The notes under the pieces: generated by a model
The model's input: the letters and a program-made list of their open reading frames with translations, nothing else
Databases searched by the model: none
What the model was told of the DNA's origin: nothing
Source: an uncultured Nitrospiraceae bacterium
Lineage (GTDB): Bacteria > Nitrospirota > Nitrospiria > Nitrospirales > Nitrospiraceae
DNA: 64,000 nt
Assembly (NCBI GenBank): GCA_963706325.1
Contig: CAVPLT010000005.1
Location: forward strand, 290,454-354,453
Direction: 5' to 3'
In this document: positions 1 to 64,000 of the stretch, in pieces
How the letters are laid out: each line of letters starts with the position of its first letter
Position numbering within the stretch: the stretch's first letter is position 1
Position numbers and translations under genes: made by a program

Positions 1-291
1 CAGAGGACAATGTCTCGGTAGAGATCCACGTTGCAGGATGTCGCGTCCGATCCGCTTCAAGACTCTAGCGATACAGGCAAAGCCGAACCCTGACGCAAAT
101 AGCTCGAATATTCCTACGACAGTCTTTGCCTGGAACTATGATCTTAAGAAGAACGATCCTTGCGCATGGAAAGTTGTGGATCGCTTTGGGGCTACATATC
201 TGTTTGGCGGAACGGAGGATTCGCGCATGAATGCATACCGTGGGAGGGGAGGGAATCCTCTTACACCGCTCACCACGACTGGAGGAAAATA

Positions 292-2160
292 ATGGCTTCT
301 CGGATCGAGGATTACGGTCTCATTGGTGATATGAAGGGGGCGGCTTTGGTTTCACGAAGCGGTGATATCGATTGGATGTGCGTGCCCCGTTTCGACTCGG
401 AAGCCTGCTTCGCAGCGCTTCTCGGCCGCGACGAGCACGGGCGATGGGGGATCCGGTCGACGACGATGGTTCGTAAGAGGGGACAGCGGTATCGAGGCGA
501 GAGCCTGATCCTCGAGACCGAGTTCGAGTGCGACGGCGGCGCGGTCCGCATTATCGACTTCATGCCGCCGAACAGGGACCGGAGCGACGTCGTCCGAATA
601 ATACAGGGCCTGGCGGGCGAGGTCCGGCTTGAGATGATCCTCGAAGCGCGGTTCGGCTACGGCGCGAACCGTCCATGGGTGAGGCCGAACGACGGCGCCA
701 TGAGCCTAATTGCCGGGCCCGACGCGCTGCATCTGCGCTCCTCGGTCGAGGTGAAGATGACCGCCACAGGGGTCTCCGCTTTGTTCTCGATCAAGCAGGG
801 GCAGACGGTCACGTTCGTCGCGAGTTGGGCTCCCTCGGATCGCGGTCTACCGGAGGCGATCGACCCGAGCAAAGCGCTGGCGCAGACCGAGGAGTATTGG
901 CGCGACTGGGCAGGCCGTTGCACTTATCAGGGGCGGTGGCGCGACGAGGTCCTTCGCTCGCTCCTCACGTTGAAGGCGCTCACCTACGCGCCGACCGGCG
1001 GGATTGTAGCGGCTCCAACGGCCTCGCTGCCAGAAGAAATCGGTGGCGTGCGGAACTGGGACTATCGGTACTGCTGGATCCGCGACGCGACCCTCACCCT
1101 CCAGGCGCTCCTCGTGGGCGGTTATGCGGACGAGGCCTTAGCATGGCGCGACTGGCTCGCGCGCGCTGTGGCGGGCGATCCCGCGCGCCTCCAGATCATG
1201 TACGGCCTGGCGGGGGAGCGCCGGCTCACCGAGTTCGAGCTCCCATGGCTCCCTGGGTATGAGAAGTCCCGGCCCGTGCGCATCGGAAACGGTGCCTGTA
1301 ACCAGTTCCAACTCGACATGTACGGTGAAACTCTGGGCTGCGTCTACGCCGCCCGCAAGGCGGGGCTCCCGCCGAATGAGGAGGCCTCGCGTCCGCTGTG
1401 GGCCCTCGTTGAGCACCTGGAGAAAGTTTGGCAGCGGCCCGACGAGGGAATTTGGGAGGTGCGCGGTGGGGGGATGCGCCACTTCACCCACTCGAAAGTC
1501 CTCGCCTGGGTCGGCGTAGATCGCGCGATCCGCCTGAATGAGGAGTTTGGCGTCGGCGGGGACGAGTGGCGGTCCATGCTGCCGCATCTGCGCGCGCTTC
1601 GCGAGCGAATCCACGAGGACGTGTGCGACCGTGCGTGGAATGAGGGCATTGGCGCCTTCACTCAGTCGTACGGCGTCGAGGTGCTCGACGCAAGTGTGTT
1701 GATTATCCCGCACGTCGGGTTCCTTCCGGCCGACGATCCCCGCATGGTCTCGACGGTGCGTGCGATCGAGAAGCAGCTCATGCGCCGAGGCTTCGTCCAG
1801 CGGTATGCCCCCGAGCTCGGCCTCGATGGACTGCCCGGTGACGAGAGTCCGTTCCTGGCCTGCAGCTTCTGGCTCGCCGACAACTTCGCATTACAGGGAA
1901 GATTAGACGAAGCGGAAGAGCTGTTCCAGCGGTTGCTGTCTATCAAGAACCATCTGGGTCTGCTCGCCGAGGAGTACGACCCCGTGGCCAAGAGGCAAAT
2001 TGGCAATTTTCCGCAAGCGTTCTCGCACCTTGCATTGATCACCACGGCCCACCTTATCGAGAATAGAGGGGATCCGGCGGCGCTGGCCCTGAGTGGCGAC
2101 TTTCCCATGAACAGCCGGCGTGCATCCGCGAAGAACTCTGCAAAGAAGGCCGACGTATAG
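292..2160 (+). CDS. Glycoside hydrolase family 15 (glucoamylase/trehalase-like)
   Basis: IEDYGLIGD N-terminus, GGVRNWDYRYCWIRD, QLDMYGE, DEGIWEVRG, GLLAEE and GNFPQAFSH motifs. Start moved from 160 to ATG 292, which follows GGAGG at 281-285. Confidence 0.92.
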   Translation: MASRIEDYGLIGDMKGAALVSRSGDIDWMCVPRFDSEACFAALLGRDEHGRWGIRSTTMVRKRGQRYRGESLILETEFECDGGAVRIIDFMPPNRDRSDVVRIIQGLAGEVRLEMILEARFGYGANRPWVRPNDGAMSLIAGPDALHLRSSVEVKMTATGVSALFSIKQGQTVTFVASWAPSDRGLPEAIDPSKALAQTEEYWRDWAGRCTYQGRWRDEVLRSLLTLKALTYAPTGGIVAAPTASLPEEIGGVRNWDYRYCWIRDATLTLQALLVGGYADEALAWRDWLARAVAGDPARLQIMYGLAGERRLTEFELPWLPGYEKSRPVRIGNGACNQFQLDMYGETLGCVYAARKAGLPPNEEASRPLWALVEHLEKVWQRPDEGIWEVRGGGMRHFTHSKVLAWVGVDRAIRLNEEFGVGGDEWRSMLPHLRALRERIHEDVCDRAWNEGIGAFTQSYGVEVLDASVLIIPHVGFLPADDPRMVSTVRAIEKQLMRRGFVQRYAPELGLDGLPGDESPFLACSFWLADNFALQGRLDEAEELFQRLLSIKNHLGLLAEEYDPVAKRQIGNFPQAFSHLALITTAHLIENRGDPAALALSGDFPMNSRRASAKNSAKKADV

Positions 2161-2282
2161 CGACAAAAAGCAGGAAGCTCCTCTGCATCGTAGGCAGCTC
2201 ACTTTCCGAAGCCCGCCGCCGAAGACAGGACGGGACGACTGCTTGCTCTGCCAATCTATCCCAACATCGCGGCATTCTGTTC

Positions 2283-2385
2283 GGCGATCTATGTCCCAGG
2301 AGCCGTTGCACCTTGTACCAATCCACTCCGGCCTGGACCATTTGCATGGCACGGGTATGGCGAAGATCATGGAAATGGAACTCCA
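2283..2385 (-). pseudogene. Tyrosine integrase C-terminal fragment
   Basis: FHFHDLRHT...VQAGVDWYKVQRLLGHRSP (HxxR and LGH boxes). No N-terminus, and homology breaks before the catalytic Tyr. Confidence 0.8.
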
Positions 2386-2483
2386 TCTGAAACGTTGGCT
2401 CTTTCATTTCCGACACCCATTCTTATCGAGTGCTTGCGTATGCCATGGTCTTCCCTTAGGATCGCGGCAGGAAGCACCCACGT

Positions 2484-2684
2484 ATGCCCCCTAATAAATC
2501 GCCCACAGAAGGAAGCCTTACTGTTGCTGCTTTGATTGTGTTAGGGCTCGTGTTTGCCGGACACTGGATCGCCAACTATGTGCAGAACGACAATCCATGG
2601 GCTATCACGCCCTGGTATGGCGGCGCCGCAGCGCTCATCATCATGATGGGTTTTTTCACGAACCTGCGTCGCGGAGGCAGCTAA
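2484..2684 (+). CDS. Small two-TM membrane protein
   Basis: 66 aa with two hydrophobic segments; AGGAAG upstream. Confidence 0.55.
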   Translation: MPPNKSPTEGSLTVAALIVLGLVFAGHWIANYVQNDNPWAITPWYGGAAALIIMMGFFTNLRRGGS

Positions 2685-2717
2685 GATGAAGGGTCTCGCC
2701 GACCCATCCTCTTGTCG

Positions 2718-2756
2718 TCCAGAGTTGACTCTCCAACCTGCGGTTTAGGAAATCGT
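2718..2756 (-). repeat. Degenerate tRNA-Arg(CCT) 3'-half / att-like remnant
   Basis: acctgcggtttaggaaatcg vs acccgcggtttaggaaaccg in the tRNA at 58749-58768, same orientation. Confidence 0.55.
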
Positions 2757-3558
2757 CTCCGGGACCGAGCCTTTTCAAAATCGTCCTACTTCCATTCCTA
2801 ATCCGTTGGTCGGATGTATAGGCTACCAGAGCCACCCCTTAGATTTTCTAGCGGGGCAGAGATGCTAACGGCGGTTGGGTTGGTTGGCCTGCACCACTTT
2901 CAATGATCACTGTATGCTCTCCGTGCTAGAGGCCATTCCTGCGGTCTAGGCTGGTTTGCCTTAGGTGCATCTTTCTCGATTAGGTCACAGGGAGGGGGAA
3001 TCTTCGGAACAGACCGGAACCAGCTGACCTCCGTTTTACGTTTCCCCCATCAAAGCTTTGACTACCAGATCAATTGCCTCGGCCCACAATGTATATCACG
3101 CGGACTGAGGTGCAGAAAGGAACGTATCCCCAATGTCCAAATAACGGATCCCCTGCCATCGGCAATGTGGCTGAAATATGGCATTAGCAGCGGGTGGTCT
3201 CATTCCTGGAGAGCTGTCGGAGCTTTCCCCTGACGGAAAGATCCAAGCAGAAGGAGCTTGCTGTCGGGAAAGGGCGCCAATAAACATCGCATGTCTCATC
3301 GTAAAGGCGGTTGCGGGGCTGCGGTTGTCCAGATCCATCCATTCGTGTGTGTTCGGTAGTCGTAGCACGATCAGACTTGATGCAAGCAGCCAGAAAATGT
3401 GCAGCGCGGACTGTGATAAGAGGACGTTGATAGGGAAGACTGTCCAGCGGTCGAAGGCAATGCGGTACCCGGCGGCCGAGCTTTGGCATTGAACCTGACC
3501 GCAAAATAACTGGTGATGACGGAGGATGGGCGCGGTAGTCTGTGCCGGAGGGCAGGCG

Positions 3559-3888
3559 CTATCGTTTGTACTCAACCGTAACTCGGACGAGAAAATCCCG
3601 CAGATGTTCCTGTTGATGCTGTAACGTGTCGAAGTCTTTGGCCAACGCAGCCTCCTCAAGGTGATGACCGATCGTACTAATCTGATCAAAGCCATATCCG
3701 CCGCCATCGCCCTTCATGCGATGGCCCAGAAGACGAATGGTGGTCAGGTCACCTTGCTTGAGACAGGCTTCAATCGTTGTGAGGTCGCGTTGTCGATTGG
3801 CGAGAAATCCCGGCACAATCGCTGCCAGGTCGGGATCAATTCGGACGACAATTTTCTCTCGGTGGGCATCGGGGCGCGCCTGTGTCAT
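3559..3888 (-). CDS. Hpt (histidine phosphotransfer) domain protein
   Basis: [14 protein letters not shown]pt motif; overlaps the kinase stop. Confidence 0.9.
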
Positions 3889-5654
3889 TGAGGGCCGGTC
3901 CTTTCGAAGGCTGCGAGCAATTCAAGAAGCGTGATTCGTTTGAGAGGCTTGGTCATGTGGGCGTTGCAGCCCGCCTCGAAAATTCTCATGGCTTCTTCCT
4001 TGAGCGCCAATGCCGTCAGCGCCACGATTTGAACCGGGGGCAGATCCTGCTCCTGTTCCCACTTGCGAATGGTTTTCGTGGCGGTCAACCCATCCATGAC
4101 CGGCATCTGCATATCCATGAAGATCAGGTCGTAGTGTCCGTTCTGAAACTTCGCGACTCCGATCTGACCGTTATCTGCCAGATCCAATCGATGGGGAGTA
4201 TCCTTGAGATAAGATTTGATCAAGACTTGGTTGTCCAGCGAGTCCTCGACGAGGAGGATTCGCAGGGGCTTGCATGAGGGCGCCGTCGGTGGTCGCTGAT
4301 GCTGGGAGGTAGTCAAAAACGCACTCTGGCTGCGTCCGAGAGCGATACTGATCGTTTGTTGGAGGTCGGATCGCCGGATCGGCTTGACCAAATATCCGCC
4401 CAAGCCGAGATCGTAGGTTTTGGCAATGTCGTCGGCCCACCGATCAGACGCCAACATAATGATGGTAAGCCCGCTGAGTCGATGATCGGCACGAATACGC
4501 TCGATGACCTCAAACCCATCCATTCCCGGCATTCGACAATCCAGTAGCAAGAGACCAAAAAGCGTCTTCGAGATCAGCGACTGCTGCAGCAGATCCATCG
4601 CCTGTTCTCCGCTGTCAGCTTCTTCCACGAAGGCGCCCCACCCGAAAAGTGTTTCGCGAAGGATCAACCGATTGGTCGGGTAATCATCCACTACCAAACA
4701 ACGCAGCCCTGTGAGGTTCGGTGCGATGGCCGGCTTGGGTATCGATGGGGCCGTCTGTATGCCGAGCCGAACGAGACAATGGAAAGTGCTGCCTTCGCCC
4801 AGTGTGCTTTCGGCCCAGATTCGTCCCCCCATGAGCGTGGCCAGTCGTTGTGAAATCGAGAGTCCCAGGCCTGTGCCGCCGTATTGGCGAGCAATGGTGC
4901 TATGGGCTTGCGTGAAGGTGTCGAAAATGGTCTTCAACTTGTCCGGAGGTACTCCGATCCCGGTGTCCGTAATCGAGAATCGAATGACGCCTGCTTCCTG
5001 ACAGTCGGGATCGTTGGTGACCGTCATGACCACCGAACCCATCTCCGTGAATTTGATTGCATTCCCCAGCAAGTTCAACAGGATTTGGTACAGTCGATTC
5101 GGATCGCCGATGAGATGGCAGGGCACATCGGGGGCCAGGTGCGAGACCAGTTCGAGCCCTTTTTCATTGGCGCGAAGCGCCAGCATCTCACTCGCCTTGT
5201 CGATCAGCTCGGAGAGATCGAAATCGATGGTGTCCAGGTCTAAGCGACCCGATTCGACTTTGGAGAGGTCGAGAATATCGTTGATGAGGCTCAAGAGACT
5301 TGCGCCGGCGCGGCGAAAGATGCGCAGATACTTTCGTTGCTCAGACGTGAGTGTGGTTTCCCAGAGCAGATCGGCCATGCCGATGATGGCGTTCATCGGG
5401 GTCCGGATCTCGTGACTCATACTGGCGAGAAATTCGCTTTTGGCGCGATTGGCGACATCGGCGGCGTCTTTCGCGGTCTGTAGTTCCTCAACACGACGCT
5501 GCAATTCGTTCGAGACACGTTGCAGAGCGCGTTCGGCGCGCCGCCGTGCGGTTTGCTCGCGTTGCAGTGCTGTGGGCGGACGAGAGGAAGCGCGGGAAAC
5601 GGGTTTTGATGATGCTGTCGTCCTTGGCCGGGGGTGCGCGGTGCGTTTCGCCAT
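3885..5654 (-). CDS. Cytoplasmic hybrid sensor histidine kinase (HisKA-HATPase-REC-REC)
   Basis: [39 protein letters not shown] and two receiver domains; no TM or sensor domain. Confidence 0.95.
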
Positions 5655-5742
5655 ATCCTGGTCCGGTCGTCTCCAGCCTTCGTGCCAGCTTGCCCGCAGG
5701 TGGTGTGGAGTGCGGAGTCGCGTTGGCGTCCGCAGGAGGAGG

Positions 5743-6754
5743 TCAGTCCTTGTGAATGTGATGCACGAGGGTCAGCACTCCGGCCTGTTTGGCGCGATTT
5801 CGTCCTTCTTGCTTGGCTTGATACAGCGCTTGATCGGCAGCCCGTGATGAGATCGGTCGGTGCGGCTGATCGGTCGGGAACGTGCTCGCGAAGCCGAGAC
5901 TGATGGTCACGGGATCTCCATTGGGGTGTTTCATCTCGGCTTCGCTGAACTTTCCGTCTGAGTGTATCCGCGACCTGGGCCGCGCCGTCCACCGTGGTTC
6001 CCGGCAGCACAATAACGAACTCGTCTCCTCCATATCGCGCGACCAAGTCGCCAGGACGATTCACATGGCTCCGAATATGACAGCTGTGCCACCTGTCGGA
6101 GACATTCGTCGCCGGCCTGATGGCCATGGCTGTCGTTATAGGTCTTGAAGAAATCGATATCGAGCATAATCAGCGAGAGGGGAGTCGATTCGCGCGCGGC
6201 TCGCCGCCATTCCTGGTCGAGGAAATCGTCAAACTGCCGCCGGTTCGTAATCCCGGTCAGGCCGTCGAGGCAGGAAAGACGCAGCAACATCTGATTGGCT
6301 TCCTGCAGTTGGCGCATGACCTCAAGGAGCTCTTGCTCGCGTGCCCGTCGACGCTCGATTTCATGCACGAGGCGCAAGCACGCAGCGGACGCGTGTGAGG
6401 AGCTCGATTTTACTGAGCGGTTTGGCCACATAGTCAATCGCGCCTGCGGCAAACGCGAGCTGCAGGTCGACCGGATCTGTCTTGACTGTGGCCATGATGA
6501 TGGGGATGTCACGATATCGTTCGACGGCCTTAATCTGCCGACAGGCTTCGATCCCGCTGGTGGTCGGCATGAGGATGTCCATTAAAATCAGATCGACCCG
6601 GACTGGCCAGCGGCTTGCCGCCGTCGAGCCCCAGAAGACGAAACGCTGCTGCGGCGGATTCCGCGACGAAGGTGTCTTCGTAGCCGGCATTCGAGAGGAT
6701 GGATTGCATCAACAGGCGATCGTCCGCCGAATCATCGACGATCAAGATACCCAT
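5743..6754 (-). pseudogene. REC-GGDEF diguanylate cyclase, broken by several frameshifts (real or sequencing error)
   Basis: Successive frames give [56 protein letters not shown] and [15 protein letters not shown]. Confidence 0.85.
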
Positions 6755-6801
6755 GGCAACAAGTCTCCCTGAGAGGTGTGTCGTAGAGGGGATGCTAGCA
6801 G

Positions 6802-7449
6802 CTAGTCTGTGTAAACACCAGGGTAAAGCTTTTTGATGCAGGGGGTACAGAGCCCGTGACTGAATTCGGCTTCCGAATGTTGTTGAATGTATTCCTCCAA
6901 CTGTTGCCAGAAACCTTGGTCGTTTCGAATCTTCTTGCAGGACGCGCAAATCGGCACAAGGCCCTTCAGGACTTTCACCTCGCGCAAAGCCTGTTGGAGC
7001 TCCGCGTTGCTGCGCCGTAGTTCCCCCTCGCGGGCTTTGCGGCAATCCATTTCTTTCTTCAGCATGAGGGCGGAATTCACCCGTGCCAGGAGCTCCACGC
7101 TGTTGACTGGTTTGGTGATGAAGTCCATGGCGCCGGCCGAAAAGGCTGCCTGGAGGTTGTCGAGATCTGTTTTCGCGGTGACGACGATGACAGGAATATC
7201 CCGCAAAAGATCCAAGCTCTTGATGTGGCGTGTGGCGGCGACGCCGTCAATGCCAGGCATGAGACAGTCCATGAGAATGAGGTCGATGGAATGTGGAAGA
7301 TCCGATGACGAGGGGTGCGTGATCCCCAGCGCGTCATAGGCAGCGGAGGCTGAATCCGCAACTAGAAGATCCTGATAGCCGGCTTTTCTGAGAATCGTGC
7401 TGAGCAAAAGCTGCTGGTCCGGCGAATCGTCAACAACTAAAATCTTCAT
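6802..7449 (-). CDS. Response regulator with C-terminal Cys/His (ICASCKKIR...SHGLCTPC) tail
   Basis: REC domain (VVDDS, LMDCLMP, KP), coiled coil and a conserved Cys-rich tail. Confidence 0.9.
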   Translation of the reverse strand: MKILVVDDSPDQQLLLSTILRKAGYQDLLVADSASAAYDALGITHPSSSDLPHSIDLILMDCLMPGIDGVAATRHIKSLDLLRDIPVIVVTAKTDLDNLQAAFSAGAMDFITKPVNSVELLARVNSALMLKKEMDCRKAREGELRRSNAELQQALREVKVLKGLVPICASCKKIRNDQGFWQQLEEYIQQHSEAEFSHGLCTPCIKKLYPGVYTD

Positions 7450-7605
7450 CTGCGGACCCTATTCGATGAGTGGCTTGTGGGACGTCGAAACATGCCGAGG
7501 GATAGTCTGGATCGTCGGCATTCTGTGGAGCGACATCTACATGGCGCCCGGCGAGATCTGTATCGGCAGAATCGAATGAGAGATTGAATCTAGCTGGTGG
7601 AGGGG

Positions 7606-8055
7606 TTATCGCTGGAGCGCCGCTCTCACCAAATCACTGACAACTTTGCCGTCGACGGATTGGCCGGCCAAGCGGGCCATCACGGCTTTCATTACCTGAC
7701 CCATGTCCTTCAAAGACGATGCGCCGGATTCTTTGACCGCGGCCTCCACGACCCGTGCCACCTCTTCGGAGGAGAGGGCGGCGGGAAGATAGGCCTCAAT
7801 GATGGTGATTTCCTGCCGTTCCTTCGTCGCCAGGTCTTGCCGGTTGCCCTTCTCGAACTGCTCGGCCGCTTCTTTTCTCTGCTTGATCAGCGTGGTCATA
7901 ATCCGGCTCATTCCGGCATCGTCCAGATCTTGCTTCAGCTCGACTTCCTTGTATTGCACGGCGGCCTTGATCATGCGGATCACGTCCATGCGGAGTTGAT
8001 CTCTGGACTTCATCGCCGATTTCAAATCTTCGCTTAACCGATCATGCAATGACAT
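7606..8055 (-). CDS. GatB/YqeY domain protein
   Basis: LSEDLKSAMKSRD, KQRKEAAEQF, YLPAALS and KDMGQVMK motifs. Confidence 0.93.
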   Translation of the reverse strand: MSLHDRLSEDLKSAMKSRDQLRMDVIRMIKAAVQYKEVELKQDLDDAGMSRIMTTLIKQRKEAAEQFEKGNRQDLATKERQEITIIEAYLPAALSSEEVARVVEAAVKESGASSLKDMGQVMKAVMARLAGQSVDGKVVSDLVRAALQR

Positions 8056-8263
8056 GGAATTCCTTTCAGATAGACGCCTACCGTCATGCAGAATAACTGC
8101 TTTGCCAAAAGCAGTCAACGAGATCGGGCTGACATCTCTTGCGGAAGGGGGCGCCACGTGACGTCGGGCGTGGCGTTTTCATCTTGAGCGCAGGTGAAGA
8201 CTATCCCATAATGTAGCGCCTACGAGGGGGATGAACGTGACTGCCATGAAAGGGGAGCAGCGT

Positions 8264-8476
8264 ATGGATAACAAAGGTGTAGGGATAGGAACAAACATTC
8301 GGTTCAAGGGAGTTGTCTGCGGCCTCATCGCAACTGCCGTGCTGGTCGTGGCTTGCGCGAGCGAAAAGCCGAAACCGATGGGCCAGCCCTCTTCGGAGCA
8401 GGTGAAAGGGAGTGCGGATCGCGCCTTTGATAAGCTCAAGCAGGAAGAGAGGGAGCGTAAGGCGGCAGGAATGTAA
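8264..8476 (+). CDS. Small lipoprotein
   Basis: Signal peptide ending LVVAC; GGGGAG RBS. Confidence 0.7.
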   Translation: MDNKGVGIGTNIRFKGVVCGLIATAVLVVACASEKPKPMGQPSSEQVKGSADRAFDKLKQEERERKAAGM

Positions 8477-8505
8477 CTTGCCTAGGCTGGCATATTTGTC
8501 ATCGG

Positions 8506-9915
8506 TCAGGTCGGGTTTCGCCAGGGCCAGCGTGCGGCAAGCGGTTTGACCAGCGGAAGTTCCCATACCAACCGTCGATGAGGCGGCGGGATGAGATGAC
8601 GCGGCTCACCGAACGTCCCCAATAGAGTCACGGAGATCAGCAATCGCAACGCACCGGAGAGGCAAAAGACGAACGGCAGGTTGGATGCCGGTGTCACTTC
8701 CCACAGACCTAGCGAGAGCTGGGTCGGGATAATGGTCGCGAGCCAACTACCAGTCAAGGCTCCGACACCCCATCCGACCGCATTCATCGCATTGGCAAGC
8801 GCCACGCCCCGCGTGCGTTCCTCGGGCCGGAGCGAGTCGAAGACATAATTCTGTAGTCCCAGTGATAATCCCGCCCATATCACGCCGCCCCCAAAATTCC
8901 AGATCAACAGAAACACATAGTGATCACTCAGCAGATAGCCCATCGGCAGCAGCGGCACGGCCAGTCCGGTGACTGTCAGCATTGTTTTATTGCCATACCG
9001 ATCGCCGACTTGCCCCCATGCGGTGAGGGTGAGGAACTGTGCAGAGATGCTGCTGGCCATCCATCCGGCATACTGCAGATAGCTCCAGTGCAGATCTCGT
9101 AGCAGGTAGACGACAAAGAACGGACCTGAAACGAGCACAGCAAAATGCATCAACCCAGAAAACAGCAGGAAGTAGCGAAAGTCGGTCGTCGCACTTTCAA
9201 CAAGAAAATGCCAAAAGCCCTTCGGGGCCTCGACCTGGTGCGTCGGGACTAACGTTGAGATTTTAGTCTGGCACCGCGTGGCTCCCATTCGCGCGGCCGC
9301 GGCACTTAAAAAAATCACTACGAACCCGAGCCAACTGATCCCCCATTTCTGGCCGAGCGTCAAGATCGTTCCCGCTACTCCCAAAGCCACGAAGCTCGTT
9401 AGTGCCGTGATGCGAGCTCGATGAGCGAAGTAGGCTCCCCGGCCATTCGGTTCGACCAAGTCAATCAGCAAGCTGTTCCACGCAGGGGTCGGGGCCTGTC
9501 CGAACGCGAAATACAGCATGGCGCATCCGATAAGAAGCCATGGGCCATGTTCAGGTATGAGCAGGGGGAGTGCGAGGAGCGGAAGCCAACAGAGGGTCTG
9601 TCCCCATCCGCCGGCGAAAATGAGCTGGCCGGGTGTACGGAGGTACCGAAGGAGTTTCACCGACGACAGCTGCGCCACCATCCCGACCAATTGGGGTAAC
9701 GCGGAGAGGATACCGATGTGAAATGGCGAAGCATGCAAAAGCAAGGCAAAGGCTGCGAAATAGGTTTCTCCCCCGCCTTGCGCCGCTGCCTGAAAGGCCG
9801 CATCGCGAACGCCCTGTTGTCGGCTCAGAGCCTTGGTGTCTTGTTCGAGCGAGGGATCTCGACCGCATGAGGATGCCGTCGTTGAGATGTGCCTGTCGGC
9901 AGGTGGCTGATTCAT
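8506..9915 (-). CDS. MFS-type transporter
   Basis: About 12 hydrophobic segments; WGQVGDRYGNK loop motif. Confidence 0.88.
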   Translation of the reverse strand: MNQPPADRHISTTASSCGRDPSLEQDTKALSRQQGVRDAAFQAAAQGGGETYFAAFALLLHASPFHIGILSALPQLVGMVAQLSSVKLLRYLRTPGQLIFAGGWGQTLCWLPLLALPLLIPEHGPWLLIGCAMLYFAFGQAPTPAWNSLLIDLVEPNGRGAYFAHRARITALTSFVALGVAGTILTLGQKWGISWLGFVVIFLSAAAARMGATRCQTKISTLVPTHQVEAPKGFWHFLVESATTDFRYFLLFSGLMHFAVLVSGPFFVVYLLRDLHWSYLQYAGWMASSISAQFLTLTAWGQVGDRYGNKTMLTVTGLAVPLLPMGYLLSDHYVFLLIWNFGGGVIWAGLSLGLQNYVFDSLRPEERTRGVALANAMNAVGWGVGALTGSWLATIIPTQLSLGLWEVTPASNLPFVFCLSGALRLLISVTLLGTFGEPRHLIPPPHRRLVWELPLVKPLAARWPWRNPT

Positions 9916-10068
9916 AAGGCCATGCAGTGTTTAAGAGCTGACTGACAGATGTGTAGGGTACGGGACTTTGAGGATCATGAGGATTATATCAGAGCGCCGG
10001 TCCACTTCTGGTGCGTCAGCGCTTGGCGCCCGGTTGACCCCTTGAGCAACAGTGAGTACGATATTCAC

Positions 10069-10758
10069 ATGGATCTCAAGATGACATGGCCAGGCCCCAC
10101 CCGGTCCGCCTATGGCGCATGGTCAATTTTCCGACTCATGTCAGGGCTCCTTGTGATGGTTGGGTTGGGGTTATCGAACACGACGGTGGAAGGGCGTGAT
10201 CTGATGGTCCCGAAAGAGCAGGCGACCACGGAGTACGAGCCGACCGAGGCACCGTCCCTTGATGTGCAACGCAAGGGCGTTCCGCAGTCGCTCTTTACCT
10301 GGATCAAGATGGCGCGCGGCTATGAGGTGGAGTGGGATTCGTTTGGACGAAAGGGGTGGTATACGCAGGACCCTCGTCTCAAACCGGTGGACCCGGATAC
10401 AAGCCTGTTCACTTCTGACACTCCCGCGGTCTACATTGTGTTTGAGGTCGCCCCGCTTGAAGACCCGGCGCAGTTTGCCGCGCAGGTATTTCCCGTGGGA
10501 GCAGACGGCAAGACCAGTGACACCGTGATCGTGCGTGATAGTCTGGAGGTCCCAGGCCATGAGCGGTATGGATTCTTGGAGCTGAAAAAGCCATCGGAAC
10601 GATGGCCGTTAGGAACATACCTGGTCAAAATCTACATTACCTCCCTCGGGCAGCAACCCTTCCATGCCGTCAATCAAGTCGGCACTATGCATTTTTCAGT
10701 GACCGACCAACCGATGTCGAGTGCCCCACCTACTTCACCGGATTCCACGACACGTTGA
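10069..10758 (+). CDS. Hypothetical exported protein
   Basis: Long ORF with a signal-like hydrophobic stretch; start uncertain. Confidence 0.65.
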   Translation: MDLKMTWPGPTRSAYGAWSIFRLMSGLLVMVGLGLSNTTVEGRDLMVPKEQATTEYEPTEAPSLDVQRKGVPQSLFTWIKMARGYEVEWDSFGRKGWYTQDPRLKPVDPDTSLFTSDTPAVYIVFEVAPLEDPAQFAAQVFPVGADGKTSDTVIVRDSLEVPGHERYGFLELKKPSERWPLGTYLVKIYITSLGQQPFHAVNQVGTMHFSVTDQPMSSAPPTSPDSTTR

Positions 10759-10847
10759 ATATCGCCCGCCGCTTGGTCTAACGTGCAGCACCGTGTGCTC
10801 TAGCCGAGCGCAACGCTGGTCAAGTGATTTTACCCAGGAGCAGGTGC

Positions 10848-11123
10848 ATGAAGGAAACCGATGCGGAGAAGTTGGCGTTGTTATATGAGCGTTTTCGGGA
10901 TGTCTGTTTGGTCGAGAAGGAAGTGTGGACGGAAATCTATATGCCCAGGACTTTCAAAGACGGGACTGCCGTGAGGACGAACATTCAAGACCGGTACCAC
11001 GTCGTGATCGATGATCAAGCGGTAGAGGATGCCTTGGAGGCGAACATCCCTCTTGGACAGGCCGCGTTAGGAGCGGCCATCCAAGAGTATCGAGCCCACA
11101 TAAGTTTTGAGAAGCAGGCGTAG
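10848..11123 (+). CDS. Hypothetical protein
   Basis: AGGAG upstream of ATG; globular composition. Confidence 0.7.
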   Translation: MKETDAEKLALLYERFRDVCLVEKEVWTEIYMPRTFKDGTAVRTNIQDRYHVVIDDQAVEDALEANIPLGQAALGAAIQEYRAHISFEKQA

Positions 11124-11130
11124 AACAGCG

Positions 11131-11751
11131 TCAGCTCTTCGCGAGGAATCGCTCCACATCCTTCACAACCTCATCGGCCAACGGTTTCGTCCGGTGGTTA
11201 TAACGGGCCACCACGTTGCCGGACCGATCCACCAAATACTTTTGAAAGTTCCACTCCACTTCACCGGGGAATGGGCTTTTTTCCGTGAGGTATTGGTAAA
11301 GAGGGTGTTTGTCGCCGCCTTTGACGCTGATTTTGCTGAAGAGCGGGAACCCCACACTATACTTCGTCAGACAGAAACCTTTGATCTCTTCATTGGTCCC
11401 CGGCTCCTGCTGGCCGAAGTTATTGGCTGGGAAGGCGAGAATTTCAAAGCCCTTGGCTTGGTAAGCTTCGTACATGGTTTCCAGGTCCGTATATTGGGGA
11501 GTATTGCCGCACAAGCTGGCGGTATTGACGAGCATGATGACCTTCCCCTTAAATTGACTGAGTGAAACCGGTTTCCCGTCGATATCGTTCAGGGTGAAAT
11601 CGTAGACATTTGGGGACTGAACAGCCATAGGTTTTGCTCCTTGCTCTGCCGATCCGACTTGCCCAACGCCCGTGAAGGCGCCGAGTCCGAAACCTATGAT
11701 AAGCCCGCCGACGAGCACGTTCCAGGAACAGCATGGTCGAGAGGACGGCAT
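11131..11751 (-). CDS. Glutathione peroxidase family protein (signal peptide)
   Basis: VNTASLCG, LAFPANNFGQQEPG and WNFQKYLVDR motifs; Cys, not Sec. Confidence 0.95.
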   Translation of the reverse strand: MPSSRPCCSWNVLVGGLIIGFGLGAFTGVGQVGSAEQGAKPMAVQSPNVYDFTLNDIDGKPVSLSQFKGKVIMLVNTASLCGNTPQYTDLETMYEAYQAKGFEILAFPANNFGQQEPGTNEEIKGFCLTKYSVGFPLFSKISVKGGDKHPLYQYLTEKSPFPGEVEWNFQKYLVDRSGNVVARYNHRTKPLADEVVKDVERFLAKS

Positions 11752-11766
11752 GTGATGACTCCTTGG

Positions 11767-12684
11767 TTAGAGGCGTTGCAATGCCTCGACGCGCTCCTCA
11801 ATCGGAGGATGGGTGGCCAGTAAATGCATAAAAGCCGACGTATTACCGGAGATTTTCATAGTCGCTAAGGCGTCGTGAGTCGAATACTCGAACTGGGCAC
11901 GGTTCACCCATCGGTCGATCCCCTGCAGGGCGTTGATCATCGACTGCTTTCCGTAGACTTTGGCTGAAAAGGCGTCTGCGGCAAATTCCCGGCGGCGAGA
12001 ATGCCAGCTGATAACTAGCATGGCCAATACCGACAACACGACTTGCAAGAAGAGGTAAACGACGAAGCCCAGGATTGGATTACCGCTCTGGGCCTCCTCG
12101 CGATCGCCTCCTTGCGGCTGGGCGACCATCTGGTACACAAAGTTGCTGATGTAGTGCACAAAGGTGTTCATCAAGCCGGCGAGCACCGTCGTGGAAAACA
12201 TGTCGCCATTGAAGACATGGCCCATTTCGTGGGCGAGAACAGATTTCACCTCATCCTCGCGCAGATTTGCGAGCAGGCCGGTTGACACGGCAACCATCGC
12301 AGAATTTTTGGTTGGCCCAGTGGCGAAGGCGTTGGGATCCGCCGACTCGTACACCCAGACCTCCGGCATCGTGATATGCAGGCGTTGGGCAATCTCCTGC
12401 ACGGAGCCGTAAATCACCTGTTCAGCGTTCGTACGAGGATGGATAATCTGAGTGCAATCCAGCATGGCCCGGGCCATCTGTTTGGAGAAGAGTAAGCTGA
12501 TAAAGGCGCCGCCGAAGCCGATCACAAGAGACCAGACCAGTAGCTCTTGGCTGAACGCCCCGCGGACATCAATGCCGAACGACGGCAACACCACATTCAC
12601 CAACACCCTGACGGTAATCGACAGGGTCAGGTAGATCAGCACGTTCGCAATGAGAAGCAGCCCGATACCCTTCAACGACTTCAT
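11767..12684 (-). CDS. htpX: Zinc metalloprotease HtpX (M48)
   Basis: PNAFATG, AHEMGH, SRRREFAAD and THPPIEER motifs. Confidence 0.93.
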   Translation of the reverse strand: MKSLKGIGLLLIANVLIYLTLSITVRVLVNVVLPSFGIDVRGAFSQELLVWSLVIGFGGAFISLLFSKQMARAMLDCTQIIHPRTNAEQVIYGSVQEIAQRLHITMPEVWVYESADPNAFATGPTKNSAMVAVSTGLLANLREDEVKSVLAHEMGHVFNGDMFSTTVLAGLMNTFVHYISNFVYQMVAQPQGGDREEAQSGNPILGFVVYLFLQVVLSVLAMLVISWHSRRREFAADAFSAKVYGKQSMINALQGIDRWVNRAQFEYSTHDALATMKISGNTSAFMHLLATHPPIEERVEALQRL

Positions 12685-12969
12685 GTATGTCCTCCTTAAA
12701 AACCCGTTCTCCTCACTCCTTCATGCTAGGGAAGGAGCGGACCTTGGATGTCATTATACCGAATGCCCAGCCCATGTGCTGTCGGGAAGCAGTTACACAT
12801 GGGCGATTCGTCATCCAGTAGAGCAGATAATACCATGTTGCCATTCAGTCAAGACAGGATCCCGAGGTCTACTGAGGCACCTTCATAATGTCCATGTCGG
12901 CGCCATAAACAAGATCTGCTAATCTGGCGGTCGGTTGACCCGCTCTGCCCCTTCTGCTAGAAAAGACGA

Positions 12970-13404
12970 ATGAATGCAGCCCTGTTTTCTCTTCGCGCGA
13001 GCATGCTTGCTGCACTCCTGATGTGGCCTGCGCTTGCGACGGGGGCTGATCAGGCGCCCCAAGTCCCTCCGCTACAGGTACCGGTTGATCTGCTGGATGG
13101 CGTTCAACGAGCCACCATCATTTTGGACAGCTATTCCTACACGCCTAGTCATCTGATCGTGCAGGCAGGAAAGCCCGTCGAGCTGCTCTTGACCAGCATC
13201 ACGACCATCACTCCGCATAACTTCCTATTGAAGGGTGACGCCGCAGGGTTGTCGATCGAGCGAGATGTGGGGTCTGGCCGAACCGTCACCGTACAATTCA
13301 CGCCCATGAAACCGGGCATCTACACCTTCTATTGCGACAAGAAATTGTTGTTCTTCCCCAGCCACCAAGAGAAGGGCATGGAAGGCACATTGGAAGTCAG
13401 ATAA
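12970..13404 (+). CDS. Exported cupredoxin-domain protein
   Basis: Signal peptide; H...YTFYC...H...GM type-1 Cu ligands. Confidence 0.88.
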   Translation: MNAALFSLRASMLAALLMWPALATGADQAPQVPPLQVPVDLLDGVQRATIILDSYSYTPSHLIVQAGKPVELLLTSITTITPHNFLLKGDAAGLSIERDVGSGRTVTVQFTPMKPGIYTFYCDKKLLFFPSHQEKGMEGTLEVR

Positions 13405-13416
13405 GAAGGTTGCTCC

Positions 13417-14457
13417 ACGTCTATCGACTCCGCAAGACACGAACTCCTCCACGGCATCCTTAAGCAGGTTTCCCGGTCTTTTTACCTGACCCTCAACGTG
13501 CTGCCGCGGGATGTGCGCGACCAGATGGGACTGGCCTATCTCTTCGCGCGTGCCGCCGACACCATCGCCGATACGGACCTGATCGGTCGCGAAGAACGGC
13601 TCCGATATCTTAACGAATTTCGAGCGCAGTTCACTGCTCACGATGGGCGGCGAACGGATGTGCAGGGGATTCAGGCGGCGCTTGGTCCCCATCAAACCAA
13701 TTCTGCCGAGCGTGTACTGCTGCAGCGCCTGGACGAGTGTTTGGTCCTGTATGACGGGTTCGATCCAGGCGATCGCGAGCGGATTCGATGGCTGATGAGC
13801 GTATTGCCGGACGGGATGGCGATGGACCTGACCCGTTTTCGCGGCGAGTCAGCGCAGGAGCTAACGGCCCTTCACACATTGGATGAGCTGGATCAATACA
13901 CCTATTACGTCGCCGGGTGTGTCGGCGAGTTCTGGACCCGGATGGTTTGTGCCCACCGACCAGCCATGGCCCGGTGGGATGTCACGCGCATGTCGGCTAT
14001 GGGCGTGCGCTTCGGCAAGGGTCTCCAGCTCACCAATATTGTGAAGGATATTGCTCGGGATCTCCACCGTGGCCGCTGTTATGTGCCGGAACCGCTCCTT
14101 CACGAGGCAGGGCTCACACCGTCGGACTTGCTCAATCGAAGCAATCTGCCGAGGTTTAGGCCGGTCCTGAATCGACTGATCAAACTTGCCATGGAACATC
14201 TAGACCAGGGGTGGATGTACACGATGGCGCTGCCACGTTCAGAAATCCGTCAGCGGTTGGCCTGCATGTGGCCGATTTTGCTGGCCGGAGAAACGCTGAA
14301 GCGCGTGGCGGGGGCTTCCGACCTGCTGGACCCGGCCGTCAATGTCAAAGCGCCGCGCTCCGTGGTCTATCGCGTGCTGGCGCTCACCACACTCACTGGG
14401 GGCTGCGGTTACGTCGGCACGGCCTATTGGGGGCGGCTGCGGAAGCAAATCCTCTAG
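13417..14457 (+). CDS. Squalene/phytoene synthase family protein
   Basis: LKQVSRSFYLTL, RAADTIAD, YTYYVAGCVGEFW and GLQLTNIVKD motifs. The conserved N-terminus lies upstream of the ORF-track GTG 13498; candidate start is ACG 13417. Confidence 0.9.
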   Translation, partial: TSIDSARHELLHGILKQVSRSFYLTLNVLPRDVRDQMGLAYLFARAADTIADTDLIGREERLRYLNEFRAQFTAHDGRRTDVQGIQAALGPHQTNSAERVLLQRLDECLVLYDGFDPGDRERIRWLMSVLPDGMAMDLTRFRGESAQELTALHTLDELDQYTYYVAGCVGEFWTRMVCAHRPAMARWDVTRMSAMGVRFGKGLQLTNIVKDIARDLHRGRCYVPEPLLHEAGLTPSDLLNRSNLPRFRPVLNRLIKLAMEHLDQGWMYTMALPRSEIRQRLACMWPILLAGETLKRVAGASDLLDPAVNVKAPRSVVYRVLALTTLTGGCGYVGTAYWGRLRKQIL

Positions 14458-14514
14458 ACGCGTAGACGCCTTGACCCGTCGACTCTGCGGTATAGTTGTG
14501 GAGCAGGGGAGGAC

Positions 14515-15402
14515 TTGCGGATGGGAATGATTCGACGGACACACACGACATGGAGGCAACGGGTCGCAAGAACGCAGGCCATCATGTCGGCGGCCTGGCA
14601 ACTCTTGAGGGAACAGAAACAACTCCTGCTGCTTCCTATTGCCTCGTCAGCCTGTCTGCTTCTGCTTACTGGCGCCTGGGCGATTCCCGTCATTCTAGAG
14701 GCCTTCGCAGGTACGTCGCGATCGGACTCCGCGCGACTGAGCGAGGCATGGTCTTCACTGGGGGCGTTTCTGTTCTATGTGGTGACGTACGGGATCGGGA
14801 TTTTTTTCAACGCCGCGCTGGCGATCTGTGTTTTGCGAAAACTGGCGGGAAAGCCCGTTTCGATTCTTGATGGTGTGCGCGAAGCCGGCGCACTTTTCCC
14901 ACAGATACTTGGCTGGGCGCTGCTGTCGGCAACGGTGGGCGTGGTCCTGAGAACGATCGAACGCCGGTCGGGGTTTATCGGCGGGGCTGTGACGAGCCTG
15001 CTCGGTTTTGCGTGGACCGTCGTGACGTTTCTGGTTGTGCCGGTTTTAGTTGCGGAGCAAAAGGGTCCGCTGGAGGCGGTGCGGGAATCTGCGCAGTTGT
15101 TGAGGCAGACGTGGGGGGAAGACCTTCTCGCCGGCATGGGGTTTGGCGCCCTGTATTTCATCTGGTCGATACCAGGAATGATTACCTTCCTACTAGGCGC
15201 GAGCATGATCACGTCCCACCTTCTTATTGCGATCGTCATCATGGCTCTGGCGATTCTGTACTTTCCGTTGCTCGTTCTCGTGCTCTCCACCCTGTCGACT
15301 ATCTTCGATGTTGTCCTTTATCGGTACGCGAAGTTAGGCACGATCACGCCTGGCTTCGATCGCGAGCTGCTGGAATCCTCGTTCATTCGCAAGGCAGTGT
15401 GA
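14515..15402 (+). CDS. Membrane protein (DUF6159-like)
   Basis: Multi-TM; ILGWALLSATVGVVLRTIE and SAQLLRQTWGE motifs. Confidence 0.75.
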   Translation: MRMGMIRRTHTTWRQRVARTQAIMSAAWQLLREQKQLLLLPIASSACLLLLTGAWAIPVILEAFAGTSRSDSARLSEAWSSLGAFLFYVVTYGIGIFFNAALAICVLRKLAGKPVSILDGVREAGALFPQILGWALLSATVGVVLRTIERRSGFIGGAVTSLLGFAWTVVTFLVVPVLVAEQKGPLEAVRESAQLLRQTWGEDLLAGMGFGALYFIWSIPGMITFLLGASMITSHLLIAIVIMALAILYFPLLVLVLSTLSTIFDVVLYRYAKLGTITPGFDRELLESSFIRKAV

Positions 15403-15496
15403 AATTTTGTCAGGGAACAAGGGCCGAAAGAATTTCAGAAGGCATGATAAGGGTAGTTGGCGACATCACCCTGTCCGACGGGCAGCGCTTTTCCCG

Positions 15497-15769
15497 CTAT
15501 TTTTTCTGCGGCTCCAGCAGTTTCTCGCCCTTCTTGAAGACTGCATAAATCGCCTGCGATGGGCAGGCGTCCAAACATAACCGGCAGCTTTCAAGGCAAC
15601 GGGAAGGGTCGAACTTATAGGGCGGCGTCGAGAGCCACGCGCTGGTCGGGCAAATGGGGACGCAAATAGCTTGATGGGTGCAACGATCGGGATGACGGAC
15701 GAGATGATCGCGAATGACCAGCATGGGCTTGACTCCTTCGAAGAGACCTTGCGAGAAGATCTCGAACAT
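15497..15769 (-). CDS. 4Fe-4S ferredoxin-like protein
   Basis: CxxxxxCxxxCP and CxxxCxxCxxxCP motifs. Confidence 0.85.
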   Translation of the reverse strand: MFEIFSQGLFEGVKPMLVIRDHLVRHPDRCTHQAICVPICPTSAWLSTPPYKFDPSRCLESCRLCLDACPSQAIYAVFKKGEKLLEPQKK

Positions 15770-15789
15770 GTTTCTTTCAGGCAGACTGC

Positions 15790-16203
15790 TCACTTCCACT
15801 CCTCGACCAGGTCTTTCAGCCGGTCCTTCAATTCCGGGATCTGTTCCATATTATTGCGGATCGCCCCGAGAATATTTTCCAGACGCGCCGAGCGTTGAGC
15901 CTCTTTATCTTTTTTCACCAGTTGATCATACCCGACATAGGCCTCGCGGTGTGTGGGTTCGAGGTACCGGCGGCTTACTTGCAGGGCTTCGCCCAATTCG
16001 TACGGCTCCGCCGTCAATGGCGGGGCGACGATCAATGAACCTTCGGTGAAGACCACGGCCGCGGCTCCTGCCTTGCTCTTGAGCGGCGTGACGGCTTCAA
16101 TTGTTTTTCCAACGAGCTGCTCCCAATGGTGAAGCAGAGCGGGAAAGGTTTTGATGTAGGCCACTTTTTCCATATTGGCCTTCCATTTTTCGTCGGCTGG
16201 CAT
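15790..16203 (-). CDS. Hypothetical protein
   Basis: GAGG RBS before MPADEK; packed in an operon. Confidence 0.75.
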   Translation of the reverse strand: MPADEKWKANMEKVAYIKTFPALLHHWEQLVGKTIEAVTPLKSKAGAAAVVFTEGSLIVAPPLTAEPYELGEALQVSRRYLEPTHREAYVGYDQLVKKDKEAQRSARLENILGAIRNNMEQIPELKDRLKDLVEEWK

Positions 16204-16238
16204 AGAGACCTCGCGAGATGGAACGGGTGGCGCTGGAG

Positions 16239-16586
16239 TCACACTTTCAATGGAGAAAGGAGCGGGGACGACTGATGGGGCATGAGGAGTCGTTCGACGA
16301 GTTCTCCCTTGAGGATGTGACGCTCCATGATTTCTTTCACGTCCGCCTCGGACGTGACGCGGTACCACACGCCTTCGGGATAGACCACCACGCTCGGCCC
16401 TTGGGCGCAATAATCGAGGCAGCCCGCTTTGTTGGCGCGAACGATCCCTTTGAGGTTGAGTCGCTTCGCCTCTTGTTTGAAAAAGGCGTGCAGGGCTTCA
16501 GAACCGAGCTTCGAGCAGCTGCCTCGCGGATCGTCGGGTTCCCGCTTGTTGGTACAGACGAAAATATGTCGCTGGTAGCCTGTCAT
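16239..16586 (-). CDS. Thioredoxin-like [2Fe-2S] ferredoxin
   Basis: HIFVC...GSC...AGCLDYCAQGP..VVYPEGVWY. Confidence 0.93.
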   Translation of the reverse strand: MTGYQRHIFVCTNKREPDDPRGSCSKLGSEALHAFFKQEAKRLNLKGIVRANKAGCLDYCAQGPSVVVYPEGVWYRVTSEADVKEIMERHILKGELVERLLMPHQSSPLLSPLKV

Positions 16587-16622
16587 GCGATAGATCCCGT
16601 CATTGCAGTCTGAGGTGGATGG

Positions 16623-16991
16623 TCACGCTCGAGTGTGAAATCGCTCAATCAACTGCTTGACGTCCGCGACGTTGAGAAGCGGCGAGCCGGCGGCCTGTGT
16701 GCCTGCGATGGCGGCAATCTCCTGGAGGCGCAGCTGCGCGCGTTGTTCCGCTTCCGGCTCCGACAGGGCCGAGGCCTGTCCCTTCACAAGTTTGTCGAAC
16801 TCGGCGTGGATGTCGCGAAAATCGCGTTGCAGGTGTTTCATCATCGAGCAGGGGTCGCAATACCACTTAGGACTTTGATCCGAAGCAGGCGAGAGGCGAT
16901 CATACGTGCGTCCGAAAAAGTCCTTGCCCAGCGACTGCTTCATCAAAGGGGTGCCTGTGACGTGGCAGGCATTACAAGATCCGGCATCCAT
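16623..16991 (-). CDS. Hypothetical protein with two CxxC pairs
   Basis: CNAC and CDPC; GAGGAG RBS. Confidence 0.75.
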   Translation of the reverse strand: MDAGSCNACHVTGTPLMKQSLGKDFFGRTYDRLSPASDQSPKWYCDPCSMMKHLQRDFRDIHAEFDKLVKGQASALSEPEAEQRAQLRLQEIAAIAGTQAAGSPLLNVADVKQLIERFHTRA

Positions 16992-17156
16992 GCGCGAGGT
17001 GCTCCTCTGTAACGGAAGTGATCGATAGAGCGCGGATCTTACCGCACTGATCTTTGTCGTAGCAAGGTGTACATGTCCCGTGACGCATCGGCGATAGGTG
17101 CGTCCGTGTATAATAAAATCAGCGGAAAAAAATGACTGGAAGCCAAGGAGGCGGAT

Positions 17157-18260
17157 GTGCTCATCGGCGTTCCTAAAGAGATCAAGGATCATGAGTATCG
17201 GGTGAGCGTGACGCCGGACGGCGTGCGCCTGTTACGCGCATCAGGGCATCAAGTATTAGTGGAACCGTCAGCGGGACAAGGCAGCGGGTTCACAGACGAA
17301 GCCTATCGGCAGGCAGGCGCGCAGGTGGTTCGAGATAAAGAAGACGTCTTCCGACAGGCAGACCTGATCGTGAAGGTCAAGGAGCCGCAATTGTCGGAGT
17401 GCGCGTTTTTCCGCCCTGGCCAAGCCCTCTTTACGTACTTACATCTGGCATCCTTGCCCGATTTGACGAAGGCGCTGGTCGCGTCACGGATTACCGCGAT
17501 TGCCTATGAAACCGTCGAAGCTGGGGACCACAGCCTTCCCATCTTACGGCCGATGAGCGAAATTGCCGGGCGATTGGCGGTCCAAGTGGGCGCCCACTAT
17601 CTGGAACAGGTGCACGGAGGGCGGGGACTGTTGCTGGCCGGCGTTCCCGGTGTGCCGCCTGGTCATGTGGTGGTGCTTGGGGCGGGAGTGGTGGGTACGT
17701 CGGCGGTCAGGATTGCCGTCGGTATGGGAGCGCGGGTGACCGTCATCAATTTGGATCTTGATCGCTTGCGAGCGCTCGACGATTTGTACGGCGGGCGCAT
17801 CACAACCTGTGCCGCCACGCAGCCGGCCATCGAACGCGCCCTTATCGATGCCGATCTGGTGATCGGCGCGGTGCTGGTCCCCGGAGCGCGCGCCCCTAAG
17901 GTCATCTCGCGCGAGGCCATGTCGAAAATGAAGCCCGGTTCTGTCTTCGTGGATGTCGCCGTCGACCAGGGCGGGTGCAGTGAAACGACGAAGCCCACGA
18001 CTCATTCGGATCCTGTGTATGTCGTGGAGGGTGTCCTTCACTACTGCGTGACGAACATGCCCGGCATCGTTCCTCACACCTCTACACTGGCCTTAACCAA
18101 CACCACCCTCCCTTACGTAGTCCGCCTCGCTTCGGAAGGAGTCGAACATGCGATTGGTTCGGATCCCGGTTTGGCTAAAGGTGTGAATGTGATGGACGGC
18201 ACAGTGACGTGCCAAGCTGTGGCTGAAGCACACGGCTTGCGTTTTACCCCCCTGTTGTAA
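17157..18260 (+). CDS. ald: Alanine dehydrogenase
   Basis: [38 protein letters not shown] and HYCVTNMPG motifs. Confidence 0.97.
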
Positions 18261-18294
18261 GACAATCTCGAACTCGTGCTCGGTTCTGCCCGGT

Positions 18295-18373
<79 letters not shown>

Positions 18374-18757
18374 CCGTACAATACCCAACCTGTGCGGGGA
18401 CACCCACTCCTTTAACATCTCCTATTGTGGCCTGCATGGTTGATGTGCAGGTCGGATGCAGCTCTCAACCAATTTCTTCCGCCCCTTTCGTGTCCTGCTG
18501 CGTGTGGTTCTGCGTTCAACTCATCCCTTTGCATCGGTGTCGTGAGAACGAAGTTGTGTCGTGTGAAATGGTGGCGTGTGAGAATTCGCTTTCGCGCTCA
18601 TGCTCCGTCTTTGATCGTCCGATATATGTCTATAGCAGGGTAGTAATGTCGCATAAACTTGTAAATCACGTGACGATGTTTGGGAGCTGTGAGAGTATCC
18701 TGGTCTGGATGCCCCATGCCGGTGCCAGTTGTGCAACCACGTAGAGGCCTGCGAGCG

Positions 18758-19045
18758 ATGACCAAGACCGACGCTTCTGTGCGTGCAAAAATTCTGGTGA
18801 GCGGGCATGTGCAAGGAGTCGGCTACCGTGCCTTCGCCTGCCGCGCGGCAAGCTCGCGTGGGCTGACCGGTGGCGTCGAGAATCTCGATAGCGGGCAGGT
18901 GGCTCTGGATGTCGAAGGGACCAAAGCGTCGCTTGAAGACTTGTTAGCGGATCTTAAAAAAGGGCCGGTGGGGGCACGCGTATCGCAAGTCCAAGTGGAG
19001 TGGAGTCACGCCACCGGCCGCCATCACGATTTCACGATTTGGTAG
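18758..19045 (+). CDS. acyP: Acylphosphatase
   Basis: [11 protein letters not shown] and [10 protein letters not shown]...EG motifs. Confidence 0.9.
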
Positions 19046-19059
19046 CAGGTCACGAATTT

Positions 19060-20058
19060 ATGGCTCGACGTGCAACAGTTCGCCACGGTGCAGAGATGAC
19101 TCCTCCCACATCAGTTCGCCGCCCACGCGCCGCGCGCGATGAGGACGATGCCGACGCAGAACCGCAGGAGGGATCTGAGGCGGAAGCATCGGGAGCGGAG
19201 AGTCGTCCTGCGGAATCGGGGCGGGCTGAAGGCCTCGACACGATCAAGAGTTACCTGCGCGAAGTGCGCAAGTCGACCCTCCTGAATTTTAAGCAGGAAC
19301 AGTCGCTGGGTAAACGCGTCATGGCCGGCGACGAAGCCGCTCGCCAGGAAATGATCGAGGCCAATCTCCGACTGGTGATCAGCATTGGGAAGCGCTACAT
19401 GAACCGCGGCTTTCCTTTTGCCGACATCGTCGAAGAAGGCAATCTTGGCCTGATTAAAGCGGTCGAGAAGTTTAACTATAAGCGTGGGTTCCGCTTCAGT
19501 ACCTACGCCTCCTGGTGGATCCGTCAATTCATTGAACGCGCCATCATCAATCAGGGCAAGCTGGTCCGGTTGCCGGTCCATGTCGTGGAGCGCTTGAACC
19601 GTTATCTGGGCAAGGTCGAACAGCTGGTGCATGAGTTGGGTCGTGAGCCCCGGACTGAAGAAGTGGCTGCCAAATTGAAAACCAGCGAGGCAGAAGTCGA
19701 CGATCTTAAGCAATTGGTCCGCACGACCTGCTCGCTGGACAGCCCGATCAGCGACCGCCAAGACACATTTCTGCGGGATGTGATCGAAGACCCGCTCTGC
19801 CTCACTCCGGCGGAGACGACCGAGGGGGTCATGCGCCGGGCGGAGCTCATGGCCTGGGTGAAGGAGTTGCCTGAAAAGGAGCGCACGGTGATTCTGGCGC
19901 GATTTGGACTTGACGGAGCCGAGTCGCGGACGTTAGAAGAGATCGGCCGTGAGATGGGACTGACTCGTGAGCGGGTTCGCCAGATTGAAACGGCCGCCTT
20001 GGTCAGGCTCCGCGGAATCATCGAACGGAAAACCATGAAGCGGGCGGATCTCCTATGA
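19060..20058 (+). CDS. RNA polymerase sigma-70 factor, RpoD/RpoS type
   Basis: [40 protein letters not shown] and TLEEIG...TRERVRQIE motifs. Confidence 0.95.
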
Positions 20059-20082
20059 GAATGTCCCGCAGCGATTGCCCCC

Positions 20083-20598
20083 ATGAACTACAAAGCTCTC
20101 ATCCGAGAAGTTCCCAACTTTCCTAAGCCCGGCATTCTTTTCTACGACATCACAACCCTTCTTAAGGACCCCCAGGCTTTCCGGTCGATCGCCGACGACC
20201 TTGCGGCACGTTACGAGGGACAAGGCATTGCGAAAGTGATCGGGATCGAGTCGCGGGGATTCATTCTGGGCGGGACATTGGCCGACCGCCTCGGTGCCGG
20301 CTTCGTTCCCGTGCGAAAGCCAGGGAAACTGCCGGCCGATATCTTTGAAGTGAAATATAATCTTGAATATGGATCTAGCGCACTGGCGATCCATCGAGAT
20401 GCCGTGGCGATCGGGGAACGCGTGCTTATTGTGGACGACCTTCTGGCCACTGGTGGAACGGCGGCGGCCACCGTGCACCTGATCCGCCAACTCGGCGGGG
20501 AAATCGCAGGGCTGGATTTTCTCGTAGAGCTAAAAGGCCTGAACGGACGCGACAGGCTCATTGGTCACGAGGTGCACTCGACGATCATATATCCATAA
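20083..20598 (+). CDS. apt: Adenine phosphoribosyltransferase
   Basis: [29 protein letters not shown] and [10 protein letters not shown] motifs. Confidence 0.97.
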
Positions 20599-20703
20599 GC
20601 CCCCAACATCTAGGGGAGTCAGGTACTTGCCAAACGATCTGTAGCGTGATATATCTGCCAAACTTTTTCGCCTTGCACTCATCACGAAAGGGCATGAGAA
20701 TCT

Positions 20704-21279
20704 ATGGCGACGAAAGTCCACGCGAAGAAAAACACACCAACGACGAAAGTAAAAGCCGCCGCTCCTGAGAAGCCTGTTAAGAAAGAGCGACCGGCTCCGG
20801 TGACTCCTATGACTCAAAAAGATGAAGACAGTGTTGCCGCGCGAGTTGTTGCGGCGCTTACCCTGAAGGAAACACCAAAAGAACGGGAAGAGCGTCAGCA
20901 TCGGCGCGAAGCCTTGCAGCGGATGCTGCTAAGCAAGCGCCAGGAAATTATACGCGAAATCGAGGGCAATCTCGGTCAATCCCTGACTGAAGATCAACAG
21001 CGTCGCTTGGAATCTGCTCGTGATGTGGGGGATCAAGCGCTCATGGACTTGGATCGCGAGCTCGGTATCTCATTGATGGAGATGCGGAACCGGAGGCGCC
21101 AGGCGATCGACGAAGCCTTGATGCGGTTGAACGAGGGGACCTACGGGATTTGCGCAGAATGCGGCATCGAGGTCAGTGAAAAGCGTTTGGAAGCGGTGCC
21201 GTTCGCCAAGTTGTGCGTCCAATGCCAGTCTCGACAGGAACTTCTCGAAAAGATCGAGAAGGAAGAGGATCGCGACTAG
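20704..21279 (+). CDS. TraR/DksA family C4 zinc-finger regulator
   Basis: Coiled coil plus GTYGICAECG...RLEAVPFAKLCVQC. Confidence 0.93.
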   Translation: MATKVHAKKNTPTTKVKAAAPEKPVKKERPAPVTPMTQKDEDSVAARVVAALTLKETPKEREERQHRREALQRMLLSKRQEIIREIEGNLGQSLTEDQQRRLESARDVGDQALMDLDRELGISLMEMRNRRRQAIDEALMRLNEGTYGICAECGIEVSEKRLEAVPFAKLCVQCQSRQELLEKIEKEEDRD

Positions 21280-21314
21280 TTCCTCAGACTGGTCGCCATA
21301 CCTTTCGTTCAGTG

Positions 21315-21343
21315 TGAAAGCTGCACCAGTGGTGCAGCTTTCA
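21315..21343. terminator. Hairpin terminator after the DksA gene
   Basis: tgaaagctgcacc-agt-ggtgcagctttca, perfect 13-bp stem. Confidence 0.6.
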
Positions 21344-21390
21344 TGACTTTCTCGCCGGTGTAATGATCCGCCCGTTCCTCTCCACTTCTT

Positions 21391-22089
21391 ATGACGCAGG
21401 TCGTCCCGAAGGCAGTCGTGTTGCTGAGTGGTGGGCTGGACTCCACCGTGACGGCGGCCATAGCCCAACGTGACGGATTTCGCATTTATTGTGTGACCAT
21501 TTCGTACGGACAGCGCCATGTGGTTGAAGTGAACCGGGCAGGCGCAGTCGCCCGAGCGTTACATGCGGCGAGCCATATTGTCGTCGAGGCTAACCTGAGA
21601 GCGTTTGGAGGGTCGGCCCTCACTGCTGACGTCGAGGTTCCTAAGGATCGCACCCAAAAAGAGCGGTCGGGGGCGATTCCCGTCACCTATGTTCCGGCCC
21701 GCAATACCATTTTTCTGTCGCTGGCCTTGGCCTATGCCGAGACCCTCGATGCGCAGATGATCTACTTTGGAGCAAATGTATTAGACTATTCCGGCTATCC
21801 GGACTGTCGGCCTGAGTTTATCCGCGCCTTTGAGAACGTTGCGCGGGTGGGGACGAAAATGGGCGCCGAAGGCCGGGGGATCGAGGTGCGCGCGCCTCTC
21901 CTCAAGCAATCCAAGGCGGAGATTGTACGATGCGGTCAGGAACTCCAGGTTCCGTTCGAGCTCACCCACAGTTGTTACGACCCTGGAGATAACGGGATGG
22001 CGTGCGGCCGGTGTGACAGTTGCCGCATCCGACGAGAGGGCTTTCGTCAAGCCGGAGTTGTGGACCCTATCCCCTATGCGATACCTTAA
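21391..22089 (+). CDS. queC: 7-cyano-7-deazaguanine synthase
   Basis: LLSGGLDS, YGQRH, TYVPARNTIFL, YPDCRPEF and THSCY...CGRCDSC motifs. Confidence 0.97.
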   Translation: MTQVVPKAVVLLSGGLDSTVTAAIAQRDGFRIYCVTISYGQRHVVEVNRAGAVARALHAASHIVVEANLRAFGGSALTADVEVPKDRTQKERSGAIPVTYVPARNTIFLSLALAYAETLDAQMIYFGANVLDYSGYPDCRPEFIRAFENVARVGTKMGAEGRGIEVRAPLLKQSKAEIVRCGQELQVPFELTHSCYDPGDNGMACGRCDSCRIRREGFRQAGVVDPIPYAIP

Positions 22090-22179
22090 CCGTAAGTGAC
22101 AAACGCGCCGATACGGTGTCGGAATCTTTTGTCAGCACCATGCCGTTGATGGCGCCGCTACGCCATTGTCTGGAGAAAT

Positions 22180-22362
22180 GTGGCTATGACCCCTGAAGAG
22201 TTCTTTATGTATCTGATCATTGCTTTGGTGATCGCGGCACCAATCGGCGCACGAGTCTACCGGCGATTGACATTGAATCGCACCACGCGAATGTTGCGCG
22301 AGCAGCTGAACCAATCACAGGTCAATCGGTCAACGACGACGCCACCGGAACCCCCACGATGA
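22180..22362 (+). CDS. Small single-TM protein
   Basis: Hydrophobic N-terminus; ATGA overlap with the next gene. Confidence 0.6.
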   Translation: MAMTPEEFFMYLIIALVIAAPIGARVYRRLTLNRTTRMLREQLNQSQVNRSTTTPPEPPR

Positions 22363-22784
22363 GGCGAATCATGCAAAGCGATATCGGAATGAACGTGTGG
22401 TGGCGCGGGGCCGGACTGGGCCTGCTGATGGCGGTGCTGGCCGCCTGTGAATCGGGTGCCAGCAATCCTGAGGCGGCTAAACCTGCCGGGGCTACCGCGG
22501 TGCCGGCAGAAGTCCAGGTGGGTGAAGCGAAGTTCATCGCCCACTGCGCGGGCTGTCATGGCACTCGAGCTGTTGGGACGAAGGAAGGTCCTCCACTGGC
22601 GCATAAAATCTATGAACCGAATCATCATTCGGATGTCGCGTTCCAACGGGCCGCGGAAAACGGCGTCCGGGCTCATCATTGGGAGTTCGGCAACATGCCG
22701 AAGATCGAAGGTGTGACGGCTGGAGACGTCGATCATATCATTCGGTATGTGCGATGGCTCCAGCGCGAGGCCGGGATCTATTAG
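22359..22784 (+). CDS. Monoheme cytochrome c lipoprotein
   Basis: LAAC lipobox, CAGCH heme motif, HHWEFGNMP. Confidence 0.9.
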   Translation: MRRIMQSDIGMNVWWRGAGLGLLMAVLAACESGASNPEAAKPAGATAVPAEVQVGEAKFIAHCAGCHGTRAVGTKEGPPLAHKIYEPNHHSDVAFQRAAENGVRAHHWEFGNMPKIEGVTAGDVDHIIRYVRWLQREAGIY

Positions 22785-22958
22785 CGACAACGCCTCATTC
22801 CGGGATTCTGCTCCTCATGGCCATTGTCCGTACTCCAGCATGTTGGTTTGACAACATGATCATGCGGTTCGTAATGTAATCGCATCGCCTCGCGCCTGTC
22901 GAACCCGCAGGAGGCCACGGGGCGTGACTCTGGCCCGATCTAACTACAGGAGGAATCT

Positions 22959-23792
22959 ATGCGACGGCAAACCTGGTCCATGGTGGGAATCATGGGAACT
23001 GTGGGGGCCCTGCTGTTCATGTCGGGTTGTGCGGCGATCGATGCCGGCTTTGAGGGGGTCTTGGTCGAACAACCGTTCTTCTTCGGCCACGGGGGGATTG
23101 ATGCGACTCCCTCCAAGACCGGCCGTGTCTGGACTGCGCCAACCACGAGGGTCATTGATGTGGATGTTCGGCCGTTGCAGTACTCTGAACACTTCGACAT
23201 CATTTCCGCTGAGAATGCCCCGGTGTCGTTTGATGCGTTCATGATCGCCAATGTCGTCGAAGGGCGATCACCGGAACTCATCGGCCGCTATGGGACCCAC
23301 TGGTATCAGAACAACGTGAAGGAAGCGTTCCGCACCTTTGTTCGGGAAGAGGTGCAACGGTACCCGCTCTTTCAGCTGACGACTGATCCGACAACCAGGA
23401 CGAAGTTGCAGGATGCCATTGCGCGTGAGGTTCAGAGCAAGCTCATCGATAAGCAAAACATGCCGATCCGGCTCAATCGGGTGGTCGTCGGCAGCATCCT
23501 CCCGCCGAAAGGGGTGGTAGAGCAGACGACTCAGACCATTGTGCAGGAGCAGCGGAAGATCACCATGGTCGAGTTCCAAAAAGCCGAAGAAGCGCGTGAA
23601 AAGGCCGAGAAGCAGCGCGGGATCGCAGACCGTGCCTATCGCGAATCGTTGGGGCTGACCGCGCCGGAATTTGTCGACCTCCGTCGCGTCGAAGTGCAGA
23701 AGGAAATCGTCCAGCATTCGCCTTCGGCCCTGACCGTCATTATGGGACTGGAGCGCGTCGGCATCAACCTGCCACCCGGTGCTGAACGGTAA
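22959..23792 (+). CDS. SPFH/band-7 domain lipoprotein
   Basis: MSGC lipobox, IDAGFEGVLV and a C-terminal coiled coil. Confidence 0.85.
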   Translation: MRRQTWSMVGIMGTVGALLFMSGCAAIDAGFEGVLVEQPFFFGHGGIDATPSKTGRVWTAPTTRVIDVDVRPLQYSEHFDIISAENAPVSFDAFMIANVVEGRSPELIGRYGTHWYQNNVKEAFRTFVREEVQRYPLFQLTTDPTTRTKLQDAIAREVQSKLIDKQNMPIRLNRVVVGSILPPKGVVEQTTQTIVQEQRKITMVEFQKAEEAREKAEKQRGIADRAYRESLGLTAPEFVDLRRVEVQKEIVQHSPSALTVIMGLERVGINLPPGAER

Positions 23793-23827
23793 TGCTTGTG
23801 AGTAGCGCTGTGGTGAACTATTACAGG

Positions 23828-23859
23828 GCTGAAGAGCGGGGCCGGTATCGCTCTTCAGC
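23828..23859. terminator. Bidirectional hairpin between convergent genes
   Basis: gctgaagagcg...cgctcttcagc, 11-bp stem. Confidence 0.65.
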
Positions 23860-23862
23860 TGG

Positions 23863-24603
23863 TTATTTCACAAGCCAGACGCGATAGGTTTTCGTATTGA
23901 GGGGTCTGGCCACCTTCAACGTGCCGACTTCCCCGGGATTCATCACATCCTCACCGGTGGCCGTTTTTCTGGCCGGGTGGCGCGTGCTCCGCAGCAGTAT
24001 GCCTTGGTCATCGTAGAAATCCACCATTACGTCCGCCGCTTCCCGCAGCGTCCCTTGATAGGCCGTCCCGAGCCAATCGAGCCGCTTCAGGGCTTGGTAG
24101 ACGATGACGACCGTCCCGTCGAGATCTTCGCGAGTGCTGAGAATCTTCAACGCTCTATTTTGATCTACGCCGAGTTCATTTCCACTTGCTGCCTGAGCCA
24201 TGAGGACTCGTTCCACACTATCTGGCTGAAAGACTGCCTTTACCTTGCAGTACACCGTCCGGCCCTTTTCACTTTGTTGCAAGATCTGCTGGTTGCTGGC
24301 GTGCTGTGCCGCCAAAGTCTGAATGAGATTGTGAAAAAATTTCGAATCAACGATTGACACCGTCCGTTCGCGCACCGCCGCCGTGGTGCTGATGGCCTGA
24401 CGAAGGGCTTCTAAACAAGCCACCTGTTTCGCTTCCGCGACGGTTTCCGGTTCGTGATAGGCGTATCGATAATCGCCGACAATGTCGATCGTGGGGCTTT
24501 CTGTAAAGGCCAGCGGCGGCGCGACGCAGACCAGAGATTGCGCCACACAAGCCAGGATGACAGTCCTTCTCGACATGGTTCGCAGCGTGGTCATACATGC
24601 CAC
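23863..24603 (-). CDS. Hypothetical exported protein
   Basis: AGGAGG RBS; signal peptide. Confidence 0.75.
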   Translation of the reverse strand: MACMTTLRTMSRRTVILACVAQSLVCVAPPLAFTESPTIDIVGDYRYAYHEPETVAEAKQVACLEALRQAISTTAAVRERTVSIVDSKFFHNLIQTLAAQHASNQQILQQSEKGRTVYCKVKAVFQPDSVERVLMAQAASGNELGVDQNRALKILSTREDLDGTVVIVYQALKRLDWLGTAYQGTLREAADVMVDFYDDQGILLRSTRHPARKTATGEDVMNPGEVGTLKVARPLNTKTYRVWLVK

Positions 24604-25053
24604 CTCCTGTTCTGTGGCAGCTTCACAGGCCGCATTATGGCCCTCGGATTGGAGCGCAGTCGCATTATGCTACCACGCGTTCAGGCCTTGAGCAAAGCGA
24701 CTCAGGCCGAGGGAGCTGTGAGGGGCTCGATGATCGCTTAGTTAGGCAGCGGCGCATTGTCTCCGCACGATTGCTGACGACCACATACGGCGAGAAGCCG
24801 GGCTTAGAGCCTCGTGACTAGGAGTTACTGCGTCTCGCATATGTGAGGGTGAAACACAACGATGCGATATTAGAAAGCATGGGTTCAGTGTGCGGGTCAC
24901 AGGCGCGTGTCTCAATCCTGGTGGGACCTCGCTCCTATGAAGCCTGCTCCGCAGCACCACGCGGATCAGGACGGAAACAGTCTGCAACGTGGTGAGAAAC
25001 CTCAGCATGCCTTGACTTGATCGAGGTCTTCACTCACACTCTGACCTCACACT

Positions 25054-27318
25054 ATGTACGATGGCACCGAGCAAGACCTGCTTCGCCTCCTCGCCTCGCG
25101 AGCCGGAATTTCCCCTGACTTTCACGACATCGCGGGCATCCTTCACGTGACCAGCGACGAAACCACCCGCGCCATTTTGTCGGCAATGGGGTTTCGTGTG
25201 GACTCCCGCGATGCGTTGGCGCACGAACTCACCACCTGGGACGAGGCGGTTTGGCGGCAGCCCTGTGACCCCATTCTCATCCTCCAGCAGGGGTACGACG
25301 ATGTTCGGTGGGCACTGCGGCTTTTGTTGGAACCGGGAGACGAGCATCGGCTGGTGGTGTCGTGGCAACTGACAGATGAAAAAGGTACGATCATTCACCG
25401 GGCGGAAGCCGGTCCACCCTTGGTCCCGCAAGCGGAACAGGTTGTAGCGGGCAGCCGTGCTGCGTGTTTTCAATTGCCGCTGTGTCCCGATTTGTCGCTC
25501 GGCTATTACGACCTATCCGTGGTGGCTCGAGGCGGGAAAAGTGTCATCAAGGGAGCGCTGCGCGTCGTGGTCGCGCCGTCGCACTGTTATGTGCCGGAGG
25601 GTATGGCTCAAGGCGGGCGAGTATGGGGTCTCGCAGTGCAACTGTACTCGCTACGATCTCAGGCCAATTGGGGTGTTGGCGACTTTTCAGATTTGTCTCG
25701 GCTGGTTGAATGGGCGGGTAAGGATTTGGGAGCCGGCATCATTGGATTGAATCCGCTACATGCGCTGAAAAACTCACGGCCACACCATCTGAGCCCCTAT
25801 TCACCGACGAGCCGACTCTTCTTGAATGAACTCTATATCGATCTCGAATGTTTGCCTGAATACCATAGTTCGCCGGATGCGCAGCGTCTACGAAGTAGTC
25901 CGGAGTTTCAAAAGGAACTGGAGCGGGTTCGCGAAGCCAATGGCGTGGATTCTGAGGCGGTCGTGAAAACGAAACGCACGATGCTGGATTTTGCCTACCG
26001 GCAGTTTCTCACAGACAACTACACCGGCACTGAGCCTTCGTTGCAGGCGACCAGCGCACGCGGGTGGTTGTTGGAACGATTCATTCGAGAGGAAGGTGAT
26101 TCGCTGGAGCTGTTTGCAGTGTTTCAGGCGCTGGAGGAAGAGCGGCGCTTGATCGAATTGGCTCCGAAACTTTGGCCCGAGTGGCCCGAACAATATCGGT
26201 CTCCTGGTTCACCGGCCCTAAGAGAATTCGTGAAACGCCATCGCAAGCGGGTCCGATTCTTTCAATATATGCAGTGGGTGGCGAGCGATCAACTCAATGG
26301 GGCCAAACTGCGCGCAGCCCAGGTCAATATGACCCTCGGTCTGTATCCTGATTTGGCGCTCGGCAGCGATCGCAATGGCGGCGAAGCGTGGATGCTGCAA
26401 GATGTTCTGGCGTTGGGTGCGGACTGCGGTGCGCCTCCGGACGCCTTCGCTCCGCAAGGTCAGAATTGGGGTTTCGCGCCGTTTCACCCGCTCCGGCTCA
26501 AGGCTACGGGCTATCGCTCTTTCGTAGAACTGCTCCGAAAAACGCTCCGTCAAGGCGGAGCGGTTCGTATCGACCATGTCATGATGCTGTTTCGATTGTT
26601 TTGGGTGCCCCGCGGGTTAGGCGCCTCTGCGGGAGCCTATGTGCAATACCCAGCAGAAGACTTGTTGCGTCTACTTGCGCTGGAAAGTATGCGGGCTCAG
26701 ACCCTGATCATCGGAGAGGATTTGGGTACAGTGCCGGATTACGTGCGGGAGCAGCTCGCGCGCTATAAGATTTTGTCTTACCGCGTGTTCTACTTTGAGC
26801 GGAACTGGAATGAGGGGTCCTTCAATCCTCCATCAGCCTACCCGGAGCAATCTTTAGCGGTCGTCACCACGCACGACCTTCCCACGCTGTCCGGCTATTG
26901 GGTGGGGGAGGACATCCGATTACGCGCGAGTCTCGGCATGTATCTGAGTGAAGAGACTCGGCAGCAGGCAGAGGAGGAGCGGAGACGGGATAAGGGACAT
27001 ATGCTCGCGGCTTTGCAGCGGGCAGGTCTGCTGCCGGCGGCAGTGACCGACCAGCTGGAGCAGGTGCCCGTGATGACGCCGGAGCTCTGCCGGGCGATCC
27101 ACATGTATCTGGCGACCTCCCGAGCCTGGATCGTCATGGCGAACCTTGATGATGTAATCGGCGAAGTGACACAAATGAACCTGCCCGGCACTCTCGATGC
27201 GTATCCGAATTGGTCTCGAAAGCTATCGCTGTCGCTGGAGGAGCTTCAACAGGATGCACGTGTGCAAATGCTCGCCGCGGCCGTGCGTGCTCTCCGTTCC
27301 CCTGCTGCCACCTCATAG
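25054..27318 (+). CDS. malQ: 4-alpha-glucanotransferase (GH77)
   Basis: QLYSLRS.NWGVGDF, SPYSPTSR, GAPPDAF, RIDHVM, GEDLGTVP and THDLPT motifs. Confidence 0.95.
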   Translation: MYDGTEQDLLRLLASRAGISPDFHDIAGILHVTSDETTRAILSAMGFRVDSRDALAHELTTWDEAVWRQPCDPILILQQGYDDVRWALRLLLEPGDEHRLVVSWQLTDEKGTIIHRAEAGPPLVPQAEQVVAGSRAACFQLPLCPDLSLGYYDLSVVARGGKSVIKGALRVVVAPSHCYVPEGMAQGGRVWGLAVQLYSLRSQANWGVGDFSDLSRLVEWAGKDLGAGIIGLNPLHALKNSRPHHLSPYSPTSRLFLNELYIDLECLPEYHSSPDAQRLRSSPEFQKELERVREANGVDSEAVVKTKRTMLDFAYRQFLTDNYTGTEPSLQATSARGWLLERFIREEGDSLELFAVFQALEEERRLIELAPKLWPEWPEQYRSPGSPALREFVKRHRKRVRFFQYMQWVASDQLNGAKLRAAQVNMTLGLYPDLALGSDRNGGEAWMLQDVLALGADCGAPPDAFAPQGQNWGFAPFHPLRLKATGYRSFVELLRKTLRQGGAVRIDHVMMLFRLFWVPRGLGASAGAYVQYPAEDLLRLLALESMRAQTLIIGEDLGTVPDYVREQLARYKILSYRVFYFERNWNEGSFNPPSAYPEQSLAVVTTHDLPTLSGYWVGEDIRLRASLGMYLSEETRQQAEEERRRDKGHMLAALQRAGLLPAAVTDQLEQVPVMTPELCRAIHMYLATSRAWIVMANLDDVIGEVTQMNLPGTLDAYPNWSRKLSLSLEELQQDARVQMLAAAVRALRSPAATS

Positions 27319-27321
27319 GCC

Positions 27322-28500
27322 GTGGATTCTGCGCGGTCCGGAATCTCGATGAAGAGCCGGGAACAAGTCGTCCTCGCCATCGCCGCGTTCTTATTCCTCC
27401 TCATCGTCTTGATGGAATGGATGTTCCCTCTCAACGTGGTGGGGGCATTCGGATTCGTGCTGCCCATTCTGCTGGTGGCGACCATTCGCAGTCGCCGCCT
27501 CATGATCATTACGCTGGGGTTGTGCGTGTTGGTCACGTTTATTGGGCTTCTCCAACCGGGGAAAAAACGTGAGCGATTCACCGCCGTGGTGTTCAACCGC
27601 ACCATGGTGGTGTGTGTCCTGGTGGGGGTGGCCTATATCGGAGTTACGTGGGAGGAACGCAAAGCTCGGGAAGAGGCCGCTCGCGCCGCTCTGGCGACGC
27701 AAACAGAACATTTGCTGCGTGCCAATACGCAGCTGGTCGAGATCAAAGATACTCTCGCGCGGTCGGAACGGTTGGCGGCGCTGGGGCAACTGGTGGCTTC
27801 GGTGGCGCATGAGGTAGGCACGCCGTTACATTCGATCGCGTGGCACGTGGAAGCGTTGGCGGAAGAGCCTGGAGTGACCGCCGAGATGCAGAAACGAATC
27901 GGCATCATTGATGAACAGTTGAATCGCGTCGTACACATCATTCAAGATCTTTTGACGTCGACCAGGCAACGCAAGCCCGAGCCGACGTGGTATCCCGCTG
28001 AGCGATTGATTGAGCCGGTTGTAGCATTGATCGAACCGGCCTATCATGCCAAAGGAGTCACGCTGCAGGCCTCAGAGGCACCTCCTGTGCTGGTATGGGC
28101 GGATGCCGAAAAGATCCATCAAGTGTTGGTCAATCTATTGACCAACGCCCTGGCTGCCACCACGGTGGGAGGGCATGTGACGGTGACTGTCGCGACTCGC
28201 CCGGCCTCGACAGGGGAGAGAGAGCGTGCGTCTGGTATAGGCCAGTTTGATCTCGACACCATGGTTACCCTGGCGGTGTGCGATTCCGGTTGTGGCATGC
28301 CGCAGGAGGATATGGCGCGAGCATTTCAGCCGTTCTTTACGACCAAGGCACTCGGAAAAGGAACCGGCTTGGGGTTGTTCCTGAGTCGAGAAGCGGTCGT
28401 CGCCCATGGGGGACAGCTGCTCCTGGAAAGCGAAGTGGGAGTGGGGACGACGGTGACCGTGGTGTTACCTGGCCTGCGTTCAGACACCGCCTCGGTCTAG
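27322..28500 (+). CDS. Membrane sensor histidine kinase
   Basis: TM N-terminus, VAHEVGTPL, NLLTNA, DSGCG and PFFTTK...GTGLGL. Confidence 0.93.
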   Translation: MDSARSGISMKSREQVVLAIAAFLFLLIVLMEWMFPLNVVGAFGFVLPILLVATIRSRRLMIITLGLCVLVTFIGLLQPGKKRERFTAVVFNRTMVVCVLVGVAYIGVTWEERKAREEAARAALATQTEHLLRANTQLVEIKDTLARSERLAALGQLVASVAHEVGTPLHSIAWHVEALAEEPGVTAEMQKRIGIIDEQLNRVVHIIQDLLTSTRQRKPEPTWYPAERLIEPVVALIEPAYHAKGVTLQASEAPPVLVWADAEKIHQVLVNLLTNALAATTVGGHVTVTVATRPASTGERERASGIGQFDLDTMVTLAVCDSGCGMPQEDMARAFQPFFTTKALGKGTGLGLFLSREAVVAHGGQLLLESEVGVGTTVTVVLPGLRSDTASV

Positions 28501-28700
28501 CACGCTGCCTTAAACATCTGCGCGCCGCTCTCAAGGCCTGCTGCGGCTCCAGTAGGACAAGACAGCATCTCTGTCCGACCGCGGCATGTGTAAATGGTTT
28601 ACAGAACGGCCTGCGGATATGCTGAAATCGTCCGGGAATCCTGTGGCTTGGATTTAAGATCAAAAAATGTTTTTCAAAATTTGCGAGGAGATACCTACCG

Positions 28701-30095
28701 ATGAGCCACGCGAAACTCTTCGTGGTCGATGACGACGATGCCGCGCGCACATTATTGGCCGAGGCCTTGCTGAAGGAAGGGTACGAGGTGGAGGCATTTT
28801 CCAGCGGCCAGGCCGCCGTGGAACGGGGCAAGCAATCTTGCGTGGACGTGGTTCTAACAGACATTCGCATGGAGCAAGGTGACGGCTTCCTGGTGCTGAA
28901 GGAGTTCAAACGGTTCAGCCCGGATACGTCGATCGTATTGCTGACGGCTTTCGGGTCCTTGGAGGGTGCAATAGAAGCGATCAAGCAAGGGGCTTACGAC
29001 TACCTCGCCAAGCCATTCAAGAAGGAAGACATCCGCTTGGTGGTGCAACGCAGCTTGGAACATTGTCGCCTCGTTCGAGAAAATGCCCGATTCCGCGACG
29101 ACGCGCGCTCGCGCGAACCCTGGTCGCAGTTGGTGGGGAGCAGCCCGGCCATGTTGGAGGTCTACAAGCTGGTGGCCCGCGTTTCCGAGGGGCGAAGTAC
29201 GGTGCTCCTTGAAGGCGAAAGCGGAACGGGGAAGGAGTTGATTGCCCGAGCCGTGCATTTGAACAGCCTCCGTCGAGATAAACCGTTTATTCCCGTCAAC
29301 TGCGGAGCGTTGCCTGATCATCTGCTGGAATCGGAAATGTTTGGGTATGAAAAAGGCGCGTTTACGGGAGCCGTAGGCGCCAAGGCCGGTCTCTTCGAAG
29401 CGGCTCACGGCGGAACGCTGTTTCTCGATGAGATCGGCGATCTTGGCCAGGCGCTTCAGGTGAAATTGTTGCGGGTCATGCAAGAACAGGAAGTGCGTCG
29501 TGTCGGAAGCACCTCGTCGGTCAAGGTTGATGCGCGAATTATTGCCGCGACGAACCGCGATTTGGCCACGTTGGTGAAAGAGGGAAAGTTTCGCGACGAC
29601 TTGTACTATCGTCTCAACGTGGTGCGCATTGCCCTCCCGTCCCTGGCCCAGCGACGAGAGGACATTATGATGCTCGCCCATCATTTTTTGCAGAAGTATG
29701 CCAAACAATCGTTGCGCGTGAGAGGATTCCTGCCGGAAACAATGGCCCTCTTGAAGCGCTACCATTGGCCGGGGAATGTGCGCGAGTTGGAGAACGCCGT
29801 GGAACGGGCGGTTTCGCTCAGTCACGGCCCGCTGCTGCTGCCGGAAGATCTACCGGAGCCGATTCGAGTGGAGCCCGATTCAGCCGACGCACTTGATGCA
29901 GGGCAGAGCGGTGCGAACTCGGACGCTCTCCTGACCTTGGACGAGGTTGAAAAGCGTCACTTGGCCCGTGTATTGAAGGAGACAAGAGGCAACAAAGTGC
30001 GAGCGGCGAAAATTCTCGGAATCGACCGGCGCACGCTATATCGGATGGCAGAGCGATTTGGGCTGGATTTTGGCGATGAGGCCGAGGAAAAATAG
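28701..30095 (+). CDS. Sigma-54-dependent response regulator (NtrC/AtoC type)
   Basis: REC, GESGTGKE, GAFTGA, FLDEIG, WPGNVRELEN and a Fis-type HTH. Confidence 0.96.
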   Translation: MSHAKLFVVDDDDAARTLLAEALLKEGYEVEAFSSGQAAVERGKQSCVDVVLTDIRMEQGDGFLVLKEFKRFSPDTSIVLLTAFGSLEGAIEAIKQGAYDYLAKPFKKEDIRLVVQRSLEHCRLVRENARFRDDARSREPWSQLVGSSPAMLEVYKLVARVSEGRSTVLLEGESGTGKELIARAVHLNSLRRDKPFIPVNCGALPDHLLESEMFGYEKGAFTGAVGAKAGLFEAAHGGTLFLDEIGDLGQALQVKLLRVMQEQEVRRVGSTSSVKVDARIIAATNRDLATLVKEGKFRDDLYYRLNVVRIALPSLAQRREDIMMLAHHFLQKYAKQSLRVRGFLPETMALLKRYHWPGNVRELENAVERAVSLSHGPLLLPEDLPEPIRVEPDSADALDAGQSGANSDALLTLDEVEKRHLARVLKETRGNKVRAAKILGIDRRTLYRMAERFGLDFGDEAEEK

Positions 30096-30104
30096 ATGAA
30101 TGTC

Positions 30105-30551
30105 TTAGAGCATTCGCAGCGCGTTCTTGACGAGTCGAATTTCGTTTGCCGCGCTCTGGGGCAGGGGCGTCTCGGCCTCTTCCCACGAATCGAGGAGCCC
30201 ATCCTTTCCACGATGAAAAACCTGAAGCCGTAAGCGCGTGGTGCTGTCGTTCTGCTGGACGATACGAGCTTCCACCCGGCTCTTGCCTACCCCGAATCGC
30301 CACTGCAGAAGTCCGTTCCACGGGCTTCTGATCTCCTGTCGCATACCTGTCGTCAGGTTGCCGGTATCGTCTTGGTCGACCGTGTAGCCGCCTCGGGTGA
30401 GAACATCCGCAACAGCGGTCCTGACTTGATCGGCAGGGATCGGGAGCAACACATCCATGACATCCGGCTCTGGCAGAGGAGGCGCTCCCGCACATCCGGG
30501 GACTATTGCAATGAATGCCAGCACCCAGAGAATGGCGGCTCTGGATTTCAT
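30105..30551 (-). CDS. Lipoprotein
   Basis: Signal peptide ending VPGC; ATGA overlap with the upstream gene. Confidence 0.75.
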   Translation of the reverse strand: MKSRAAILWVLAFIAIVPGCAGAPPLPEPDVMDVLLPIPADQVRTAVADVLTRGGYTVDQDDTGNLTTGMRQEIRSPWNGLLQWRFGVGKSRVEARIVQQNDSTTRLRLQVFHRGKDGLLDSWEEAETPLPQSAANEIRLVKNALRML

Positions 30552-30802
30552 TTCGGTTTTCCATCTTGCAGGCGGTAGACATTATGGGTGTCCGTCTGGT
30601 CGACACCGGGAATCGCATGAATTCTGGCGAGCACCAATTGAGTAAGCGCATCCTGGTGGGGTACTTCGACAATGGTGAAAATGTCGGGCTTTCCCCAGCA
30701 AGGGTCGATTTGTTTGATTTCCTTGATCGTCGTCAACGCCTTCACCACATTCGCCGTTTGGCCGGGATGAACGTTGATCAACACATAGGCTTTGTCCGGC
30801 AT
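30548..30802 (-). CDS. Lrp/AsnC ligand-binding (RAM) domain protein
   Basis: KAYVLINV.PG...G..DI...V...I..IPGV..T.T pattern; no HTH. Confidence 0.85.
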   Translation of the reverse strand: MPDKAYVLINVHPGQTANVVKALTTIKEIKQIDPCWGKPDIFTIVEVPHQDALTQLVLARIHAIPGVDQTDTHNVYRLQDGKPK

Positions 30803-30932
30803 ACAAGGGATCTCCCGTGGTGTGAGCGGTCGTGACGGGCAACGCCTGCCCGCGATGCGAAACCTAGCGGATTGCCTTGGATGAAGTCAATGAATCGCGT
30901 CCATCCTGTGCGCTGCGATCGTGTTGCGCAAA

Positions 30933-32588
30933 CTATTTGGGGGCGATGATCACCTCCACCATATATGTATCACTGATCGAAGTGAGGTCAGCTTCTAGTC
31001 CGCGAGGATTTCCAACTCGACCTTCTGGATCATAGATGAAGCAGACCAGGGTGATTCCGTTCGGTCGTGTAGCATAATGAGTCGCATCCGACTTCACCTG
31101 TTCAGAAAGGTCCTTCGTGCCGATCCCTGACCGAGTCTGTTTTACGACCACCACAATTCTGTCCCAATCGAGAAGGTAGCTGGTCCGCCGCGCGCCGTTT
31201 GCATAATCCGGAGCCCATTCTTCCGTCCCCACCTCATCAAATTGCAGACGTAGGAGCGCATAAAACAGGTCCTGTAAATCATATTCGTCGGTAATTTCGA
31301 TCGTCGGACGGTATTCTTTTCGCAGCCGCAGTTGTCGGGCCACCAAGTGGAATCGCGCGCAGATTCTTCGAAGCATCTCAAGGGTGCCGGTTTCCTTTTC
31401 ATTGTTCTGCGTGGGCGTTTTGGAAGGCACTTCGACCGCATGCAGAGTGACCGATAGTTCCGCAGCGCTTCTCAAAGACTCCGGGGCCATGGGGGCGGAG
31501 GCTGCGAGTGGCTCAGTGGGCAAGGCCTCGGTGGTGCTCTGGGACGCAGAAGCACGCCCACTGCTCTGAGGAGGCTCCTCGATCAAGGCTGGTTCGAGGT
31601 GTCCGGTCGATGCAGGCGATGGTGAGAGGATTGGCATCGGCGTTGAGACTAGGAAGATTGCTGCTGTTGGAGCACTTCGCACTGATACAAGCGGCTCCGT
31701 TTGCAATTGCGACGCTGCCGGAACGGCAGGGGGAACGGTGTGCTGCGGAATCACTGGCCGGTCCGAAGCGCCCGTTTGAATTACTGCTGTCGTGGTTGAT
31801 AGCTGTTCCACAGTATTTGACGAGGCAACGACGCTGTTCTGGGCCGGTGGAGTCGAAGTGTCGGGCAGCTCAGGCGAGGTGGCGAGGACGAACTTCTTCT
31901 CGTCAAGTGCGCCAGGCGTACGTACAGATTGGGTGGCCCGAGAATGCGGTAATGATGGGAGGCGCTGGCGTGGTATTGAGGCGTGATGAACCGGCCGAGA
32001 AAACTCCACCGGAGCCGTATCCGTCGGCCCGGGATTCATAGAAGGCGGCGAGGTCATGATGACTGGAGCAATAGCTTGGTTTGGCGAGCTGAGGTTGCTT
32101 GCCATCGCACCTGAAACCGTCAGGGGAGCGCTGGGTGAAGCGACAGCGGCGGTGGACGGCACGGAGGACTCGGGAGAGGAAGACGGAGGCACGGCCGTCA
32201 AGGCTGGTTTTTCAGATATTGTAGGTGGGATAGGTGCCGGTGTGACGGACGTCAGACCCAAGATAGCCTCTTTCTGGAACTCCAATTCGGCAATCAGTTG
32301 CTTGATGAGGGCCGCACTTTGCGCAGACTCGGCACGACTTCCGACTCGTAGCTTGTGATGCTTATGGGCCTGGTATTCGGGCGACTTTTCGCCGAAGAGG
32401 CGCCGGATGGTTTCACGAAGGGATAGTTCAGTTCTGGCGCGACCAGCTTCGCGATAGGGAAATCCGTCACGGCTCAAATCGTCGATCTGGGAGCTCAGTT
32501 CGCGCAATTTTGCAATGCCCTGATTGAGTTCGTCTGCAACGGACGGTTTTTGCTTGCGCTGTGGATCACTTGCCTTTGCTCTTGCCAT
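30933..32588 (-). CDS. Helical N-domain + long Pro/Ser/Thr linker + DpnII/MboI-like PD-(D/E)XK domain
   Basis: C-terminal EYDLQDLFYALLRL.FD...EEWAP.YA...CFIYDPEGRVGNPRGLEADL. Confidence 0.75.
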   Translation of the reverse strand: MARAKASDPQRKQKPSVADELNQGIAKLRELSSQIDDLSRDGFPYREAGRARTELSLRETIRRLFGEKSPEYQAHKHHKLRVGSRAESAQSAALIKQLIAELEFQKEAILGLTSVTPAPIPPTISEKPALTAVPPSSSPESSVPSTAAVASPSAPLTVSGAMASNLSSPNQAIAPVIMTSPPSMNPGPTDTAPVEFSRPVHHASIPRQRLPSLPHSRATQSVRTPGALDEKKFVLATSPELPDTSTPPAQNSVVASSNTVEQLSTTTAVIQTGASDRPVIPQHTVPPAVPAASQLQTEPLVSVRSAPTAAIFLVSTPMPILSPSPASTGHLEPALIEEPPQSSGRASASQSTTEALPTEPLAASAPMAPESLRSAAELSVTLHAVEVPSKTPTQNNEKETGTLEMLRRICARFHLVARQLRLRKEYRPTIEITDEYDLQDLFYALLRLQFDEVGTEEWAPDYANGARRTSYLLDWDRIVVVVKQTRSGIGTKDLSEQVKSDATHYATRPNGITLVCFIYDPEGRVGNPRGLEADLTSISDTYMVEVIIAPK

Positions 32589-32680
32589 CGCTCGTGCGCC
32601 TCTGTTGGGATCTATTGAAGGGTCCTGTACCGGCTGAATGCCGTGTTCTTCATCTAAGTCTGGAACAGGGCCGCCTGGCG

Positions 32681-33187
32681 CTAGTCAAACCACTCGACAT
32701 CACCGGTTCCTGATGGCGCCGGCTTCTTGGGATTTGTCGGCGTGAGTGGACCGGCCAGGACCTGTTGCACGAGCGCCAGCAGAGCGTCACCGGTGAATGG
32801 TTTCCTTAAAAACGGCAATCCGTCTCGGATGAGCCCACGGCTGAGCAAATCAGAGCTGGGACTGCTGGACATGAGAATCACGCGGGTTTCCGGATGTCCT
32901 TCCAATAGCCGCTCGGCCATCTCTAGACCGTTTACACGGGGATAGGGATTTTTGTCGACGGACAGCTGGAATCCTGGCGGCGGAAGAAAGATATCAGCGA
33001 GGACAAGATCCACGACATCGGTACGTTCCGCGCAGAGCCTGAGAGCTTCGGAGCTTCCCGCTGCCTGGAGGACAAAATATCCGGCCTCTTGCAGCGGCTT
33101 TGCGCTCAGTAGAAGAGTTGACGGGTCATCATCGACAATTAGAAGAGTGGCACGCTGTATCATGTCGGTGGTCATTGACGCCTCCAT
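32681..33187 (-). CDS. Single-domain response regulator
   Basis: LLIVDDD, DLVLADI and FLRKPF motifs. Confidence 0.9.
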   Translation of the reverse strand: MEASMTTDMIQRATLLIVDDDPSTLLLSAKPLQEAGYFVLQAAGSSEALRLCAERTDVVDLVLADIFLPPPGFQLSVDKNPYPRVNGLEMAERLLEGHPETRVILMSSSPSSDLLSRGLIRDGLPFLRKPFTGDALLALVQQVLAGPLTPTNPKKPAPSGTGDVEWFD

Positions 33188-33212
33188 AGTGGGGTCTTGA
33201 TGTCATGCGGCA

Positions 33213-34061
33213 TCAAAATGGATGGCGCTGCTCCTTGAGGCGTTCATATTCCCGCTGTTCGCAGCTACCCTGTTTAGATCGTATGGAATCCGGCACATCC
33301 GCAAAGCGCAAAGTGCAATATCGCTGGGCCTGGCGCCGCCGGTCGAGATCCTGCTGTTCCTCCAGCTGCTGAAGCCGGGAAGTGAGGTCGATGGCGGGAA
33401 GGTCTTGTCCTATCACTTTGTCTTGCCGAGAAGTCGGGGACAGTGCATCACTGGAGCGTGGGTGCGGGCCGCTTAAGCGCCAATGCGTCAGCACATCGTC
33501 TTGGTTGAAGACGATGGTCAAGCCGAATTGGGAATATTCCCAAACCAGTTCGCCCCTGTCCGGATGTGCCCAGATAGAACGAGGCAGTCCATATCGATTC
33601 CACACCTCGTCTCGGAGCATGCCTACACGCGGCGTGAGATTTCGGATGGCTATAATTTGCGCGCGAATTGGGGACATATCCGACTGCCTGCCGGAGGGCG
33701 CGTGTTTGGTGAGAGCTTCGAGGGGGATGCGCGGGGCTCGTAAGAGTCGCCACACCGTAACCAGTCCTGGTGCGCAGTCGGGAGGATGGGGATCTTCAAA
33801 CACCATTTGAGTATCCAGTGGAAACCCGCCGATTTCTTGGCTGCGAGTGAAGTTCTTGACCTCCTGGACGGCAGCCACATAAGCTCGTTGGCGCCCTTCT
33901 TCCATGGTCGGTGCGCAGGAAGCGCGCCCAGTGAAAAACACGTCATCGCCAAAGTGAAAGAGAGCTTGCTCAGTCCAGAACGGGCGATTCTCCGCGGCCC
34001 TTCCCATTGAAGCCGTGAGGAGACTGAGGCTAAGAAATGCGGTCACAATGCGAGGGACCAT
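33213..34061 (-). CDS. Hypothetical exported protein
   Basis: Signal peptide; 282-aa ORF. Confidence 0.7.
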   Translation of the reverse strand: MVPRIVTAFLSLSLLTASMGRAAENRPFWTEQALFHFGDDVFFTGRASCAPTMEEGRQRAYVAAVQEVKNFTRSQEIGGFPLDTQMVFEDPHPPDCAPGLVTVWRLLRAPRIPLEALTKHAPSGRQSDMSPIRAQIIAIRNLTPRVGMLRDEVWNRYGLPRSIWAHPDRGELVWEYSQFGLTIVFNQDDVLTHWRLSGPHPRSSDALSPTSRQDKVIGQDLPAIDLTSRLQQLEEQQDLDRRRQAQRYCTLRFADVPDSIRSKQGSCEQREYERLKEQRHPF

Positions 34062-34235
34062 ACGCCTGCATGATGAACGATATTGCTTGCGGTACTGTTG
34101 CAGTATAGCGCGTAGGCCGCAAAAATCGACAAAAGAAGCGATTCTTTGCTTATGTCCTCGCCGGTGAAGGTGCGGCCGTCCCGATTTAAGTGACCGCGAA
34201 AGGATCGGTGCTCGCGGATGTTGAAGGGTGAATAG

Positions 34236-34985
34236 TTAGTAGTTCGTCGAGGTATTTGAGTTTTGGATGCTGGAGGCAGGGGAAGAGGCTTGAGGCTTCG
34301 GAAGACTCACCTCGCTGGTCATGAGGCCGGACCCAGGGGGGCAAATATTCTCCGGTGCGATGCCGCCGGGGTTACGCATACCCCAGGCTGTCGCGAGCGC
34401 ATGGCAGGTGAGGAGGCTGATACCTTCTTCGATATTCCCGAATCGTTCAGTCGACTGAGCCTTCCCGCTCCATTCGATTTCACCGGTATTCACGTCGACC
34501 GCCCTGAGAGCCACGGTGGCTGAGTATACCCGCTGGCTACGCGGAAGGCCGGCGCTCCAATCTAACGCTTCCCACGACCCCACTTCGGCATTGCTAAAAA
34601 CTACAAGCCGGGCGCCTACTAATTTAGCCATTCGCAGTACGTCTGTTTCCAGATACTGGTACCCCGTGAGGCTCACCTTTTGATCGGCCGCGGCCTGAAG
34701 CACCTTGGTCTGATCCACGACGAGAATGCCCTTCTTCAATAGCCAGGTGCTGGCGCTCTGAATCGTGTCAACGCGCCCTCCCCAGACCACTGCTCGGGTA
34801 TAAGGCGATGGGAGTTTCGAATGAAAGCCGTCGGTCGTGGGCGTTTCCACAAACGCATATCCTCTGCAACCGGAAGTTGCTAGTAGGATGGTGCACAGAA
34901 CCAGCAGCGGATTCAACGTCTTCATACGCTTCTTACTGCGGCTTGTCCTGGAGTGGTCTACGGAAAACTGTTTCATCACAGGCAC
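34236..34985 (-). CDS. Lipoprotein, CsgG/LpoB-like fold suspected
   Basis: TSGC lipobox; AKLVGARLVV...LRAVDVNTGEIEWSG pattern. Confidence 0.65.
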   Translation of the reverse strand: MPVMKQFSVDHSRTSRSKKRMKTLNPLLVLCTILLATSGCRGYAFVETPTTDGFHSKLPSPYTRAVVWGGRVDTIQSASTWLLKKGILVVDQTKVLQAAADQKVSLTGYQYLETDVLRMAKLVGARLVVFSNAEVGSWEALDWSAGLPRSQRVYSATVALRAVDVNTGEIEWSGKAQSTERFGNIEEGISLLTCHALATAWGMRNPGGIAPENICPPGSGLMTSEVSLPKPQASSPASSIQNSNTSTNY

Positions 34986-35250
34986 CGTACTGGAGTAAGA
35001 AACGCGCCTATTGTTGATCAGCAGTATACATGAATAATTCTACACAGGTCTTAGGTATTCGTCGAGACGATTGCAGGCGAAGCACCGACACGGTCCCTGG
35101 ACTAGACAAGTGGCGGGCGGTGATGTCGCTCACGCCGCTTTGATCGTGAGGTATTGCGATGGATTTGTACGGTTTTCGAGAAGCCCATCAACTTCAGGAG
35201 AGCTGTCAGGGAAAACGAAATGAGGCAGTCTGGGCTGCATGCCCAAATAA

Positions 35251-35284
35251 ACGGCGGTCCTCCTTTGGCTAAAAGGACCGCCGT
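35251..35284 (-). terminator. Hairpin just after the 43-aa ORF
   Basis: acggcggtcct...aggaccgccgt, 11-bp stem followed by TT on the minus strand. Confidence 0.65.
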
Positions 35285-35288
35285 CGAC

Positions 35289-35420
35289 TCAGAGGATTTC
35301 GACCTGGGGGAAAGCGCGCTGTTCAGTCGTCTGATGGGGTCGGTCCGCCATGACCATTACCAAAATAGCGACAAACGGGACAAGCGCATAGCCGATAAGA
35401 ATTAAGGGGACCTCAAGCAT
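35289..35420 (-). CDS. 43-aa hydrophobic micro-protein (not in ORF track)
   Basis: MLEVPLILIGYALVPFVAILVMVMADRPHQTTEQRAFPQVEIL; AAAGGAG RBS and a downstream hairpin. Confidence 0.65.
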   Translation of the reverse strand: MLEVPLILIGYALVPFVAILVMVMADRPHQTTEQRAFPQVEIL

Positions 35421-35839
35421 GGCATGGACTCCTTTGGTTATAGGAGTGCCTTAATGCAAACTCAGGGCCTCCTTTACCTCATTGTCTAAGGCATTGATTC
35501 ACATGCGAACCAAGGTGGCTATCCTGGGGAATGCCTAAAATATGGCGCAAGCGAATGGAAGAAACTTGTGCAATGAGAACACTTTGCGCTGAGCCATAAG
35601 GCCTAAGGGCGGCGAGATAGACGAGGGAAGCGATGTCCTGGAATCAAAAACATTTACCAAACATATCGGGTGGAATACAGGCCATCTGGTGTCTGAGGCG
35701 CTAGGAGAAGGAAGGTAACGATGCCTGTGCAAAATATTGCCTCGGGGGATGGGTGTTTCCGATGAATGGAATTGGGCAATCCTGGCGCATTTCTAGTTTT
35801 CGAACTGTACACAGTCGGTTGGGAGTGCGGGGGCGCACT

Positions 35840-36544
35840 TCAGTTACTGCTGTTTCCTTGGTCACAATAGAGGCCAGGGCTCATTCGTCCCGCAACCCAT
35901 TTCCAGTGTAGACAAAAATCGGTGCGGTGTGGTTCGTTGAAAATATCCCGATAACACACTCTGCCGTGCATATACACCGCGGACTTTCCGCTTTTAATGG
36001 CCTCGATTTCGCTTGCTGTGAAGGGAGCCTCACGCACTATTTCAGGGCCGGAGGCTTTTCCGATGAACCATTTATTTGCCTTTGGATTCGTACTGACGGG
36101 GCTACATTCGTCATTGCTGAGTTTTTGGGTCAGGGGGTATTCCGCGACTGTAATGCGTGAAAAGGCCCCGTTGTCAAAGGCTGGGGTTCGCCCGATGTTC
36201 TGAAAACTGTCTCGAACTCGAGGCACCATGCCTTCCTCGATTGTCGTCATTCCCTTAGGCCTCACATCAATATATGCCCGCAACTGTCGCTTAGCCGCCT
36301 CTTGAGCGATATAATTTTCCCACCCAGGGTACCCTACAGCAAAGGCCGCAATAATCGCCGCGATGACTCCGACCCAGAAAATCGTAAGTTTCACTCGAAA
36401 CTGTTTGTCCTCCGAAAGTTCAGGTGAGAGACCACCTGCACCGGCTCGCATGGAGTTCCCCTCTGATTTCGGAGTGGAGGCGCCGCTAGGCTCAGTTCCC
36501 GAACCTGCGGGCTGACCAAGCATGTTTGGTTCCGGGTTATCCAT
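35840..36544 (-). CDS. Hypothetical single-TM protein
   Basis: GAGGA RBS, one TM, then QLRAYI...NIGRTPA...G.V.Y.DIF...T.FC. Confidence 0.75.
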   Translation of the reverse strand: MDNPEPNMLGQPAGSGTEPSGASTPKSEGNSMRAGAGGLSPELSEDKQFRVKLTIFWVGVIAAIIAAFAVGYPGWENYIAQEAAKRQLRAYIDVRPKGMTTIEEGMVPRVRDSFQNIGRTPAFDNGAFSRITVAEYPLTQKLSNDECSPVSTNPKANKWFIGKASGPEIVREAPFTASEIEAIKSGKSAVYMHGRVCYRDIFNEPHRTDFCLHWKWVAGRMSPGLYCDQGNSSN

Positions 36545-37068
36545 AGTCCTCTTGGTTTCTTGCCTTTACAAAGTCATGCGTTGCGAACAGCGCGTGGATT
36601 GAAAAGCGAATCCATTGGCATCACTATAATACCGGAACGTGTGTGTAGAAGCACTGGGGGTAGCCCTTAGTTAACCCCGGATCAGGAAGGCCTTTATGTC
36701 ATCGCCGCATCATGCCACTCTGGCCAAGGGGCATGCTGCCCGATCTCCCCCAAATGGGGGAAGTTCCCGCGGGACCAAATTCATGGTGGGAAGCTTTCAC
36801 AAGCATTTGAGAGTGGCCTGCGACTATATCCATGCTATCCGAAAAAGTAGCGGAAGGGCTACGACGAAACCAGAGACTCGGTTGTTGGTTGCCTCCAGTT
36901 ACGCTGTAGAAACGACTTCATGGGCGTGTCTCATGAAGCGATAGGTTGAATAAAATCGATGCCGTCGGTCATCAGAAGCCGGACCATTCCTAGGGCGCGG
37001 TTGATTTCGAGGCGCGATCGTCATGAGAGATCTGGTGGTAGGCGAGGGGCCGTCTTTTTGGATCGATT

Positions 37069-37266
37069 TTAGTTATCTGGCTCGAGAGGAGAGTAATAGC
37101 TCACCTCGTCGTATTGGCCGCACCTGCCACAATGCCCTTGCCGCTCTTTAAGTTCTCCGCCTGGTGTCCAAGAATCCAGGAGAGCATCCAAGCGTACACG
37201 ATCCTCTGGATTCTCCGCCATGGCCACTTTGATCAGGCACGCTCGGCAATAGGCTAAAAGTTCCAT
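37069..37266 (-). CDS. Small CxxC..CxxC protein
   Basis: CRAC and CGRC in 65 aa. Confidence 0.5.
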   Translation of the reverse strand: MELLAYCRACLIKVAMAENPEDRVRLDALLDSWTPGGELKERQGHCGRCGQYDEVSYYSPLEPDN

Positions 37267-37642
37267 GATTAGTAGATATTTGTTTGTATTGCCGAGGGCC
37301 GAGGGCAGGTCGGTCGGTTTGGAAAGGCATTGAAAAGACCGTTAGACATTCCAACTACGAGGCGTACGGAAATGAGAGCATAGGTCCATAACGTATCCAT
37401 CTCAAAACCCCACCTGACTCTGTAGAATAAATGCTTCGGCCGTCCGCCGGAATACTGACTACAGTACGCGTCATATTTTGCTCTACATCTGAAAGAATTT
37501 TCTAGCCCCAAAAGCGGCAATTTCCCATGTCGAGTCTCAAAGGAATTCGAATGTGGTTGTGTTGCCGACGACATCTCGTAAGGATCAAAAGCATGGCCAT
37601 TGCCTGTTCAGGACTTCCTGACTCCCATACAGACCGATCACC

Positions 37643-38541
37643 ATGGGTAATGTATTCTCGCCTCTCATCCGCTTCGGCACCTCCACCTGGACCTATGAGG
37701 GTTGGCAAGGACAGGTCTACAAGCGGCAATACAGCAAGACGGCCTTTGCCCGTGAGTGCCTGGGGGAATTCTGCCAGTATCTCTACAATGGCCGGTCGCT
37801 GTTTCGTACCGTGGCAATGATCCGACCTCTTACCGACCTTCATCCGCGAACCAGCTCACACGCTACCTGACGCAAATTCCAGAAAATTTTGAGATGTGCT
37901 TTAAGGTGTGGGAGGAGGTCACCATCCCAGCCTATACCAGGTACGCCTGATATGGAATGCGAGCCGGGAGCTCGAATCCGAACTTTCTCAACGCCGACGA
38001 GTTCAGCAAGCTGGTGCTGCAACCCTTTCGGGACGGCCCCTTTCGGCCTGCACACGGGACCGTTCCTGTTTGAGTTTCAACGCGACGGCATGGCGGCGGA
38101 AGATTTTTCTGCGCAGGACTCGACGCCTTCTTCTCCATGCTTCCGAGAGACTTTGGCTATGCCGTGGAGGTCCGCAATGCGTGCCTGCTGAGCCCAGCCT
38201 ATTATCAAGCTCTGAGCCGCCATCAGGTGGCCCACGTCTACAATCCACTGGTCCTACAGGCCGTCCTTGGCAGAACAGCGCCTGAGAGTCTTTGCGGCGC
38301 CGTTCACGGTCTTGCGACTCCTGACGCCGCTCACGATGAACTGTGAGGCGGAAAGCAGAGAGCAGAGCCTTATGACAAGATTGTGGGTGAGTTACCTGAG
38401 ATGTGCGCCCAAGCCGTGGAGTTAGTGGCAGCCGCAGTGGTACAGAAGATCCAGGCCTATGTCCTGGTCAATAACCGAGGAGAGCGAAATGCACCGTTGA
38501 CGATTCAGGCTTTGGTAGACGTGCTCCAAGCAACTCAATGA
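37643..38541 (+). pseudogene. DUF72-family protein, multiply frameshifted
   Basis: IRFGTSTWTYEGW.G.VY, FKVWEEVT, GPFLFEFQ, YAVEVRN and YVLVNNR..GNAP segments in changing frames. Confidence 0.8.
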
Positions 38542-38641
38542 GTTCTCAAGAAGGATTCGTTCTATATCTGAAAGTGACGATTTCTTCTCTCCCTCAATGA
38601 GTATGATCATGTTCAGTCCGAACTGCCTCACAGTCCATCAG

Positions 38642-38669
38642 CAGAGGCCCGCGTATAAGCGGGCCTCTG
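38642..38669. terminator. Hairpin terminator downstream of Hsp20
   Basis: cagaggcccgc-gtataa-gcgggcctctg. Confidence 0.7.
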
Positions 38670-38688
38670 TGTAGGGAGCAGCGTCCGT

Positions 38689-39144
38689 TTATGCGATCTT
38701 CACATCGATCTGCTTTGGTTTGGCCTTCTCAGATTTTGGGAGCTGAAGATGCAGCATGCCATCTGCATACTCGGCCCGCACGTTGGCCTCGTCGACTGAA
38801 TCGGGAAGCGTGAAACTCCTGACAAAACGACCATAGGAGCGTTCAACCCGATGATGCTTTCGCGCACTATCAGCCCGGTCTTGCCTTCGCTCACCCTGAA
38901 TTGTGAGGACACCGTTCTCCATTGTAACCTTCACGGCCTCCTTCCGCACGCCGGGAAGTTCGGTGTGAATCGCATACTCCGCTTCCGTTTCACTGATGTC
39001 CACGGTCGGGACCCAATCGGCTACGGTCATCACTTCTTTCCCGTTGCCGCTCAGGGTACCGCCCTCTGGCCGAGACATGACCCGGTTGAGTCGGTCGGCC
39101 ATTGCTTCTAATTCGCGTAAGGGGTCCCATCTGACAACTGCCAT
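38689..39144 (-). CDS. Hsp20/alpha-crystallin small heat-shock protein
   Basis: WVPTVDISE, ELPGV, GVLTIQGER, ERSYGRFVRSFTLP and GML.L.LPK motifs; AGGAGG RBS. Confidence 0.96.
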   Translation of the reverse strand: MAVVRWDPLRELEAMADRLNRVMSRPEGGTLSGNGKEVMTVADWVPTVDISETEAEYAIHTELPGVRKEAVKVTMENGVLTIQGERRQDRADSARKHHRVERSYGRFVRSFTLPDSVDEANVRAEYADGMLHLQLPKSEKAKPKQIDVKIA

Positions 39145-39333
39145 GGTGCACCTCCTGTGAATGTATGAAATAACGATGTTTGTCTGCTCACACAGGGCAG
39201 ATAATTTTGAGGTCGAAAAAAAGTCAAGACACGAGATGAAAAAGCTGGATCTGAGCGCCCGGTCATGCCAGTTGTACGAATGTTGGAAGGGCGGAACACC
39301 CTGGATGAGTAATGTGAGACTCGAGGCCGTACT

Positions 39334-39372
39334 GGGCCGGCTCGTGAAGTTTGATGTGGGCTACTCGATGCC
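39334..39372 (+). pseudogene. Excisionase (Xis) fragment
   Basis: Encodes GRLVKFDV; nucleotide match to the xis genes at 43265 and 56989. Confidence 0.7.
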
Positions 39373-39420
39373 GGACCATGCGATATCGCCACGCCGGTGG
39401 CATGAAAGCAATGGTGACCC

Positions 39421-39549
39421 TTACTGCAGGAGATAGATCGTGAGAAGGCTTACAGCCAGGACGAAACTGATTATGGCAAACAGACGGTATCGGCGGTCGA
39501 TAATGGCGCTCTGATTGAAGACATTGTCGTATAGCGGGCGTTCTTGCAT
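39421..39549 (-). CDS. 42-aa C-terminally anchored membrane micro-protein, copy 1
   Basis: MQERPLYDNVFNQSAIIDRRYRLFAIISFVLAVSLLTIYLLQ; AAAGGAGG RBS; homologous to 43390 and 57142. Confidence 0.85.
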   Translation of the reverse strand: MQERPLYDNVFNQSAIIDRRYRLFAIISFVLAVSLLTIYLLQ

Positions 39550-39571
39550 GAGCGTTGGGCCTCCTTTGACC

Positions 39572-39599
39572 ATTGTACGTGAGTGCCTTAAGGTTGCAA
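39572..39599 (-). promoter_or_regulatory. Sigma-70 promoter of micro-protein copy 1
   Basis: TTGCAA-16-TACAAT, 22 nt before ATG. Confidence 0.7.
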
Positions 39600-39817
39600 C
39601 GAGTAAGCGGTTTCTTCTCACAGCGGGTACGGGTGCCGGGATGCCACAGAGAAGAAGACGTTCAATAGAAGCTTGCCAAACGGAAGAGTCGTTACAGTTT
39701 TCGCATCGCTCAAACGCCCAGTTTCCGATGCAAGGACAGAGCAAAGGCATGAGTCTCTGGAGGCGATGTTATCCCGTCTTCAAACCTTGGCACTGAATTT
39801 CTTGTTACACTTCTTGA

Positions 39818-40447
39818 GTGAAGCAGGAAATTCTCAAAAAGTTTTGCACTTTAATGATGGCCTGGACATTGTGTGGGGCTTGCCTGACCGGCTGCATCAC
39901 CGATGCTCAAACGGTTCTTTCTCCTGAAGACGAGGGCCACAACGTTCTCCTTGTCGCACGGGTGGTGACTGTTATAACGGGTGAAAGGGCCCGGAGGTTC
40001 GAGCCGACCGTTCGAGAAGTGGAGCTTGCCGAACACGATGCAGGGACGCGATACCGTATCAGCGTTGGAGGCAACGATACGTTGGTTGCTGTATTTTTAC
40101 CTCCCGGTCGTTATGACATGACGCGGGTTGAAATTAATGAAGGGCCTTTTCTGTCGATCGCCCAACCGGCCATATCTCTTTCATTGGACGAAGGCCCAGT
40201 GATATTTGGCGGAACATGGCGCTTCGGAGTGGATTCGCCGCGCTACGGGCGGATGGTGTTGATGTCCATGCAGATGGACGAGGAGTCGCGGTCGCTCTTC
40301 GAGCGGAAAATTCGAGTGGATTACCCTACATTAACGTCCTCACCCATCACGCCCGTCCTGCCCCTTCCCACAGAATTCCAGACTCGGCTCTATGAGGTTG
40401 CGCCCTATCCACGTGTTTCACGATACTTCCGGCGCCATTACTGGTAG
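39818..40447 (+). CDS. Lipoprotein of unknown function
   Basis: LTGC lipobox; LPPGRY beta-rich motif. Confidence 0.75.
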   Translation: MKQEILKKFCTLMMAWTLCGACLTGCITDAQTVLSPEDEGHNVLLVARVVTVITGERARRFEPTVREVELAEHDAGTRYRISVGGNDTLVAVFLPPGRYDMTRVEINEGPFLSIAQPAISLSLDEGPVIFGGTWRFGVDSPRYGRMVLMSMQMDEESRSLFERKIRVDYPTLTSSPITPVLPLPTEFQTRLYEVAPYPRVSRYFRRHYW

Positions 40448-40951
40448 AGATCCAGCCATGCCACATGTTTCTTGGAGTAATTTGCGTTCGGGCTCCAACA
40501 AATGCTCTAGACATTGAGGTCTGCGCCAATGCTGTGAAACTTCCTTGCGAATACATGGATTGCGTGATTTCTCTAGGCGGGTCGATCGTAGTTCATGAGT
40601 ACTGGTCTTGCTGCATCATCGCCATGACCCCTAGCGTTCGTCGCGCCTTCTGGTATCGCTCTCGGAACATCAGCTGTGAAGCTCGCCAAGGGGCAACGCA
40701 TGATATGTTTCCTCTGCTGACTGGGAAATTTGCGGGTCAGACGGCGGCTATTGGATAATTGTGTGGAGAGTGATATTCCCAAGAGCGTCTCTGTCACCGC
40801 TGTACCGACGCGATGCCGTACACGGAGACAATCAGAGTGTGAAGTAGCTTAGTCGAGTGATGACATGAAGTCATAATCATTTCAAATCGACAGGGTTTTT
40901 CCAACGGTAGCTTAAAGCCGTCAGCTCTTTTGACAAGCCGCGGAGGTATCA

Positions 40952-41782
40952 GTGGACATTCGAGGGTTGAAGTTGAGAAGGCTGATCGCCATCATAGGTG
41001 GACTGGCGGTCATCGTCGGGATCTGGAAACCAGCGCAGGCTGAGACTCTGACAATTGGTGCGCCACCCAGCTTAAGACCAGCGTTGAGTGACATCTTGCC
41101 GATGTTTGAACGGGAATATGACGCGACGGTCAACGTCGTGTACACGCCATCGAAAACGCTTCTTCAGCAGATTGAAAAGGGAACCCCGATCGATGTGTTT
41201 CTGTCGGCGGGGGTTGAGGAAGTCGAGTATCTAGACAAGAAAGGACTGACTCTCAACGGACACCCTCGGATCTATGCTCAGACCTCTCTTGTCCTCGTGA
41301 TGTCGTCAATCTCCTCATCCCTTTCGGTTTCCTTTCAGGATGCGTTGTTGAACCGAGCCATACGCATCGCTCTCGGTGATCCCCAGACGTCCTCGTTGGG
41401 AGAAGTCACCGCCCGATCGCTGGCAAAGATCTATCCTGGCTACAAAAGCTCTTCCCATATTATCTACGCGCCACATAGTGAGGACATTATGGATCTGATA
41501 GTCAACGGCAAGGCCGATGTGGGTCTGATCTATCGCGTAGATTCGATCTCCAATGGCAAGGTACGCATCAGCGATGAAAACCCAATCGGGACGTATATAC
41601 CTATCCAGTTCGGACAAGCCGTGGTGTGGACCTGTCGAGAGGCCGTGCGTTCTGCCGCAGAACAATTTTCTGATTTCCTCATGACGCCTCGCATACAAAA
41701 ACTTTTGGCTAAATACGGATTTGACTCCATCCCATTGCCTATGGGTCTCATTCCGATTGAAAGGAAAGAGAGGGTATCATGA
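40952..41782 (+). CDS. modA: Molybdate ABC substrate-binding protein, ModA-like (divergent)
   Basis: SL..AL.DI, QIEKG.PIDVFLSA, IALGDP, GKADVGLIY..D and IQKLLAKYGF motifs. Confidence 0.8.
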   Translation: MDIRGLKLRRLIAIIGGLAVIVGIWKPAQAETLTIGAPPSLRPALSDILPMFEREYDATVNVVYTPSKTLLQQIEKGTPIDVFLSAGVEEVEYLDKKGLTLNGHPRIYAQTSLVLVMSSISSSLSVSFQDALLNRAIRIALGDPQTSSLGEVTARSLAKIYPGYKSSSHIIYAPHSEDIMDLIVNGKADVGLIYRVDSISNGKVRISDENPIGTYIPIQFGQAVVWTCREAVRSAAEQFSDFLMTPRIQKLLAKYGFDSIPLPMGLIPIERKERVS

Positions 41783-42372
41783 TCAGGAAATCCTTCATCT
41801 GGGTCGCCTTCCTCGTGACGATCGCGGCGCTGGGGGCCCCGAGCATTTTCGCCATCGACAAGAATCCCGGCACTCTGGAGGGTATTCCACCCAGAACCGT
41901 TGCCGATTATTTACGCGCAGTCATCATGGCCCACCGTCATTTTTATACCATCCAGATCGTAAACCGGCTCGGACAAGAGCGCATTGTCGATGCGTCGGAA
42001 AATTGGCAGGCCACGCATTCATTGCCCTTACCCGTGCAACTCCTGCAGGAAACAAGCGAGATTGCTGAATTGACCGGCCCAAATGTCCGCTTCCATCTGA
42101 TTAGTCAGTGGCCGATCAATAAGGCCAATGCGCCAGCTAATGAATTCGAACGGATGGCTCTTAAAAAAATTGAACAGCATCCAAATCGACCGTATTCCAG
42201 TACGATCGAGGGGGGCGGGCGACAGTTATTCGGAACCGTCTATGCTGACTTGGCGGTTACAACAGCATGCGTTCAATGCCACAATGCACATCCCAATAGC
42301 CCGAAATCGGATTTCAAACTCGGTGACGTCATGGGAGGACTAGTGATCAGTTTTCCATTGAGCCATCCGTGA
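41779..42372 (+). CDS. DUF3365/Tll0287-like exported c-type heme protein
   Basis: LISQWPINKANAP, ACVQCHN and DFKLGDVMGGLVISFP motifs. Confidence 0.85.
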   Translation: MIRKSFIWVAFLVTIAALGAPSIFAIDKNPGTLEGIPPRTVADYLRAVIMAHRHFYTIQIVNRLGQERIVDASENWQATHSLPLPVQLLQETSEIAELTGPNVRFHLISQWPINKANAPANEFERMALKKIEQHPNRPYSSTIEGGGRQLFGTVYADLAVTTACVQCHNAHPNSPKSDFKLGDVMGGLVISFPLSHP

Positions 42373-43144
42373 GATGGCCAGGCTTACGGACTAACCGATG
42401 AACGACGGGTTTCTGATAAAAACCCAGCCTCGGCCAGACGAACGCACTGAACACCGAGAGCCTGCGTCTGCACGATTATCTGATTCTTCGATGAATTCCG
42501 AAATCGGCAGCCCGATGGATTTCATGTAAGCCGATCATGTTTGCGAGGTAGGTCTCGAAGAAAGTACAAGGCCTCCGGGCATCTGTTCTCGCAGCGTCAC
42601 CCGATCCGCCATGTGCCTCATGGAACCACGGACGATCATTCGCACTAACCAGAAAACCCTCACACCTCTCCGGACGACCCGCATGAGACAAGCGTCAGCG
42701 GGAGCTCCACAGCCTTGCAGCCGGCGATTCCATCCATAGAACGGTACTGCATGTATCATTGTGCCCGGGCACTCTCGTGACCTTCGCTGCCACAACGGTA
42801 TGCTGAATGGTAAAATTCCCTCACTTACATGGGACGGAGTAAATGTCACAGGTCGACCCCTGCGTCAGCTCCTGTACGTTCCGCGCATAACCCTCGCGCT
42901 GCTCCCATCGCCTGCTTATGAAGTTCGGTTACATTCCACCCTGCGCGCTTCATGGGGGGGCCTTTGTGCTGTGGGTGGGTGTGCGCCCTATCTGTTCCTA
43001 TCTTCATATCGGCCCGAGTACCTTCTATTGTGGGCGCGTCCGTATGACTTGCCTGCGACGAGACCCCCGATGGCCCCTGGATGATTCGTGCGGCCGTGAT
43101 GGATAACTGGATGCGTGACCGATTAGCTGGGGAGGCTGCAGGCA

Positions 43145-43393
43145 GTGTCGAAAGTGAGGCCTCACACCAGTGAGACGACTGGCCTCATGCGGCTCATCGA
43201 TTGCCTCTCAGCCCATACGATACACGCCATAGTGAGTCAGCGGCGGATTCCCCATGTGAAGGTCGGACGGCTCGTGAAGTTCGATGTGGCCCTGCTCGAT
43301 GCATGGATCAAGCAGAATACGGTGACGCCAATGGTGCAGCGACGGTCCTGTAGACTGGAGGGAAAGGCGGGTGCATCCAGGGCCGCGCCCTAG
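43145..43393 (+). pseudogene. Degenerate excisionase (HTH_17)
   Basis: LSAHTIHAIVSQRRIPHVKVGRLVKFDVALLDAWIKQNTV, close to 56866; N-terminal helix lost. Confidence 0.8.
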
Positions 43394-43518
43394 TGTAATT
43401 CATACATGAATACGACGCCCAGGGAGAAAATAAAGCATATCACCATGAGCAGTTGGTGCAACCGCTCATTTGTTTCAGATGCGTCGAACATATCAGAGAT
43501 TTGACTGCCTTCATTCAT
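43390..43518 (-). CDS. 42-aa membrane micro-protein, copy 2 (not in ORF track)
   Basis: MNEGSQISDMFDASETNERLHQLLMVICFIFSLGVVFMYELH; GAGGAGG RBS. Confidence 0.8.
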   Translation of the reverse strand: MNEGSQISDMFDASETNERLHQLLMVICFIFSLGVVFMYELH

Positions 43519-43539
43519 CTAAGTGTGCCTCCTCTCGGC

Positions 43540-43567
43540 ATTGTATCGAACCATTTTCGCTTGGCAA
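43540..43567 (-). promoter_or_regulatory. Sigma-70 promoter of micro-protein copy 2
   Basis: TTGCCA-16-TACAAT, 21 nt before ATG. Confidence 0.7.
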
Positions 43568-43594
43568 GCAGGATCAATCTTTGGTGCGACCACT

Positions 43595-43665
43595 GCCGTG
43601 GGGAAGTGGAGGTGCGACTCTCGACGGTGCTCAAGCTGTGCAGGGTCCTAAATATTTCGCCATGG
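43595..43665 (+). pseudogene. XRE HTH C-terminal remnant
   Basis: GEVEVRLSTVLKLCRVLNIS vs GKLDPRLSTVLRLCRALGIT in 57379..57591. Confidence 0.65.
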
Positions 43666-43699
43666 CCGGCCATACCATAATGAAGGCCCCTTGCGGACC

Positions 43700-43900
43700 T
43701 CTCCGGCACTCGAGTATAGCCTTGGTGAAACGCCATGCGCATCTGAGCCCATCCCATCTGCACGCTGCAGTAGAAAGATAGCCTCCTTCGGCAGAAGTAT
43801 CGACGCAACGAGAAGCAGTCACCCCAGAGGAATAGGATCAGCCTCCTTTTCAAATGGAACCGTTTCAAATGGAACCGTGACAGAAACCGGAACGGTTGAA
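43700..43900 (+). pseudogene. Tyrosine integrase C-terminal remnant
   Basis: LRHSSIALVKRHAHLSPSHLHAAVE (decayed LGH...RYAH box), followed by AACCG direct repeats and the att site. Confidence 0.65.
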
Positions 43901-43941
43901 CAGCCTAAGGAGAGGAAAGTCATCGAAGCGACTGAAAGTAT

Positions 43942-43987
43942 TGGTGCCCCCCGGCCTGAATTGAACAGGCGACCTTCGGTTTAGGAA
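43942..43987 (-). repeat. att site: diverged 3' half of tRNA-Arg(CCT) including CCA
   Basis: Minus strand TTCCTAAACCGAAGGTCGCCTGTTCAATTCAGGCCGGGGGGCACCA vs tRNA TTCCTAAACCGCGGGTCGCACGTTCAATTCGTGTCGGGGGCACCA. Confidence 0.9.
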
Positions 43988-44117
43988 TCAGTGGAAAGGG
44001 GATGCTCAAGTCGTTGATGACTTGGGCATCTCCCGCCACTACAGCGGCTGGAGCGAGGTTGGCCTTCACTTCTAGTAGCAGCACTTCGTACCAATTCCAT
44101 TCGTTTTGTCTGTATTT

Positions 44118-44215
44118 CTAACACTAGGCTAACACCTGCCCCCCACCTGGCAGACCCCCCCGCCGTCATTGGGTATTGGTACCATCTGGGCAATGCGCGG
44201 TGAAAACAAAATGGG
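44118..44215. repeat. About 100-bp intergenic repeat, copy A (with TAACAC arm-like doublet)
   Basis: 22 bp identical to copy C; 17 bp identical to copy D. Confidence 0.85.
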
Positions 44216-44231
44216 CCGATGCGTCTCCATG

Positions 44232-44492
44232 CTAGGCTCGACGTTGTATGTCTTCGGAAATGCGGACATGCACATGACAGGTGATATCCATACCCGTGGC
44301 ATGTTGGCACCTGTTTTGGAGACAAGCCAAAACCATGCGCTTGACATGATTGACTGCCGCTGTTTGTGTGATGAACTTGCGTGTGTCAGGCACGGCGGTA
44401 ATCGGTGGAGTTCCGTCTGCAAAGGTCGCCTCGTAAACAAGAACATACCAGGCTTGGCACTTGCGTTGGAGTGTGATTGTAACTTCGACCAT
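44232..44492 (-). CDS. Small hypothetical protein
   Basis: 86-aa ORF ending just before repeat A. Confidence 0.5.
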   Translation of the reverse strand: MVEVTITLQRKCQAWYVLVYEATFADGTPPITAVPDTRKFITQTAAVNHVKRMVLACLQNRCQHATGMDITCHVHVRISEDIQRRA

Positions 44493-45205
44493 CGTACTGA
44501 AACGCTATTCAGGGTTGCGCGTAAAAACTGAGCCCCAAACTCTGAAGCGTGCGACCATATGATCGAGGCAGAGAAAAAGGTCAACGCAACGGCTTCATAT
44601 CTGGCTCGCGCTCAGGGTTCGTCACGACTTCCTGGCCGGGAGGTGTCAGGCCGAGTCGCCCCCGAGCCATGTTCCTTCAAAAATGAGACCAGGCCAAGCG
44701 TATCGAGCCGATGCTCGACCGTGTCACTCCTGTGTGCTGTAGCCACGCAGCATCGATCTTCAAGTAAAACTCACGAGTATCAGCCCTTCGTGTAAGCTGT
44801 ATATATTCCGAGTTGGCTGAAGGCTCTATCCGGAAACCACGTAAAAACAGATAGCATTCAACCAGATGTCGCTGAGTGAACATTCGTTGGTGGTTCAAGC
44901 ACACCCCTCAGACATCGAAAGGTCAATAGTCTTGAGAATGTCACTGTACCGGGTCAGGCAGGAATTACCACTAAGGATGTTCCTAGAGTCCAGTTGCATA
45001 GCCTCGGCACCTTTGTGCCATATCCTTGGGAGCACAATTTGGACTGCACTTTTGAAGCGTGGAGAGCGATGAGCCGTGGTATTCATAAGCCGTCGGTTTA
45101 TTCCCCGAACGACCTCGCCGAGCCCGTGAGGGGCCTCGAGAGCGAGAAGACGGCTAGGGGTTGCACTAGTTCTCGTCGGGCAATCCTGGATGTAATGGTT
45201 GTAAT

Positions 45206-45682
45206 ATGGCCTGCGAGCACGACTATCAACTGGAAACCGTCGGTGGCGTATACCTAACGGGGGCGTACGTCTGTCGGTTATGCAGCTACCGGATAGGAAT
45301 GTCCCACGAACAATTCCATCGACAAGCTATGTATCCAGGGCATTACCAAGCCGACGTGAGCGTCGCAGAAACCGTTGAACAGCGAGCACACCATGCGCGC
45401 GAACGGTATGTCCAACGGCTTAGGGACCAAATGAGGGAACTCTCCGGCGAGAATTTGCCATCTGTACTGAGCGAAGATGAGCGCCACGAAATTCTGACAG
45501 AAGTAATCCAGGAGGCCTTGTTGCAAGTCGTGAAGGACTGCCAGGAAGTAGCGAAGGGTTCTGGTCTGTCTGAAGCCAAGAAGGTTGCGGAGTTTATCGA
45601 GAGAAAACTTGGTGGCAGGACGAAAGATAATTCCTCGTCCCGTTACGCAATGCTGCCTAGCTGCCCTAGAAGGGATAGCTAG
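45206..45682 (+). CDS. Hypothetical protein
   Basis: CEH...CRLC N-terminus; helical C-terminus. Confidence 0.55.
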   Translation: MACEHDYQLETVGGVYLTGAYVCRLCSYRIGMSHEQFHRQAMYPGHYQADVSVAETVEQRAHHARERYVQRLRDQMRELSGENLPSVLSEDERHEILTEVIQEALLQVVKDCQEVAKGSGLSEAKKVAEFIERKLGGRTKDNSSSRYAMLPSCPRRDS

Positions 45683-45729
45683 GGGATAAGTGGCTCTCGC
45701 TAGTGGTCACCGGCGACCTTGCCGCTTGT

Positions 45730-46179
45730 ATGAACGCTAAGGCTTGGTTTCAGTTGCTTCTCGTTTCATTCTTGCCCCTCGTGTCCAGCTGCGCTGTTAC
45801 CGTCAAGGAGTTCCGCGAAAACCCCCTTATGGTCTTCAGTAAGGTCTCTGGCAGGCACGAGACTGTGGCGAATTGCATCATGCACCGCCTGGAGGAGACG
45901 GTGGACACCTGGCCGGACATGTTCAGGCTTACGACAGAAGGGGCCCGCACATCACTCCTAATCAGCCGGTTACAATTGGCCGGACCGTTTTTGTTCAAGC
46001 TTTCACCGCTTGCGGAGATGGTCTTTACAGAGACCAGGCCAAAAGATCTTCTTGTCGAGGCTAGATACCGAACATCTGTCGATGGCGAGTACTATCTGGA
46101 ACAGGCGAAACCATTAATTGCCAGTTGTGGCAAGCAGTCCCTGTCTAACAATACCTCAGCTTCCTTTCGCACTCATTGA
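45730..46179 (+). CDS. Lipoprotein
   Basis: Signal peptide ending VSSC; two further Cys. Confidence 0.7.
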   Translation: MNAKAWFQLLLVSFLPLVSSCAVTVKEFRENPLMVFSKVSGRHETVANCIMHRLEETVDTWPDMFRLTTEGARTSLLISRLQLAGPFLFKLSPLAEMVFTETRPKDLLVEARYRTSVDGEYYLEQAKPLIASCGKQSLSNNTSASFRTH

Positions 46180-46294
46180 CCACCGAGCCACCAGCGGGCC
46201 CGATTCACCCCCAACGACGACCGGCATGGGAACCATCACCCCTCAAGAACGTAGGTCAAAACAAAGGTACCCACCTGTCATTAGGTCCCAGATT

Positions 46295-46373
46295 CACCCC
46301 ACCGTCATCGGTTCACCGTGCCGCCCCTGATTGGGTCGGGTCCCATACCTGACATGTGCGCTTCAAACAAAAG
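46295..46373. repeat. Intergenic repeat, copy B
   Basis: cgtc.tcggttcacc.tgcc shared with C; ccatacc.gaca.g.gcg shared with D; ends aaacaaaag. Confidence 0.75.
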
Positions 46374-46853
46374 TGAGCATGGGTGATTTTGGCACGAAAA
46401 CGGCGTTGGCAGTTTGTGCATGACACTCCGAGAGGTCGCCTTGCATCGGACTGCCTAACTTATGGTGAGATCGGTGTGAATGACAGCCTTGGCATGGGCG
46501 TGTGCGCCTGTCTGAGGTTGGCTCAGACGCAGAAGATCTAGAACCACACCGTAAGCCTTGATACGTCCTTCTGATCGCTTCCTCTCGTTCACAGGTTTGT
46601 TCGGCCAACATACGCTGCCCGACCGTGTACGTCTGGCAGGTTGGCTCGGACGCATAAACCGGCCACTGACCGTGTCATACACTTGCCGAGAAAGAGTCTC
46701 AAGGGCCACCGTTCTCGGGTCTGGCTGAACTACACGAAGACGCTGCAAGATTCCAGACTAGGGACAAGAACGTCGACGAGACCACAGGGAGTTAGTCATG
46801 TGCGGCGTCAGAGGTAGTCGAACCGCGAAGGAAGGTCCTGAACGGCGTACAGG

Positions 46854-47258
46854 CTACAGACGGGCCCAAGGTCTCAACGTACCGATAGAATTGAGATGCA
46901 CCAAAATTCGACCGCTTCCTAGCAGGTAGTCAACGTGCGCGTGGAATTGGCCCTGCACCGAACAACTGGCGATGACGTCGGCCAATCCCGGCTGGGCCAC
47001 ATACCTGACACCCCCCAACTCCCGGCACCAATCCGCTTCGATATTGAGATGCTCCTCCAGCTCCCACACAGCAGACTCGCTCTCCGGCACGGAGATATGC
47101 AGATGAAGCATATTAAGTTCAATCGACGAATCGGGATACATGTTCATGAACGTGCCTGCGCTCACGTTCCCGTTCACGCGTACCATGTACCGTCTCCTGG
47201 AAGGATCACAAAAGTCCTCACACTCATCCAGTACTGGAGGGGTGACAACACACATCAC
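46854..47258 (-). CDS. Hypothetical protein
   Basis: 134-aa ORF with protein-like composition. Confidence 0.45.
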   Translation of the reverse strand: MMCVVTPPVLDECEDFCDPSRRRYMVRVNGNVSAGTFMNMYPDSSIELNMLHLHISVPESESAVWELEEHLNIEADWCRELGGVRYVAQPGLADVIASCSVQGQFHAHVDYLLGSGRILVHLNSIGTLRPWARL

Positions 47259-47279
47259 AGGCTGGTGGGATCAATGGAG

Positions 47280-47456
47280 TCAAGGCTCATCCCTGCCAGC
47301 GATGAGAGCCTTGCAGCGATCCATCATGGACGATGCGTAGTAACTCATGACGGCGCATTCCACGATGTTCATCTGCGGGATGTCCTTCAGGGCTGGAGAC
47401 AGCAGGGACTCACACAGTCGCGCGAAGTCTTGGAGTTCTTGACGGACGTTTTCCAT
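47280..47456 (-). CDS. Small hypothetical protein (MENVRQELQDF...)
   Basis: Helical, protein-like 58-aa ORF. Confidence 0.45.
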   Translation of the reverse strand: MENVRQELQDFARLCESLLSPALKDIPQMNIVECAVMSYYASSMMDRCKALIAGRDEP

Positions 47457-47853
47457 TACCACACCATCCAAGTGAGTGCTACAAAACAAAGCAGCAACCC
47501 CACCGCCTCCAACGTGGCAACACACCAATATTCTTTGTCATCCATTCTTGTGCCGTGTCCTTTCCTTGAGAATGAGGTCAAAGGACAGTGGAACACGGCA
47601 GGCTTGGAAGTGCGATATGTCTAATGAGGAGTTGTTAGAAGTACGTACAAGGACGGAACAACGGGCGCGTGAGAGACACGGCACAAGGGGGTGTTGGAGC
47701 CATACAATGGGTCCCACCTGTCAATCCCAAAAGATTAAGACCATCAAAAGACGGAGCAACCACATACAGTACACGGTGATTTATCGGGATCTTCACCAAG
47801 TGACAAACTAGAGAAAGAGAAGGTATGCTCCTCCCGCAGGAATGAGGTGAGAA

Positions 47854-48837
47854 ATGGTTTCCAACGCTGCTTTACACGTTTCGAATGCCAAGCAAGGTGC
47901 TGATCCTCGTGCCGCTCTCGCGGAGTTGAAGACGGAGGCGCGTGGATGCCAAACCCCCAAGCAATTTCGTGACCTCCTCAAGCATGTGCAGGCGTGCATC
48001 CCTTACAGTAAATTCGCCGGCACGTGGGGCTATCCCTCGCGCACCATCCTCCGCTTTTTCTTTAATCAGGGATTTTCCCGCGACCTGATTCGCTGGCGTC
48101 TCACGACCGGCGCATTGTGGACCAGTCCGTTGTTTGAGGAATGGCTTCGGACAAAGCAAACAATCCTGTGGTGCGATGCCGTGAAGCCCCTGAAGGCGCA
48201 ATTTGATCCTGAACTGCTCCGGCGGATGAAGCAGGCTGGGGCACAGTATGCGCTGTGCGGGGGATTGGCTAGCCCAGACTACTACGTATTATTTGCAGCC
48301 GCCATGCCGTCTGCGGCGAGTGGAAGAGCGCATCTGAAGCAATTCAAGTCCATTGTTCCATTGCTGGTCCAGGCGAGCCAGCGTGCTTATCCAGATGGAT
48401 TGCTCACAAAGCGCGAGACGGTTGTGCTTGAACGTCGCGCAATGGGAGAGATTATTAAACAGATTGCGTTGGCCGAAGGGATCAGCGAGCGTACAGTTCG
48501 TGAGCACTTCCAGCGGATCAAAAAGAAGCTCTATACCGATGATCTGGTAAACGCTGTCGTCATCGCAGTGAAAAGCGGGTTGCTACTTCCTGCTGGAAAA
48601 AAAGGTTTAGTGAAGCACCCACTTCGCACGGAGTCGGGGTTAGACACGCCAGCCCTGAATCCTGATAGAAGGGGCCGACATACTGAAGAGCGTTGTGCTT
48701 CCAGCCTAAACAGATATTTCGCCAGCCGAATCTGGCTGAGCCGTCCATTCTGCCAGTCCCAGGCCAGCATTTTCTCCTTCACGAGACTGTCTCGCACTTC
48801 TAGGACCACAGCGCGGTTGTCGTCTCGATACCAGTAG
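47854..48837 (+). CDS. LuxR-family regulator with autoinducer-binding-like N-domain
   Basis: LTKRETVVL...G..IKQIA...GISERTVREHFQRIKKKL HTH; the tail after about 48610 may be read-through. Confidence 0.85.
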   Translation: MVSNAALHVSNAKQGADPRAALAELKTEARGCQTPKQFRDLLKHVQACIPYSKFAGTWGYPSRTILRFFFNQGFSRDLIRWRLTTGALWTSPLFEEWLRTKQTILWCDAVKPLKAQFDPELLRRMKQAGAQYALCGGLASPDYYVLFAAAMPSAASGRAHLKQFKSIVPLLVQASQRAYPDGLLTKRETVVLERRAMGEIIKQIALAEGISERTVREHFQRIKKKLYTDDLVNAVVIAVKSGLLLPAGKKGLVKHPLRTESGLDTPALNPDRRGRHTEERCASSLNRYFASRIWLSRPFCQSQASIFSFTRLSRTSRTTARLSSRYQ

Positions 48838-48875
48838 AAGCCTGCTTTAGTGGGGTGCTCCGTGGTCCATTTCAT
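48531..48875 (-). CDS. Mobile-element-type small protein (MKWTTEHPTKAGFYWYR), C-terminus uncertain
   Basis: WTxxxPxxxGxYWY N-terminus; starts 15 nt from repeat C; overlaps the LuxR tail. Confidence 0.45.
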   Translation of the reverse strand: MKWTTEHPTKAGFYWYRDDNRAVVLEVRDSLVKEKMLAWDWQNGRLSQIRLAKYLFRLEAQRSSVCRPLLSGFRAGVSNPDSVRSGCFTKPFFPAGSSNPLFTAMTTAFTRSSV

Positions 48876-48889
48876 TGCCGTTATCAATT

Positions 48890-48987
48890 CTAACTAGGCT
48901 AACACCTGCCCCCCGTCGTCGGTTCACCCTGCCACCGCCATTGGGTTGGGACTCCTGTGGGAAATGTGCGGTTAAAACAAAAGGGGG
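48890..48987. repeat. Intergenic repeat, copy C
   Basis: actaggctaacacctgcccccc identical to A; cattgggt and aaaacaaaa conserved. Confidence 0.85.
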
Positions 48988-49320
48988 AGATTTAGCTATT
49001 GAACGCTTATTGGAAATGATGATGTCTGTGTAGGGGTCCGACCTACGGCCAGCTGTTTCATCCTCAACCCGCCCCCAGGTGCCCACGCGCTCAGAGACTT
49101 CATGGCACGAGCGTGGAACGGGCTGAAGTAAGGCTTGACTCTGGATTACAGGGGGAGCCAAGCTGAAATATCCGTGGAGGTCTGTATGAATCCTCGGGTA
49201 ATGCCGCATCCCACCACCACTTTCTTCTATCCTTATGATAGCCGTGCATCTCCCTGCTCCCTCTCGGTTGTTAATGTGAAAGCCAGATGACAATCAATCG
49301 ATGAGAAGGAGTAGTTGGCT

Positions 49321-49641
49321 ATGAAAACACTAACCTCAGTAGCTCTTAGTCTATTGTCTGGAACGCTCGTCGCCACCGTGGCGTTCGGTAATCCGACAAT
49401 GCTGCCACAGCATCCCGGTTACCCCATGAACAAAGCGATAGATCCAGTCGGCGGCCAATCGCTTGCGAATGATCCTGGCCGCCAGAATGCCGTAGGGGAC
49501 TCCGCGCTTCGTCAGTCGGCGGCCATCAGTGACGCGAATCTGTCCCAACAGTTATCGCCCAGCGACCAGGACAAACTCAGTGAAACGCCCGCAACTGATG
49601 TCAAATCGAAAGAGCAGGAGCCCAAGACGGATCGCCGATGA
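49321..49641 (+). CDS. Exported hypothetical protein
   Basis: AAGGAG RBS, signal peptide, NPTMLPQHPGYP. Confidence 0.75.
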   Translation: MKTLTSVALSLLSGTLVATVAFGNPTMLPQHPGYPMNKAIDPVGGQSLANDPGRQNAVGDSALRQSAAISDANLSQQLSPSDQDKLSETPATDVKSKEQEPKTDRR

Positions 49642-49952
49642 AGGGCAATGCACAACCTTAACAGCAAAAATAGATTTCTGGTGACGGGTGGTGGCGAGAG
49701 GGTCTGCAGGGTACGGCAAGGGGACAGCGATAAAAGCCGTGTCCTGCGGCTCTCATCCCAAACTTCATGCACAGAGAGTACACACACACACACTGATCTC
49801 TCCTGACTACTCCCGCGCGAACATGCTGAGTAGCGACAGGAAGAACACCATCGCCATCAACGCTACAAGAACTCGTCACTTGATAGTCTGCCTTCCGGCG
49901 GGTGAGTGATCAAGTTCACTGCCATCTGTGCTGTTTCTCATATCAATACCAT

Positions 49953-50035
49953 ACTAACATCACCCCACCTGGCAGACCCGCCCCCCGTCATTGGTTCTGG
50001 TTCCATACCCGACACGCGCGGGTAAAACAAAAGGC
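49953..50035. repeat. Intergenic repeat, copy D
   Basis: ccccacctggcagaccc identical to A; ccgtcattgg and aaaacaaaa conserved. Confidence 0.85.
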
Positions 50036-50062
50036 GGAGAGGCGTTGCACGGAGACACGATG

Positions 50063-51466
50063 TCAATGGTCGGCTAGGCTTGACATCTCTTTGGGGGACC
50101 TCCGGTTGCACCAAAGCGTAGCCCACCAGAGAGCGAGGGTCGGAATAAGGAAGGCCTCGATGAGGAGTCCTTTGTACGCGTCGGGCCCAGCCCGCACGAA
50201 CGGTGGTAGCGCGGCCACCAGCCCTAAAGGTGCCACAATGGCGAGCAAATTCTGCCAACGGGGATCCCCTTTGTTCGCTTTGACGTGGGCCCTGTAGCAG
50301 CCACCCCAGACAAGACCCAGCAAGACCGCGCCAGCCACGATTCCCCATACGCCGAAGTTTAGGTACCACCCGGTTGCATGGTGGAGGGTATAGGCTTCTC
50401 CGGTGGGGCCCTCGTCGATTCCAAGACTTTGAGCATATTCAGTATAGCTGGCCGACGAACGTTCACCTCGGAACACACTGGGAACTAACGATGCGGCCAG
50501 CGAGATGAAGCTTGATCCATACGTCAGAGGCGCATGAGACTCTAGTAGACCATAGAGCGAGAAATGAGCGGCAAAGGCCTCCCCGCTCGAACGGATCCCC
50601 GGTGCCTCCTCCAATGCTTCCCACCACGTTTCCGTATCTAATAAGGCCAGCATTGGCAAGCTTCTGAGAAAATTGATGGCTCCAATGAATAAGAAGACAA
50701 CGAGGGCCATCGGTATCGTCAGCTTCCACTGTATCCGCGTCGTATTCGTGGAATAAAACAACCCACTTAATATCAATGCCGAGAGCAGCTCATTTTTATT
50801 GCCAAGCATGGCCAAGTACCCAAGCGTGCCAACTAGCAGGAGCACGTACATGACACCGATACCGACGGACTGGCTCCCTTGGATGAAGAGCGCCCGACCA
50901 GGGGTCAGGTACACTGCGAATCCAAGCGCCAAGGAAAACACCGCCATGCGATTGAACACTTGATGAATGGTAAATAAAGGATGGTAGGCACCCAGTCCGC
51001 CTCTTGTTGCCACATACGCCGATATGTTCATTTCAGCGGCACTGGTGAGCTGTTCCGCCAAAATGATGAAACTTCCGATGACACTGACGGTAGCCAGTAT
51101 GAAAAGCGAGACATGGGAAATGTGAATTGGCGCACCGGCCAGCGATTCACCCACCGGGGAGCGTCCGCTGACCTTCCACAAGAGGGTAAGCTCGACGAGC
51201 ATGATAAACGCCGCATAGAGAACCAACGTCATCATGTAGTCATCATTCAACTGGATGGGATACATCCGCTCGGCGAGATAATCATATTGCTTTTCACTCT
51301 CCCCACCCAGTTGAGCGCCGACAATTGACCAGGCCCCATAGAGAGACCAGTAGTAGAGGAGGCCAATTCCTACAAGAAAACTTATCTGCCGGGTGAGTAC
51401 AGACAACAGCGCCGCCAGGGCGGCAATCGCTGCGGTGACAAGCGTTAAGACGACATAAAAATCCAT
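50063..51466 (-). CDS. Polysaccharide polymerase Wzy-like membrane protein
   Basis: About 11 TMs, late periplasmic loop with LTYGSSF...LVPS and GWYLNFGVWG. Confidence 0.75.
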   Translation of the reverse strand: MDFYVVLTLVTAAIAALAALLSVLTRQISFLVGIGLLYYWSLYGAWSIVGAQLGGESEKQYDYLAERMYPIQLNDDYMMTLVLYAAFIMLVELTLLWKVSGRSPVGESLAGAPIHISHVSLFILATVSVIGSFIILAEQLTSAAEMNISAYVATRGGLGAYHPLFTIHQVFNRMAVFSLALGFAVYLTPGRALFIQGSQSVGIGVMYVLLLVGTLGYLAMLGNKNELLSALILSGLFYSTNTTRIQWKLTIPMALVVFLFIGAINFLRSLPMLALLDTETWWEALEEAPGIRSSGEAFAAHFSLYGLLESHAPLTYGSSFISLAASLVPSVFRGERSSASYTEYAQSLGIDEGPTGEAYTLHHATGWYLNFGVWGIVAGAVLLGLVWGGCYRAHVKANKGDPRWQNLLAIVAPLGLVAALPPFVRAGPDAYKGLLIEAFLIPTLALWWATLWCNRRSPKEMSSLADH

Positions 51467-51514
51467 GCAGGTTCCGGTATGCGGCAGGTCAGGAAATCGA
51501 AGGCGGATTATACG

Positions 51515-52609
51515 TCAGGGCCGATCCAGCGTCGAATGTTCACTGAACATAGCGGTAATAACTTTAGGCATCGCCAGGAATAGGAGACCTTTGAGTGAGC
51601 CCACCCCATGCCCTATGTGCCGAATAGCGTAGACGAGCGGGAGGGTCGCCATGTATGTCGCGCACTTCAAACGAATGGACATCCGAAGGGACATTGCCAG
51701 GGTCACGACCACATACGTCGCGCCGATTGTAGCCGGGACCCAGGTCCACGGCGATTCAGTTATCCACCCTGCCAACAGTGCGAGGAGAGCGAGCACGAAC
51801 GCAAGGGGAACGTAGTGTCGCCATGACGCCGCCTGTTTGCGAAATTTCCAGGCGTAGACGGCCCAGAATCCATCTGCAAGGTTATGCTTCCAGAACGTCC
51901 ACAAATCGGCATCTGCGTAATAGGTGACGTTGATCTGCGGCACCAGGAGAATCCGTCCTCCATTCGCGAGATTCTTTTGTTGTGTTCCATGTCTGAGTTG
52001 CGGATCTAATCGTTCGTCAAAGAGTCCTATCTCGTCAAATAGCTCTCGTTTCCAACATCCAAAGGCCACAGCATCGGTGTAGCGGAGGTCGGCTGCCCCC
52101 ACTTTTACCGCCGCATTGCCCGAACCAAAGGGGTCGGACAACACGAAGGCGATAGACTTTGCTATCAAAGTCTCGTTTCGGGGGGCAATGGTGAGCACAC
52201 CGCCAACCATTTGTTCTCTGCAGGTCATCAGATAGTGAACACATTGACGAATGTAATCTGTCGGGTAGGAAGAATGGGCGTCCGCCTTCATCACAACGTA
52301 GCCAGTCGATCGACCAATGCCGAGGTTCATGGCAGCGGGAATGGTCCGCTGTTCATTTTGTATCAGGAAAATGTTGGAGTGCTGAGCGACATACTCCTGA
52401 ACCACCTCTGTGGTACCGTCCACACTCATGCCATCGACCACGAGAATCTCCAGCCGATCCACGGGATAGTCGTTTGAGAGCAATGAATCAAGGCACGGGG
52501 CAATGCACGTTTGCTCATCCCGGCACGGGATAATCACCGAAACAGGTGGAGGATTCTCTTCCAGCGATTGGAAAGGACCCTTGGTGTATTGGACAGACGC
52601 GAATTTCAT
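51515..52609 (-). CDS. GT2 glycosyltransferase (ExoA-like, C-terminal TMs)
   Basis: VSVIIPCRDE, VVDGMSVDGT, KADAH and IGLFDERL motifs; a short locally shifted stretch near 51960-52005 is likely. Confidence 0.9.
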   Translation of the reverse strand: MKFASVQYTKGPFQSLEENPPPVSVIIPCRDEQTCIAPCLDSLLSNDYPVDRLEILVVDGMSVDGTTEVVQEYVAQHSNIFLIQNEQRTIPAAMNLGIGRSTGYVVMKADAHSSYPTDYIRQCVHYLMTCREQMVGGVLTIAPRNETLIAKSIAFVLSDPFGSGNAAVKVGAADLRYTDAVAFGCWKRELFDEIGLFDERLDPQLRHGTQQKNLANGGRILLVPQINVTYYADADLWTFWKHNLADGFWAVYAWKFRKQAASWRHYVPLAFVLALLALLAGWITESPWTWVPATIGATYVVVTLAMSLRMSIRLKCATYMATLPLVYAIRHIGHGVGSLKGLLFLAMPKVITAMFSEHSTLDRP

Positions 52610-53000
52610 TCTGGAGCAATCAGATAACGCCTGGAGGTAGTTTAGAGGTTATGGGTCAAGTAGCGTAGTCGTCTCAACAGCGGGCTGACCCGCAGCACGT
52701 TATGACAAGTCTCTATAGCTACACCATGGGGCTACGAATGTCTACGGGGGTCAATTGGGAGGAGTTAGACAGACTGAAAAGGTGGATGTAATGGACGAGG
52801 CACTACAGGCTAGATAACCATTACTTGCCCTGCGAAGCTTTCCCCATGTACGTCTGTATGTCCTTAATAACCTCTGCATAATAGAGGCAACTACATAATA
52901 ACGAGACGAGCGTGGTGCATACGGTACAGCGGCCAGTTGTTGCCTATAGTGACACAGGATAAGGCCACTCTATAAGCTGTTACCGTTATTAGTTTGTGAC

Positions 53001-53091
53001 CTAATAGGCGTTCTATGAAAGTCTATGAGGGTGTGAGTGGGGATGAATTGGTAGCCCATTCAAGGTCGGTCTAAAAGTAACGGAAGCGGTG
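53001..53091. repeat. About 90-bp direct repeat, family 2, copy 1
   Basis: ctaataggcgttctatgaaagtctatgagggtgtgagtggggatg...gaagcggtg aligns with 54229-54311. Confidence 0.8.
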
Positions 53092-53207
53092 CGCCTGGAA
53101 CGCAGACCTGTACTCAAGTAAGTGCCCTCACACCAATCTTTCTTCTTCCCCTGCCCCCTGTAAGGCACAGCCAACCCCGCATATGGAACTCGCTGCGGCC
53201 TGAGGTC

Positions 53208-54032
53208 TCAACGGGTGCTGCGAATCGGGACCTCTTTTTTGATTTCTCTACCATCTCTCAGTAAGTCCACTATCACAGTGTGTCCGGCGCTGCGCTCAAC
53301 AGAGTCCATAAAACTATGTACATCAGATATAGAGTACTCGCCGATTTGCCGGATTATATCTCCCCTAAATATGTCAGCGTGAAACGCAGGAGTACCATTT
53401 CCCACCACCACAACCTGAACGCCTTTGTTACTGCCTATCTGCTTCCGTTGCTCCTGTGAGAGGTCCTCGACTTTAGCTCCGAACCTCATGGGCTTTGCTT
53501 TCACCCAATAAGTGGCTCCATAGTCGTAGCGATCCACGTTATAAGGCATCATCGTGGTTCGGCTTCCATATGTTGTCGTGTTCGCAGTCCCAGAGTAGTT
53601 TCCTATGCCCCCTTGACCGAAGGTGGTACCTGATATCTGGGTCGTCGATGTTTGGGTATTTGGGACCGTTAGTGGGACCGCCCCTGAGTGGGTATGAGTG
53701 TAAGCACTATATAGAATAACTACAGCAGCGTGGATATCCTCGCCATGTGTGACTGCGTCCTTCTCATTTACGCGTCCTGCGTTAAAGGTCGAATAGCCTA
53801 TCTTGACGTAACCTTCCTGGAACATTCGTAAATCGTCAGCGGCTGGGGAGGTTCCCCTGATGACGGTAGGAGGATCTCCTGACAAAACTAATTCATTTTT
53901 GTGAGCTAGGACCTCTTCTGCTTTACTGCCTGTATAGAACTTGGCAAAGTTGTTTGTGCAGCCAGCCAGTGTCATTGTAAGAATCATTGCCGCTGCCTGC
54001 AGGACCGTTGTTCGCACAAGAACCTCCTTCAC
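53208..54032 (-). CDS. Lipoprotein with C-terminal PDZ domain
   Basis: LAGC lipobox; FGAKVEDL, GTPAFHADIFRGDII and LLRDGRE motifs. Confidence 0.85.
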   Translation of the reverse strand: MKEVLVRTTVLQAAAMILTMTLAGCTNNFAKFYTGSKAEEVLAHKNELVLSGDPPTVIRGTSPAADDLRMFQEGYVKIGYSTFNAGRVNEKDAVTHGEDIHAAVVILYSAYTHTHSGAVPLTVPNTQTSTTQISGTTFGQGGIGNYSGTANTTTYGSRTTMMPYNVDRYDYGATYWVKAKPMRFGAKVEDLSQEQRKQIGSNKGVQVVVVGNGTPAFHADIFRGDIIRQIGEYSISDVHSFMDSVERSAGHTVIVDLLRDGREIKKEVPIRSTR

Positions 54033-54228
54033 TGATAATGCAACGAGATTACAATGACTAGACGATAAGCTAACGGCCTAGGACAGTCTGCGTAGTAGGC
54101 TGGACTATATAGAGAGCGCCTTAAGTTGTACATAGTGCCATTAGGGCCGATAGATATCTTATTGTTGCCTTCTAGATAGCTGCCTATGGTGCCATTGAAC
54201 ATAGCCGCCAACTAACCCTTTATTGGTT

Positions 54229-54311
54229 CTAATAAGCGGCTTATGAAAGCTTATGAAGGCGTGAGTGGGGATGGGTTGTGGACCGCCAAGCTGAGTGCAA
54301 AAGAAGCGGTG
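54229..54311. repeat. Direct repeat, family 2, copy 2
   Basis: ctaataagcggcttatgaaagcttatgaaggcgtgagtggggatg...gaagcggtg. Confidence 0.8.
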
Positions 54312-54322
54312 ATTTGCACCGG

Positions 54323-54811
54323 TTATGAGTCACAAAGTTGTCGGTAGTGGCTATAAGCGTCCACGAGCGAAGACAGTCTGAGGAAGGGCTGAAACATCGA
54401 AGGTTTCCAACCAGTCGCCTCTTGGATAAAGCCGCCCTTTGTCATTCGGTCCCGACTCCATGCCTGATCTAGTACAGGCAACGTCAGCCAGTTTACGTGA
54501 TCGCCCGTCACTGCGTCCGTGGGCCATGTGAAATGATCCAGGAATGTTTTTTGTCCCTGTGTAAGCCCCTCATTGGCGAAAGGCATATAGCTGGGTAATC
54601 CACGCGGTCTCGGTTCCACATACCAGCGTATAGGGATAAGACCGTTTCTGTAGTCGCCAGTGCCAACCCGTGTAACCCACTCATCGAACAGTTCTAGCGC
54701 CGACGCATCGTCGATTGTGTAATCATCGGAAATCCAGCTCGCATCTATTTCGTAAATTGCCCACAGTTCCGTCTCAAATTTTCGCTCCCCCCGTTTTTTT
54801 GGTACCGCCAC
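54323..54811 (-). CDS. Trp-rich hypothetical protein
   Basis: 162 aa; FTWPTDAVTG..VNWLTLPV.D and GGFIQEATGWKPS. Confidence 0.7.
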   Translation of the reverse strand: MAVPKKRGERKFETELWAIYEIDASWISDDYTIDDASALELFDEWVTRVGTGDYRNGLIPIRWYVEPRPRGLPSYMPFANEGLTQGQKTFLDHFTWPTDAVTGDHVNWLTLPVLDQAWSRDRMTKGGFIQEATGWKPSMFQPFLRLSSLVDAYSHYRQLCDS

Positions 54812-54877
54812 AAGTTCACGTTAGGTACTCCCTTCTACAAGCGGTTTCTAAGCTGTTGGATCTAAATACAACTATTT

Positions 54878-54970
54878 AGTTGTCTATCGGCAGACAACTG
54901 AGCTTGACATACATAGGCATTCACTATATCTAGTGGGTATGTGATGTGATTACCACAATATGTTGTGGTT
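54878..54970 (+). promoter_or_regulatory. AT-rich divergent control region with TTGACA and palindromes
   Basis: agttgtct-N6-agacaact, TTGACA at 54904, cacta-tatc-tagtg, accacaa-tatg-ttgtggt. Confidence 0.55.
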
Positions 54971-55011
54971 ATTGGTGCCATTCATTCAGTTAGAAATACA
55001 AGGAGGATTCC

Positions 55012-56316
55012 ATGCATATGAGCGGCAATTCAGCTGTTGGCGAACGATCGAGAGCTTTGCTTAACAATTCATCATACCCGCAAATACAGCATGGTCAACC
55101 CCCAAGTTGCTGGCCCACACTGAAACCAGAGGCACTTGATGGCTTGGCCGGAGAGATCGTCCGGGAACTGGATCAGTACACCGAAGCGGACCCGGTGGCG
55201 GTCCTCGCTCACCTCTTGGCCCAGCTCTCCTGCTATATCGGTAAGTCTCCAGCGCCTGAAGTGTTGCTGGGAGGAGTGGGCAGTCCGCTTGCATTTTGGC
55301 CTGTCGTAATCGGCGATACGAGTAAGGCGCGTAAGGGTACTGCGGCTAAGGAAGCAGAGGGAGCCTTCGAGAGGTCATTTCCGGGATGGTCCAAAGACCA
55401 ATTGCGAGGCAATCTCTCCAGCGGTGAAGGCCTTGCCTATGCGGTGCGGGACGCTGGCTGCGAGCCAGGAGACGAAGGGATCCAGGACAAGCGGCTCTAC
55501 CTCGTGCAGCCCGAATTTGGCAGCATGCTCAAGCTGATGGGGCGTGAAGGCAATAGCTTATCAGGAATTATCCGTGACGCCTGGGACGGGGTAGATTTAG
55601 CTCCTCTTACGAAGAATTCACGAGTTCGAGCCACCAAGCCTCACATTGTCATCGTAGGTCACGTCACGAAAGAGGAATTACGCAAGGAGCTTAAAGCCGT
55701 TGAGCAATGCAACGGTTTTGGCAATCGTTTTGTCTGGCTGGCGGTTCATCGATCAAAGGTCCTAACTTTTCCTCCACCTCGGGATGAACGACGCCTCGAT
55801 GAGCTAGCTACCCGCCTCAAGGAGGTCGGCGGGTTTGCCCAAAACGTCAGGTCCGTCGGCTGGTCGTCGGATGGGAAAGACGCCTGGGCTAGCGTGTATC
55901 CGGTACTGTCGGAAGGAAAGCCTGGATATGTGGGAGCCCTTCTCGGAAGAGCGGAGGCGCACGTCGGGCGATTGGCTGCGCTGTATGCCTTGCTCGACCA
56001 AAAGTCTGAGATCGAAGCCTGTCACGTCCAATCTGCATTGGCGATATGGGAACACTCGGAAGTGTCCGCTGAGTGGATCTTTGGTCATGCAGATCAGATT
56101 GCAGAGCAAGAGAACAAGCTGCTCCGTGAGCTGGTGCGTTCTCGTCAGCTCACCGATTCAGATGTCAGCAAATTATTCGGGCACAACCTCGCGAGCGACA
56201 AGCTTGGACGGCTTAAAGATTCGTTGGTCAGCCAAGGTCTCGCGCACCACGAAACGGCGTCCACCGGAGGAAGGCCGATGCAGATCTGGAAGTCGGGGCC
56301 ACGCGTGACCGGGTAG
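55012..56316 (+). CDS. DUF3987/YfjI-family replication-associated P-loop protein
   Basis: GLAGEIV...TEADP, VIGDTSKARKGT, LSSGEGL, EFGSML, RDAWDG and NGFGNRF motifs; AGGAGG RBS. Confidence 0.85.
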   Translation: MHMSGNSAVGERSRALLNNSSYPQIQHGQPPSCWPTLKPEALDGLAGEIVRELDQYTEADPVAVLAHLLAQLSCYIGKSPAPEVLLGGVGSPLAFWPVVIGDTSKARKGTAAKEAEGAFERSFPGWSKDQLRGNLSSGEGLAYAVRDAGCEPGDEGIQDKRLYLVQPEFGSMLKLMGREGNSLSGIIRDAWDGVDLAPLTKNSRVRATKPHIVIVGHVTKEELRKELKAVEQCNGFGNRFVWLAVHRSKVLTFPPPRDERRLDELATRLKEVGGFAQNVRSVGWSSDGKDAWASVYPVLSEGKPGYVGALLGRAEAHVGRLAALYALLDQKSEIEACHVQSALAIWEHSEVSAEWIFGHADQIAEQENKLLRELVRSRQLTDSDVSKLFGHNLASDKLGRLKDSLVSQGLAHHETASTGGRPMQIWKSGPRVTG

Positions 56317-56336
56317 GCATCAGGGAGGGGATATTT

Positions 56337-56468
56337 CTTTTTTCGTAGACCTTAGGTGCAGAGTGCTGAGAGTTCACTACTCAATAGAAAAATCAGTAAG
56401 TAAGACAATGGCGAGACATATGAAGACTTGCGGATTCACACATACGGGCTACGAAAGAACGAAAAAAG
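56337..56468. repeat. Inverted iteron-like repeats (candidate origin)
   Basis: cttttttcgtag (56337-56348) faces ctacgaaagaacgaaaaaag (56449-56468) across an A-rich spacer. Confidence 0.55.
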
Positions 56469-56865
56469 TGTCTCAGGTCCTCGTCCCAGTGAAGCGCAAC
56501 GATGTGTAAGCCGAAGGGTGAGCCTGCTCCTCTTTCGCAGGCGAACCCTGAGGCCTCCTCTCTTCGTCGGCCAGGCCGACCATGAGGCAGCTAGGCACAT
56601 GTTTTAGCATAAAGACCCGCAATGGCTAGGTAGGCATGGGCCTGCGGGATTGATCAGAAAAACATTACGAAACGATAACAAAATCTGAAAGGAAGGGTAC
56701 CCACATGCAGCATCACTCTCGCAAAGATGGCAATACGCGCCAAGTGCCTAGATTGTTCCTGCGGACAGCCAAAGGAAGTGCGGCTCTGTCCCATGACCAC
56801 GTGCGCTCTGTGGCCTTACCGAATGGGTAAGCGCTCAAAAGAGATGAGCGGGAGCGAGGCTAGCC

Positions 56866-57075
56866 ATGAATGAGCAGGCTGCGTTGAAGAAGCTTATAGG
56901 CGTAGTGGAGGCCGCACAGTACACAGGCCTATCCGTGCATACCGTTTATGCGATGGTCAGCCAGCGGCGTATCCCGCATGTAAAAGTGGGCCGACTGGTC
57001 AAGTTCGATGTGGCCATGCTGGATGCGTGGATACGGAAGAACACCGTGATGCCTATGCCACCAAGACGCGCATAG
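56866..57075 (+). CDS. xis: Excisionase / HTH_17 DNA-binding protein
   Basis: LIGVVEAAQYTGLSVHTVYAMVSQRRIPHVKVGRLVKFD. Confidence 0.88.
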   Translation: MNEQAALKKLIGVVEAAQYTGLSVHTVYAMVSQRRIPHVKVGRLVKFDVAMLDAWIRKNTVMPMPPRRA

Positions 57076-57141
57076 ATCGCGAGATACGAGGCGGACGGGG
57101 TGCCAGTCGTGGCCCCGCCGCCGCCCAGCTTTGTTAGCGGG

Positions 57142-57270
57142 CTATTGCAGAAGATTAAGGGTCAATATACCCAAGGCGAGAACGAGACTCGCCACTGCGA
57201 GCCAGCGGTACCAGCGGTTATTGTAGTCGGTCTTGTCGAAGGTGTCCGTGTAGCGATTGCGTCCGTTCAT
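57142..57270 (-). CDS. 42-aa membrane micro-protein, copy 3 (not in ORF track)
   Basis: MNGRNRYTDTFDKTDYNNRWYRWLAVASLVLALGILTLNLLQ; AAGGGAG RBS; TAGAAT 21 nt upstream. Confidence 0.85.
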   Translation of the reverse strand: MNGRNRYTDTFDKTDYNNRWYRWLAVASLVLALGILTLNLLQ

Positions 57271-57343
57271 CTGATTACTCCCTTGAGAGCCATTCTACGG
57301 CACAGTGTGGCATGAAAAAAACCCCACGAAGGTCGGATTAAGA

Positions 57344-57378
57344 TTGACAGCGAGGTGTATCTTTATATACCATCCATT
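57344..57378 (+). promoter_or_regulatory. Promoter for the XRE-integrase unit, probably leaderless
   Basis: TTGACA-18-TACCAT, ATG 5 nt later, with gtgtat-cttt-atatac palindrome in the spacer. Confidence 0.6.
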
Positions 57379-57591
57379 ATGCTCACACAGTTGAAGAAAT
57401 GGCGAGAAAAGCGGGGGTTCTCCGTGCGCAAGCTTGGGGAATTAGCAGGTGTTACCCATGTGACTGTCGTGCGCATGGAATCAGGCAAGCTGGACCCGCG
57501 CCTCTCAACGGTCCTCAGACTGTGTAGGGCATTAGGCATTACGGTGGATCAACTGTTAGGCGTGGCCACTGAGCCACGGAAAGGTAGGTAG
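57379..57591 (+). CDS. XRE-family HTH regulator
   Basis: LKKWREKRGFSVRKLGELAGV...RMESGK.DPRLSTV..LC.ALG. Confidence 0.9.
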   Translation: MLTQLKKWREKRGFSVRKLGELAGVTHVTVVRMESGKLDPRLSTVLRLCRALGITVDQLLGVATEPRKGR

Positions 57592-57595
57592 TCCG

Positions 57596-58714
57596 ATGGG
57601 ACTGACTAGACGGAAGGACAGCTATTATGTCGAGTTTCGAGTGCTCGACGATGGCAAGGCGCTGAGGCTAGCCCATGAAGGTGCGGGGGGAAGGCTGAAG
57701 CGGTGGAAAGTTGGATCGCTCAATAAGACCCTGGCTAAACAACACGAGTCGATCATTAAGACGGACTTGATGAAAGGCAGCATTACAACTGACCAGGCCA
57801 AACTTGTTCGGTTTAAGGAATGGGGATTTCGCTACTTAGAGCTGGAAGAGGTTCGGCGCTTACGGTCTTTTCGAGACCGAGATAGGATTCTCAGGCACCA
57901 CCTAATACCCTATTTCGGCGCTTTGGCCTTGTCTGAGATCAAGCCAGACGACGTTGAGCAGTATCGAAGCCAGCGGCGTAAACAAAATGGTGACGCGCCT
58001 ACACTCCAGACCGTAAACAATGACCATATTATTCTGAAGCATTGCCTCAACGTAGCGATTCGACGCGGATTGCTCGTGAGTAATCCCGCTTCCAAAGTGC
58101 CCCTACCGGACCCTCATAATGAACGAGACCGTGTGTTAACAGAGGGTGAGTGGGAACGCTTGCACGAGGCAGCGGCTCCGCACCTCAAGCCCATGCTCCT
58201 GCTGGCCTACCATCTAGGGCAACGCTTTGGAGAGATTACTAATTTGACGTGGGACCGCGTGGACCTTCAGCGGGGGTTCATTACCCTGCGTTCCATTGAT
58301 ACTAAGACTAAAAAGGCGAGACAGGTTCCACTCACACCCGCCGTACGGTTAGCCTTGAGCGAGTTAGCCAAGGTGCGGCGTCTGAATACGAACCATGTCT
58401 TTGTGTATGATGGGCAACCCATTAAGAGCATTAAGACTAGATTCAGGAGAGCTAAACGGGTCTCGGGGGTCAATGGCTTCCGCTTCCATGACCTACGACA
58501 TTGTGCAGCAACGAACCTGAGAAGGGCTGGAGTTGATACAGCCACGGCGATGCGGATTGTGGGTCACAAGTCCGAGAAGATGTGGAAGCGGTATAACGCG
58601 ATCGACGAGAAGGACCTTACTAAGGCAGCCTCCAGGCTCAACACTTACCTTGAAGCTAACACGGTATTAACACCTGCCGATTCCGCCGCAGCTTCAGTCC
58701 CTGTAACTGCTTGA
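57596..58714 (+). CDS. int: Tyrosine recombinase / integrase (intact)
   Basis: LGQRFGEI (R), TKT (K), FHDLRH, VGHK and KRY catalytic set; ends 5 bp from the tRNA CCA. Confidence 0.95.
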   Translation: MGLTRRKDSYYVEFRVLDDGKALRLAHEGAGGRLKRWKVGSLNKTLAKQHESIIKTDLMKGSITTDQAKLVRFKEWGFRYLELEEVRRLRSFRDRDRILRHHLIPYFGALALSEIKPDDVEQYRSQRRKQNGDAPTLQTVNNDHIILKHCLNVAIRRGLLVSNPASKVPLPDPHNERDRVLTEGEWERLHEAAAPHLKPMLLLAYHLGQRFGEITNLTWDRVDLQRGFITLRSIDTKTKKARQVPLTPAVRLALSELAKVRRLNTNHVFVYDGQPIKSIKTRFRRAKRVSGVNGFRFHDLRHCAATNLRRAGVDTATAMRIVGHKSEKMWKRYNAIDEKDLTKAASRLNTYLEANTVLTPADSAAASVPVTA

Positions 58715-58719
58715 TAAAT

Positions 58720-58796
58720 TGGTGCCCCCGACACGAATTGAACGTGCGACCCGCGGTTTAGGAAACCGCTGCTCTATCCAACTGAGCTACGGGGGC
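58720..58796 (-). tRNA. tRNA-Arg(CCT)
   Basis: GCCCCCG...CGGGGGC-ACCA; anticodon arm GCGGT-TTCCTAA-ACCGC. Confidence 0.97.
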
Positions 58797-58822
58797 AAGG
58801 TTGATTTCAATGGTTTATATTC

Positions 58823-59931
58823 CTACTGCTCTGCTGCAGATTCGTCAAGTGTTTCCGGCGTGTTCTGCTTGGAGAGGTACATGTGCACCTTTGAGCGGCT
58901 TGCGTCAAGTCCCGTTCTTCGATGGCATTGTACCGCTTCCACATCTTCTCTGACTTATGGCCTACGATCTTCATTGCCGTCGCTGTGTCCACGCCTGCTC
59001 GGCGAGGTTGGTCGAGGCACAGTGCCGAAGATCGTGGAATCGAAAGTCTTGATCCTGCGTCCTTCAACGCCGTGCGGAATGAGCGACTAATGCGTTGAAG
59101 AGGTCGTCCCTTGTATAGTGAAGACGTGGCGTGTCGTCAAGACTTCGCACTTTAGCGAGCCGCTGCAACGTGGTTTTCACATCAGGGGTCATCGGCACTT
59201 GCCGAGCGCTTTTCGTCTTGGTGTCAGTCGCCCGCAGGATAATAAATCCTCGCTTGAGGTCTACTCGATCCCAGGTCAATTGACAATCTCACCGAACCGC
59301 TGCCCAAGTGGTACGCAGTCAACAACAGCGGTCTCAGATGCGGCTTCGCGCCTGATAGAGCTTCGCCCATTCTTCCTCAGTCAATATTCTCTCTCGCGCG
59401 TTCTGAGGGTCTGGCATGGCCACCCGTGCGGCAGGATTCTCTGAAGCAGTCCACGTCGGATTGCGACATTTAGGCAATGTTTTAATACAGTGTGATCGTT
59501 GTTTACGGTCTGTAGGCTAGCCGGCTTGCCATCACGTTTCTTCCGCTGTCCTCGGAAGTTTCAACGTCTGATGCTCTGATCTCCGGATAACTTTTCCCGA
59601 AGAAGGGGACCAACTGACGTTCGATGATTTCGACTCGATCGTGATAGCTTCGGAGCGCCTTTCGCTTCTCCAATTCTAGGTACGTCTTAGCCCACTCCTT
59701 GAACAAAAATCGGCTTGGCCGTCGCTTAGTGATCTTTGTCCAAGAAGGAGATGCGTGTCTTGATGGCCGCTTCCATGTCTCGGGCAGTGTCTTATTAAGA
59801 CTGCCCACCTTCCACCGTTTCTTCCTCGCTCCTGGTACTCCGCTCGCCAGGCGACAAGAGTCTTCCCGTCGTCGCGGTCGAGGACACGAAACTCGACGTA
59901 GTAGCTATCAGCTCGTTTCGTTAGATCCCAT
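58823..59931 (-). pseudogene. Second tyrosine integrase, homologous to 57596, many indels
   Basis: DSYYVEFRVLD, KVGSLNKT, FKEWAKTYLELE, LTWDRVDLKRGFI.LR..DTKTK and RRAGVDTATAMKIVGHKSEKMWKRYNAIEE in shifting frames. Confidence 0.9.
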
Positions 59932-59943
59932 ATATTCGTCCTC

Positions 59944-60200
59944 TCACTCCTCCGAAGCTGCTAGAGCATGCGTCCTTGTTATCCTGAGTCGCGCGACCTT
60001 CCAAGGAAGCTTCTGCGTCTCGACCCGTGCCTTAACAGTGTGTTGATCGATCCAATTGTCCAGGTCGTGCTGTTTGAATTTATGCAGGCGTCCTATCTTG
60101 ACGAAAGCCAAGCCTCCGCAGCCGAGACCCAACCGTAGAGGGTCAATTTTGATATGCCTAAATACTCCGATGCCTCAACCATTGTCAAAAGCCTGCTCAT
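59944..60200 (-). pseudogene. Excisionase, frameshifted near 60115
   Basis: MSRLLTMVEASEYLGISKLTLYGWVSA + FVKIGRLHKFKQHDLDNWIDQHTV. Confidence 0.8.
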
Positions 60201-60463
60201 GATCACTCCAGGAAAATTTTGTTGTCTGTATCCCGCCGAGATCTGTCCTATTCCCGCCTGACATCCATGCCGCCTACCAGACGGCCCGGGTTGAAGAGAA
60301 TTCCACAGCGGGTGCGATCCGTGGCCGGAGAGCAGGGGACAGGCCTTCCCGGTCTCCGGTTGTCCAGGCCTGCCCACTGCGAGAGCCCCGTGTCCGCCCT
60401 CTCTACGCCCCACCCTCTGTTGGTGAAGGGTGGGGCTACATAGTCTTGAAGAAGGAGGCGGAC

Positions 60464-60965
60464 ATGTCCGGTGATAGTTCTCTCGGTTCCTCGAACGGTG
60501 GACGGCCATTGAACCCGGTTCGGAAATACGGTGTACCTCGGTACCGCGTCACGCTCGTGCGGGAAGGCCGTGCCATTCCGGCGGCTGAATGGGTGCATAC
60601 ATCGGAGGGCGCGGCCGCGATCCTCCGCACCCTTGTTCGCTGGCTTGGATCGGGAGCAGTTCCTGATCTGTGGCCTGGATGCGAAACATGGGCTCATCGG
60701 CATCAATGTCGTGTCCACCTGGGTCGCTGACCTTGGCCATCGTCCATTCGCGTGAAGTGTTCAAGCCGCTGATCCTGATGAATGCCGGGGCCTGATCTGT
60801 GCCCACAATCACCCCTCCGGGGGATATCACGCCAAGCCCGGAAGATTGTGTCCTGACGAACGACTGCGCGAAGCTGCAGACCTGTTCGGCATTCCGCTCG
60901 ATCATCTCGTCTCGGCGGAAGAACGCTACTACAGCTTCGCCGACCAGGGTTGGCCGGGCGCTTAG
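60464..60965 (+). pseudogene. RadC/JAB-domain protein, frameshifted
   Basis: RYRVTLVREG, LDREQFLICGLDAKH.LIGINVVS, VHSREVFKP, AHNHPSGD..PS.ED, LDHL and YYSFAD; AGGAGG RBS. Confidence 0.85.
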
Positions 60966-61090
60966 CGCAGAAACCGTAACACCCAGGCGGCCCCGGCAGC
61001 CACTAACGCGAGTCCAATCGCGGCCGTCCCCCAAGCGACTAGGTCGGTCGCCAACGCATTGGCGATGGTGTGAATTTGTTGCGCCGTCAT
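60962..61090 (-). CDS. 42-aa coat-like protein without signal peptide (paralog of the pVIII-like gene)
   Basis: MTAQQIHTIANALATDLVAWGTAAIGLALVAAGAAWVLRFLR; AAGGAG RBS. Confidence 0.7.
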   Translation of the reverse strand: MTAQQIHTIANALATDLVAWGTAAIGLALVAAGAAWVLRFLR

Positions 61091-61143
61091 CCTTGATCTC
61101 CTTCGCCGTTGCCCTATTCATGCTGGCGAGTGATGCGAGAAAG

Positions 61144-61169
61144 GAGGCAGGCTGCTGCCAGCCTGCCTC
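61144..61169 (-). terminator. Hairpin after the major-coat-like gene
   Basis: gaggcaggctg-ctgc-cagcctgcctc followed by CTTT on the minus strand. Confidence 0.7.
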
Positions 61170-61177
61170 GATGGGCA

Positions 61178-61394
61178 TTACCCGCCCACAATCGCCTTTA
61201 CGCGCTTAAAGGCATAGATGGCCAACGCCACCCCAATCAGGGCCGCCGCCCACAAGAGCAGATCGGCCCGCACCGTGGCCACATCTGCGGAGACCGGAAA
61301 CAAACTGCGCGAACGACAACGCTGGTACGCCCAATGCGAAGACCAACGCCATCAGGAACCCGGTGACTCCCTTCACCCATCCCAAAGCCCTCAT
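61178..61394 (-). CDS. Inovirus major coat protein (pVIII-like), one-base frameshift near 61302
   Basis: Removing one T gives MRALGWVKGVTGFLMALVFALGVPALSFA|QLFPVSADVATVRADLLLWAAALIGVALAIYAFKRVKAIVGG; AAGGAGGT RBS. Confidence 0.7.
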
Positions 61395-61469
61395 AGAGCA
61401 CCTCCTTGTGCATCTGGTGGAGTCGTCCACCCGCGCCGCCGAAATCTCGCCGATTCGACCAGTTCGTGA

Positions 61470-61871
61470 GCATAAATCATCCAAACTCATTGCATTTAGT
61501 TTCTCGCGCAGCGCCAGATCAGACTCCGGCAGAGGCGCAAGTCCGTGGGTCAGCGCTTTGATATAAAGCCCGCTTCCACCCGCGACGATCGCGAGCTTGC
61601 AGCGCGAATTGATTTCGTCGATAGCACGTGAGGCGGCGCGCCGGTACTTTTCCGCATTCATCTCATCGCGGAGAGGTGTTGTGCCGATCATGTGATGCGG
61701 CGTCTTTGCCAGGGTCGAGCCGTCCGGGTTTGCCGTGAGTAGATCAAGACCCCGATAAATTTGAAATGCGTCCGCACTGACAATTTCCGCGCCGATTTCG
61801 TGCGACACGTCCGCTGCCAACTCAGACTTCCCGGTTGCAGTCGGGCCGACGATAAAGAAAGCGTGTTTCAT
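61470..61871 (-). pseudogene. miaA: tRNA dimethylallyltransferase, N-terminal ~130 aa only
   Basis: IVGPTATGKS, SADAFQIYRGLD, PHHMIG and GGSGLYIKAL motifs; homology stops abruptly. Confidence 0.88.
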
Positions 61872-61990
61872 CGAATCACGTCGATCTTAACTGTTTGACA
61901 TTGTCCTAAAGGCAAATTGGGAGACCTTAGCGTCCACTGTCACTTCATTCCGAGCCCAACTGCAGGCTTGATTTTCTCACGAGTTTTTAT

Positions 61991-62818
61991 TTGAATCACG
62001 GCGTGAGCTGTTCCGGTCAGGCTGAATGCTCACCCCCGAACGAGTCCGCACACGCCGCGGACCTTCACGAATTGACTGCAAACGGTTCGGCGCCGCGCAC
62101 ACAAAAAGGGAAGGCGCAATTCACTACCACACACTGGAGCGTGGTATTGGAGGCCCAAAGTGAATCGCCCGTCGCGCAGGAGGCACTGGAGAAGCTCTGC
62201 CGCGCTTATTGGCGACCCATTTATGGTTTTGTGCAGCGGCAGGGAATTGGACCCGAAGAAGCAAAAGATATCACCCAGGGTTTTTTTGCAGATTTGCTGG
62301 AGCACAAAAGCCTTGCTGCCGTCCGCAAGGAAAAAGGACGCTTTCGTTCTTATCTCCTTGGGGCACTAAAATATTTTCTGGCCGACGAACGCCGTCGCAT
62401 GATGGCAATCAAGCGAGGAAAAGGACAACGGCTTATCCCGCTCGAAGAATTAAGCCCTGACGAACGAAGCGAGATAGAACTCACGGATCCGTTAACTGCG
62501 GAGCAAATTTACGAACGTCGCTGGGCGTCTACGGTGCTCGCACGCGTGCTTGATCTCTTAAAAAATGAGTACCGGACGGCAGGCAATGCCAGGTTGTTTG
62601 ACTCTTTGAAGCAACTGTTACCCGACGAACCGGGCGCCCCCACTCAAGCGGATATCGCTACACAACTAGACATGAGCGCCAATGCAGTCAGGCAGGCGTT
62701 TTATCGCTTTCGTCAGCGCTATCAATCATTGTTGCGAGAGGAAATCGCTCACACGGTTGCTACGCCCGGCGACGTTGAAGACGAGTTACGCCATCTGATA
62801 GCCGTCGTTCGAACGTAA
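61991..62818 (+). CDS. ECF sigma factor of the STK-associated type
   Basis: FTTTHWSVVL, ALEKLCRAYWRPIY, KGRFRSYLL and VEDELRHL motifs; start uncertain. Confidence 0.88.
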   Translation: MNHGVSCSGQAECSPPNESAHAADLHELTANGSAPRTQKGKAQFTTTHWSVVLEAQSESPVAQEALEKLCRAYWRPIYGFVQRQGIGPEEAKDITQGFFADLLEHKSLAAVRKEKGRFRSYLLGALKYFLADERRRMMAIKRGKGQRLIPLEELSPDERSEIELTDPLTAEQIYERRWASTVLARVLDLLKNEYRTAGNARLFDSLKQLLPDEPGAPTQADIATQLDMSANAVRQAFYRFRQRYQSLLREEIAHTVATPGDVEDELRHLIAVVRT

Positions 62819-62838
62819 GACCTGCTATTCCGCCAAAT

Positions 62839-64000
62839 ATGGCGACAGTCACGAGAGTCTGTCGAAAGTGCGGTACGAAAATCTTTTCCGACGCACCCGA
62901 AGGACTGTGCACCGGGTGCGTGCTCGAAACAGCACTTGGAATGTTTCCGGACACTGTAGCCGCTGGCGATGACTGCGGCTCGGCCAGCCGCCATCACCGA
63001 TGCCGGCTACAGCGCGCGCCGCAAAAAACCTGGGAGAGCTAGGTGACTACGAGTTAATCGAGGAAGTCGGACGCGGCGGCCAAGGTGTAGTCTTCCGCGC
63101 CCGACAGAAAAGCCTTAACCGCATAGTCGCATTAAAAGTCATTGGCCTTGGGCAGTGGGCCACCAAAGCGCACCTCAAGCGCTTTCGCTTGGAAGCAGAA
63201 GCTGCTGCCAGCCTCGATCATGCATGCATCGTCCCAATTTACGAGGTGGGCGAGCGCGATGGGCAATGCTACTTCAGCATGAAGTTTGTCGAAGGAGGTC
63301 AGCTTGACGAAGTGGTTAAAGACGCGCCTATGTCCACCCGGCAGGCGGTGGAACTCATCGCAAAGGCGGCACGCACAGTGCATTATGCGCACGAACACGG
63401 CATTCTCCATCGTGACATCAAACCCGGAAACATTCTGCTTGATGCAAAGGGCGAACCGCATCTTACCGATTTTGGCCTTGCCCGATTAGTTGAATCTGAG
63501 AGCACGGTTACGCGCACACTGGAAGTGTTAGGCACACCCAGTTATATGTCGCCGGAACAAGCAGCCGGAAACAACACCCAGGTAACCCGTAGCAACAGAC
63601 GTGTATGGGCTTGGTGCAGTGCTCTACCAGCTTCTCACTGACCATCCGCCCTTTGCCGGAGGCACAGCCTACGAGACCATCAAGTTACTTCTGGAAACCG
63701 AGCCACGCTTGCCGCGTTTGTGGAACGCAAAAATAGACCGTGATATTTCTACCATTTGCCTGAAGCGTCGAAACAGTCTCCACAGCGCCGTTACTCTTCT
63801 GCTCTGGCACTGGCCGGAGGACTTGGAGCGTTGGCTTAAGCACGAACCAATCCAGGCTTGGCTAATGGGGTGCTCGCTCGTGGAAAAAAATGGCTGCAAC
63901 GAAATCCAACTGCTGCGGGAATTGTCGTATTGTCCGCTCGCCTGATAGTGTAGGCGTTGCGTCGGAAAACCGAACGATTTCGCCGTCCGCCTACCGCTGG
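62839..64000 (+). pseudogene. Ser/Thr protein kinase with N-terminal zinc ribbon, frameshifted and partial
   Basis: CRKC...CTGC, GRGGQGVV, VALK, HRDIKPGN, DFGLAR and GTPSYMSPEQ across frames. Confidence 0.88.

Follow-up and report, generated by a model that had tools for sequence, protein, structure and literature searches.

Three minus-strand open reading frames of 129 bp in the window, the 64,000-nucleotide stretch of Nitrospiraceae DNA analysed here, are, as judged by sequence comparison, real genes for a selected 42-residue membrane micro-protein. By the same evidence, the micro-protein family to which they belong is new and has a narrow range. Purifying selection extends to dead, immobile element remnants that are common to two species, and the peptide has been retained by the host after the death of the element. 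Small membrane proteins are still badly represented in catalogues, and a role has been established for very few of those carried by mobile elements. The carriers are related to organisms in records named Nitrospira, and the mobile elements of these are almost undescribed. The coding status, the selection, the promoter, the acquisition of an insert of about 270 nt, and the likely origin from a host micro-protein can all be read from the DNA. The narrow range limits the importance of the family for now.

The peptide genes in the window

All three genes lie on the minus strand and consist of 42 codons and a stop. Peptide gene 1 (39421–39549, sub-type B) lies in decayed element 1, gene 2 (43390–43518, sub-type C, with an acidic N-domain) in decayed element 2, and gene 3 (57142–57270, sub-type A, with a basic N-domain) in the sole intact element of the window. 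The peptides align without gaps, with pairwise identities of 10, 17, and 12 of 42 and with M1, F11, R19, and L41 invariant, exactly as the original prediction had described them; their length is constant despite identities of 24–40%. The predicted convergence of each gene with xis or an xis remnant was also found, the partners being the xis gene at 56866–57075, the damaged ORF at 43145–43393, and a 25-nt remnant at 39335–39359.

Each ORF is preceded by a −10 box 21–22 nt upstream of the ATG and by a GGAG-type Shine–Dalgarno (SD) sequence. For peptide gene 1, the upstream region (39550–39609) holds the SD at 39566–39560 and a promoter TTGCAA-16-TACAAT at 39599–39572; for gene 2, the corresponding region (43519–43578) holds an SD and TTGCCA-16-TACAAT at 43567–43540. 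Gene 3 has its SD at 57284–57278, a −10 box TAGAAT at 57297–57292, and an upstream T-run, all within 57271–57343, back to back with the XRE promoter. The signals had been read in this way before, and the proposal that a diversified peptide family has its own conserved promoter holds at the sequence level across 16 copies: TAnnAT is present 21–22 nt before the ATG in 14 of 16, a −35 box TTGC[AC]A at 16 nt spacing in 9–10, and the GGAG SD in all 16. One 229-nt contig in a soil RNA library matches 57112–57241 exactly, for which DNA carry-over is possible; this contig is the sole transcription support for the peptide gene.

Size and range of the family

A search of the 4.2-Mb genome with an HMM built from the three peptides, the check proposed with the original prediction, gave seven matches at E ≤ 1e-12, and the next match was at E = 3.7. 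The family is therefore real, with four further copies beyond the trio in the window, including a tandem pair. These four copies, like the homology to a chromosomal protein described below, had been overlooked in the first reading. Public data contain 43 clusters, 33 of which are exactly 42 aa long, and the records of these relatives carry the name Nitrospira. The description of the peptides as unannotated stands only in part: it fails for the family, since several public relatives are entered as ‘hypothetical protein’. Three of the 43 clusters (P0039, P0040, and P0043) are frameshifted or truncated versions; therefore, copies do decay, and a count of 19 intact loci out of 19 is biased, because the loci were found via the peptide itself.

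The element peptide was detected by HMM in 6 of 39 genomes of the genus and in none of 400 other genomes of the phylum sample, and there were 20 matches among 1.84e9 representatives. The cassette thus appears to be found in one genus only. DNA context is available for 16 loci, and 14 of them have xis, XRE, or int, either as genes or as remnants, which bears out the expected linkage to these modules; two of the linked loci are on metagenome contigs, and the integrases belong to three lineages. One copy (G052:C2) lacks any element remnant in the 6 kb to each side of it. Searches of Pfam, PHROGs, NCBIfam, and PADLOC gave no consistent match to the peptides, in agreement with the earlier view that no known family is represented. 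MmpB (PF26627) was considered and rejected: its Atlas score of 0.87 is below the lead threshold of 0.9, and it is absent from the Pfam matches of 47 members at E ≤ 10. A search of viral contigs gave no match, and the elements are not recognisably phages.

Coding status and selection

Of the six frames, only the annotated one is open in all 14 copies compared. The remaining five frames contain stops in 8–14 of the 14 copies, and even the best antisense frame is interrupted in 8. The NG86 dN/dS values for five independent pairs are 0.27, 0.27, 0.28, 0.62, and 0.21. Pooling gives Sd = 27.5/140.5 and Nd = 30.5/489.5 (Fisher p = 4e-6), and a dN/dS of 0.29 is seen in the annotated frame only. At the orthologous loci of genomes G000 and G023, the peptide coding sequences differ at 25 of 258 sites with no indels (14 substitutions in peptide gene 1 and 11 in peptide gene 2, neither with an indel), while the flanks differ at 169 of 926 sites with 15 indel events. 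The peptide genes of the decayed elements are thus changing about half as fast as their flanks between the two species (Fisher p = 8e-4; probability of no indel in both coding sequences, about 0.017), with the reservation that the per-locus rate tests are small and region 2 alone gives p = 0.096. The promoter of peptide gene 2 is 5% diverged from that in G023, as compared with 12–17% in the flanks. The original prediction had suggested selection in the decayed elements, and the low dN/dS (0.2–0.6), the slow change relative to the flanks, and the single open frame all speak for it.

The ORFs are short, and antisense ORFs of 64–71 codons overlap some copies, as might be expected if they were chance ORFs or a conserved non-coding segment. 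This reading has a negligible probability, given the gap in the HMM scores after seven copies, the conserved length at such low identity, the public clusters, and the restriction of the dN/dS signal to the annotated frame while the best antisense frame is so often stopped. We consider it already refuted as far as sequence analysis allows.

Shape and sub-types of the protein

AlphaFold2 predicts a single helix, residues 13–41, with a disordered N-terminus. The peptide is a tail-anchored inner-membrane protein, with one C-terminal transmembrane (TM) helix and 2–3 residues beyond it, and its first 22 or so residues, which are disordered or polar, probably face the cytoplasm. The net charge of the N-domain is bimodal, with 13 members between −5 and −1 and 33 members between +1 and +7, and the sub-types divide into the basic A, A′, and B and the acidic C and D. 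The conserved positions of the polar N-domain are R4, F11, and R19 (87% each) and Y21 (80%).

The elements and the accessory insert

In the intact element 3, on the plus strand, a DUF3987 protein gene (55012–56316) is followed by an ORF of 48 aa upstream of xis (56727–56873), which is kept in the sister elements, and by xis itself (56866–57075; HTH_17 excisionase-type, Pfam E = 4e-13), convergent with peptide gene 3. An insert of about 268 nt on the minus strand (57076–57343), extending from the xis stop to the −35 box of the XRE promoter, contains a hairpin, the peptide ORF, the SD, and the promoter. The XRE promoter, TTGACA-18-TACCAT (57344–57373, plus strand), ends 5 nt before the ATG at 57379. 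The XRE/Cro-cI-type HTH gene is annotated at 57355–57591 (plus strand), and its true start is likely to be ATG 57379, in which case its transcript would be leaderless or nearly so. The tyrosine integrase follows (57596–58714, plus strand), next to the integration target, tRNA-Arg(CCT) (58720–58796, minus strand).

The two other elements of the window are decayed. The damaged xis of element 2 (43145–43393, plus strand) has an internal deletion and matches HTH_17 at E = 1.4e-5, below the cutoff; it overlaps the stop of peptide gene 2 by 4 nt (43390–43393), and its G023 orthologue has three TGA stops. An XRE remnant of 20 residues lies at 43600–43659 (plus strand), and a tRNA 3′-end-like fragment (43948–43987, minus strand), 83% identical to 58725–58764, marks the end of element 2. 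In element 1, the xis remnant (39301–39420, plus strand) retains a conserved core at 39335–39359 and is 21.7% diverged, with an indel, from G023.

The peptide had been proposed to be a core module of these elements, and this part of the original prediction cannot be sustained. Among 27 sister loci in other genera of the phylum sample, xis is directly followed by XRE in 17 and by int in 8, and an antisense TM ORF is present in none. Closer still, two sister elements of the same genus, L035 and L049, lack the peptide and have xis, 36–40 nt, and then XRE; the layout of the XRE promoter is identical with and without the insert, for example in L035. The peptide gene is thus an accessory insert. More precisely, it is a cassette of about 270 nt with a predicted sigma-70-type promoter and a strong SD, placed antisense between xis and XRE-int in small tRNA-integrating elements with the order DUF3987, xis, XRE, int.

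A phage moron is an extra gene with its own promoter that separates two genes standing side by side in related phages (HK97/HK022). The cassette resembles a moron in that it is missing where xis and XRE abut in sister elements, in having its own conserved predicted promoter and SD and reading opposite to its neighbours, and in surviving the decay of the element. However, two classical marks of a moron are missing or doubtful. A G+C-rich hairpin lies directly 3′ of peptide gene 3 (57090–57126, minus strand), but it has no U-tract and so is not a consensus terminator, and a terminator scan of the insert gave no terminator-like sites. There is also no contrast in composition, the G+C content being 0.56 for the insert and 0.55 for both xis and XRE. 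Furthermore, the carrier is a small tRNA-integrating island rather than a recognised phage, and the peptide gene probably derives from a host small-protein family.

Relationship to a chromosomal membrane protein

A new finding is that the element peptides are remote homologues of a chromosomal membrane protein of about 50 aa, an assignment made by profile comparison. Alignment of the two families with hhalign gave 96.2% and E = 2e-9 over 36 columns (7–42 vs 10–45), including the polar juxtamembrane segment, and reciprocal HMMs show each family as the next-best match of the other in the genome; TM composition inflates both HMM and hhalign scores of such short peptides. The chromosomal form is found, for example, in G000 (C7:543834–543983) and in L082 (4332–4484), and it occurs in 24 of 37 genomes of the genus (23 of 36 other genomes), as compared with 6 of 39 for the element form. 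It has no Pfam family and no name. The two forms share the TM helix as well as a polar motif next to the membrane, and both families are confined to the same genus by the searches made. The host form differs in being longer, with a basic C-terminal tail, and is usually single-copy in a housekeeping context.

Possible functions of the peptide

What might the peptide do for its carrier? We tentatively favour, at somewhat less than even chance, an accessory moron-like micro-protein, from a host-related family, that acts in trans for the benefit of its carrier. The peptide would be transcribed alone, independently of the element's own operons, and would use its variable N-terminal and juxtamembrane segment to act on a host target associated with the membrane, possibly the partner of the chromosomal relative, to the benefit of the carrier cell. 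The leading form of this proposal, also raised in the original prediction and possible though on balance unlikely, is that the peptide excludes incoming related elements or phages or confers immunity against them; this would be in keeping with the location of the gene in the immunity region, with the division into basic and acidic sub-types, with the tandem pairs, and with the retention after the death of the element. If the peptides are exclusion or defence factors, they would be a new type of micro-protein and would show how islands recruit host micro-proteins. A more specific version, which we regard as quite doubtful, is that the peptides are specificity determinants of exclusion or immunity, each sub-type mimicking a small host membrane protein and blocking a membrane step on which a matching class of incoming elements or phages depends. 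The host would then retain the stacked dead elements at tRNA-Arg as a growing set of specificities. A host micro-protein would then have been captured by a mobile element, diversified, and re-domesticated.

The homology to the chromosomal family invites a different explanation, that the peptide is a copy of the host protein, spare or variant, doing the same physiological job (as the regulator of an envelope or membrane enzyme or as one of its subunits) and playing no part in exclusion or defence. The chromosomal paralogues do have a housekeeping or envelope setting: GalT-like and ThiS/TtuA genes flank one of them, while another comes after genes for a PAS-HisKA_3 kinase and LuxR regulator and before one for an SGNH/AlgX-like protein. 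The persistence of purifying selection in immobile remnants is as this explanation would have it. However, the chromosomal gene is also kept in 4 of the 7 genomes with element peptides, and therefore the peptide does not simply replace it; the basic tail has been lost from the 42-aa form; and the acidic/basic split of the N-domain and the tandem pairs fit a specificity function better. We consider this explanation unlikely. Still less probable is a part in the switch of the element itself, either as a membrane-anchored anti-repressor or modulator acting on XRE, Xis, or Int, or through an antisense promoter that would matter mainly at the RNA level, insulating XRE-int from the xis operon and damping xis by convergent transcription. 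The peptide gene is indeed convergent with xis and divergent from XRE, with back-to-back promoters whose −35 regions are about 25 nt apart in a cI/cro-type layout. Complete sister elements nevertheless work without it, and selection persists after XRE, xis, and int have died or disappeared, as in elements 1 and 2, in their orthologues in G023, and at the tandem loci. A role of the RNA alone would also leave the dN/dS of about 0.3 and the single open frame unexplained.

A small hydrophobic peptide of 42 aa with one TM helix on a mobile element, convergent with xis and abutting or overlapping its 3′ end, and persisting in remnants, could also be the toxin of a type I toxin–antitoxin (addiction) system, curbed by an antisense RNA from the xis side and stabilising the element or its remnant. 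Prophage type I systems such as yonT/SR6 and bsrG/SR4 (PMC5848175 and PMC6563280, the former describing 3′-overlapping systems) share with the present case a small hydrophobic peptide on an integrated element with a convergent 3′-overlapping neighbour. They differ in that the peptides here have neither a conserved antisense gene nor a structured mRNA (fold z = −0.17) and have a strong SD on a short leader, a conserved polar N-domain, and a C-terminal TM helix. The putative antitoxin region diverges by 17–22% with indels, as compared with 8.5–11% for the peptide gene. Since the promoter is near-consensus and the exposed GGAG SD stands on a leader of about 14 nt, constitutive high expression would be expected in remnants without XRE. 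Furthermore, addiction alone would not be expected to produce codon-level purifying selection, the libraries gave no match to a toxin family, and the polar N-domain has conserved R4, F11, R19, and Y21. A type I toxin is thus disfavoured by these comparisons and seems improbable.

For the exclusion form of our preferred explanation, a close comparison is PfsE of the Pseudomonas phage Pf4, which binds the host inner-membrane protein PilC and blocks superinfection (PMC8764522). Both are very small inner-membrane proteins of an integrated element with conserved aromatic residues near the membrane, and the cytoplasmic N-terminus reported for PfsE is predicted here. The libraries gave no PfsE match, and the YAWGW motif of PfsE is absent from the peptide alignments. 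Nor are the present elements filamentous phages; nothing was found to connect them with pili, and the peptide gene lies at the xis/XRE junction; exclusion is a candidate function by analogy. DicB of the cryptic prophage Qin, reported to protect against phages via inner-membrane proteins (bioRxiv 10.1101/708461), is similarly a small protein in the immunity region of a decayed prophage that the host has retained, but it is not a membrane-anchored peptide of this 42-aa family and has no homology to it. An RNA-level side effect is also possible, in which convergent transcription into the 3′ end of xis would damp excision. At the tandem peptide loci, the overlap with the 3′ end of xis is 10 nt.

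Peptide genes of the tRNA-Arg array

Three minus-strand ORFs of 129 bp are present in the window, as predicted from the sequence, at 39421-39549 (decayed element 1), 43390-43518 (decayed element 2), and 57142-57270 (intact element 3). The 42-residue peptides that they encode align without gaps, with pairwise identities of 10, 17, and 12 of 42, and M1, F11, R19, and L41 are invariant in all three. The promoters that had been proposed are also found, TTGCAA-16-TACAAT (39599-39572), TTGCCA-16-TACAAT (43567-43540), and TAGAAT (57297-57292), the end of the -10 box lying 21-22 nt from the ATG in each copy, with a GGAG-type SD. An HTH_17 excisionase (xis) gene, or what is left of one, converges with each ORF. 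No consensus terminator was returned by the terminator scan.

Element 3 encodes a DUF3987 protein (55012-56316), a 48-aa ORF (56727-56873), xis (56866-57075), the peptide on the minus strand (57142-57270), a Cro/cI-type HTH protein, XRE (57355/57379-57591), and a tyrosine integrase, int3 (57596-58714), next to tRNA-Arg(CCT) (58720-58796). What remains of element 2 is a damaged xis, an XRE remnant of 20 residues, and a tRNA-like fragment (43948-43987), and element 1 retains only a 25-nt xis core. Integrase C-terminal remnants also occur at 44118-44140 and 48888-48910, showing that additional elements have decayed in the array. Repeats of these remnants and of a 32-mer, at 44118-44172, 48888-48914, and 49963-49994 (D5, D7, and D9), suggest the borders of further decayed elements between elements 2 and 3. 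A search for an att repeat of the tRNA 3' end (32-mer, ≤3 mismatches) matched only the tRNA itself and thus gives no left border for element 3. No operator inverted repeats were found in 57076-57400 at seed 6; a weak palindrome across the XRE -10 box was seen by eye.

Coding status and selection

Of the six frames, only the annotated one is free of stops in every copy with DNA available (14 copies); each of the remaining five has stops in 8-14 of them. The dN/dS values by the Nei-Gojobori method for five phylogenetically independent pairs are 0.27, 0.27, 0.28, 0.62, and 0.21, and the pooled counts (Sd 27.5/140.5 sites, Nd 30.5/489.5 sites) give Fisher p = 4e-6. Deeper pairs have dN/dS of 0.09-0.17.

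Elements 1 and 2 are common to the source genome and a second genome, G023, with 36001-43773 syntenic at 86-87% identity. Between the two genomes, the peptide-1 and peptide-2 coding sequences differ by 14/129 and 11/129 substitutions, respectively, with 0 indels in either, while the non-coding or pseudogene flanks have 169/926 substitutions and 15 indel events. The peptide-2 promoter has 3/60 substitutions and 0 indels, and neighbouring real genes differ by 7.9%, also with 0 indels. The difference in rate between coding sequences and flanks has Fisher p = 8e-4, although region 2 alone is weaker (p = 0.096), and the probability of zero indels in both coding sequences at the flank rate is about 0.017. 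To the right of 43773, the G023 locus has no match to the window except 131 nt of its own xis region, which cross-match xis of element 3. The peptide genes are thus under purifying selection even in dead elements. Since the loci were located via the peptide itself, 19 intact genes in 16 loci is a biased count, and three broken clusters in the public collection show that decay of the gene does occur.

The locus is present in 17 DNA runs from soil and rhizosphere (X1-X17), and some RNA data bear on expression. A 229-nt contig of a soil metatranscriptome (X18) is identical to 57112-57241 and then runs into unlike sequence left of 57112, a break that falls inside the 3' hairpin of the peptide gene. 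This is a weak hint of peptide-3 transcription, with DNA carry-over possible. The break suggests that a variant of the cassette with another left flank exists in soil. Contigs of X18 and of a second library, X19, cover part of int. X19 and a third library, X20, have no contig over the peptide gene, a lack that is no sign of silence.

Family members, structure, and range

An HMM built from the three peptides gave seven matches with E ≤ 1e-12 in the 4.24-Mb source genome (8 contigs), the next having E = 3.7. The additional copies are at the start of contig C4, where element 3 is nearly duplicated, in a decayed element at tRNA-Arg(TCT) with intact xis and frameshifted XRE and int, and in a pair of tandem peptide genes adjoining a frameshifted xis. 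The C4 repeat, of the end region of the contig that contains the window, matches 57018-61453 of the window to C4:1-4454 at 90.5% identity, with 98% over the first 1781 nt and an identical peptide gene; either the element is present twice or the assembly includes another strain. The same tandem pair is seen in three genomes, at L036 (G053:C72), L034 (G022:C200), and L053 (C4:1010k of the source genome), with the peptide of sub-type A' beside xis, followed by sub-type B. The net charge of residues 1-22 has a bimodal distribution, from -5 to -1 in 13 members and from +1 to +7 in 33; sub-types A, A', and B are basic and C and D acidic, with peptides 1, 2, and 3 being B, C, and A, respectively.

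A profile from 15 members found 43 clusters in the public protein collection, among which 33 are exactly 42 aa, four are the same ORF with an upstream start call, three are 46 aa, and three are frameshifted or truncated. None of the 43 has a Pfam domain, and two are listed at NCBI as 'MAG: hypothetical protein [Nitrospira sp.]'. When 1.84 billion representatives were searched exhaustively with HMMER, only 20 matched with E ≤ 1e-3. By whole-genome search, 6 of the 39 genomes examined in the genus carry the family, which was not found in 400 other genomes sampled from the phylum; both sets are samples, so this means not found in those searched rather than absent. A profile search with a closer alignment (A6) found two loci in metagenomes, each with xis/XRE/int surroundings, and no viral contigs carrying the peptide.

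An AlphaFold2 model made with 47 sequences (mean pLDDT 75.7) has residues 1-12 without structure and a single helix at 13-41. Among 46 gap-free members, R4, F11, and R19 are retained in 87% each, Y21 in 80%, Y39 in 85%, and L41 in 91%, and mean pairwise identity is 37% in the N-terminal half versus 49% in the TM half. Since basic residues precede the helix, the topology is probably N-in. A complex prediction with four peptide copies (alignment A4) scored 0.17, against a mark of 0.42, which speaks neither for nor against a complex.

The view that the peptides match no known family was borne out, as there was no consistent match in Pfam, PHROGs, NCBIfam, or PADLOC. The best in PHROGs were phrog_9071, of unknown function (3/15 members, E = 0.037), and a holin phrog (1/15, E = 0.16); NCBIfam gave two single-member matches only, with E > 0.04, and PADLOC none. 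MmpB, a lead from the Atlas with a score of 0.87, had no support from Pfam. Neither a description of the family nor a paper on Nitrospira island micro-proteins was found in the open-access literature searched, and the family may be in print elsewhere. The peptides form a micro-protein family that is new, although its general kind, the accessory small membrane protein of an integrated element, is known.

Organization of the cassette

The original prediction held the peptide gene to be a core module of the element, but this is wrong, since sister elements exist with adjoining xis-XRE or xis-int and no peptide. We searched the genus with Xis and inspected the genes next to xis. Two close sisters (L035 and L049) have xis, 36-40 nt, XRE, and int, without the peptide, and in eleven more distant elements of the genus xis is followed directly by int. 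The 27 loci found in other genera of the phylum sample are xis-XRE (17), xis-int (8), or neither (2), and none has an antisense TM ORF; the single long gap among them (L057) contains a second HTH_17 gene.

The XRE promoter (TTGACA, 17-18 nt, TAC[AC][GA][AT]) lies 5 nt before the XRE ATG both in the peptide-less L035 and in element 3. This identical placement indicates that the peptide cassette, consisting of the 3' hairpin, ORF, SD, and promoter, is an insert of about 268 nt (57076-57343) between the xis stop and the XRE promoter. The xis-peptide-XRE block is found with integrases of at least three lineages, which are 100%, about 45%, and 26-30% identical to int3. A second cassette has taken the place of the first ~52 XRE codons in the three tandem loci, as seen in L036. 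Of 16 loci with context, four look complete (element 3, the C4 duplicate, L033, and L085), and one of the two copies in the near-complete genome G052, at G052:C2, has no element remnant within 6 kb.

Chromosomal relatives

A chromosomal small membrane protein of about 50 aa was traced from weak matches that the peptide HMM gave elsewhere in the genus. Its copy in the source genome is at C7:543834-543983 (L082:4332-4484, minus strand), between GalT-like and ThiS/TtuA genes. With an HMM of this chromosomal family, the element peptides are the next-best matches in the whole genome (E = 1e-3 to 5e-3), and hhalign of the two alignments, in which the 36 matched columns take in the polar juxtamembrane segment, gives a probability of 96.2% and E = 2e-9, values that TM composition may inflate. 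Besides the source genome, 23 of 36 genomes of the genus have the chromosomal family, compared with 0 of 24 from other genera of the order, and no Pfam domain or name was found for it. A second paralogue, at C1:140454-140771 (L083, about 4120-4275, plus strand), lies after genes for a PAS-HisKA_3 kinase and a LuxR regulator and before one for an SGNH/AlgX-like protein. There are two chromosomal ~50-aa tail-anchored families related to the element peptides, both restricted to the genus by the searches made. The host form has a basic C-terminal tail that is missing from the element form. The peptide family is of narrow range, and its probable host origin is of interest.

Function of the peptides

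What is the function of the peptide? The reading of the genes as selected, independently expressed, and diversified is right. A type I toxin is disfavoured, because conservation is lower in the would-be antitoxin region than in the ORF, the mRNA has no unusual structure (z = -0.17), a strong SD lies on a short leader, and dN/dS of about 0.3 in the remnants is not predicted by addiction alone. A role in the element's own switch is likewise disfavoured, as complete sister elements exist without the gene and the peptide is kept where XRE, xis, and int are gone. We favour a moron-type, trans-acting membrane modulator that would benefit the carrier, because the gene has a near-consensus promoter of its own, is not needed by the element, is selected after element death, and has a host relative. 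For such a modulator, exclusion or immunity would be the leading role, since the gene lies beside that of the repressor, has diversified into sub-types, and occurs in tandem pairs. PfsE (PMC8764522) and DicB are the systems compared for exclusion or immunity.

Other features of the array

Across the tRNA-Arg lies a second, inverted integrase with an xis-like gene (58861-60200, minus strand), without XRE or peptide. This integrase is in pieces, 34-55% identical to int3, and the C4 near-duplicate carries a whole version (62%; L003 1813-2919). The cargo adjoining element 3 (50063-54032) includes a 467-aa polytopic membrane protein without a Pfam match (50063-51466), a family-2 glycosyltransferase (51515-52609), and a PDZ lipoprotein (53208-54032), and may serve to modify surface polysaccharide. 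A Cys-rich segment is common to a 158-aa protein encoded in the array (45206-45682), for which no Pfam match was found, and a 249-aa ORF (L002:5230-5979) on contig C4, some 1.3 kb away from the tandem pair there. Two minus-strand genes are each followed, shortly after the 3' end, by a copy of a 50-nt direct repeat (80%; D4), at 53001-53050 and 54229-54278.

Follow-up and report, generated by a model that had tools for sequence, protein, structure and literature searches.

One tRNA-Arg(CCT) gene of an uncultured Nitrospiraceae bacterium is flanked on opposite sides by a filamentous prophage and a probably independent DUF3987 island

The window, the whole 64,000-nucleotide stretch analysed here, carries a tRNA-Arg(CCT) gene with a 14.8-kb island on its 3′ side and a filamentous prophage on its 5′ side (Table 1). 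Host backbone synteny, as judged by alignment with relatives, ends at about 35.6 kb, and the core TTAGGAA at 43981 and 58758 delimits an island of 14,777 bp with intact ORFs for int, xis, XRE and DUF3987; no virion, structural or conjugation genes were detected in it. The DUF3987 protein showed neither a fused primase domain nor a primase partner, and an IMG/VR search for close relatives of it returned none; helicase activity has been demonstrated for another member of the family (PMC11724360), and the phage collection has relatives of it in Thermobifida and Streptomyces phages of 48–57 kb. Among the cargo genes, the GT2/Wzy-like pair has a paralogous pair at C1:1212964–1215295 (51–55% identical), 'Wzy-like' being a label based on hydrophobicity and position with no family match. 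Older, coreless copies of the island-end sequence lie at 46298–46373, 48888–48986 and 49944–50033, with five more elsewhere in the genome.

Table 1 Features of the tRNA-Arg(CCT) locus (window coordinates unless contig C4 is given).
Feature	Position	Strand	Remarks
Variable (accreted) region, tRNA 3′ side	35600–58719		Relatives align to ~35.6 kb, then scattered matches until 57 kb
Remnant module C	39335–39549		xis fragment (+); 42-aa membrane micro-ORF 39421–39549 (−); no integrase, no DUF3987
Remnant module B	43203–43518		xis pseudogene (+); 42-aa micro-ORF 43390–43518 (−); no integrase, no DUF3987
Displaced variant 3′ half of tRNA-Arg(CCT)	43940–43987	−	Distal att of 14.8-kb island; 7-bp anticodon-loop core 43981–43987
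Distal arm-type motif and conserved island-end sequence	44118–44224	+
LuxR-type regulator (cargo)	47854–48837	+
GT2 glycosyltransferase and polytopic Wzy-like protein (cargo)	50063–52609	−
PDZ-domain lipoprotein-like ORF (cargo)	53208–54032	−
DUF3987-family protein, predicted helicase	55012–56316	+	Pfam E 2.9e-8, partial match, residues 158–357
Island xis (HTH_17)	56866–57075	+
42-aa membrane micro-ORF	57142–57270	−	C-terminal TM segment, unnamed family
XRE/HTH_3 regulator	57355–57591	+
int1, intact tyrosine integrase	57596–58714	+	3′-polarity subclade; arm motif 58656–58678 inside 3′ end
tRNA-Arg(CCT)	58720–58796	−	3′ half from island, 5′ half from prophage; core 58758–58764
int2 (prophage)	58820–59931	−	Frameshifted in window; intact allele C4:1807–2934; 5′-polarity clade
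Prophage xis	59990–60200	−
Hairpin conserved in Nitrospira inoviruses	60407–60436		10-bp stem; candidate packaging signal or lagging-strand origin
radC-like JAB gene of prophage	60464–60965	+	Indels in window
42-aa hydrophobic coat-like ORF	60962–61090	−
Predicted major coat gene	61178–61394	−	Signal peptide, TM segment, basic tail; frameshifted; intact 71-aa ORF C4:4178–4393
Probably foreign DNA joined by misassembly	61454–64000		Truncated miaA, ECF sigma factor, Ser/Thr kinase
Rest of prophage	C4		zot 4861–5634; pVI, pIII-like, ssb-like; Rep_trans 7709–8554

Three homologous 42-aa single-TM micro-ORFs stand one behind each xis copy (island, modules B and C), and with the GT2/Wzy-like pair they confirm the presence of the membrane micro-proteins and surface-glycan cargo described in an earlier, sequence-only reading, which proposed a filamentous phage with a satellite array. 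That reading had also counted several DUF3987 satellites; we rejected this because the window has a single DUF3987 gene, and what lies at 39.3 kb and at 43.2 kb is remnant. The micro-proteins gave no significant Pfam match, their 11 homologues are all unnamed, and their ORFs are confined to the xis-XRE-int1 module, occurring in none of the inovirus loci. A role as satellite coat was likewise rejected, on this distribution and because basic residues precede the C-terminal TM segment and there is no basic tail, the reverse of a coat protein.

The coat-encoding element at tRNA-Arg(CCT) is an inovirus prophage that encodes its own integrase and spans 58.8–61.4 kb of the window and C4:4455–9150 in the same assembly. 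On C4, pI/Zot (PF05707, E 4.8e-30) is encoded by an ORF of 257 aa, shorter than the ~345 aa of relatives, and the rolling-circle initiator matches Rep_trans (E 7.2e-37); matches to DUF2523 and to pVI-like PHROG 306/974 were found, the pVI-like PHROGs in a close relative. The small TM ORFs measure 71 aa (signal, TM and basic tail), 42 aa and 35 aa. The predicted major coat has no Pfam, PHROG, NCBIfam or PDB match and is therefore named from its anatomy and its place among the genes. The radC-region hairpin gave folding z-scores of −3.6 and −4.8. IMG/VR holds 13 contigs with pI 90–93% identical, and none of these 13 has terminal repeats. The Nitrospira inovirus exchanges integrases among at least five lineages: 22 loci with ~90% identical backbones occupy 8 different tRNAs and carry at least five integrase lineages. 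pI was found in 59 of 300 family genomes and in 20 of 38 in this genus.

Near the far end of the window, a public contig that covers 60225–61441 shows 13 gaps relative to the window, and the radC-region frameshifts are therefore likely sequence errors. Beyond ~61454 lies a second, truncated miaA (the native miaA, on C7, is 38% identical), and behind it comes an ECF sigma factor for which most of the nearest Atlas clusters belong to Verrucomicrobiota; this DNA was found in none of 38 congeners, and public contigs depart from the window into other sequence at 61474. The join at ~61,454 is probably chimeric, and the true continuation of the prophage is C4:4455 onward, with just its first 2.7 kb, including indel errors, in the window. 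We considered miaA as a second integration site and rejected it in favour of chimerism on the strength of the C4 overlap, the public contigs, the native miaA and the congeners.

Several alleles of the site were recovered. The displaced 5′ half of tRNA-Arg(CCT) lies upstream on C4 (27884–27927, 26,147 bp away) in the same orientation, with the integrase inside, an arrangement repeated in three other genomes (G168, G120 and G085). Window positions 57018–61453 overlap C4:1–4454, identical to ~58250, divergent over int2 and ~95% identical after 60000. A public contig equals the window over 43541–43987 and then passes directly into the tRNA 5′ half, an empty-site allele seen over 12 bases past the core, fewer than the 31-base bridging standard. 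Filled, empty and C4-type alleles occur together in the sampled population, and since window and C4 differ in junction allele, the exact pairing of island and phage may be a strain mix. No attP circles were seen in the public-run contigs (depth 3–7, one study, which may be the source sample), and joints from 43892 to 58716 were rejected as attP evidence because a 31-bp repeat produces them.

The integrases of the two elements are related, as the earlier reading held in giving both elements one integrase family, xis and arm motifs at this tRNA; the 7-bp core is common to both as well. int1 and the intact C4 copy of int2 are 62.7% identical; in each element a tandem RACAC-N6-RACAC arm-like motif occurs twice, once at the 3′ end of int and once ~140 bp inward of the distal end, with the int-proximal arms of both elements flanking the tRNA core, and their HTH_17 xis proteins are 47% identical over 55 aa. 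In quick trees int1 and int2 fall in one clade but in separate subclades, between which the bases flanking the arm repeats differ; 25 of 77 loci, which were partial or broken or had no tRNA call, were excluded from the second tree. The nearest relatives of int1 sit at tRNA-Thr in phage-free contexts. Across the 77 loci of the clade, 30 of them too short to type, zot lies upstream in 9 and DUF3987 is present in none, and others carry TrwC with T4CP, a T7-like RNA polymerase, D5 or DUF3854 genes. The polarity of islands with a displaced 5′ fragment, rare in the Islander figures (159 of 3919 islands; PMC4383910), is the rule here, at 55 of the clade's 62 tRNA-adjacent loci.

We consider it probable that tRNA-Arg(CCT) is a hotspot entered from opposite sides by two mobile elements that do not depend on each other. 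The inovirus replaces, and thereby restores, the 5′ half of the tRNA, like the 5′-fragment islands of Islander, and the int-xis-DUF3987 island replaces the 3′ half; both integrases presumably cross over in the anticodon loop, as in those islands. The 7-bp overlap appears to be inverted relative to int between the two attP sites, and because of this inversion either insertion would keep the core usable by the other element, allowing coexistence without dependence. The phage would replicate by its Rep_trans rolling-circle initiator and be extruded via pI, the island would replicate as dsDNA, using its DUF3987 protein as helicase, and would most likely travel in tailed-phage particles in the manner of PICI/PICMI elements, and the related integrases would stem from a pool of interchangeable int-xis-att modules shared throughout Nitrospira. 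In co-locating an integrase, AlpA/HTH_17 and DUF3987 with no capsid genes, the island resembles the PICMI core as given in that group's model definition (PMC10803314), but it differs from the PICMIs described there in Vibrionaceae, which average 6.7 kb, lie next to fis and have virulent tailed helpers, in its 14.8-kb length, its att at tRNA-Arg(CCT) and its additional XRE gene. No tailed helper phage for the island was identified.

The prophage has a close counterpart in the Pf prophages of Pseudomonas aeruginosa, which, according to PMC7549136, encode a tyrosine integrase and an HTH_17 excisionase of their own and sit at tRNA-Gly/Met/Sec or tmRNA, with an integrase type that tracks the site and is swapped independently of the morphogenesis genes; a tRNA-targeted, self-integrating inovirus, which the sequence-only reading had found unfamiliar, thus has precedent. 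The Nitrospira phage differs from Pf as described there in its Nitrospirota host, its Rep_trans initiator and the presence of radC/JAB in all copies examined, and it takes the tRNA 5′ side at Arg-CCT, Arg-TCT and Gly-CCC, whereas the Pf attP fragments quoted in that paper are 3′ ends. Our literature search naming Nitrospira found no description of a filamentous prophage family, although the supplements of Roux et al. may list such sequences; the site documents one that is common in nitrifying Nitrospira, and a tRNA that sister integrases can load from both sides, by a polarity uncommon elsewhere and normal in this clade.

An alternative interpretation is that the island is a decaying cargo island, still excisable but with replication and transfer lost. 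The coreless end remnants nested inside it, the partial DUF3987 match without a primase partner and the fact that other members of the family in this genome are broken are consistent with decay, but we consider it unlikely because the four ORFs (int, xis, XRE and DUF3987) are intact and filled, empty and C4-type alleles coexist. We also doubt, more strongly, that the elements are coupled by recombination without packaging, such that integrases and excisionases cross-act at the common core and phage induction also excises the island. Membership of one clade with a common arm motif makes cross-talk possible, and the same core, the equivalent positions of the arm repeats, the related xis proteins and the int-proximal arms on either side of the tRNA core fit such coupling; against it stand the differing arm-repeat flanks, the separate subclades and intact int1-type elements in two genomes without a Zot match (G176 and G009).

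The sequence-only reading had the island as a satellite of its neighbour, packaged as ssDNA by the inovirus and sharing its integration machinery. Its inovirus with its own integrase and its related integrases hold up, and its proposed co-occurrence analysis was run: Zot was present in 8 of 34 DUF3987-positive genomes, leaving 26 without a match, and in 51 of 266 others (6 of 20, Fisher p = 0.25, with a single-protein DUF3987 query), counts in which kin are not independent and MAGs are incomplete but which give no enrichment of DUF3987 islands with inoviruses. The first part of that reading's own refuting condition, that satellites occur independently of inoviruses, is thus borne out. Among the 20 DUF3987 loci retrieved, none has an adjacent zot, and the one with an int1-clade integrase is in a genome without a Zot match. 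The island has no rolling-circle Rep match and no copy of the radC hairpin; against the rep-upstream hairpin it mismatches at 9 of 26 positions at best, no better than shuffles (6–10), and comparison with 15 phages outside int gave no recurrent DNA match, one 21-bp match being at shuffle level. The two relatives with an inovirus at tRNA-Arg(CCT) (G168 and G094) have a Rep_trans element on the 3′ side, not DUF3987. Adjacency, the similar integrases with the same arm motif and core, and the want of structural or conjugation genes would suit a satellite, but set against these results, and against a DUF3987 helicase family with relatives in Thermobifida and Streptomyces phages, packaging by the inovirus is very improbable. 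A helper–satellite link between prophage and DUF3987 island is not supported; we caution that known satellites are also found without helpers, and that the co-occurrence counts are compatible with occasional packaging.

Opposite polarity on opposite sides means that this is no tandem array of the CTX/RS1 type. TLC is among the capsid-less neighbours of CTXphi in its arrays, and RS1 has the phage's rolling-circle module in common with CTXphi; the DUF3987 island has no part of that module. Like those arrays, the locus joins a filamentous phage and a capsid-less neighbour at one chromosomal site, but IMEXs (CTXphi, RS1 arrays) are described as using host XerCD at dif (PMC12715192, PMC11389934), whereas both elements here encode integrases and target a tRNA. 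The island also differs from pDolos, a rolling-circle plasmid satellite for which, in the account available as a preprint, a rolling-circle replicon plus packaging signal suffice to hijack an inovirus (bioRxiv 10.1101/2023.11.28.569023), in having no such replicon.

A closer RS1 analogue is found in relatives, where the 3′ position holds a 4–5 kb int-xis-Rep_trans element in 12 of 15 tRNA-Arg(CCT) loci, which is not a frequency estimate because the loci were picked favouring displaced halves. These elements are likelier satellite candidates than the DUF3987 island: their Rep is 50–52% identical (~51%) to that of the phage, and a rep-upstream hairpin, with a folding z-score that is not significant, is found in both. 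Relative to pDolos they have the rolling-circle replicon but are integrated, and no packaging signal common to phage and element was found; the radC hairpin is absent from them, and an IMG/VR search with their proteins gave no match. They share the int-xis-Rep_trans anatomy of IMEs with Rep_trans/MOBT relaxases, described as Firmicutes elements mobilised by ICEs (PMC7563843, PMC5704250), but unlike in those IMEs the close relative of Rep here is an inovirus Rep; they may be packaged or may instead move by conjugation. Rep_trans-int elements occur in 30 of 39 genomes of the genus, including this one at tRNA-Val, with Zot in 17 of 30 carriers and 4 of 9 non-carriers (p = 0.71). It is conceivable, though we hold it only tentatively, that they are tRNA-integrating, self-excising inovirus satellites whose ssDNA circles are extruded by phage pI and coat, which would make them the equivalent of an RS1 equipped with an integrase. 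They offer a concrete satellite candidate in culturable nitrite oxidisers, and packaging by inoviruses would open a non-lytic gene-transfer route in nitrifiers to study; opposite-polarity integration would then let helper and satellite use one tRNA uncontested, as in G168 and G094.

The most likely reading, in which we place fairly good confidence, is that the 14.8-kb island (an int-xis-DUF3987 element replacing the 3' half of tRNA-Arg(CCT); integrase, int1) and the inovirus prophage (replacing the 5' half; integrase, int2) are independent co-tenants of a two-sided tRNA hotspot. The sequence-only reading had instead made DUF3987 elements satellites of a coat-encoding filamentous phage that share its integrase family and tRNA site; overall, its observation is partly confirmed and its interpretation partly supported.

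The window is the final 64 kb of contig C5 in a genome of eight contigs, and the prophage continues on another, C4. Host synteny with relatives ends ~35.6 kb into the window and picks up again at C4:~31.2 kb, which leaves variable DNA of ~23 kb on the 3' side of the tRNA and ~29 kb on the 5' side. Contig comparison gave C4:1-4454 as the counterpart of window 57018-61453, identical up to ~58250, ~20% different over int2 and ~5% different past 60000, with numerous indels. Because a public contig covering 60225-61441 aligns to the window with 13 gaps, the frameshifts in that interval are likely sequence errors. From ~61454 the window carries a truncated second miaA (38% identical to the native copy on contig C7), then an ECF sigma factor, with Atlas clusters mainly from Verrucomicrobiota, and a kinase. 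None of the 38 congeners searched had this stretch, which we read as a probable chimeric join, with the true continuation given by C4. The window's exact tRNA occurs in 25 congeners and a 91%-identical variant in several, and two alternative 3' halves with compensatory T-arm changes are in circulation.

That the coat-encoding element is a filamentous phage was borne out on C4, where it encodes an integrase, xis, RadC/JAB, two coat-like ORFs, the morphogenesis ATPase Zot/pI (E 4.8e-30), a DUF2523/pVI-like protein, a frameshifted pIII-like region, an ssb-like ORF (so labelled from position and size), Rep_trans (E 7.2e-37) and an HTH_17 protein. This gene order is matched in an intact relative in genome G168, including PHROG minor-coat matches, and the displaced tRNA 5' half lies 26,147 bp away. 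The cargo accreted in the prophage-led island presumably includes, from sequence, a PAS histidine kinase, methyltransferases, a NuoB-like ORF and a ferredoxin-like ORF. pI was found in 59 of 300 family genomes (the same count by protein and Pfam query) and in 20 of 38 within the genus. The backbone is ~90% identical across 22 loci, which occupy eight tRNAs (Arg-CCT, Arg-TCT, Gly-CCC, Phe, Lys-TTT, Ser-TGA, Ala-CGC and Glu-TTC) and use at least five integrase lineages. The Nitrospira inovirus has a radC-like JAB gene as a constant component, which runs antisense to the phage genes, occurs in all inovirus loci L052-L071 bar L058 and is split by insertion in L062 and L063; the perfect 10-bp-stem hairpin upstream of it, present in ~50 inovirus-type loci, is a candidate packaging signal or lagging-strand origin. 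The sequence-only reading did not recognise a tRNA-targeted, self-integrating version, but such inoviruses are already known; Roux et al. tallied 582 prophages with att in a tRNA or adjoining an integrase (PMC6813254). For Nitrospira inoviruses, DUF3987 satellites at tRNAs and inovirus satellites, no published description of the system was found in a search with most subscription journals and the supplements of Roux et al. outside its scope.

The island measures 14,777 bp core to core and carries DUF3987, xis, a 42-aa micro-ORF, XRE and, at its tRNA end, an intact integrase; its cargo includes LuxR, a PDZ protein and a GT2 with a Wzy-like partner, this pair having paralogues on contig C1 (51-55%). 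An empty-site allele is seen in a public contig identical over 43541-43987 and then extending 12 bases into the tRNA 5' half, and a C4-type int end in another public run, both from one study and possibly from the source sample. The claimed satellite array is accretion at the hotspot: the window holds a single DUF3987 gene (two more in the genome lie at tRNA-Ser and tRNA-Pro, by distant integrases), only remnants consisting of xis and a micro-ORF stand at 39.3 and 43.2 kb, and the element encloses three coreless island ends. The micro-protein, a tail-anchored membrane protein of an unnamed family, stands convergent behind xis in the window modules and is often what survives intact in decayed copies.

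Hijacking an inovirus requires ssDNA and a packaging signal, according to the accessible part of bioRxiv 10.1101/2023.11.28.569023. Rep is lacking from the island, whose closest match to the hairpin preceding each phage rep has 9 mismatches in 26 (shuffles, 6-10); the second phage-conserved hairpin (radC), a candidate packaging signal, is absent from it, and zot was adjacent at 0 of 20 DUF3987 loci examined. These results argue against an inovirus satellite. No recurrent DNA outside int is common to the island and 15 phages. Nor did DUF3987 elements co-occur preferentially with inoviruses: the window's DUF3987 protein matched in 20 of 300 genomes, of which 6 have Zot (P = 0.25), PF13148 matched 20 of 300, 3 with Zot, and Zot was present in 8 of 34 genomes of the union versus 51 of 266 others, counts that show no enrichment rather than independence since kin are non-independent and MAGs incomplete. 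Three DUF3987 loci at tRNA-Arg(CCT) (genomes G152, G084 and G024) carry unrelated integrases. Helicase activity has been demonstrated for a DUF3987 protein, as excerpted from PMC11724360, and the island's int, HTH_17 and DUF3987 fit the PICMI gene model, for which the text available of PMC10803314 gives tailed phages as helpers.

The shared integrase family and motif stood as observations but not as evidence for packaging. int1 and int2 are 62.7% identical with catalytic motifs intact and fall in a single clade (99 SH-aLRT, quick tree), and each element has a tandem RACAC-N6-RACAC motif twice, once in the 3' end of int and again ~140 bp inward of the distal att. Read along int, the tRNA 3' half faced by int1 is in reverse and the 5' half faced by int2 is forward, which inverts the 7-bp loop of one relative to the other; we infer that they would use the same crossover site with opposite polarity. 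A second quick tree places int1 among 3'-side integrases of tRNA-Thr sites and separates it from a 5'-side clade of 40 members. Among 77 loci of the int1/int2 clade, 62 have an adjacent tRNA and 55 of these are 5'-side, compared with 159 of 3919 islands in Islander (PMC4383910). zot lies upstream in 9 of the 77 and a DUF3987 match in none (30 could not be typed, being too short); further loci have TrwC and a coupling protein, a T7-like RNA polymerase, D5/DUF5906, DUF3854 genes or cargo alone, and this mixture makes a common integrase family uninformative about packaging.

Features at and around the tRNA-Arg(CCT) site and in related loci (positions without a prefix, window; C, contigs of the same assembly; L, loci from compared genomes)
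Feature	Location	Strand	Remark
tRNA-Arg(CCT)	58720-58796	-	
Alternative tRNA 3' halves	43940-43987 vs 58720-58764; C4:1703-1779; L049		
Possible degenerate tRNA-Arg(CCT) 3' half	2700-2757		core intact, 56 kb from tRNA
Prophage genes	C4:1807-9150		
Displaced tRNA 5' half	C4:27884-27927		
Accreted prophage-island cargo	C4:9200-27880		
radC-like JAB gene	60464-60965		
radC-upstream hairpin	60407-60436		
RHS/FG-GAP protein	L034:12446-19897		2483 aa, SpvB and TcdB_midN domains, in G168 inovirus-led island
42-aa micro-protein copies	57142-57270; 43390-43518; 39421-39549; C4:~694.5 kb, ~1010.5-1010.7 kb; L079; L167; L169; L196		
Cassettes	47264-47713; 45201-45350		3-4 copies elsewhere in genome, 71-82% identical; first codes for 29-aa TM peptide and 59-aa ORF
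Accreted region	37643-38541; 38689-39144; 40952-42372		frameshifted ORF (70% paralogue at C4:588-589 kb), Hsp20, solute-binding protein, Tll0287-like heme protein
Host-backbone ORF	30933-32588		551 aa, low-complexity Pro/Ser/Thr middle, C-terminal REase_DpnII-MboI domain
T7-like single-subunit RNA polymerase gene	L175:4079-6148		upstream of xis and int1/int2-clade integrase, Nitrospira chromosome
TrwC relaxase, type IV coupling protein	L107:3063-7709		5'-side element at tRNA-Arg(TCT)
5'-side element without phage genes	L033:3663-10774		7.1 kb; serine resolvase, unannotated ORF, xis, int2-clade integrase
int-xis-Rep_trans examples	L033:10856-15699; L036:7967-12383; L042; L043; L044; C1:678761-681300		

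Judged on sequence, small int-xis-Rep_trans elements appear to be better satellite candidates than the DUF3987 island. They occupy the 3' side of tRNA-Arg(CCT) in 12 of 15 selected relatives, both relatives with a 5'-side inovirus among them, and span 4.4-5.4 kb where both ends are seen (rep is broken in three). Their Rep is 50-52% identical to the phage Rep, and the rep-upstream hairpin is common to the two, often with a second upstream repeat; this Rep is carried by 30 of 39 genomes, and Zot is missing from 13 of the 30 (17 of 30 carriers versus 4 of 9 non-carriers have Zot, P = 0.71). Counting against a satellite role, the radC hairpin was not found in these elements, one copy has a NikA-like gene, their relatives in databases are distant ones among gut ssDNA viruses and Firmicute plasmids, and Rep_trans doubles as the relaxase of IMEs in the parts available of PMC7563843 and PMC5704250. 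We consider their packaging by the inovirus unlikely, if well short of far-fetched. They are often several per genome, with cargo including PIN toxin-antitoxin pairs and lipoproteins.

Follow-up and report, generated by a model that had tools for sequence, protein, structure and literature searches.

A three-box repeat of a tRNA-Arg(cct)-integrated Nitrospiraceae island as a candidate mimic of a phage packaging signal

The window, that is the whole 64,000-nt stretch of DNA of an uncultured Nitrospiraceae bacterium that was analysed, carries a 14.8-kb island, which is integrated at tRNA-Arg(cct) and encodes an integrase, an XRE protein, an HTH_17 protein, and a DUF3987 protein. The genes and ends of the island are the following:

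43942–43987, minus strand: att core at the integrase-distal island end, a duplication of the 3′ 46 nt of tRNA-Arg(cct) (tRNA match)
43988–44118, plus strand: conserved core-to-arm spacer of the distal end, present in 6 island ends of the genome at E ≤ 7e-36 and also in relatives
44119–44135, plus strand: distal TAACAC-N5-TAACAC pair, putative arm-type sites, position conserved across the clade
47854–48837, plus strand: cargo, LuxR-family regulator (PF00196, E 1e-10; 56% to another copy on contig C7)
50063–52609, minus strand: cargo, family-2 glycosyltransferase (PF00535) and 467-aa membrane protein (51% and 55% to two neighbouring genes of contig C1)
53001–53050, plus strand: second repeat type, copy 1 (TATGA pair, 11-bp period)
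54229–54278, plus strand: second repeat type, copy 2
55012–56316, plus strand: DUF3987 protein, of the primase family of the PICMI model (PF13148, E 2.9e-8)
56727–56873, plus strand: 48-aa cysteine-rich gene common to phage L215 (73.5% over 34 aa; 70.6% over 102 bp)
56866–57075, plus strand: HTH_17 protein of the excisionase/AlpA type (PF12728, E 4e-13)
57379–57591, plus strand: XRE-family HTH protein (PF01381, E 2.5e-13)
57596–58714, plus strand: tyrosine integrase (PF00589, PF14659)
58657–58673, plus strand: integrase-side TAACAC-N5-TAACAC pair
58720–58796, minus strand: tRNA-Arg(cct), the integration target

The 467-aa membrane protein is without a Pfam match, and we infer that it is polymerase-like. 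The second repeat type, of which a third copy was found at C4:1007913, is likely an end remnant of another element. The att duplication matches the tRNA-Arg(cct) copy of contig C4 (positions 33–77) at 97.8% identity, and the window's own copy at only 83%. The latter is probably a variant or error-rich, because the right end of the window overlaps the start of C4 at about 90% identity and with frameshifts.

The first-pass annotation had described in this island four copies of a repeat (A to D) in one orientation, and all four were confirmed:

44139–44213, plus strand: copy A (terminal), candidate phage packaging-like signal; phage-only model E 0.0014 genome-wide; box 1 at 44149, dyad at 44178, A-tract at 44204–44211
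46200–46268, plus strand: possible decayed copy in tandem with B, recognized by eye, with stretched spacing
46298–46374, plus strand: copy B (internal, without arm sites); phage-only model E 0.067 genome-wide and 0.00024 island-only; box 1 at 46310, dyad at 46338, A-tract at 46365–46372
48888–48985, core 48909–48985, plus strand: copy C (internal), arm pair partly deleted; phage-only model E 0.0005; box 1 at 48921, dyad at 48948, A-tract at 48975–48982
49961–50034, plus strand: copy D (internal, arms decayed); phage-only model E 0.0039; box 1 at 49971, dyad at 49999, A-tract at 50025–50032

The reported 22-bp block common to A and C and the 17-bp block common to A and D are both exact, and so is the 18/23 match of the start of copy A to the 3′ end of the integrase gene (58656–58678). 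Copy B has exact blocks of only 10 bp with C and with D. The copies appear to have become mosaic through scattered recombination among themselves. Of the two weaker traces that had also been reported, the one near 46200 (plus strand) could be a decayed copy, while the one near 47460 is no copy and lies inside an unrelated block (47264–47713), which occurs at 4 other places in the genome; neither scored at E ≤ 10 in an island-only scan with either profile.

The repeats consist of two joined parts, which are TAACAC-N5-TAACAC pairs and a separate element of ~78 bp with three boxes. The pairs occur 12 times in the host genome. Of 77 related loci, 33 have the exact pair at the integrase 3′ end, and it also occurs at the distal att end in 15 places; among 113 sequences, some of them overlapping, there were 40 integrase-side and 15 distal pairs. 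They are thus direct repeats in pairs, at a constant distance from the att core on either side, which is the arrangement of arm-type sites. By position, the earlier proposal that they flank the att cores of this Nitrospiraceae integrase clade as arm-type sites holds, and they are likely sites of this kind. The view of copy A as the terminal module of the element was also borne out, since 6 ends in the genome share the spacer, the arms and the inner part. Arm sites are absent or decayed in B and D, while in C the homology to terminal ends extends 33 bp to the left of box 1.

The three-box element has a central dyad and does not fold. A profile of this inner part gave 15 matches at E ≤ 1.1e-7 in the 4.24-Mb genome, while none was obtained at E ≤ 3 on the locally shuffled genome; across the family 57 copies were counted. 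The element is often located 130–190 bp inside tRNA-derived att ends, a tRNA fragment lies at most 600 bp upstream of 27 of the 57 copies, and the arrays are unidirectional in 19/19 neighbour pairs. These positions largely refute the idea that the element is a dispersed REP- or MITE-like repeat, which is hardly credible even though its 15 genomic copies include two (C7:334830 and C4:1001876) not tied to any att end; the copies cluster in tRNA-linked islands, have neither inverted ends nor a stable fold, and are single in phages. The element is found behind a variety of unrelated end types and tRNA targets, and it is therefore independent of one integrase. G-tract motifs, which occupy the same slot in other island ends, were also considered and were not detected beside terminases in any pattern. 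The central dyad has at least 3 pairs in 47 of 64 copies, a count that includes kin and so is not one of independent copies, compared with 6–13 copies at five offsets and 13 after shuffling, and the pairing is maintained by differing sequences. A structured RNA or hairpin was rejected, as the folding z-scores were −0.23 to 1.81 (10 strands), with 0 consensus pairs in sets of 14 and of 26 copies; no single nick or crossover point was found in the element.

Integron attC arrays are characterized by IntI, a bottom-strand hairpin, a fixed crossover, and common gene orientation. The island resembles them in that its cargo genes are separated by direct repeats close to a tyrosine recombinase, and it had been compared to an integron-like cassette array. 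That comparison is not supported, because IntI, the hairpin, the fixed crossover and the common orientation are all missing: the first ORF downstream of the element is sense in 19, antisense in 23, and absent in 15 cases (n = 57). None of 18 matches to the IntI model TIGR02249 in the genome exceeded the cut-off, which no positive control reached either. Site-specific recombination of the repeats by the island integrase, with gain or excision of cargo cassettes, is consequently very unlikely. Such recombination would agree with the arrays of direct repeats that separate cargo genes in 12 loci, with the retention of most of an arm pair in copy C, and with one cargo block that ends at a partial copy on C4. 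Against it, B, C, and D lack an att core, and linkage is low throughout the element (rho −0.09 to 0.31) and breaks at no single point. Blocks of cargo homology also mostly end elsewhere than at the repeats. No RNA run was listed among the public runs containing this DNA. In contigs of public runs, one join across an empty site was seen, from 43896 to 58719 (a single run, with a short side of 28 letters), and clean deletions from repeat to repeat were not. The A-to-C joints in these contigs have other letters between their sides, and the joints match other island ends. A join of 58686 to 43948, considered as evidence of a circle, matches the C4 variant and is no proof of one.

A stepwise accretion behind the internal copies, which the earlier reading had proposed as cargo capture or exchange, is likely, with intermediates seen in locus L091, where the integrase-end arm pair is fused directly to the element, and in locus L021, which has three copies with graded left truncation. 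B, C, and D are likely accretion remnants, possibly kept by selection. It is a serious possibility, only somewhat short of an even chance, that the element functions at island ends or in phage only, and that accretion in tandem followed by deletion, of the CIME type, has left the internal copies as neutral scars. The graded left truncation and decay, the tandem islands with inner att fragments in the host genome, and the accretion documented for integrative elements in the accessible part of the source (PMC5704250) agree with neutral scars, and tandem integration alone yields the same orientation. On the other hand, most internal copies retain three boxes at the right spacing where the adjoining 125-bp spacer and core are lost, and the spacer profile found no orphan spacer without element or att fragment in the genome. 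Neutral scarring would be limited to the internal copies and is compatible with a packaging role of copy A. The same source, as far as it was available, describes ICE/IME/CIME composite islands with inner end remnants, formed by tandem integration at one tRNA and decay; the inner remnants here differ in lacking the att core and retaining a phage-derived element, and no conjugation genes were found.

The element is present as a single copy in 14 different sequences of uncultured phages, where it lies upstream of the terminase–portal genes and is co-oriented with them. A family-wide pattern matched 5 contigs in IMG/VR, representing 3 distinct phages, compared with about 1 chance match expected by our own estimate. 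All five contigs scored with the island profile (E 1e-9 to 6e-4), and in them the element lies upstream of portal, major head, and terminase-like genes. A large ORF of these phages matches annotated terminases (E 1e-26), and this phage terminase was the query with which 58 loci were gathered. Twenty of the 58 have at least 62% terminase identity; in 10 of these the element lies upstream, on the same strand as the terminase, and the other 10 do not have it. The latter have at most 1,414 bp of upstream DNA, while the element was found in 9/9 loci with at least 1.6 kb. A relaxed three-box pattern was applied to 24 additional loci, of which 22 are more distant, and detected the element in 7; it was upstream in every case, with 0 matches downstream and 1 on the reverse strand, and box 1 was recovered beyond what the pattern demanded. 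The element is also present in phages with only 45–55% terminase identity, which counts against the packaging reading. Over 67 bp, copy A is 75% identical to the phage copy of L179 and 73% to that of L220, with a 14-bp exact block shared with L220. In the reciprocal direction, a model of 7 phage copies had as its top 7 host-genome matches only island copies, including A, B, C, and D, while its best E on shuffled sequence was 1.3; this test is not fully independent, because all 7 phage copies had been first located by island-derived patterns or profiles. Three narrower patterns matched 0 viral contigs, and another one was discarded, as its only match, a metagenome contig, scored E 0.13. When copy C was compared by blastn with 50,697 phage and 72,556 plasmid records, all matches had E ≥ 0.3, and the element was not within 1.5 kb of 14 GpA, 29 TerL_ATPase, and 24 Terminase_6N loci of Nitrospiraceae. 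In 41 of 58 loci the contig ended at a shorter distance from the terminase on the upstream side than on the downstream side, which was not used as evidence because virus callers favour contigs with capsid genes.

The position of the element in phages could also be explained if it were no packaging signal but a regulatory site, such as a late-gene activator site, or a replication origin, and if islands had copied it so that an infection would switch them on or replicate them. This explanation is unlikely, and it keeps some weight because the phage gap that holds the element also contains promoter-like sequence and a phage-only upstream motif. The gap separates leftward and rightward phage genes, the element is 3–8 kb from the terminase gene in three phages and only about 40 bp from the first late gene in L180, and its fixed spacing would suit any multi-protein site. 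This explanation fits the islands less well, where the following ORF is about equally often in antisense and in sense, copy D points toward the 3′ end of a gene that converges on it, no sigma-70 promoter match lies within A to D, and a DUF3987 gene of the island's own is present; sigma-70-like hexamers, recognized by eye, are separate from the element and downstream of it in some phages. An IHF-like motif is near 4 of 7 phage copies and absent in 3. The putative small terminase had no family or structure match, its predicted models being of low confidence (pLDDT 52 and 55).

Similarly, an origin of transfer or rolling-circle origin of a conjugative element or inovirus is improbable, slightly more so than cassette recombination. 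Islands with oriT only are common in other bacteria according to the accessible part of one source (10.64898/2026.01.13.699239), and the integrase clade is also found in inovirus prophages bearing Zot and Rep_trans, with Rep_trans in one element-bearing island. Against this, the genome (96% complete) has no VirB4 family match, the element has no hairpin, and its copies in tailed phages would be left unexplained. With regard to an oriT shared with a co-resident conjugative element, there was no plasmid match above E 0.9. The idea of an inovirus satellite was dropped, as no copy was found in the fetched Zot-bearing loci.

Taken together with its position in phages, the ~78-bp core shared by all copies is probably a mimic of a phage packaging or genome-end signal, by which the tRNA-integrated island could be packaged as a satellite; the packaging signal that the first-pass annotation had named as its alternative is thus the best reading of the part common to all copies. 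The 14.8-kb island is likely a PICMI-like satellite mimicking its helper's signal, because the element is shared with phages, the top matches of the phage model are island copies, and the gene content comprises integrase, XRE, HTH_17, and DUF3987. In the available part of the PICMI paper (PMC10803314) the model consists of an integrase, AlpA (PF05930/PF12728), and a primase (DUF3987/DUF5906), and the island has this core (an integrase, a PF12728 AlpA/Xis-type protein, and DUF3987) with no capsid or terminase genes. A 6.1-kb relative, L171, has the same integrase, AlpA-type, and DUF3987 order and one terminal copy. The island differs from the Vibrionaceae elements in its integration at tRNA-Arg(cct) rather than beside fis, in its size of 14.8 kb with much cargo, and in its visible candidate packaging signal, where the same part of that paper states that neither a cos nor a pac site was identifiable. 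PICMI satellites are further characterized by a virulent helper phage and by packaging as concatemers within capsids of full size.

A precedent for the signal is the Vibrio cholerae satellite PLE, whose mimic of the pac site of lytic phage ICP1 is, in the accessible text, 89 bp long with 71% identity and 14 bp exact (PMC11417361). As in PLE, a short stretch of similar size and likeness is common to an integrated satellite and the packaging-gene region of a phage. Unlike in that account, packaging genes of the Gpi/GpsA/GpsB type were not recognized here, by means other than a profile search. The signal, known from sequence, occurs in multiple copies and in islands whose integrases are of several types, and the putative helper differs in its SU10-like portal and in having relatives with terminal repeats. 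Its nearest annotated terminase (25%, E 1e-26) is that of Adat/Jasmine, which have the same divergent early/late layout with a genome end in the gap before the late genes. For Adat (Arthrobacter cluster AV), a 1,551-bp terminal repeat is given in the available part of the description (PMC5794937), and in record MF668266 the end of this repeat falls within the same gap between divergent genes, ahead of the late genes. The host phylum is different, and no clear copy of the element was seen by eye in the Adat gap.

If the core is a packaging signal, the HTH_17 protein and the integrase, using arm sites at both ends, would excise the island on infection, and the DUF3987 protein would help to copy it. 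The helper terminase would bind the boxes at their fixed spacing and cut at or near the dyad, and island DNA would fill a head of roughly 46–53 kb. Islands would integrate in tandem at one tRNA, and later deletions would remove the inner integrase, core, and spacer, with the signal surviving. Extra or alternative signals may be selected if they raise packaging or widen the set of helpers. A packaging role of the core would give a precise candidate packaging site for a PICMI-like element, provide a transfer route for islands without known mobility genes in a family central to nitrification, and tie an unassigned environmental phage clade to its likely host through a cis signal. More tentatively, and with a better chance of being wrong than right, several unrelated integrase types of Nitrospiraceae tRNA islands may form one satellite guild, which exploits just one clade of uncultured phages, podovirus-like and probably with terminal repeats, by means of a common cis signal, keeps allelic signal arrays so that a single island can use several helpers, and moves host genes that it has captured from one nitrifier to another; in that case the signal would also identify the phages' hosts. 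Exact-word searches of the open literature brought up no arrays of multiple allelic signals within one satellite.

With regard to the hosts, the phage terminase was found in 0 of 371 Nitrospiraceae genomes, and terminases of two families were not found in the host genome. L220 had no DNA match in 161 genomes, no stretch of at least 26 bp in the host's own genome matched the phage loci, whether as spacer or as other DNA, and phage L215 was absent from 4 soil runs. The clusters that were looked up included a 63% homolog assigned to a Nitrospira MAG and another homolog assigned to an Acidobacteriota MAG, either of which may be a binning stray. Two loci of the phage clade, L213 and L252, carry integrase-like genes.

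An island of 14.8 kb (43942-58766), delimited by a 46-nt duplication and located at the 3′ end of a tRNA-Arg(cct) gene, contains the repeats. The core of the island comprises genes for a tyrosine integrase and for XRE, HTH_17 and DUF3987 proteins. Among its cargo genes are those for a LuxR regulator, a PDZ protein and a glycosyltransferase accompanied by a membrane protein, together with small ORFs; several cargo genes have relatives elsewhere in the genome at 40-80% identity. The 77 loci fetched with the island integrase were nearly all titled Nitrospira, Nitrospiraceae or Nitrospirota. The first-pass annotation had described four repeat copies in a common orientation, and re-checking confirmed that the copies exist, that they are co-oriented and that the identities given for them are correct:

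~44118: copy A, terminal
~46295: copy B, internal
~48890: copy C, internal
~49953: copy D, internal

The first of two weaker traces, near 46200, is possibly a decayed copy, although the profile does not score it; the second, near 47460, is part of a different repeated block (47264-47713), which contains a small ORF and recurs at four further genomic sites with 74-82% identity. Searching the 4.24-Mb genome with a profile of the part shared by the repeats gave 15 matches, and the same search of a shuffled genome gave none.

The repeat consists of two parts, a TAACAC-N5-TAACAC pair and a separate element of ~78 bp. Twelve such pairs are present in the genome. The exact pair was found in 33 of the 77 related loci at the 3′ end of the integrase gene, and distal ends hold 15 pairs. 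Paired repeats at such positions are the geometry of tyrosine integrase arm-type sites, and the TAACAC pairs are likely sites of this kind. The ~78-bp element also follows island ends that have no TAACAC pairs, and hence it is not part of the att site of one integrase.

The element is composed of box 1 (GGCACACCC-like), a central box, a TG-GC step and an A-tract at fixed spacing. Of 64 copies, 47 have a central dyad; the corresponding counts were 6-13 when other offsets were taken and 13 when the sequences were shuffled. Differing sequences keep this dyad, and folding tests of the copies detected no fold. Within the genus, 5 of 39 genomes carry the element; within the family, it is carried by 15 of 151 genomes, which represent 8 of 39 genera. 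A tRNA fragment (Arg, Thr, Ser, Lys, Leu or Met) lies at most 600 bp upstream, mostly 130-190 bp away, of 27 of the 57 copies with E<0.01, a few of the 27 being weak or owned by a neighbouring element. Arrays occur in 12 loci, in which all 19 adjacent pairs are co-oriented.

The element is a phage sequence. No viral contig matched the first three patterns; a fourth, derived from the family-wide consensus, identified five viral contigs representing three phages, and all five also score with the island profile. In these five contigs the element lies upstream of a co-oriented block encoding an SU10-like portal and a major head protein, along with a ~555-aa protein that matches annotated terminases at E 1e-26. 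With this terminase as query, 58 viral loci were fetched. Among the 20 with at least 62% terminase identity, the element is located upstream on the terminase strand in 10, at a distance of 0.5-8 kb (nine with E<=0.017 and one with 0.073; best shuffled E 0.068), and in the other 10 the upstream DNA is at most 1,414 bp long. A relaxed pattern placed it in 7 of 24 further loci, always upstream, which brings the total to 14 distinct phage sequences. When a model was built from seven phage copies, its top seven matches in the host genome were island copies, including C, A, D and B, although the independence of this result is limited because the phage copies were first located with island-derived tools. 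Copy A and two phage copies share 73-75% identity across 67 bp, including a perfectly matching stretch of 14 bp. Nitrospiraceae genomes also encode terminases of three other families, and no such element was found near these.

A phage-only motif, CATAAT followed after 4-7 bases by TTATCNGA, precedes the element by ~70-90 bp in five phages and by ~260 bp in a sixth locus (L229), and is not present in the island loci. Its sites in the phage loci are:

L177:8477
L178:10147
L215:605
L216:1104
L247:623
L229:6163

The nearest characterised relative of these phages is Adat, the terminal repeat of which is given as 1,551 bp (PMC5794937) and ends in the gap between leftward and late genes; this gap corresponds to the one that holds the element in the element-bearing phages. 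For another phage, Shocker, a repeat of ~484 bp ending in a like gap was inferred from gene coordinates. Synteny with Adat suggests that the site may mark the genome's right end, which bears on the direction in which packaging would run. In a single case, the contig of a distant clade member starts just before a dyad-like box (L238:1-20), and this start could be a phage genome end. Searches by family, structure and model did not confirm the putative small terminase, which in L180 is at 9737-9300, with the putative large terminase at 9296-7635. A regulatory site or an origin in the phage gap is a possible role as well, but the copies in the island are not directed towards cargo genes and contain no sigma-70 match.

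The island is most likely a satellite. It has three of the four model markers of the Vibrionaceae satellite type PICMI (the missing one is fis), it lacks terminase and capsid genes, and a helper-like signal lies beside attP. The Vibrio cholerae satellite PLE is arranged in a similar way, with an 89-bp, 71% mimic described as needed for transduction (PMC11417361). The island would excise and replicate, its signal would be recognized by the terminase, and its DNA would then be packaged. Mimicry of packaging signals by satellites is known. Exact-word searches of open papers found neither Nitrospira, phage satellite and packaging together nor a paper matching multiple signal copies in a satellite, and the word "satellite" is absent from a soil nitrifier virus study (PMC11849493). 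Weak terminase-family genes, some with island-like surroundings, occur in many Nitrospiraceae genomes (L137-L156, L193-L201), and these loci are possibly capsid-forming satellites.

In other islands of the same integrase clade, G-tract motifs occupy the slot after the distal arm pair, which suggests an exchangeable signal slot for other helpers; these motifs had no phage match. The motif sites are:

L002:5134
L004:17323
L090:2260
L100:1841
L101:259
L103:2159

As to the phage host, the clade terminase was found in 0 of 371 Nitrospiraceae family genomes, and no spacer matched the phage loci to a host. Database labels for homologs of the phage clade were one Nitrospira MAG and one Acidobacteriota MAG. 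Arguments for a putative Nitrospira host are the element itself and a cysteine-rich micro-gene common to the island and phage L215. This unannotated 48-aa gene (56727-56873) precedes the excisionase gene and is also found in sister islands.

The internal copies B, C and D likely mark fused islands, because none of them has an att core, their homology to terminal ends left of box 1 is graded (62-77 bp in a relative, 33 bp for C and ~8-15 bp for B and D), an integrase-end arm pair is joined directly to the element in one related locus (L091), as expected if two tandem islands had lost the DNA between their arm repeats, and tandem accretion and decay of integrative elements are documented (PMC5704250). 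Such fusion agrees with the stepwise capture proposed earlier, there as an integron-like cassette array, but a cassette recombinase is not needed for it. Cargo blocks mostly end elsewhere than at the repeats, and public contigs contained no clean repeat-to-repeat deletion. Linkage is low along the whole element, and a single breakpoint is absent. Copies B-D may still be functional. The survival of their boxes next to lost spacer hints at selection, although these copies were located by those same boxes.

The integrase clade of the island (59-65%) also serves inovirus-type Nitrospiraceae prophages at tRNA-Arg or tRNA-Thr, at the following loci:

L019, L020, L051
L052, L055, L074
L078, L081, L083

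On the opposite side of the tRNA-Arg, the frameshifted start of a second element is present (58895-61450). Its counterpart on another contig of the host genome, C4, extends from 1813 onward (att 27885-27926) and is an inovirus-type prophage. It carries an integrase gene along with Zot-family and Rep_trans-like genes, after which come ~19 kb of cargo. The window end (57018-64000) overlaps the C4 start at ~90% up to 61453, with many frameshifts; 61206-64000, which contains a miaA-like fragment, an ECF sigma-like ORF and a protein kinase, diverges from C4 and is possibly the chimeric end of a contig. In a tRNA-Val island (L006:18826-19833 with L007:68-1297), Rep_trans lies beside an integrase, and the element is present in two copies. 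Just outside the att core, an orphan HTH_17 gene (43145-43393), 74% identical over 131 nt to the island excisionase gene, is a remnant of an older element. Repeats of a second type (53001-53050 and 54229-54278, with a third copy at C4:1007913) contain a TATGA pair with an 11-bp period; each of the two in the window follows a minus-strand cargo gene, beyond its 3′ end, and repeats of this type are possibly arm sites of another integrase.
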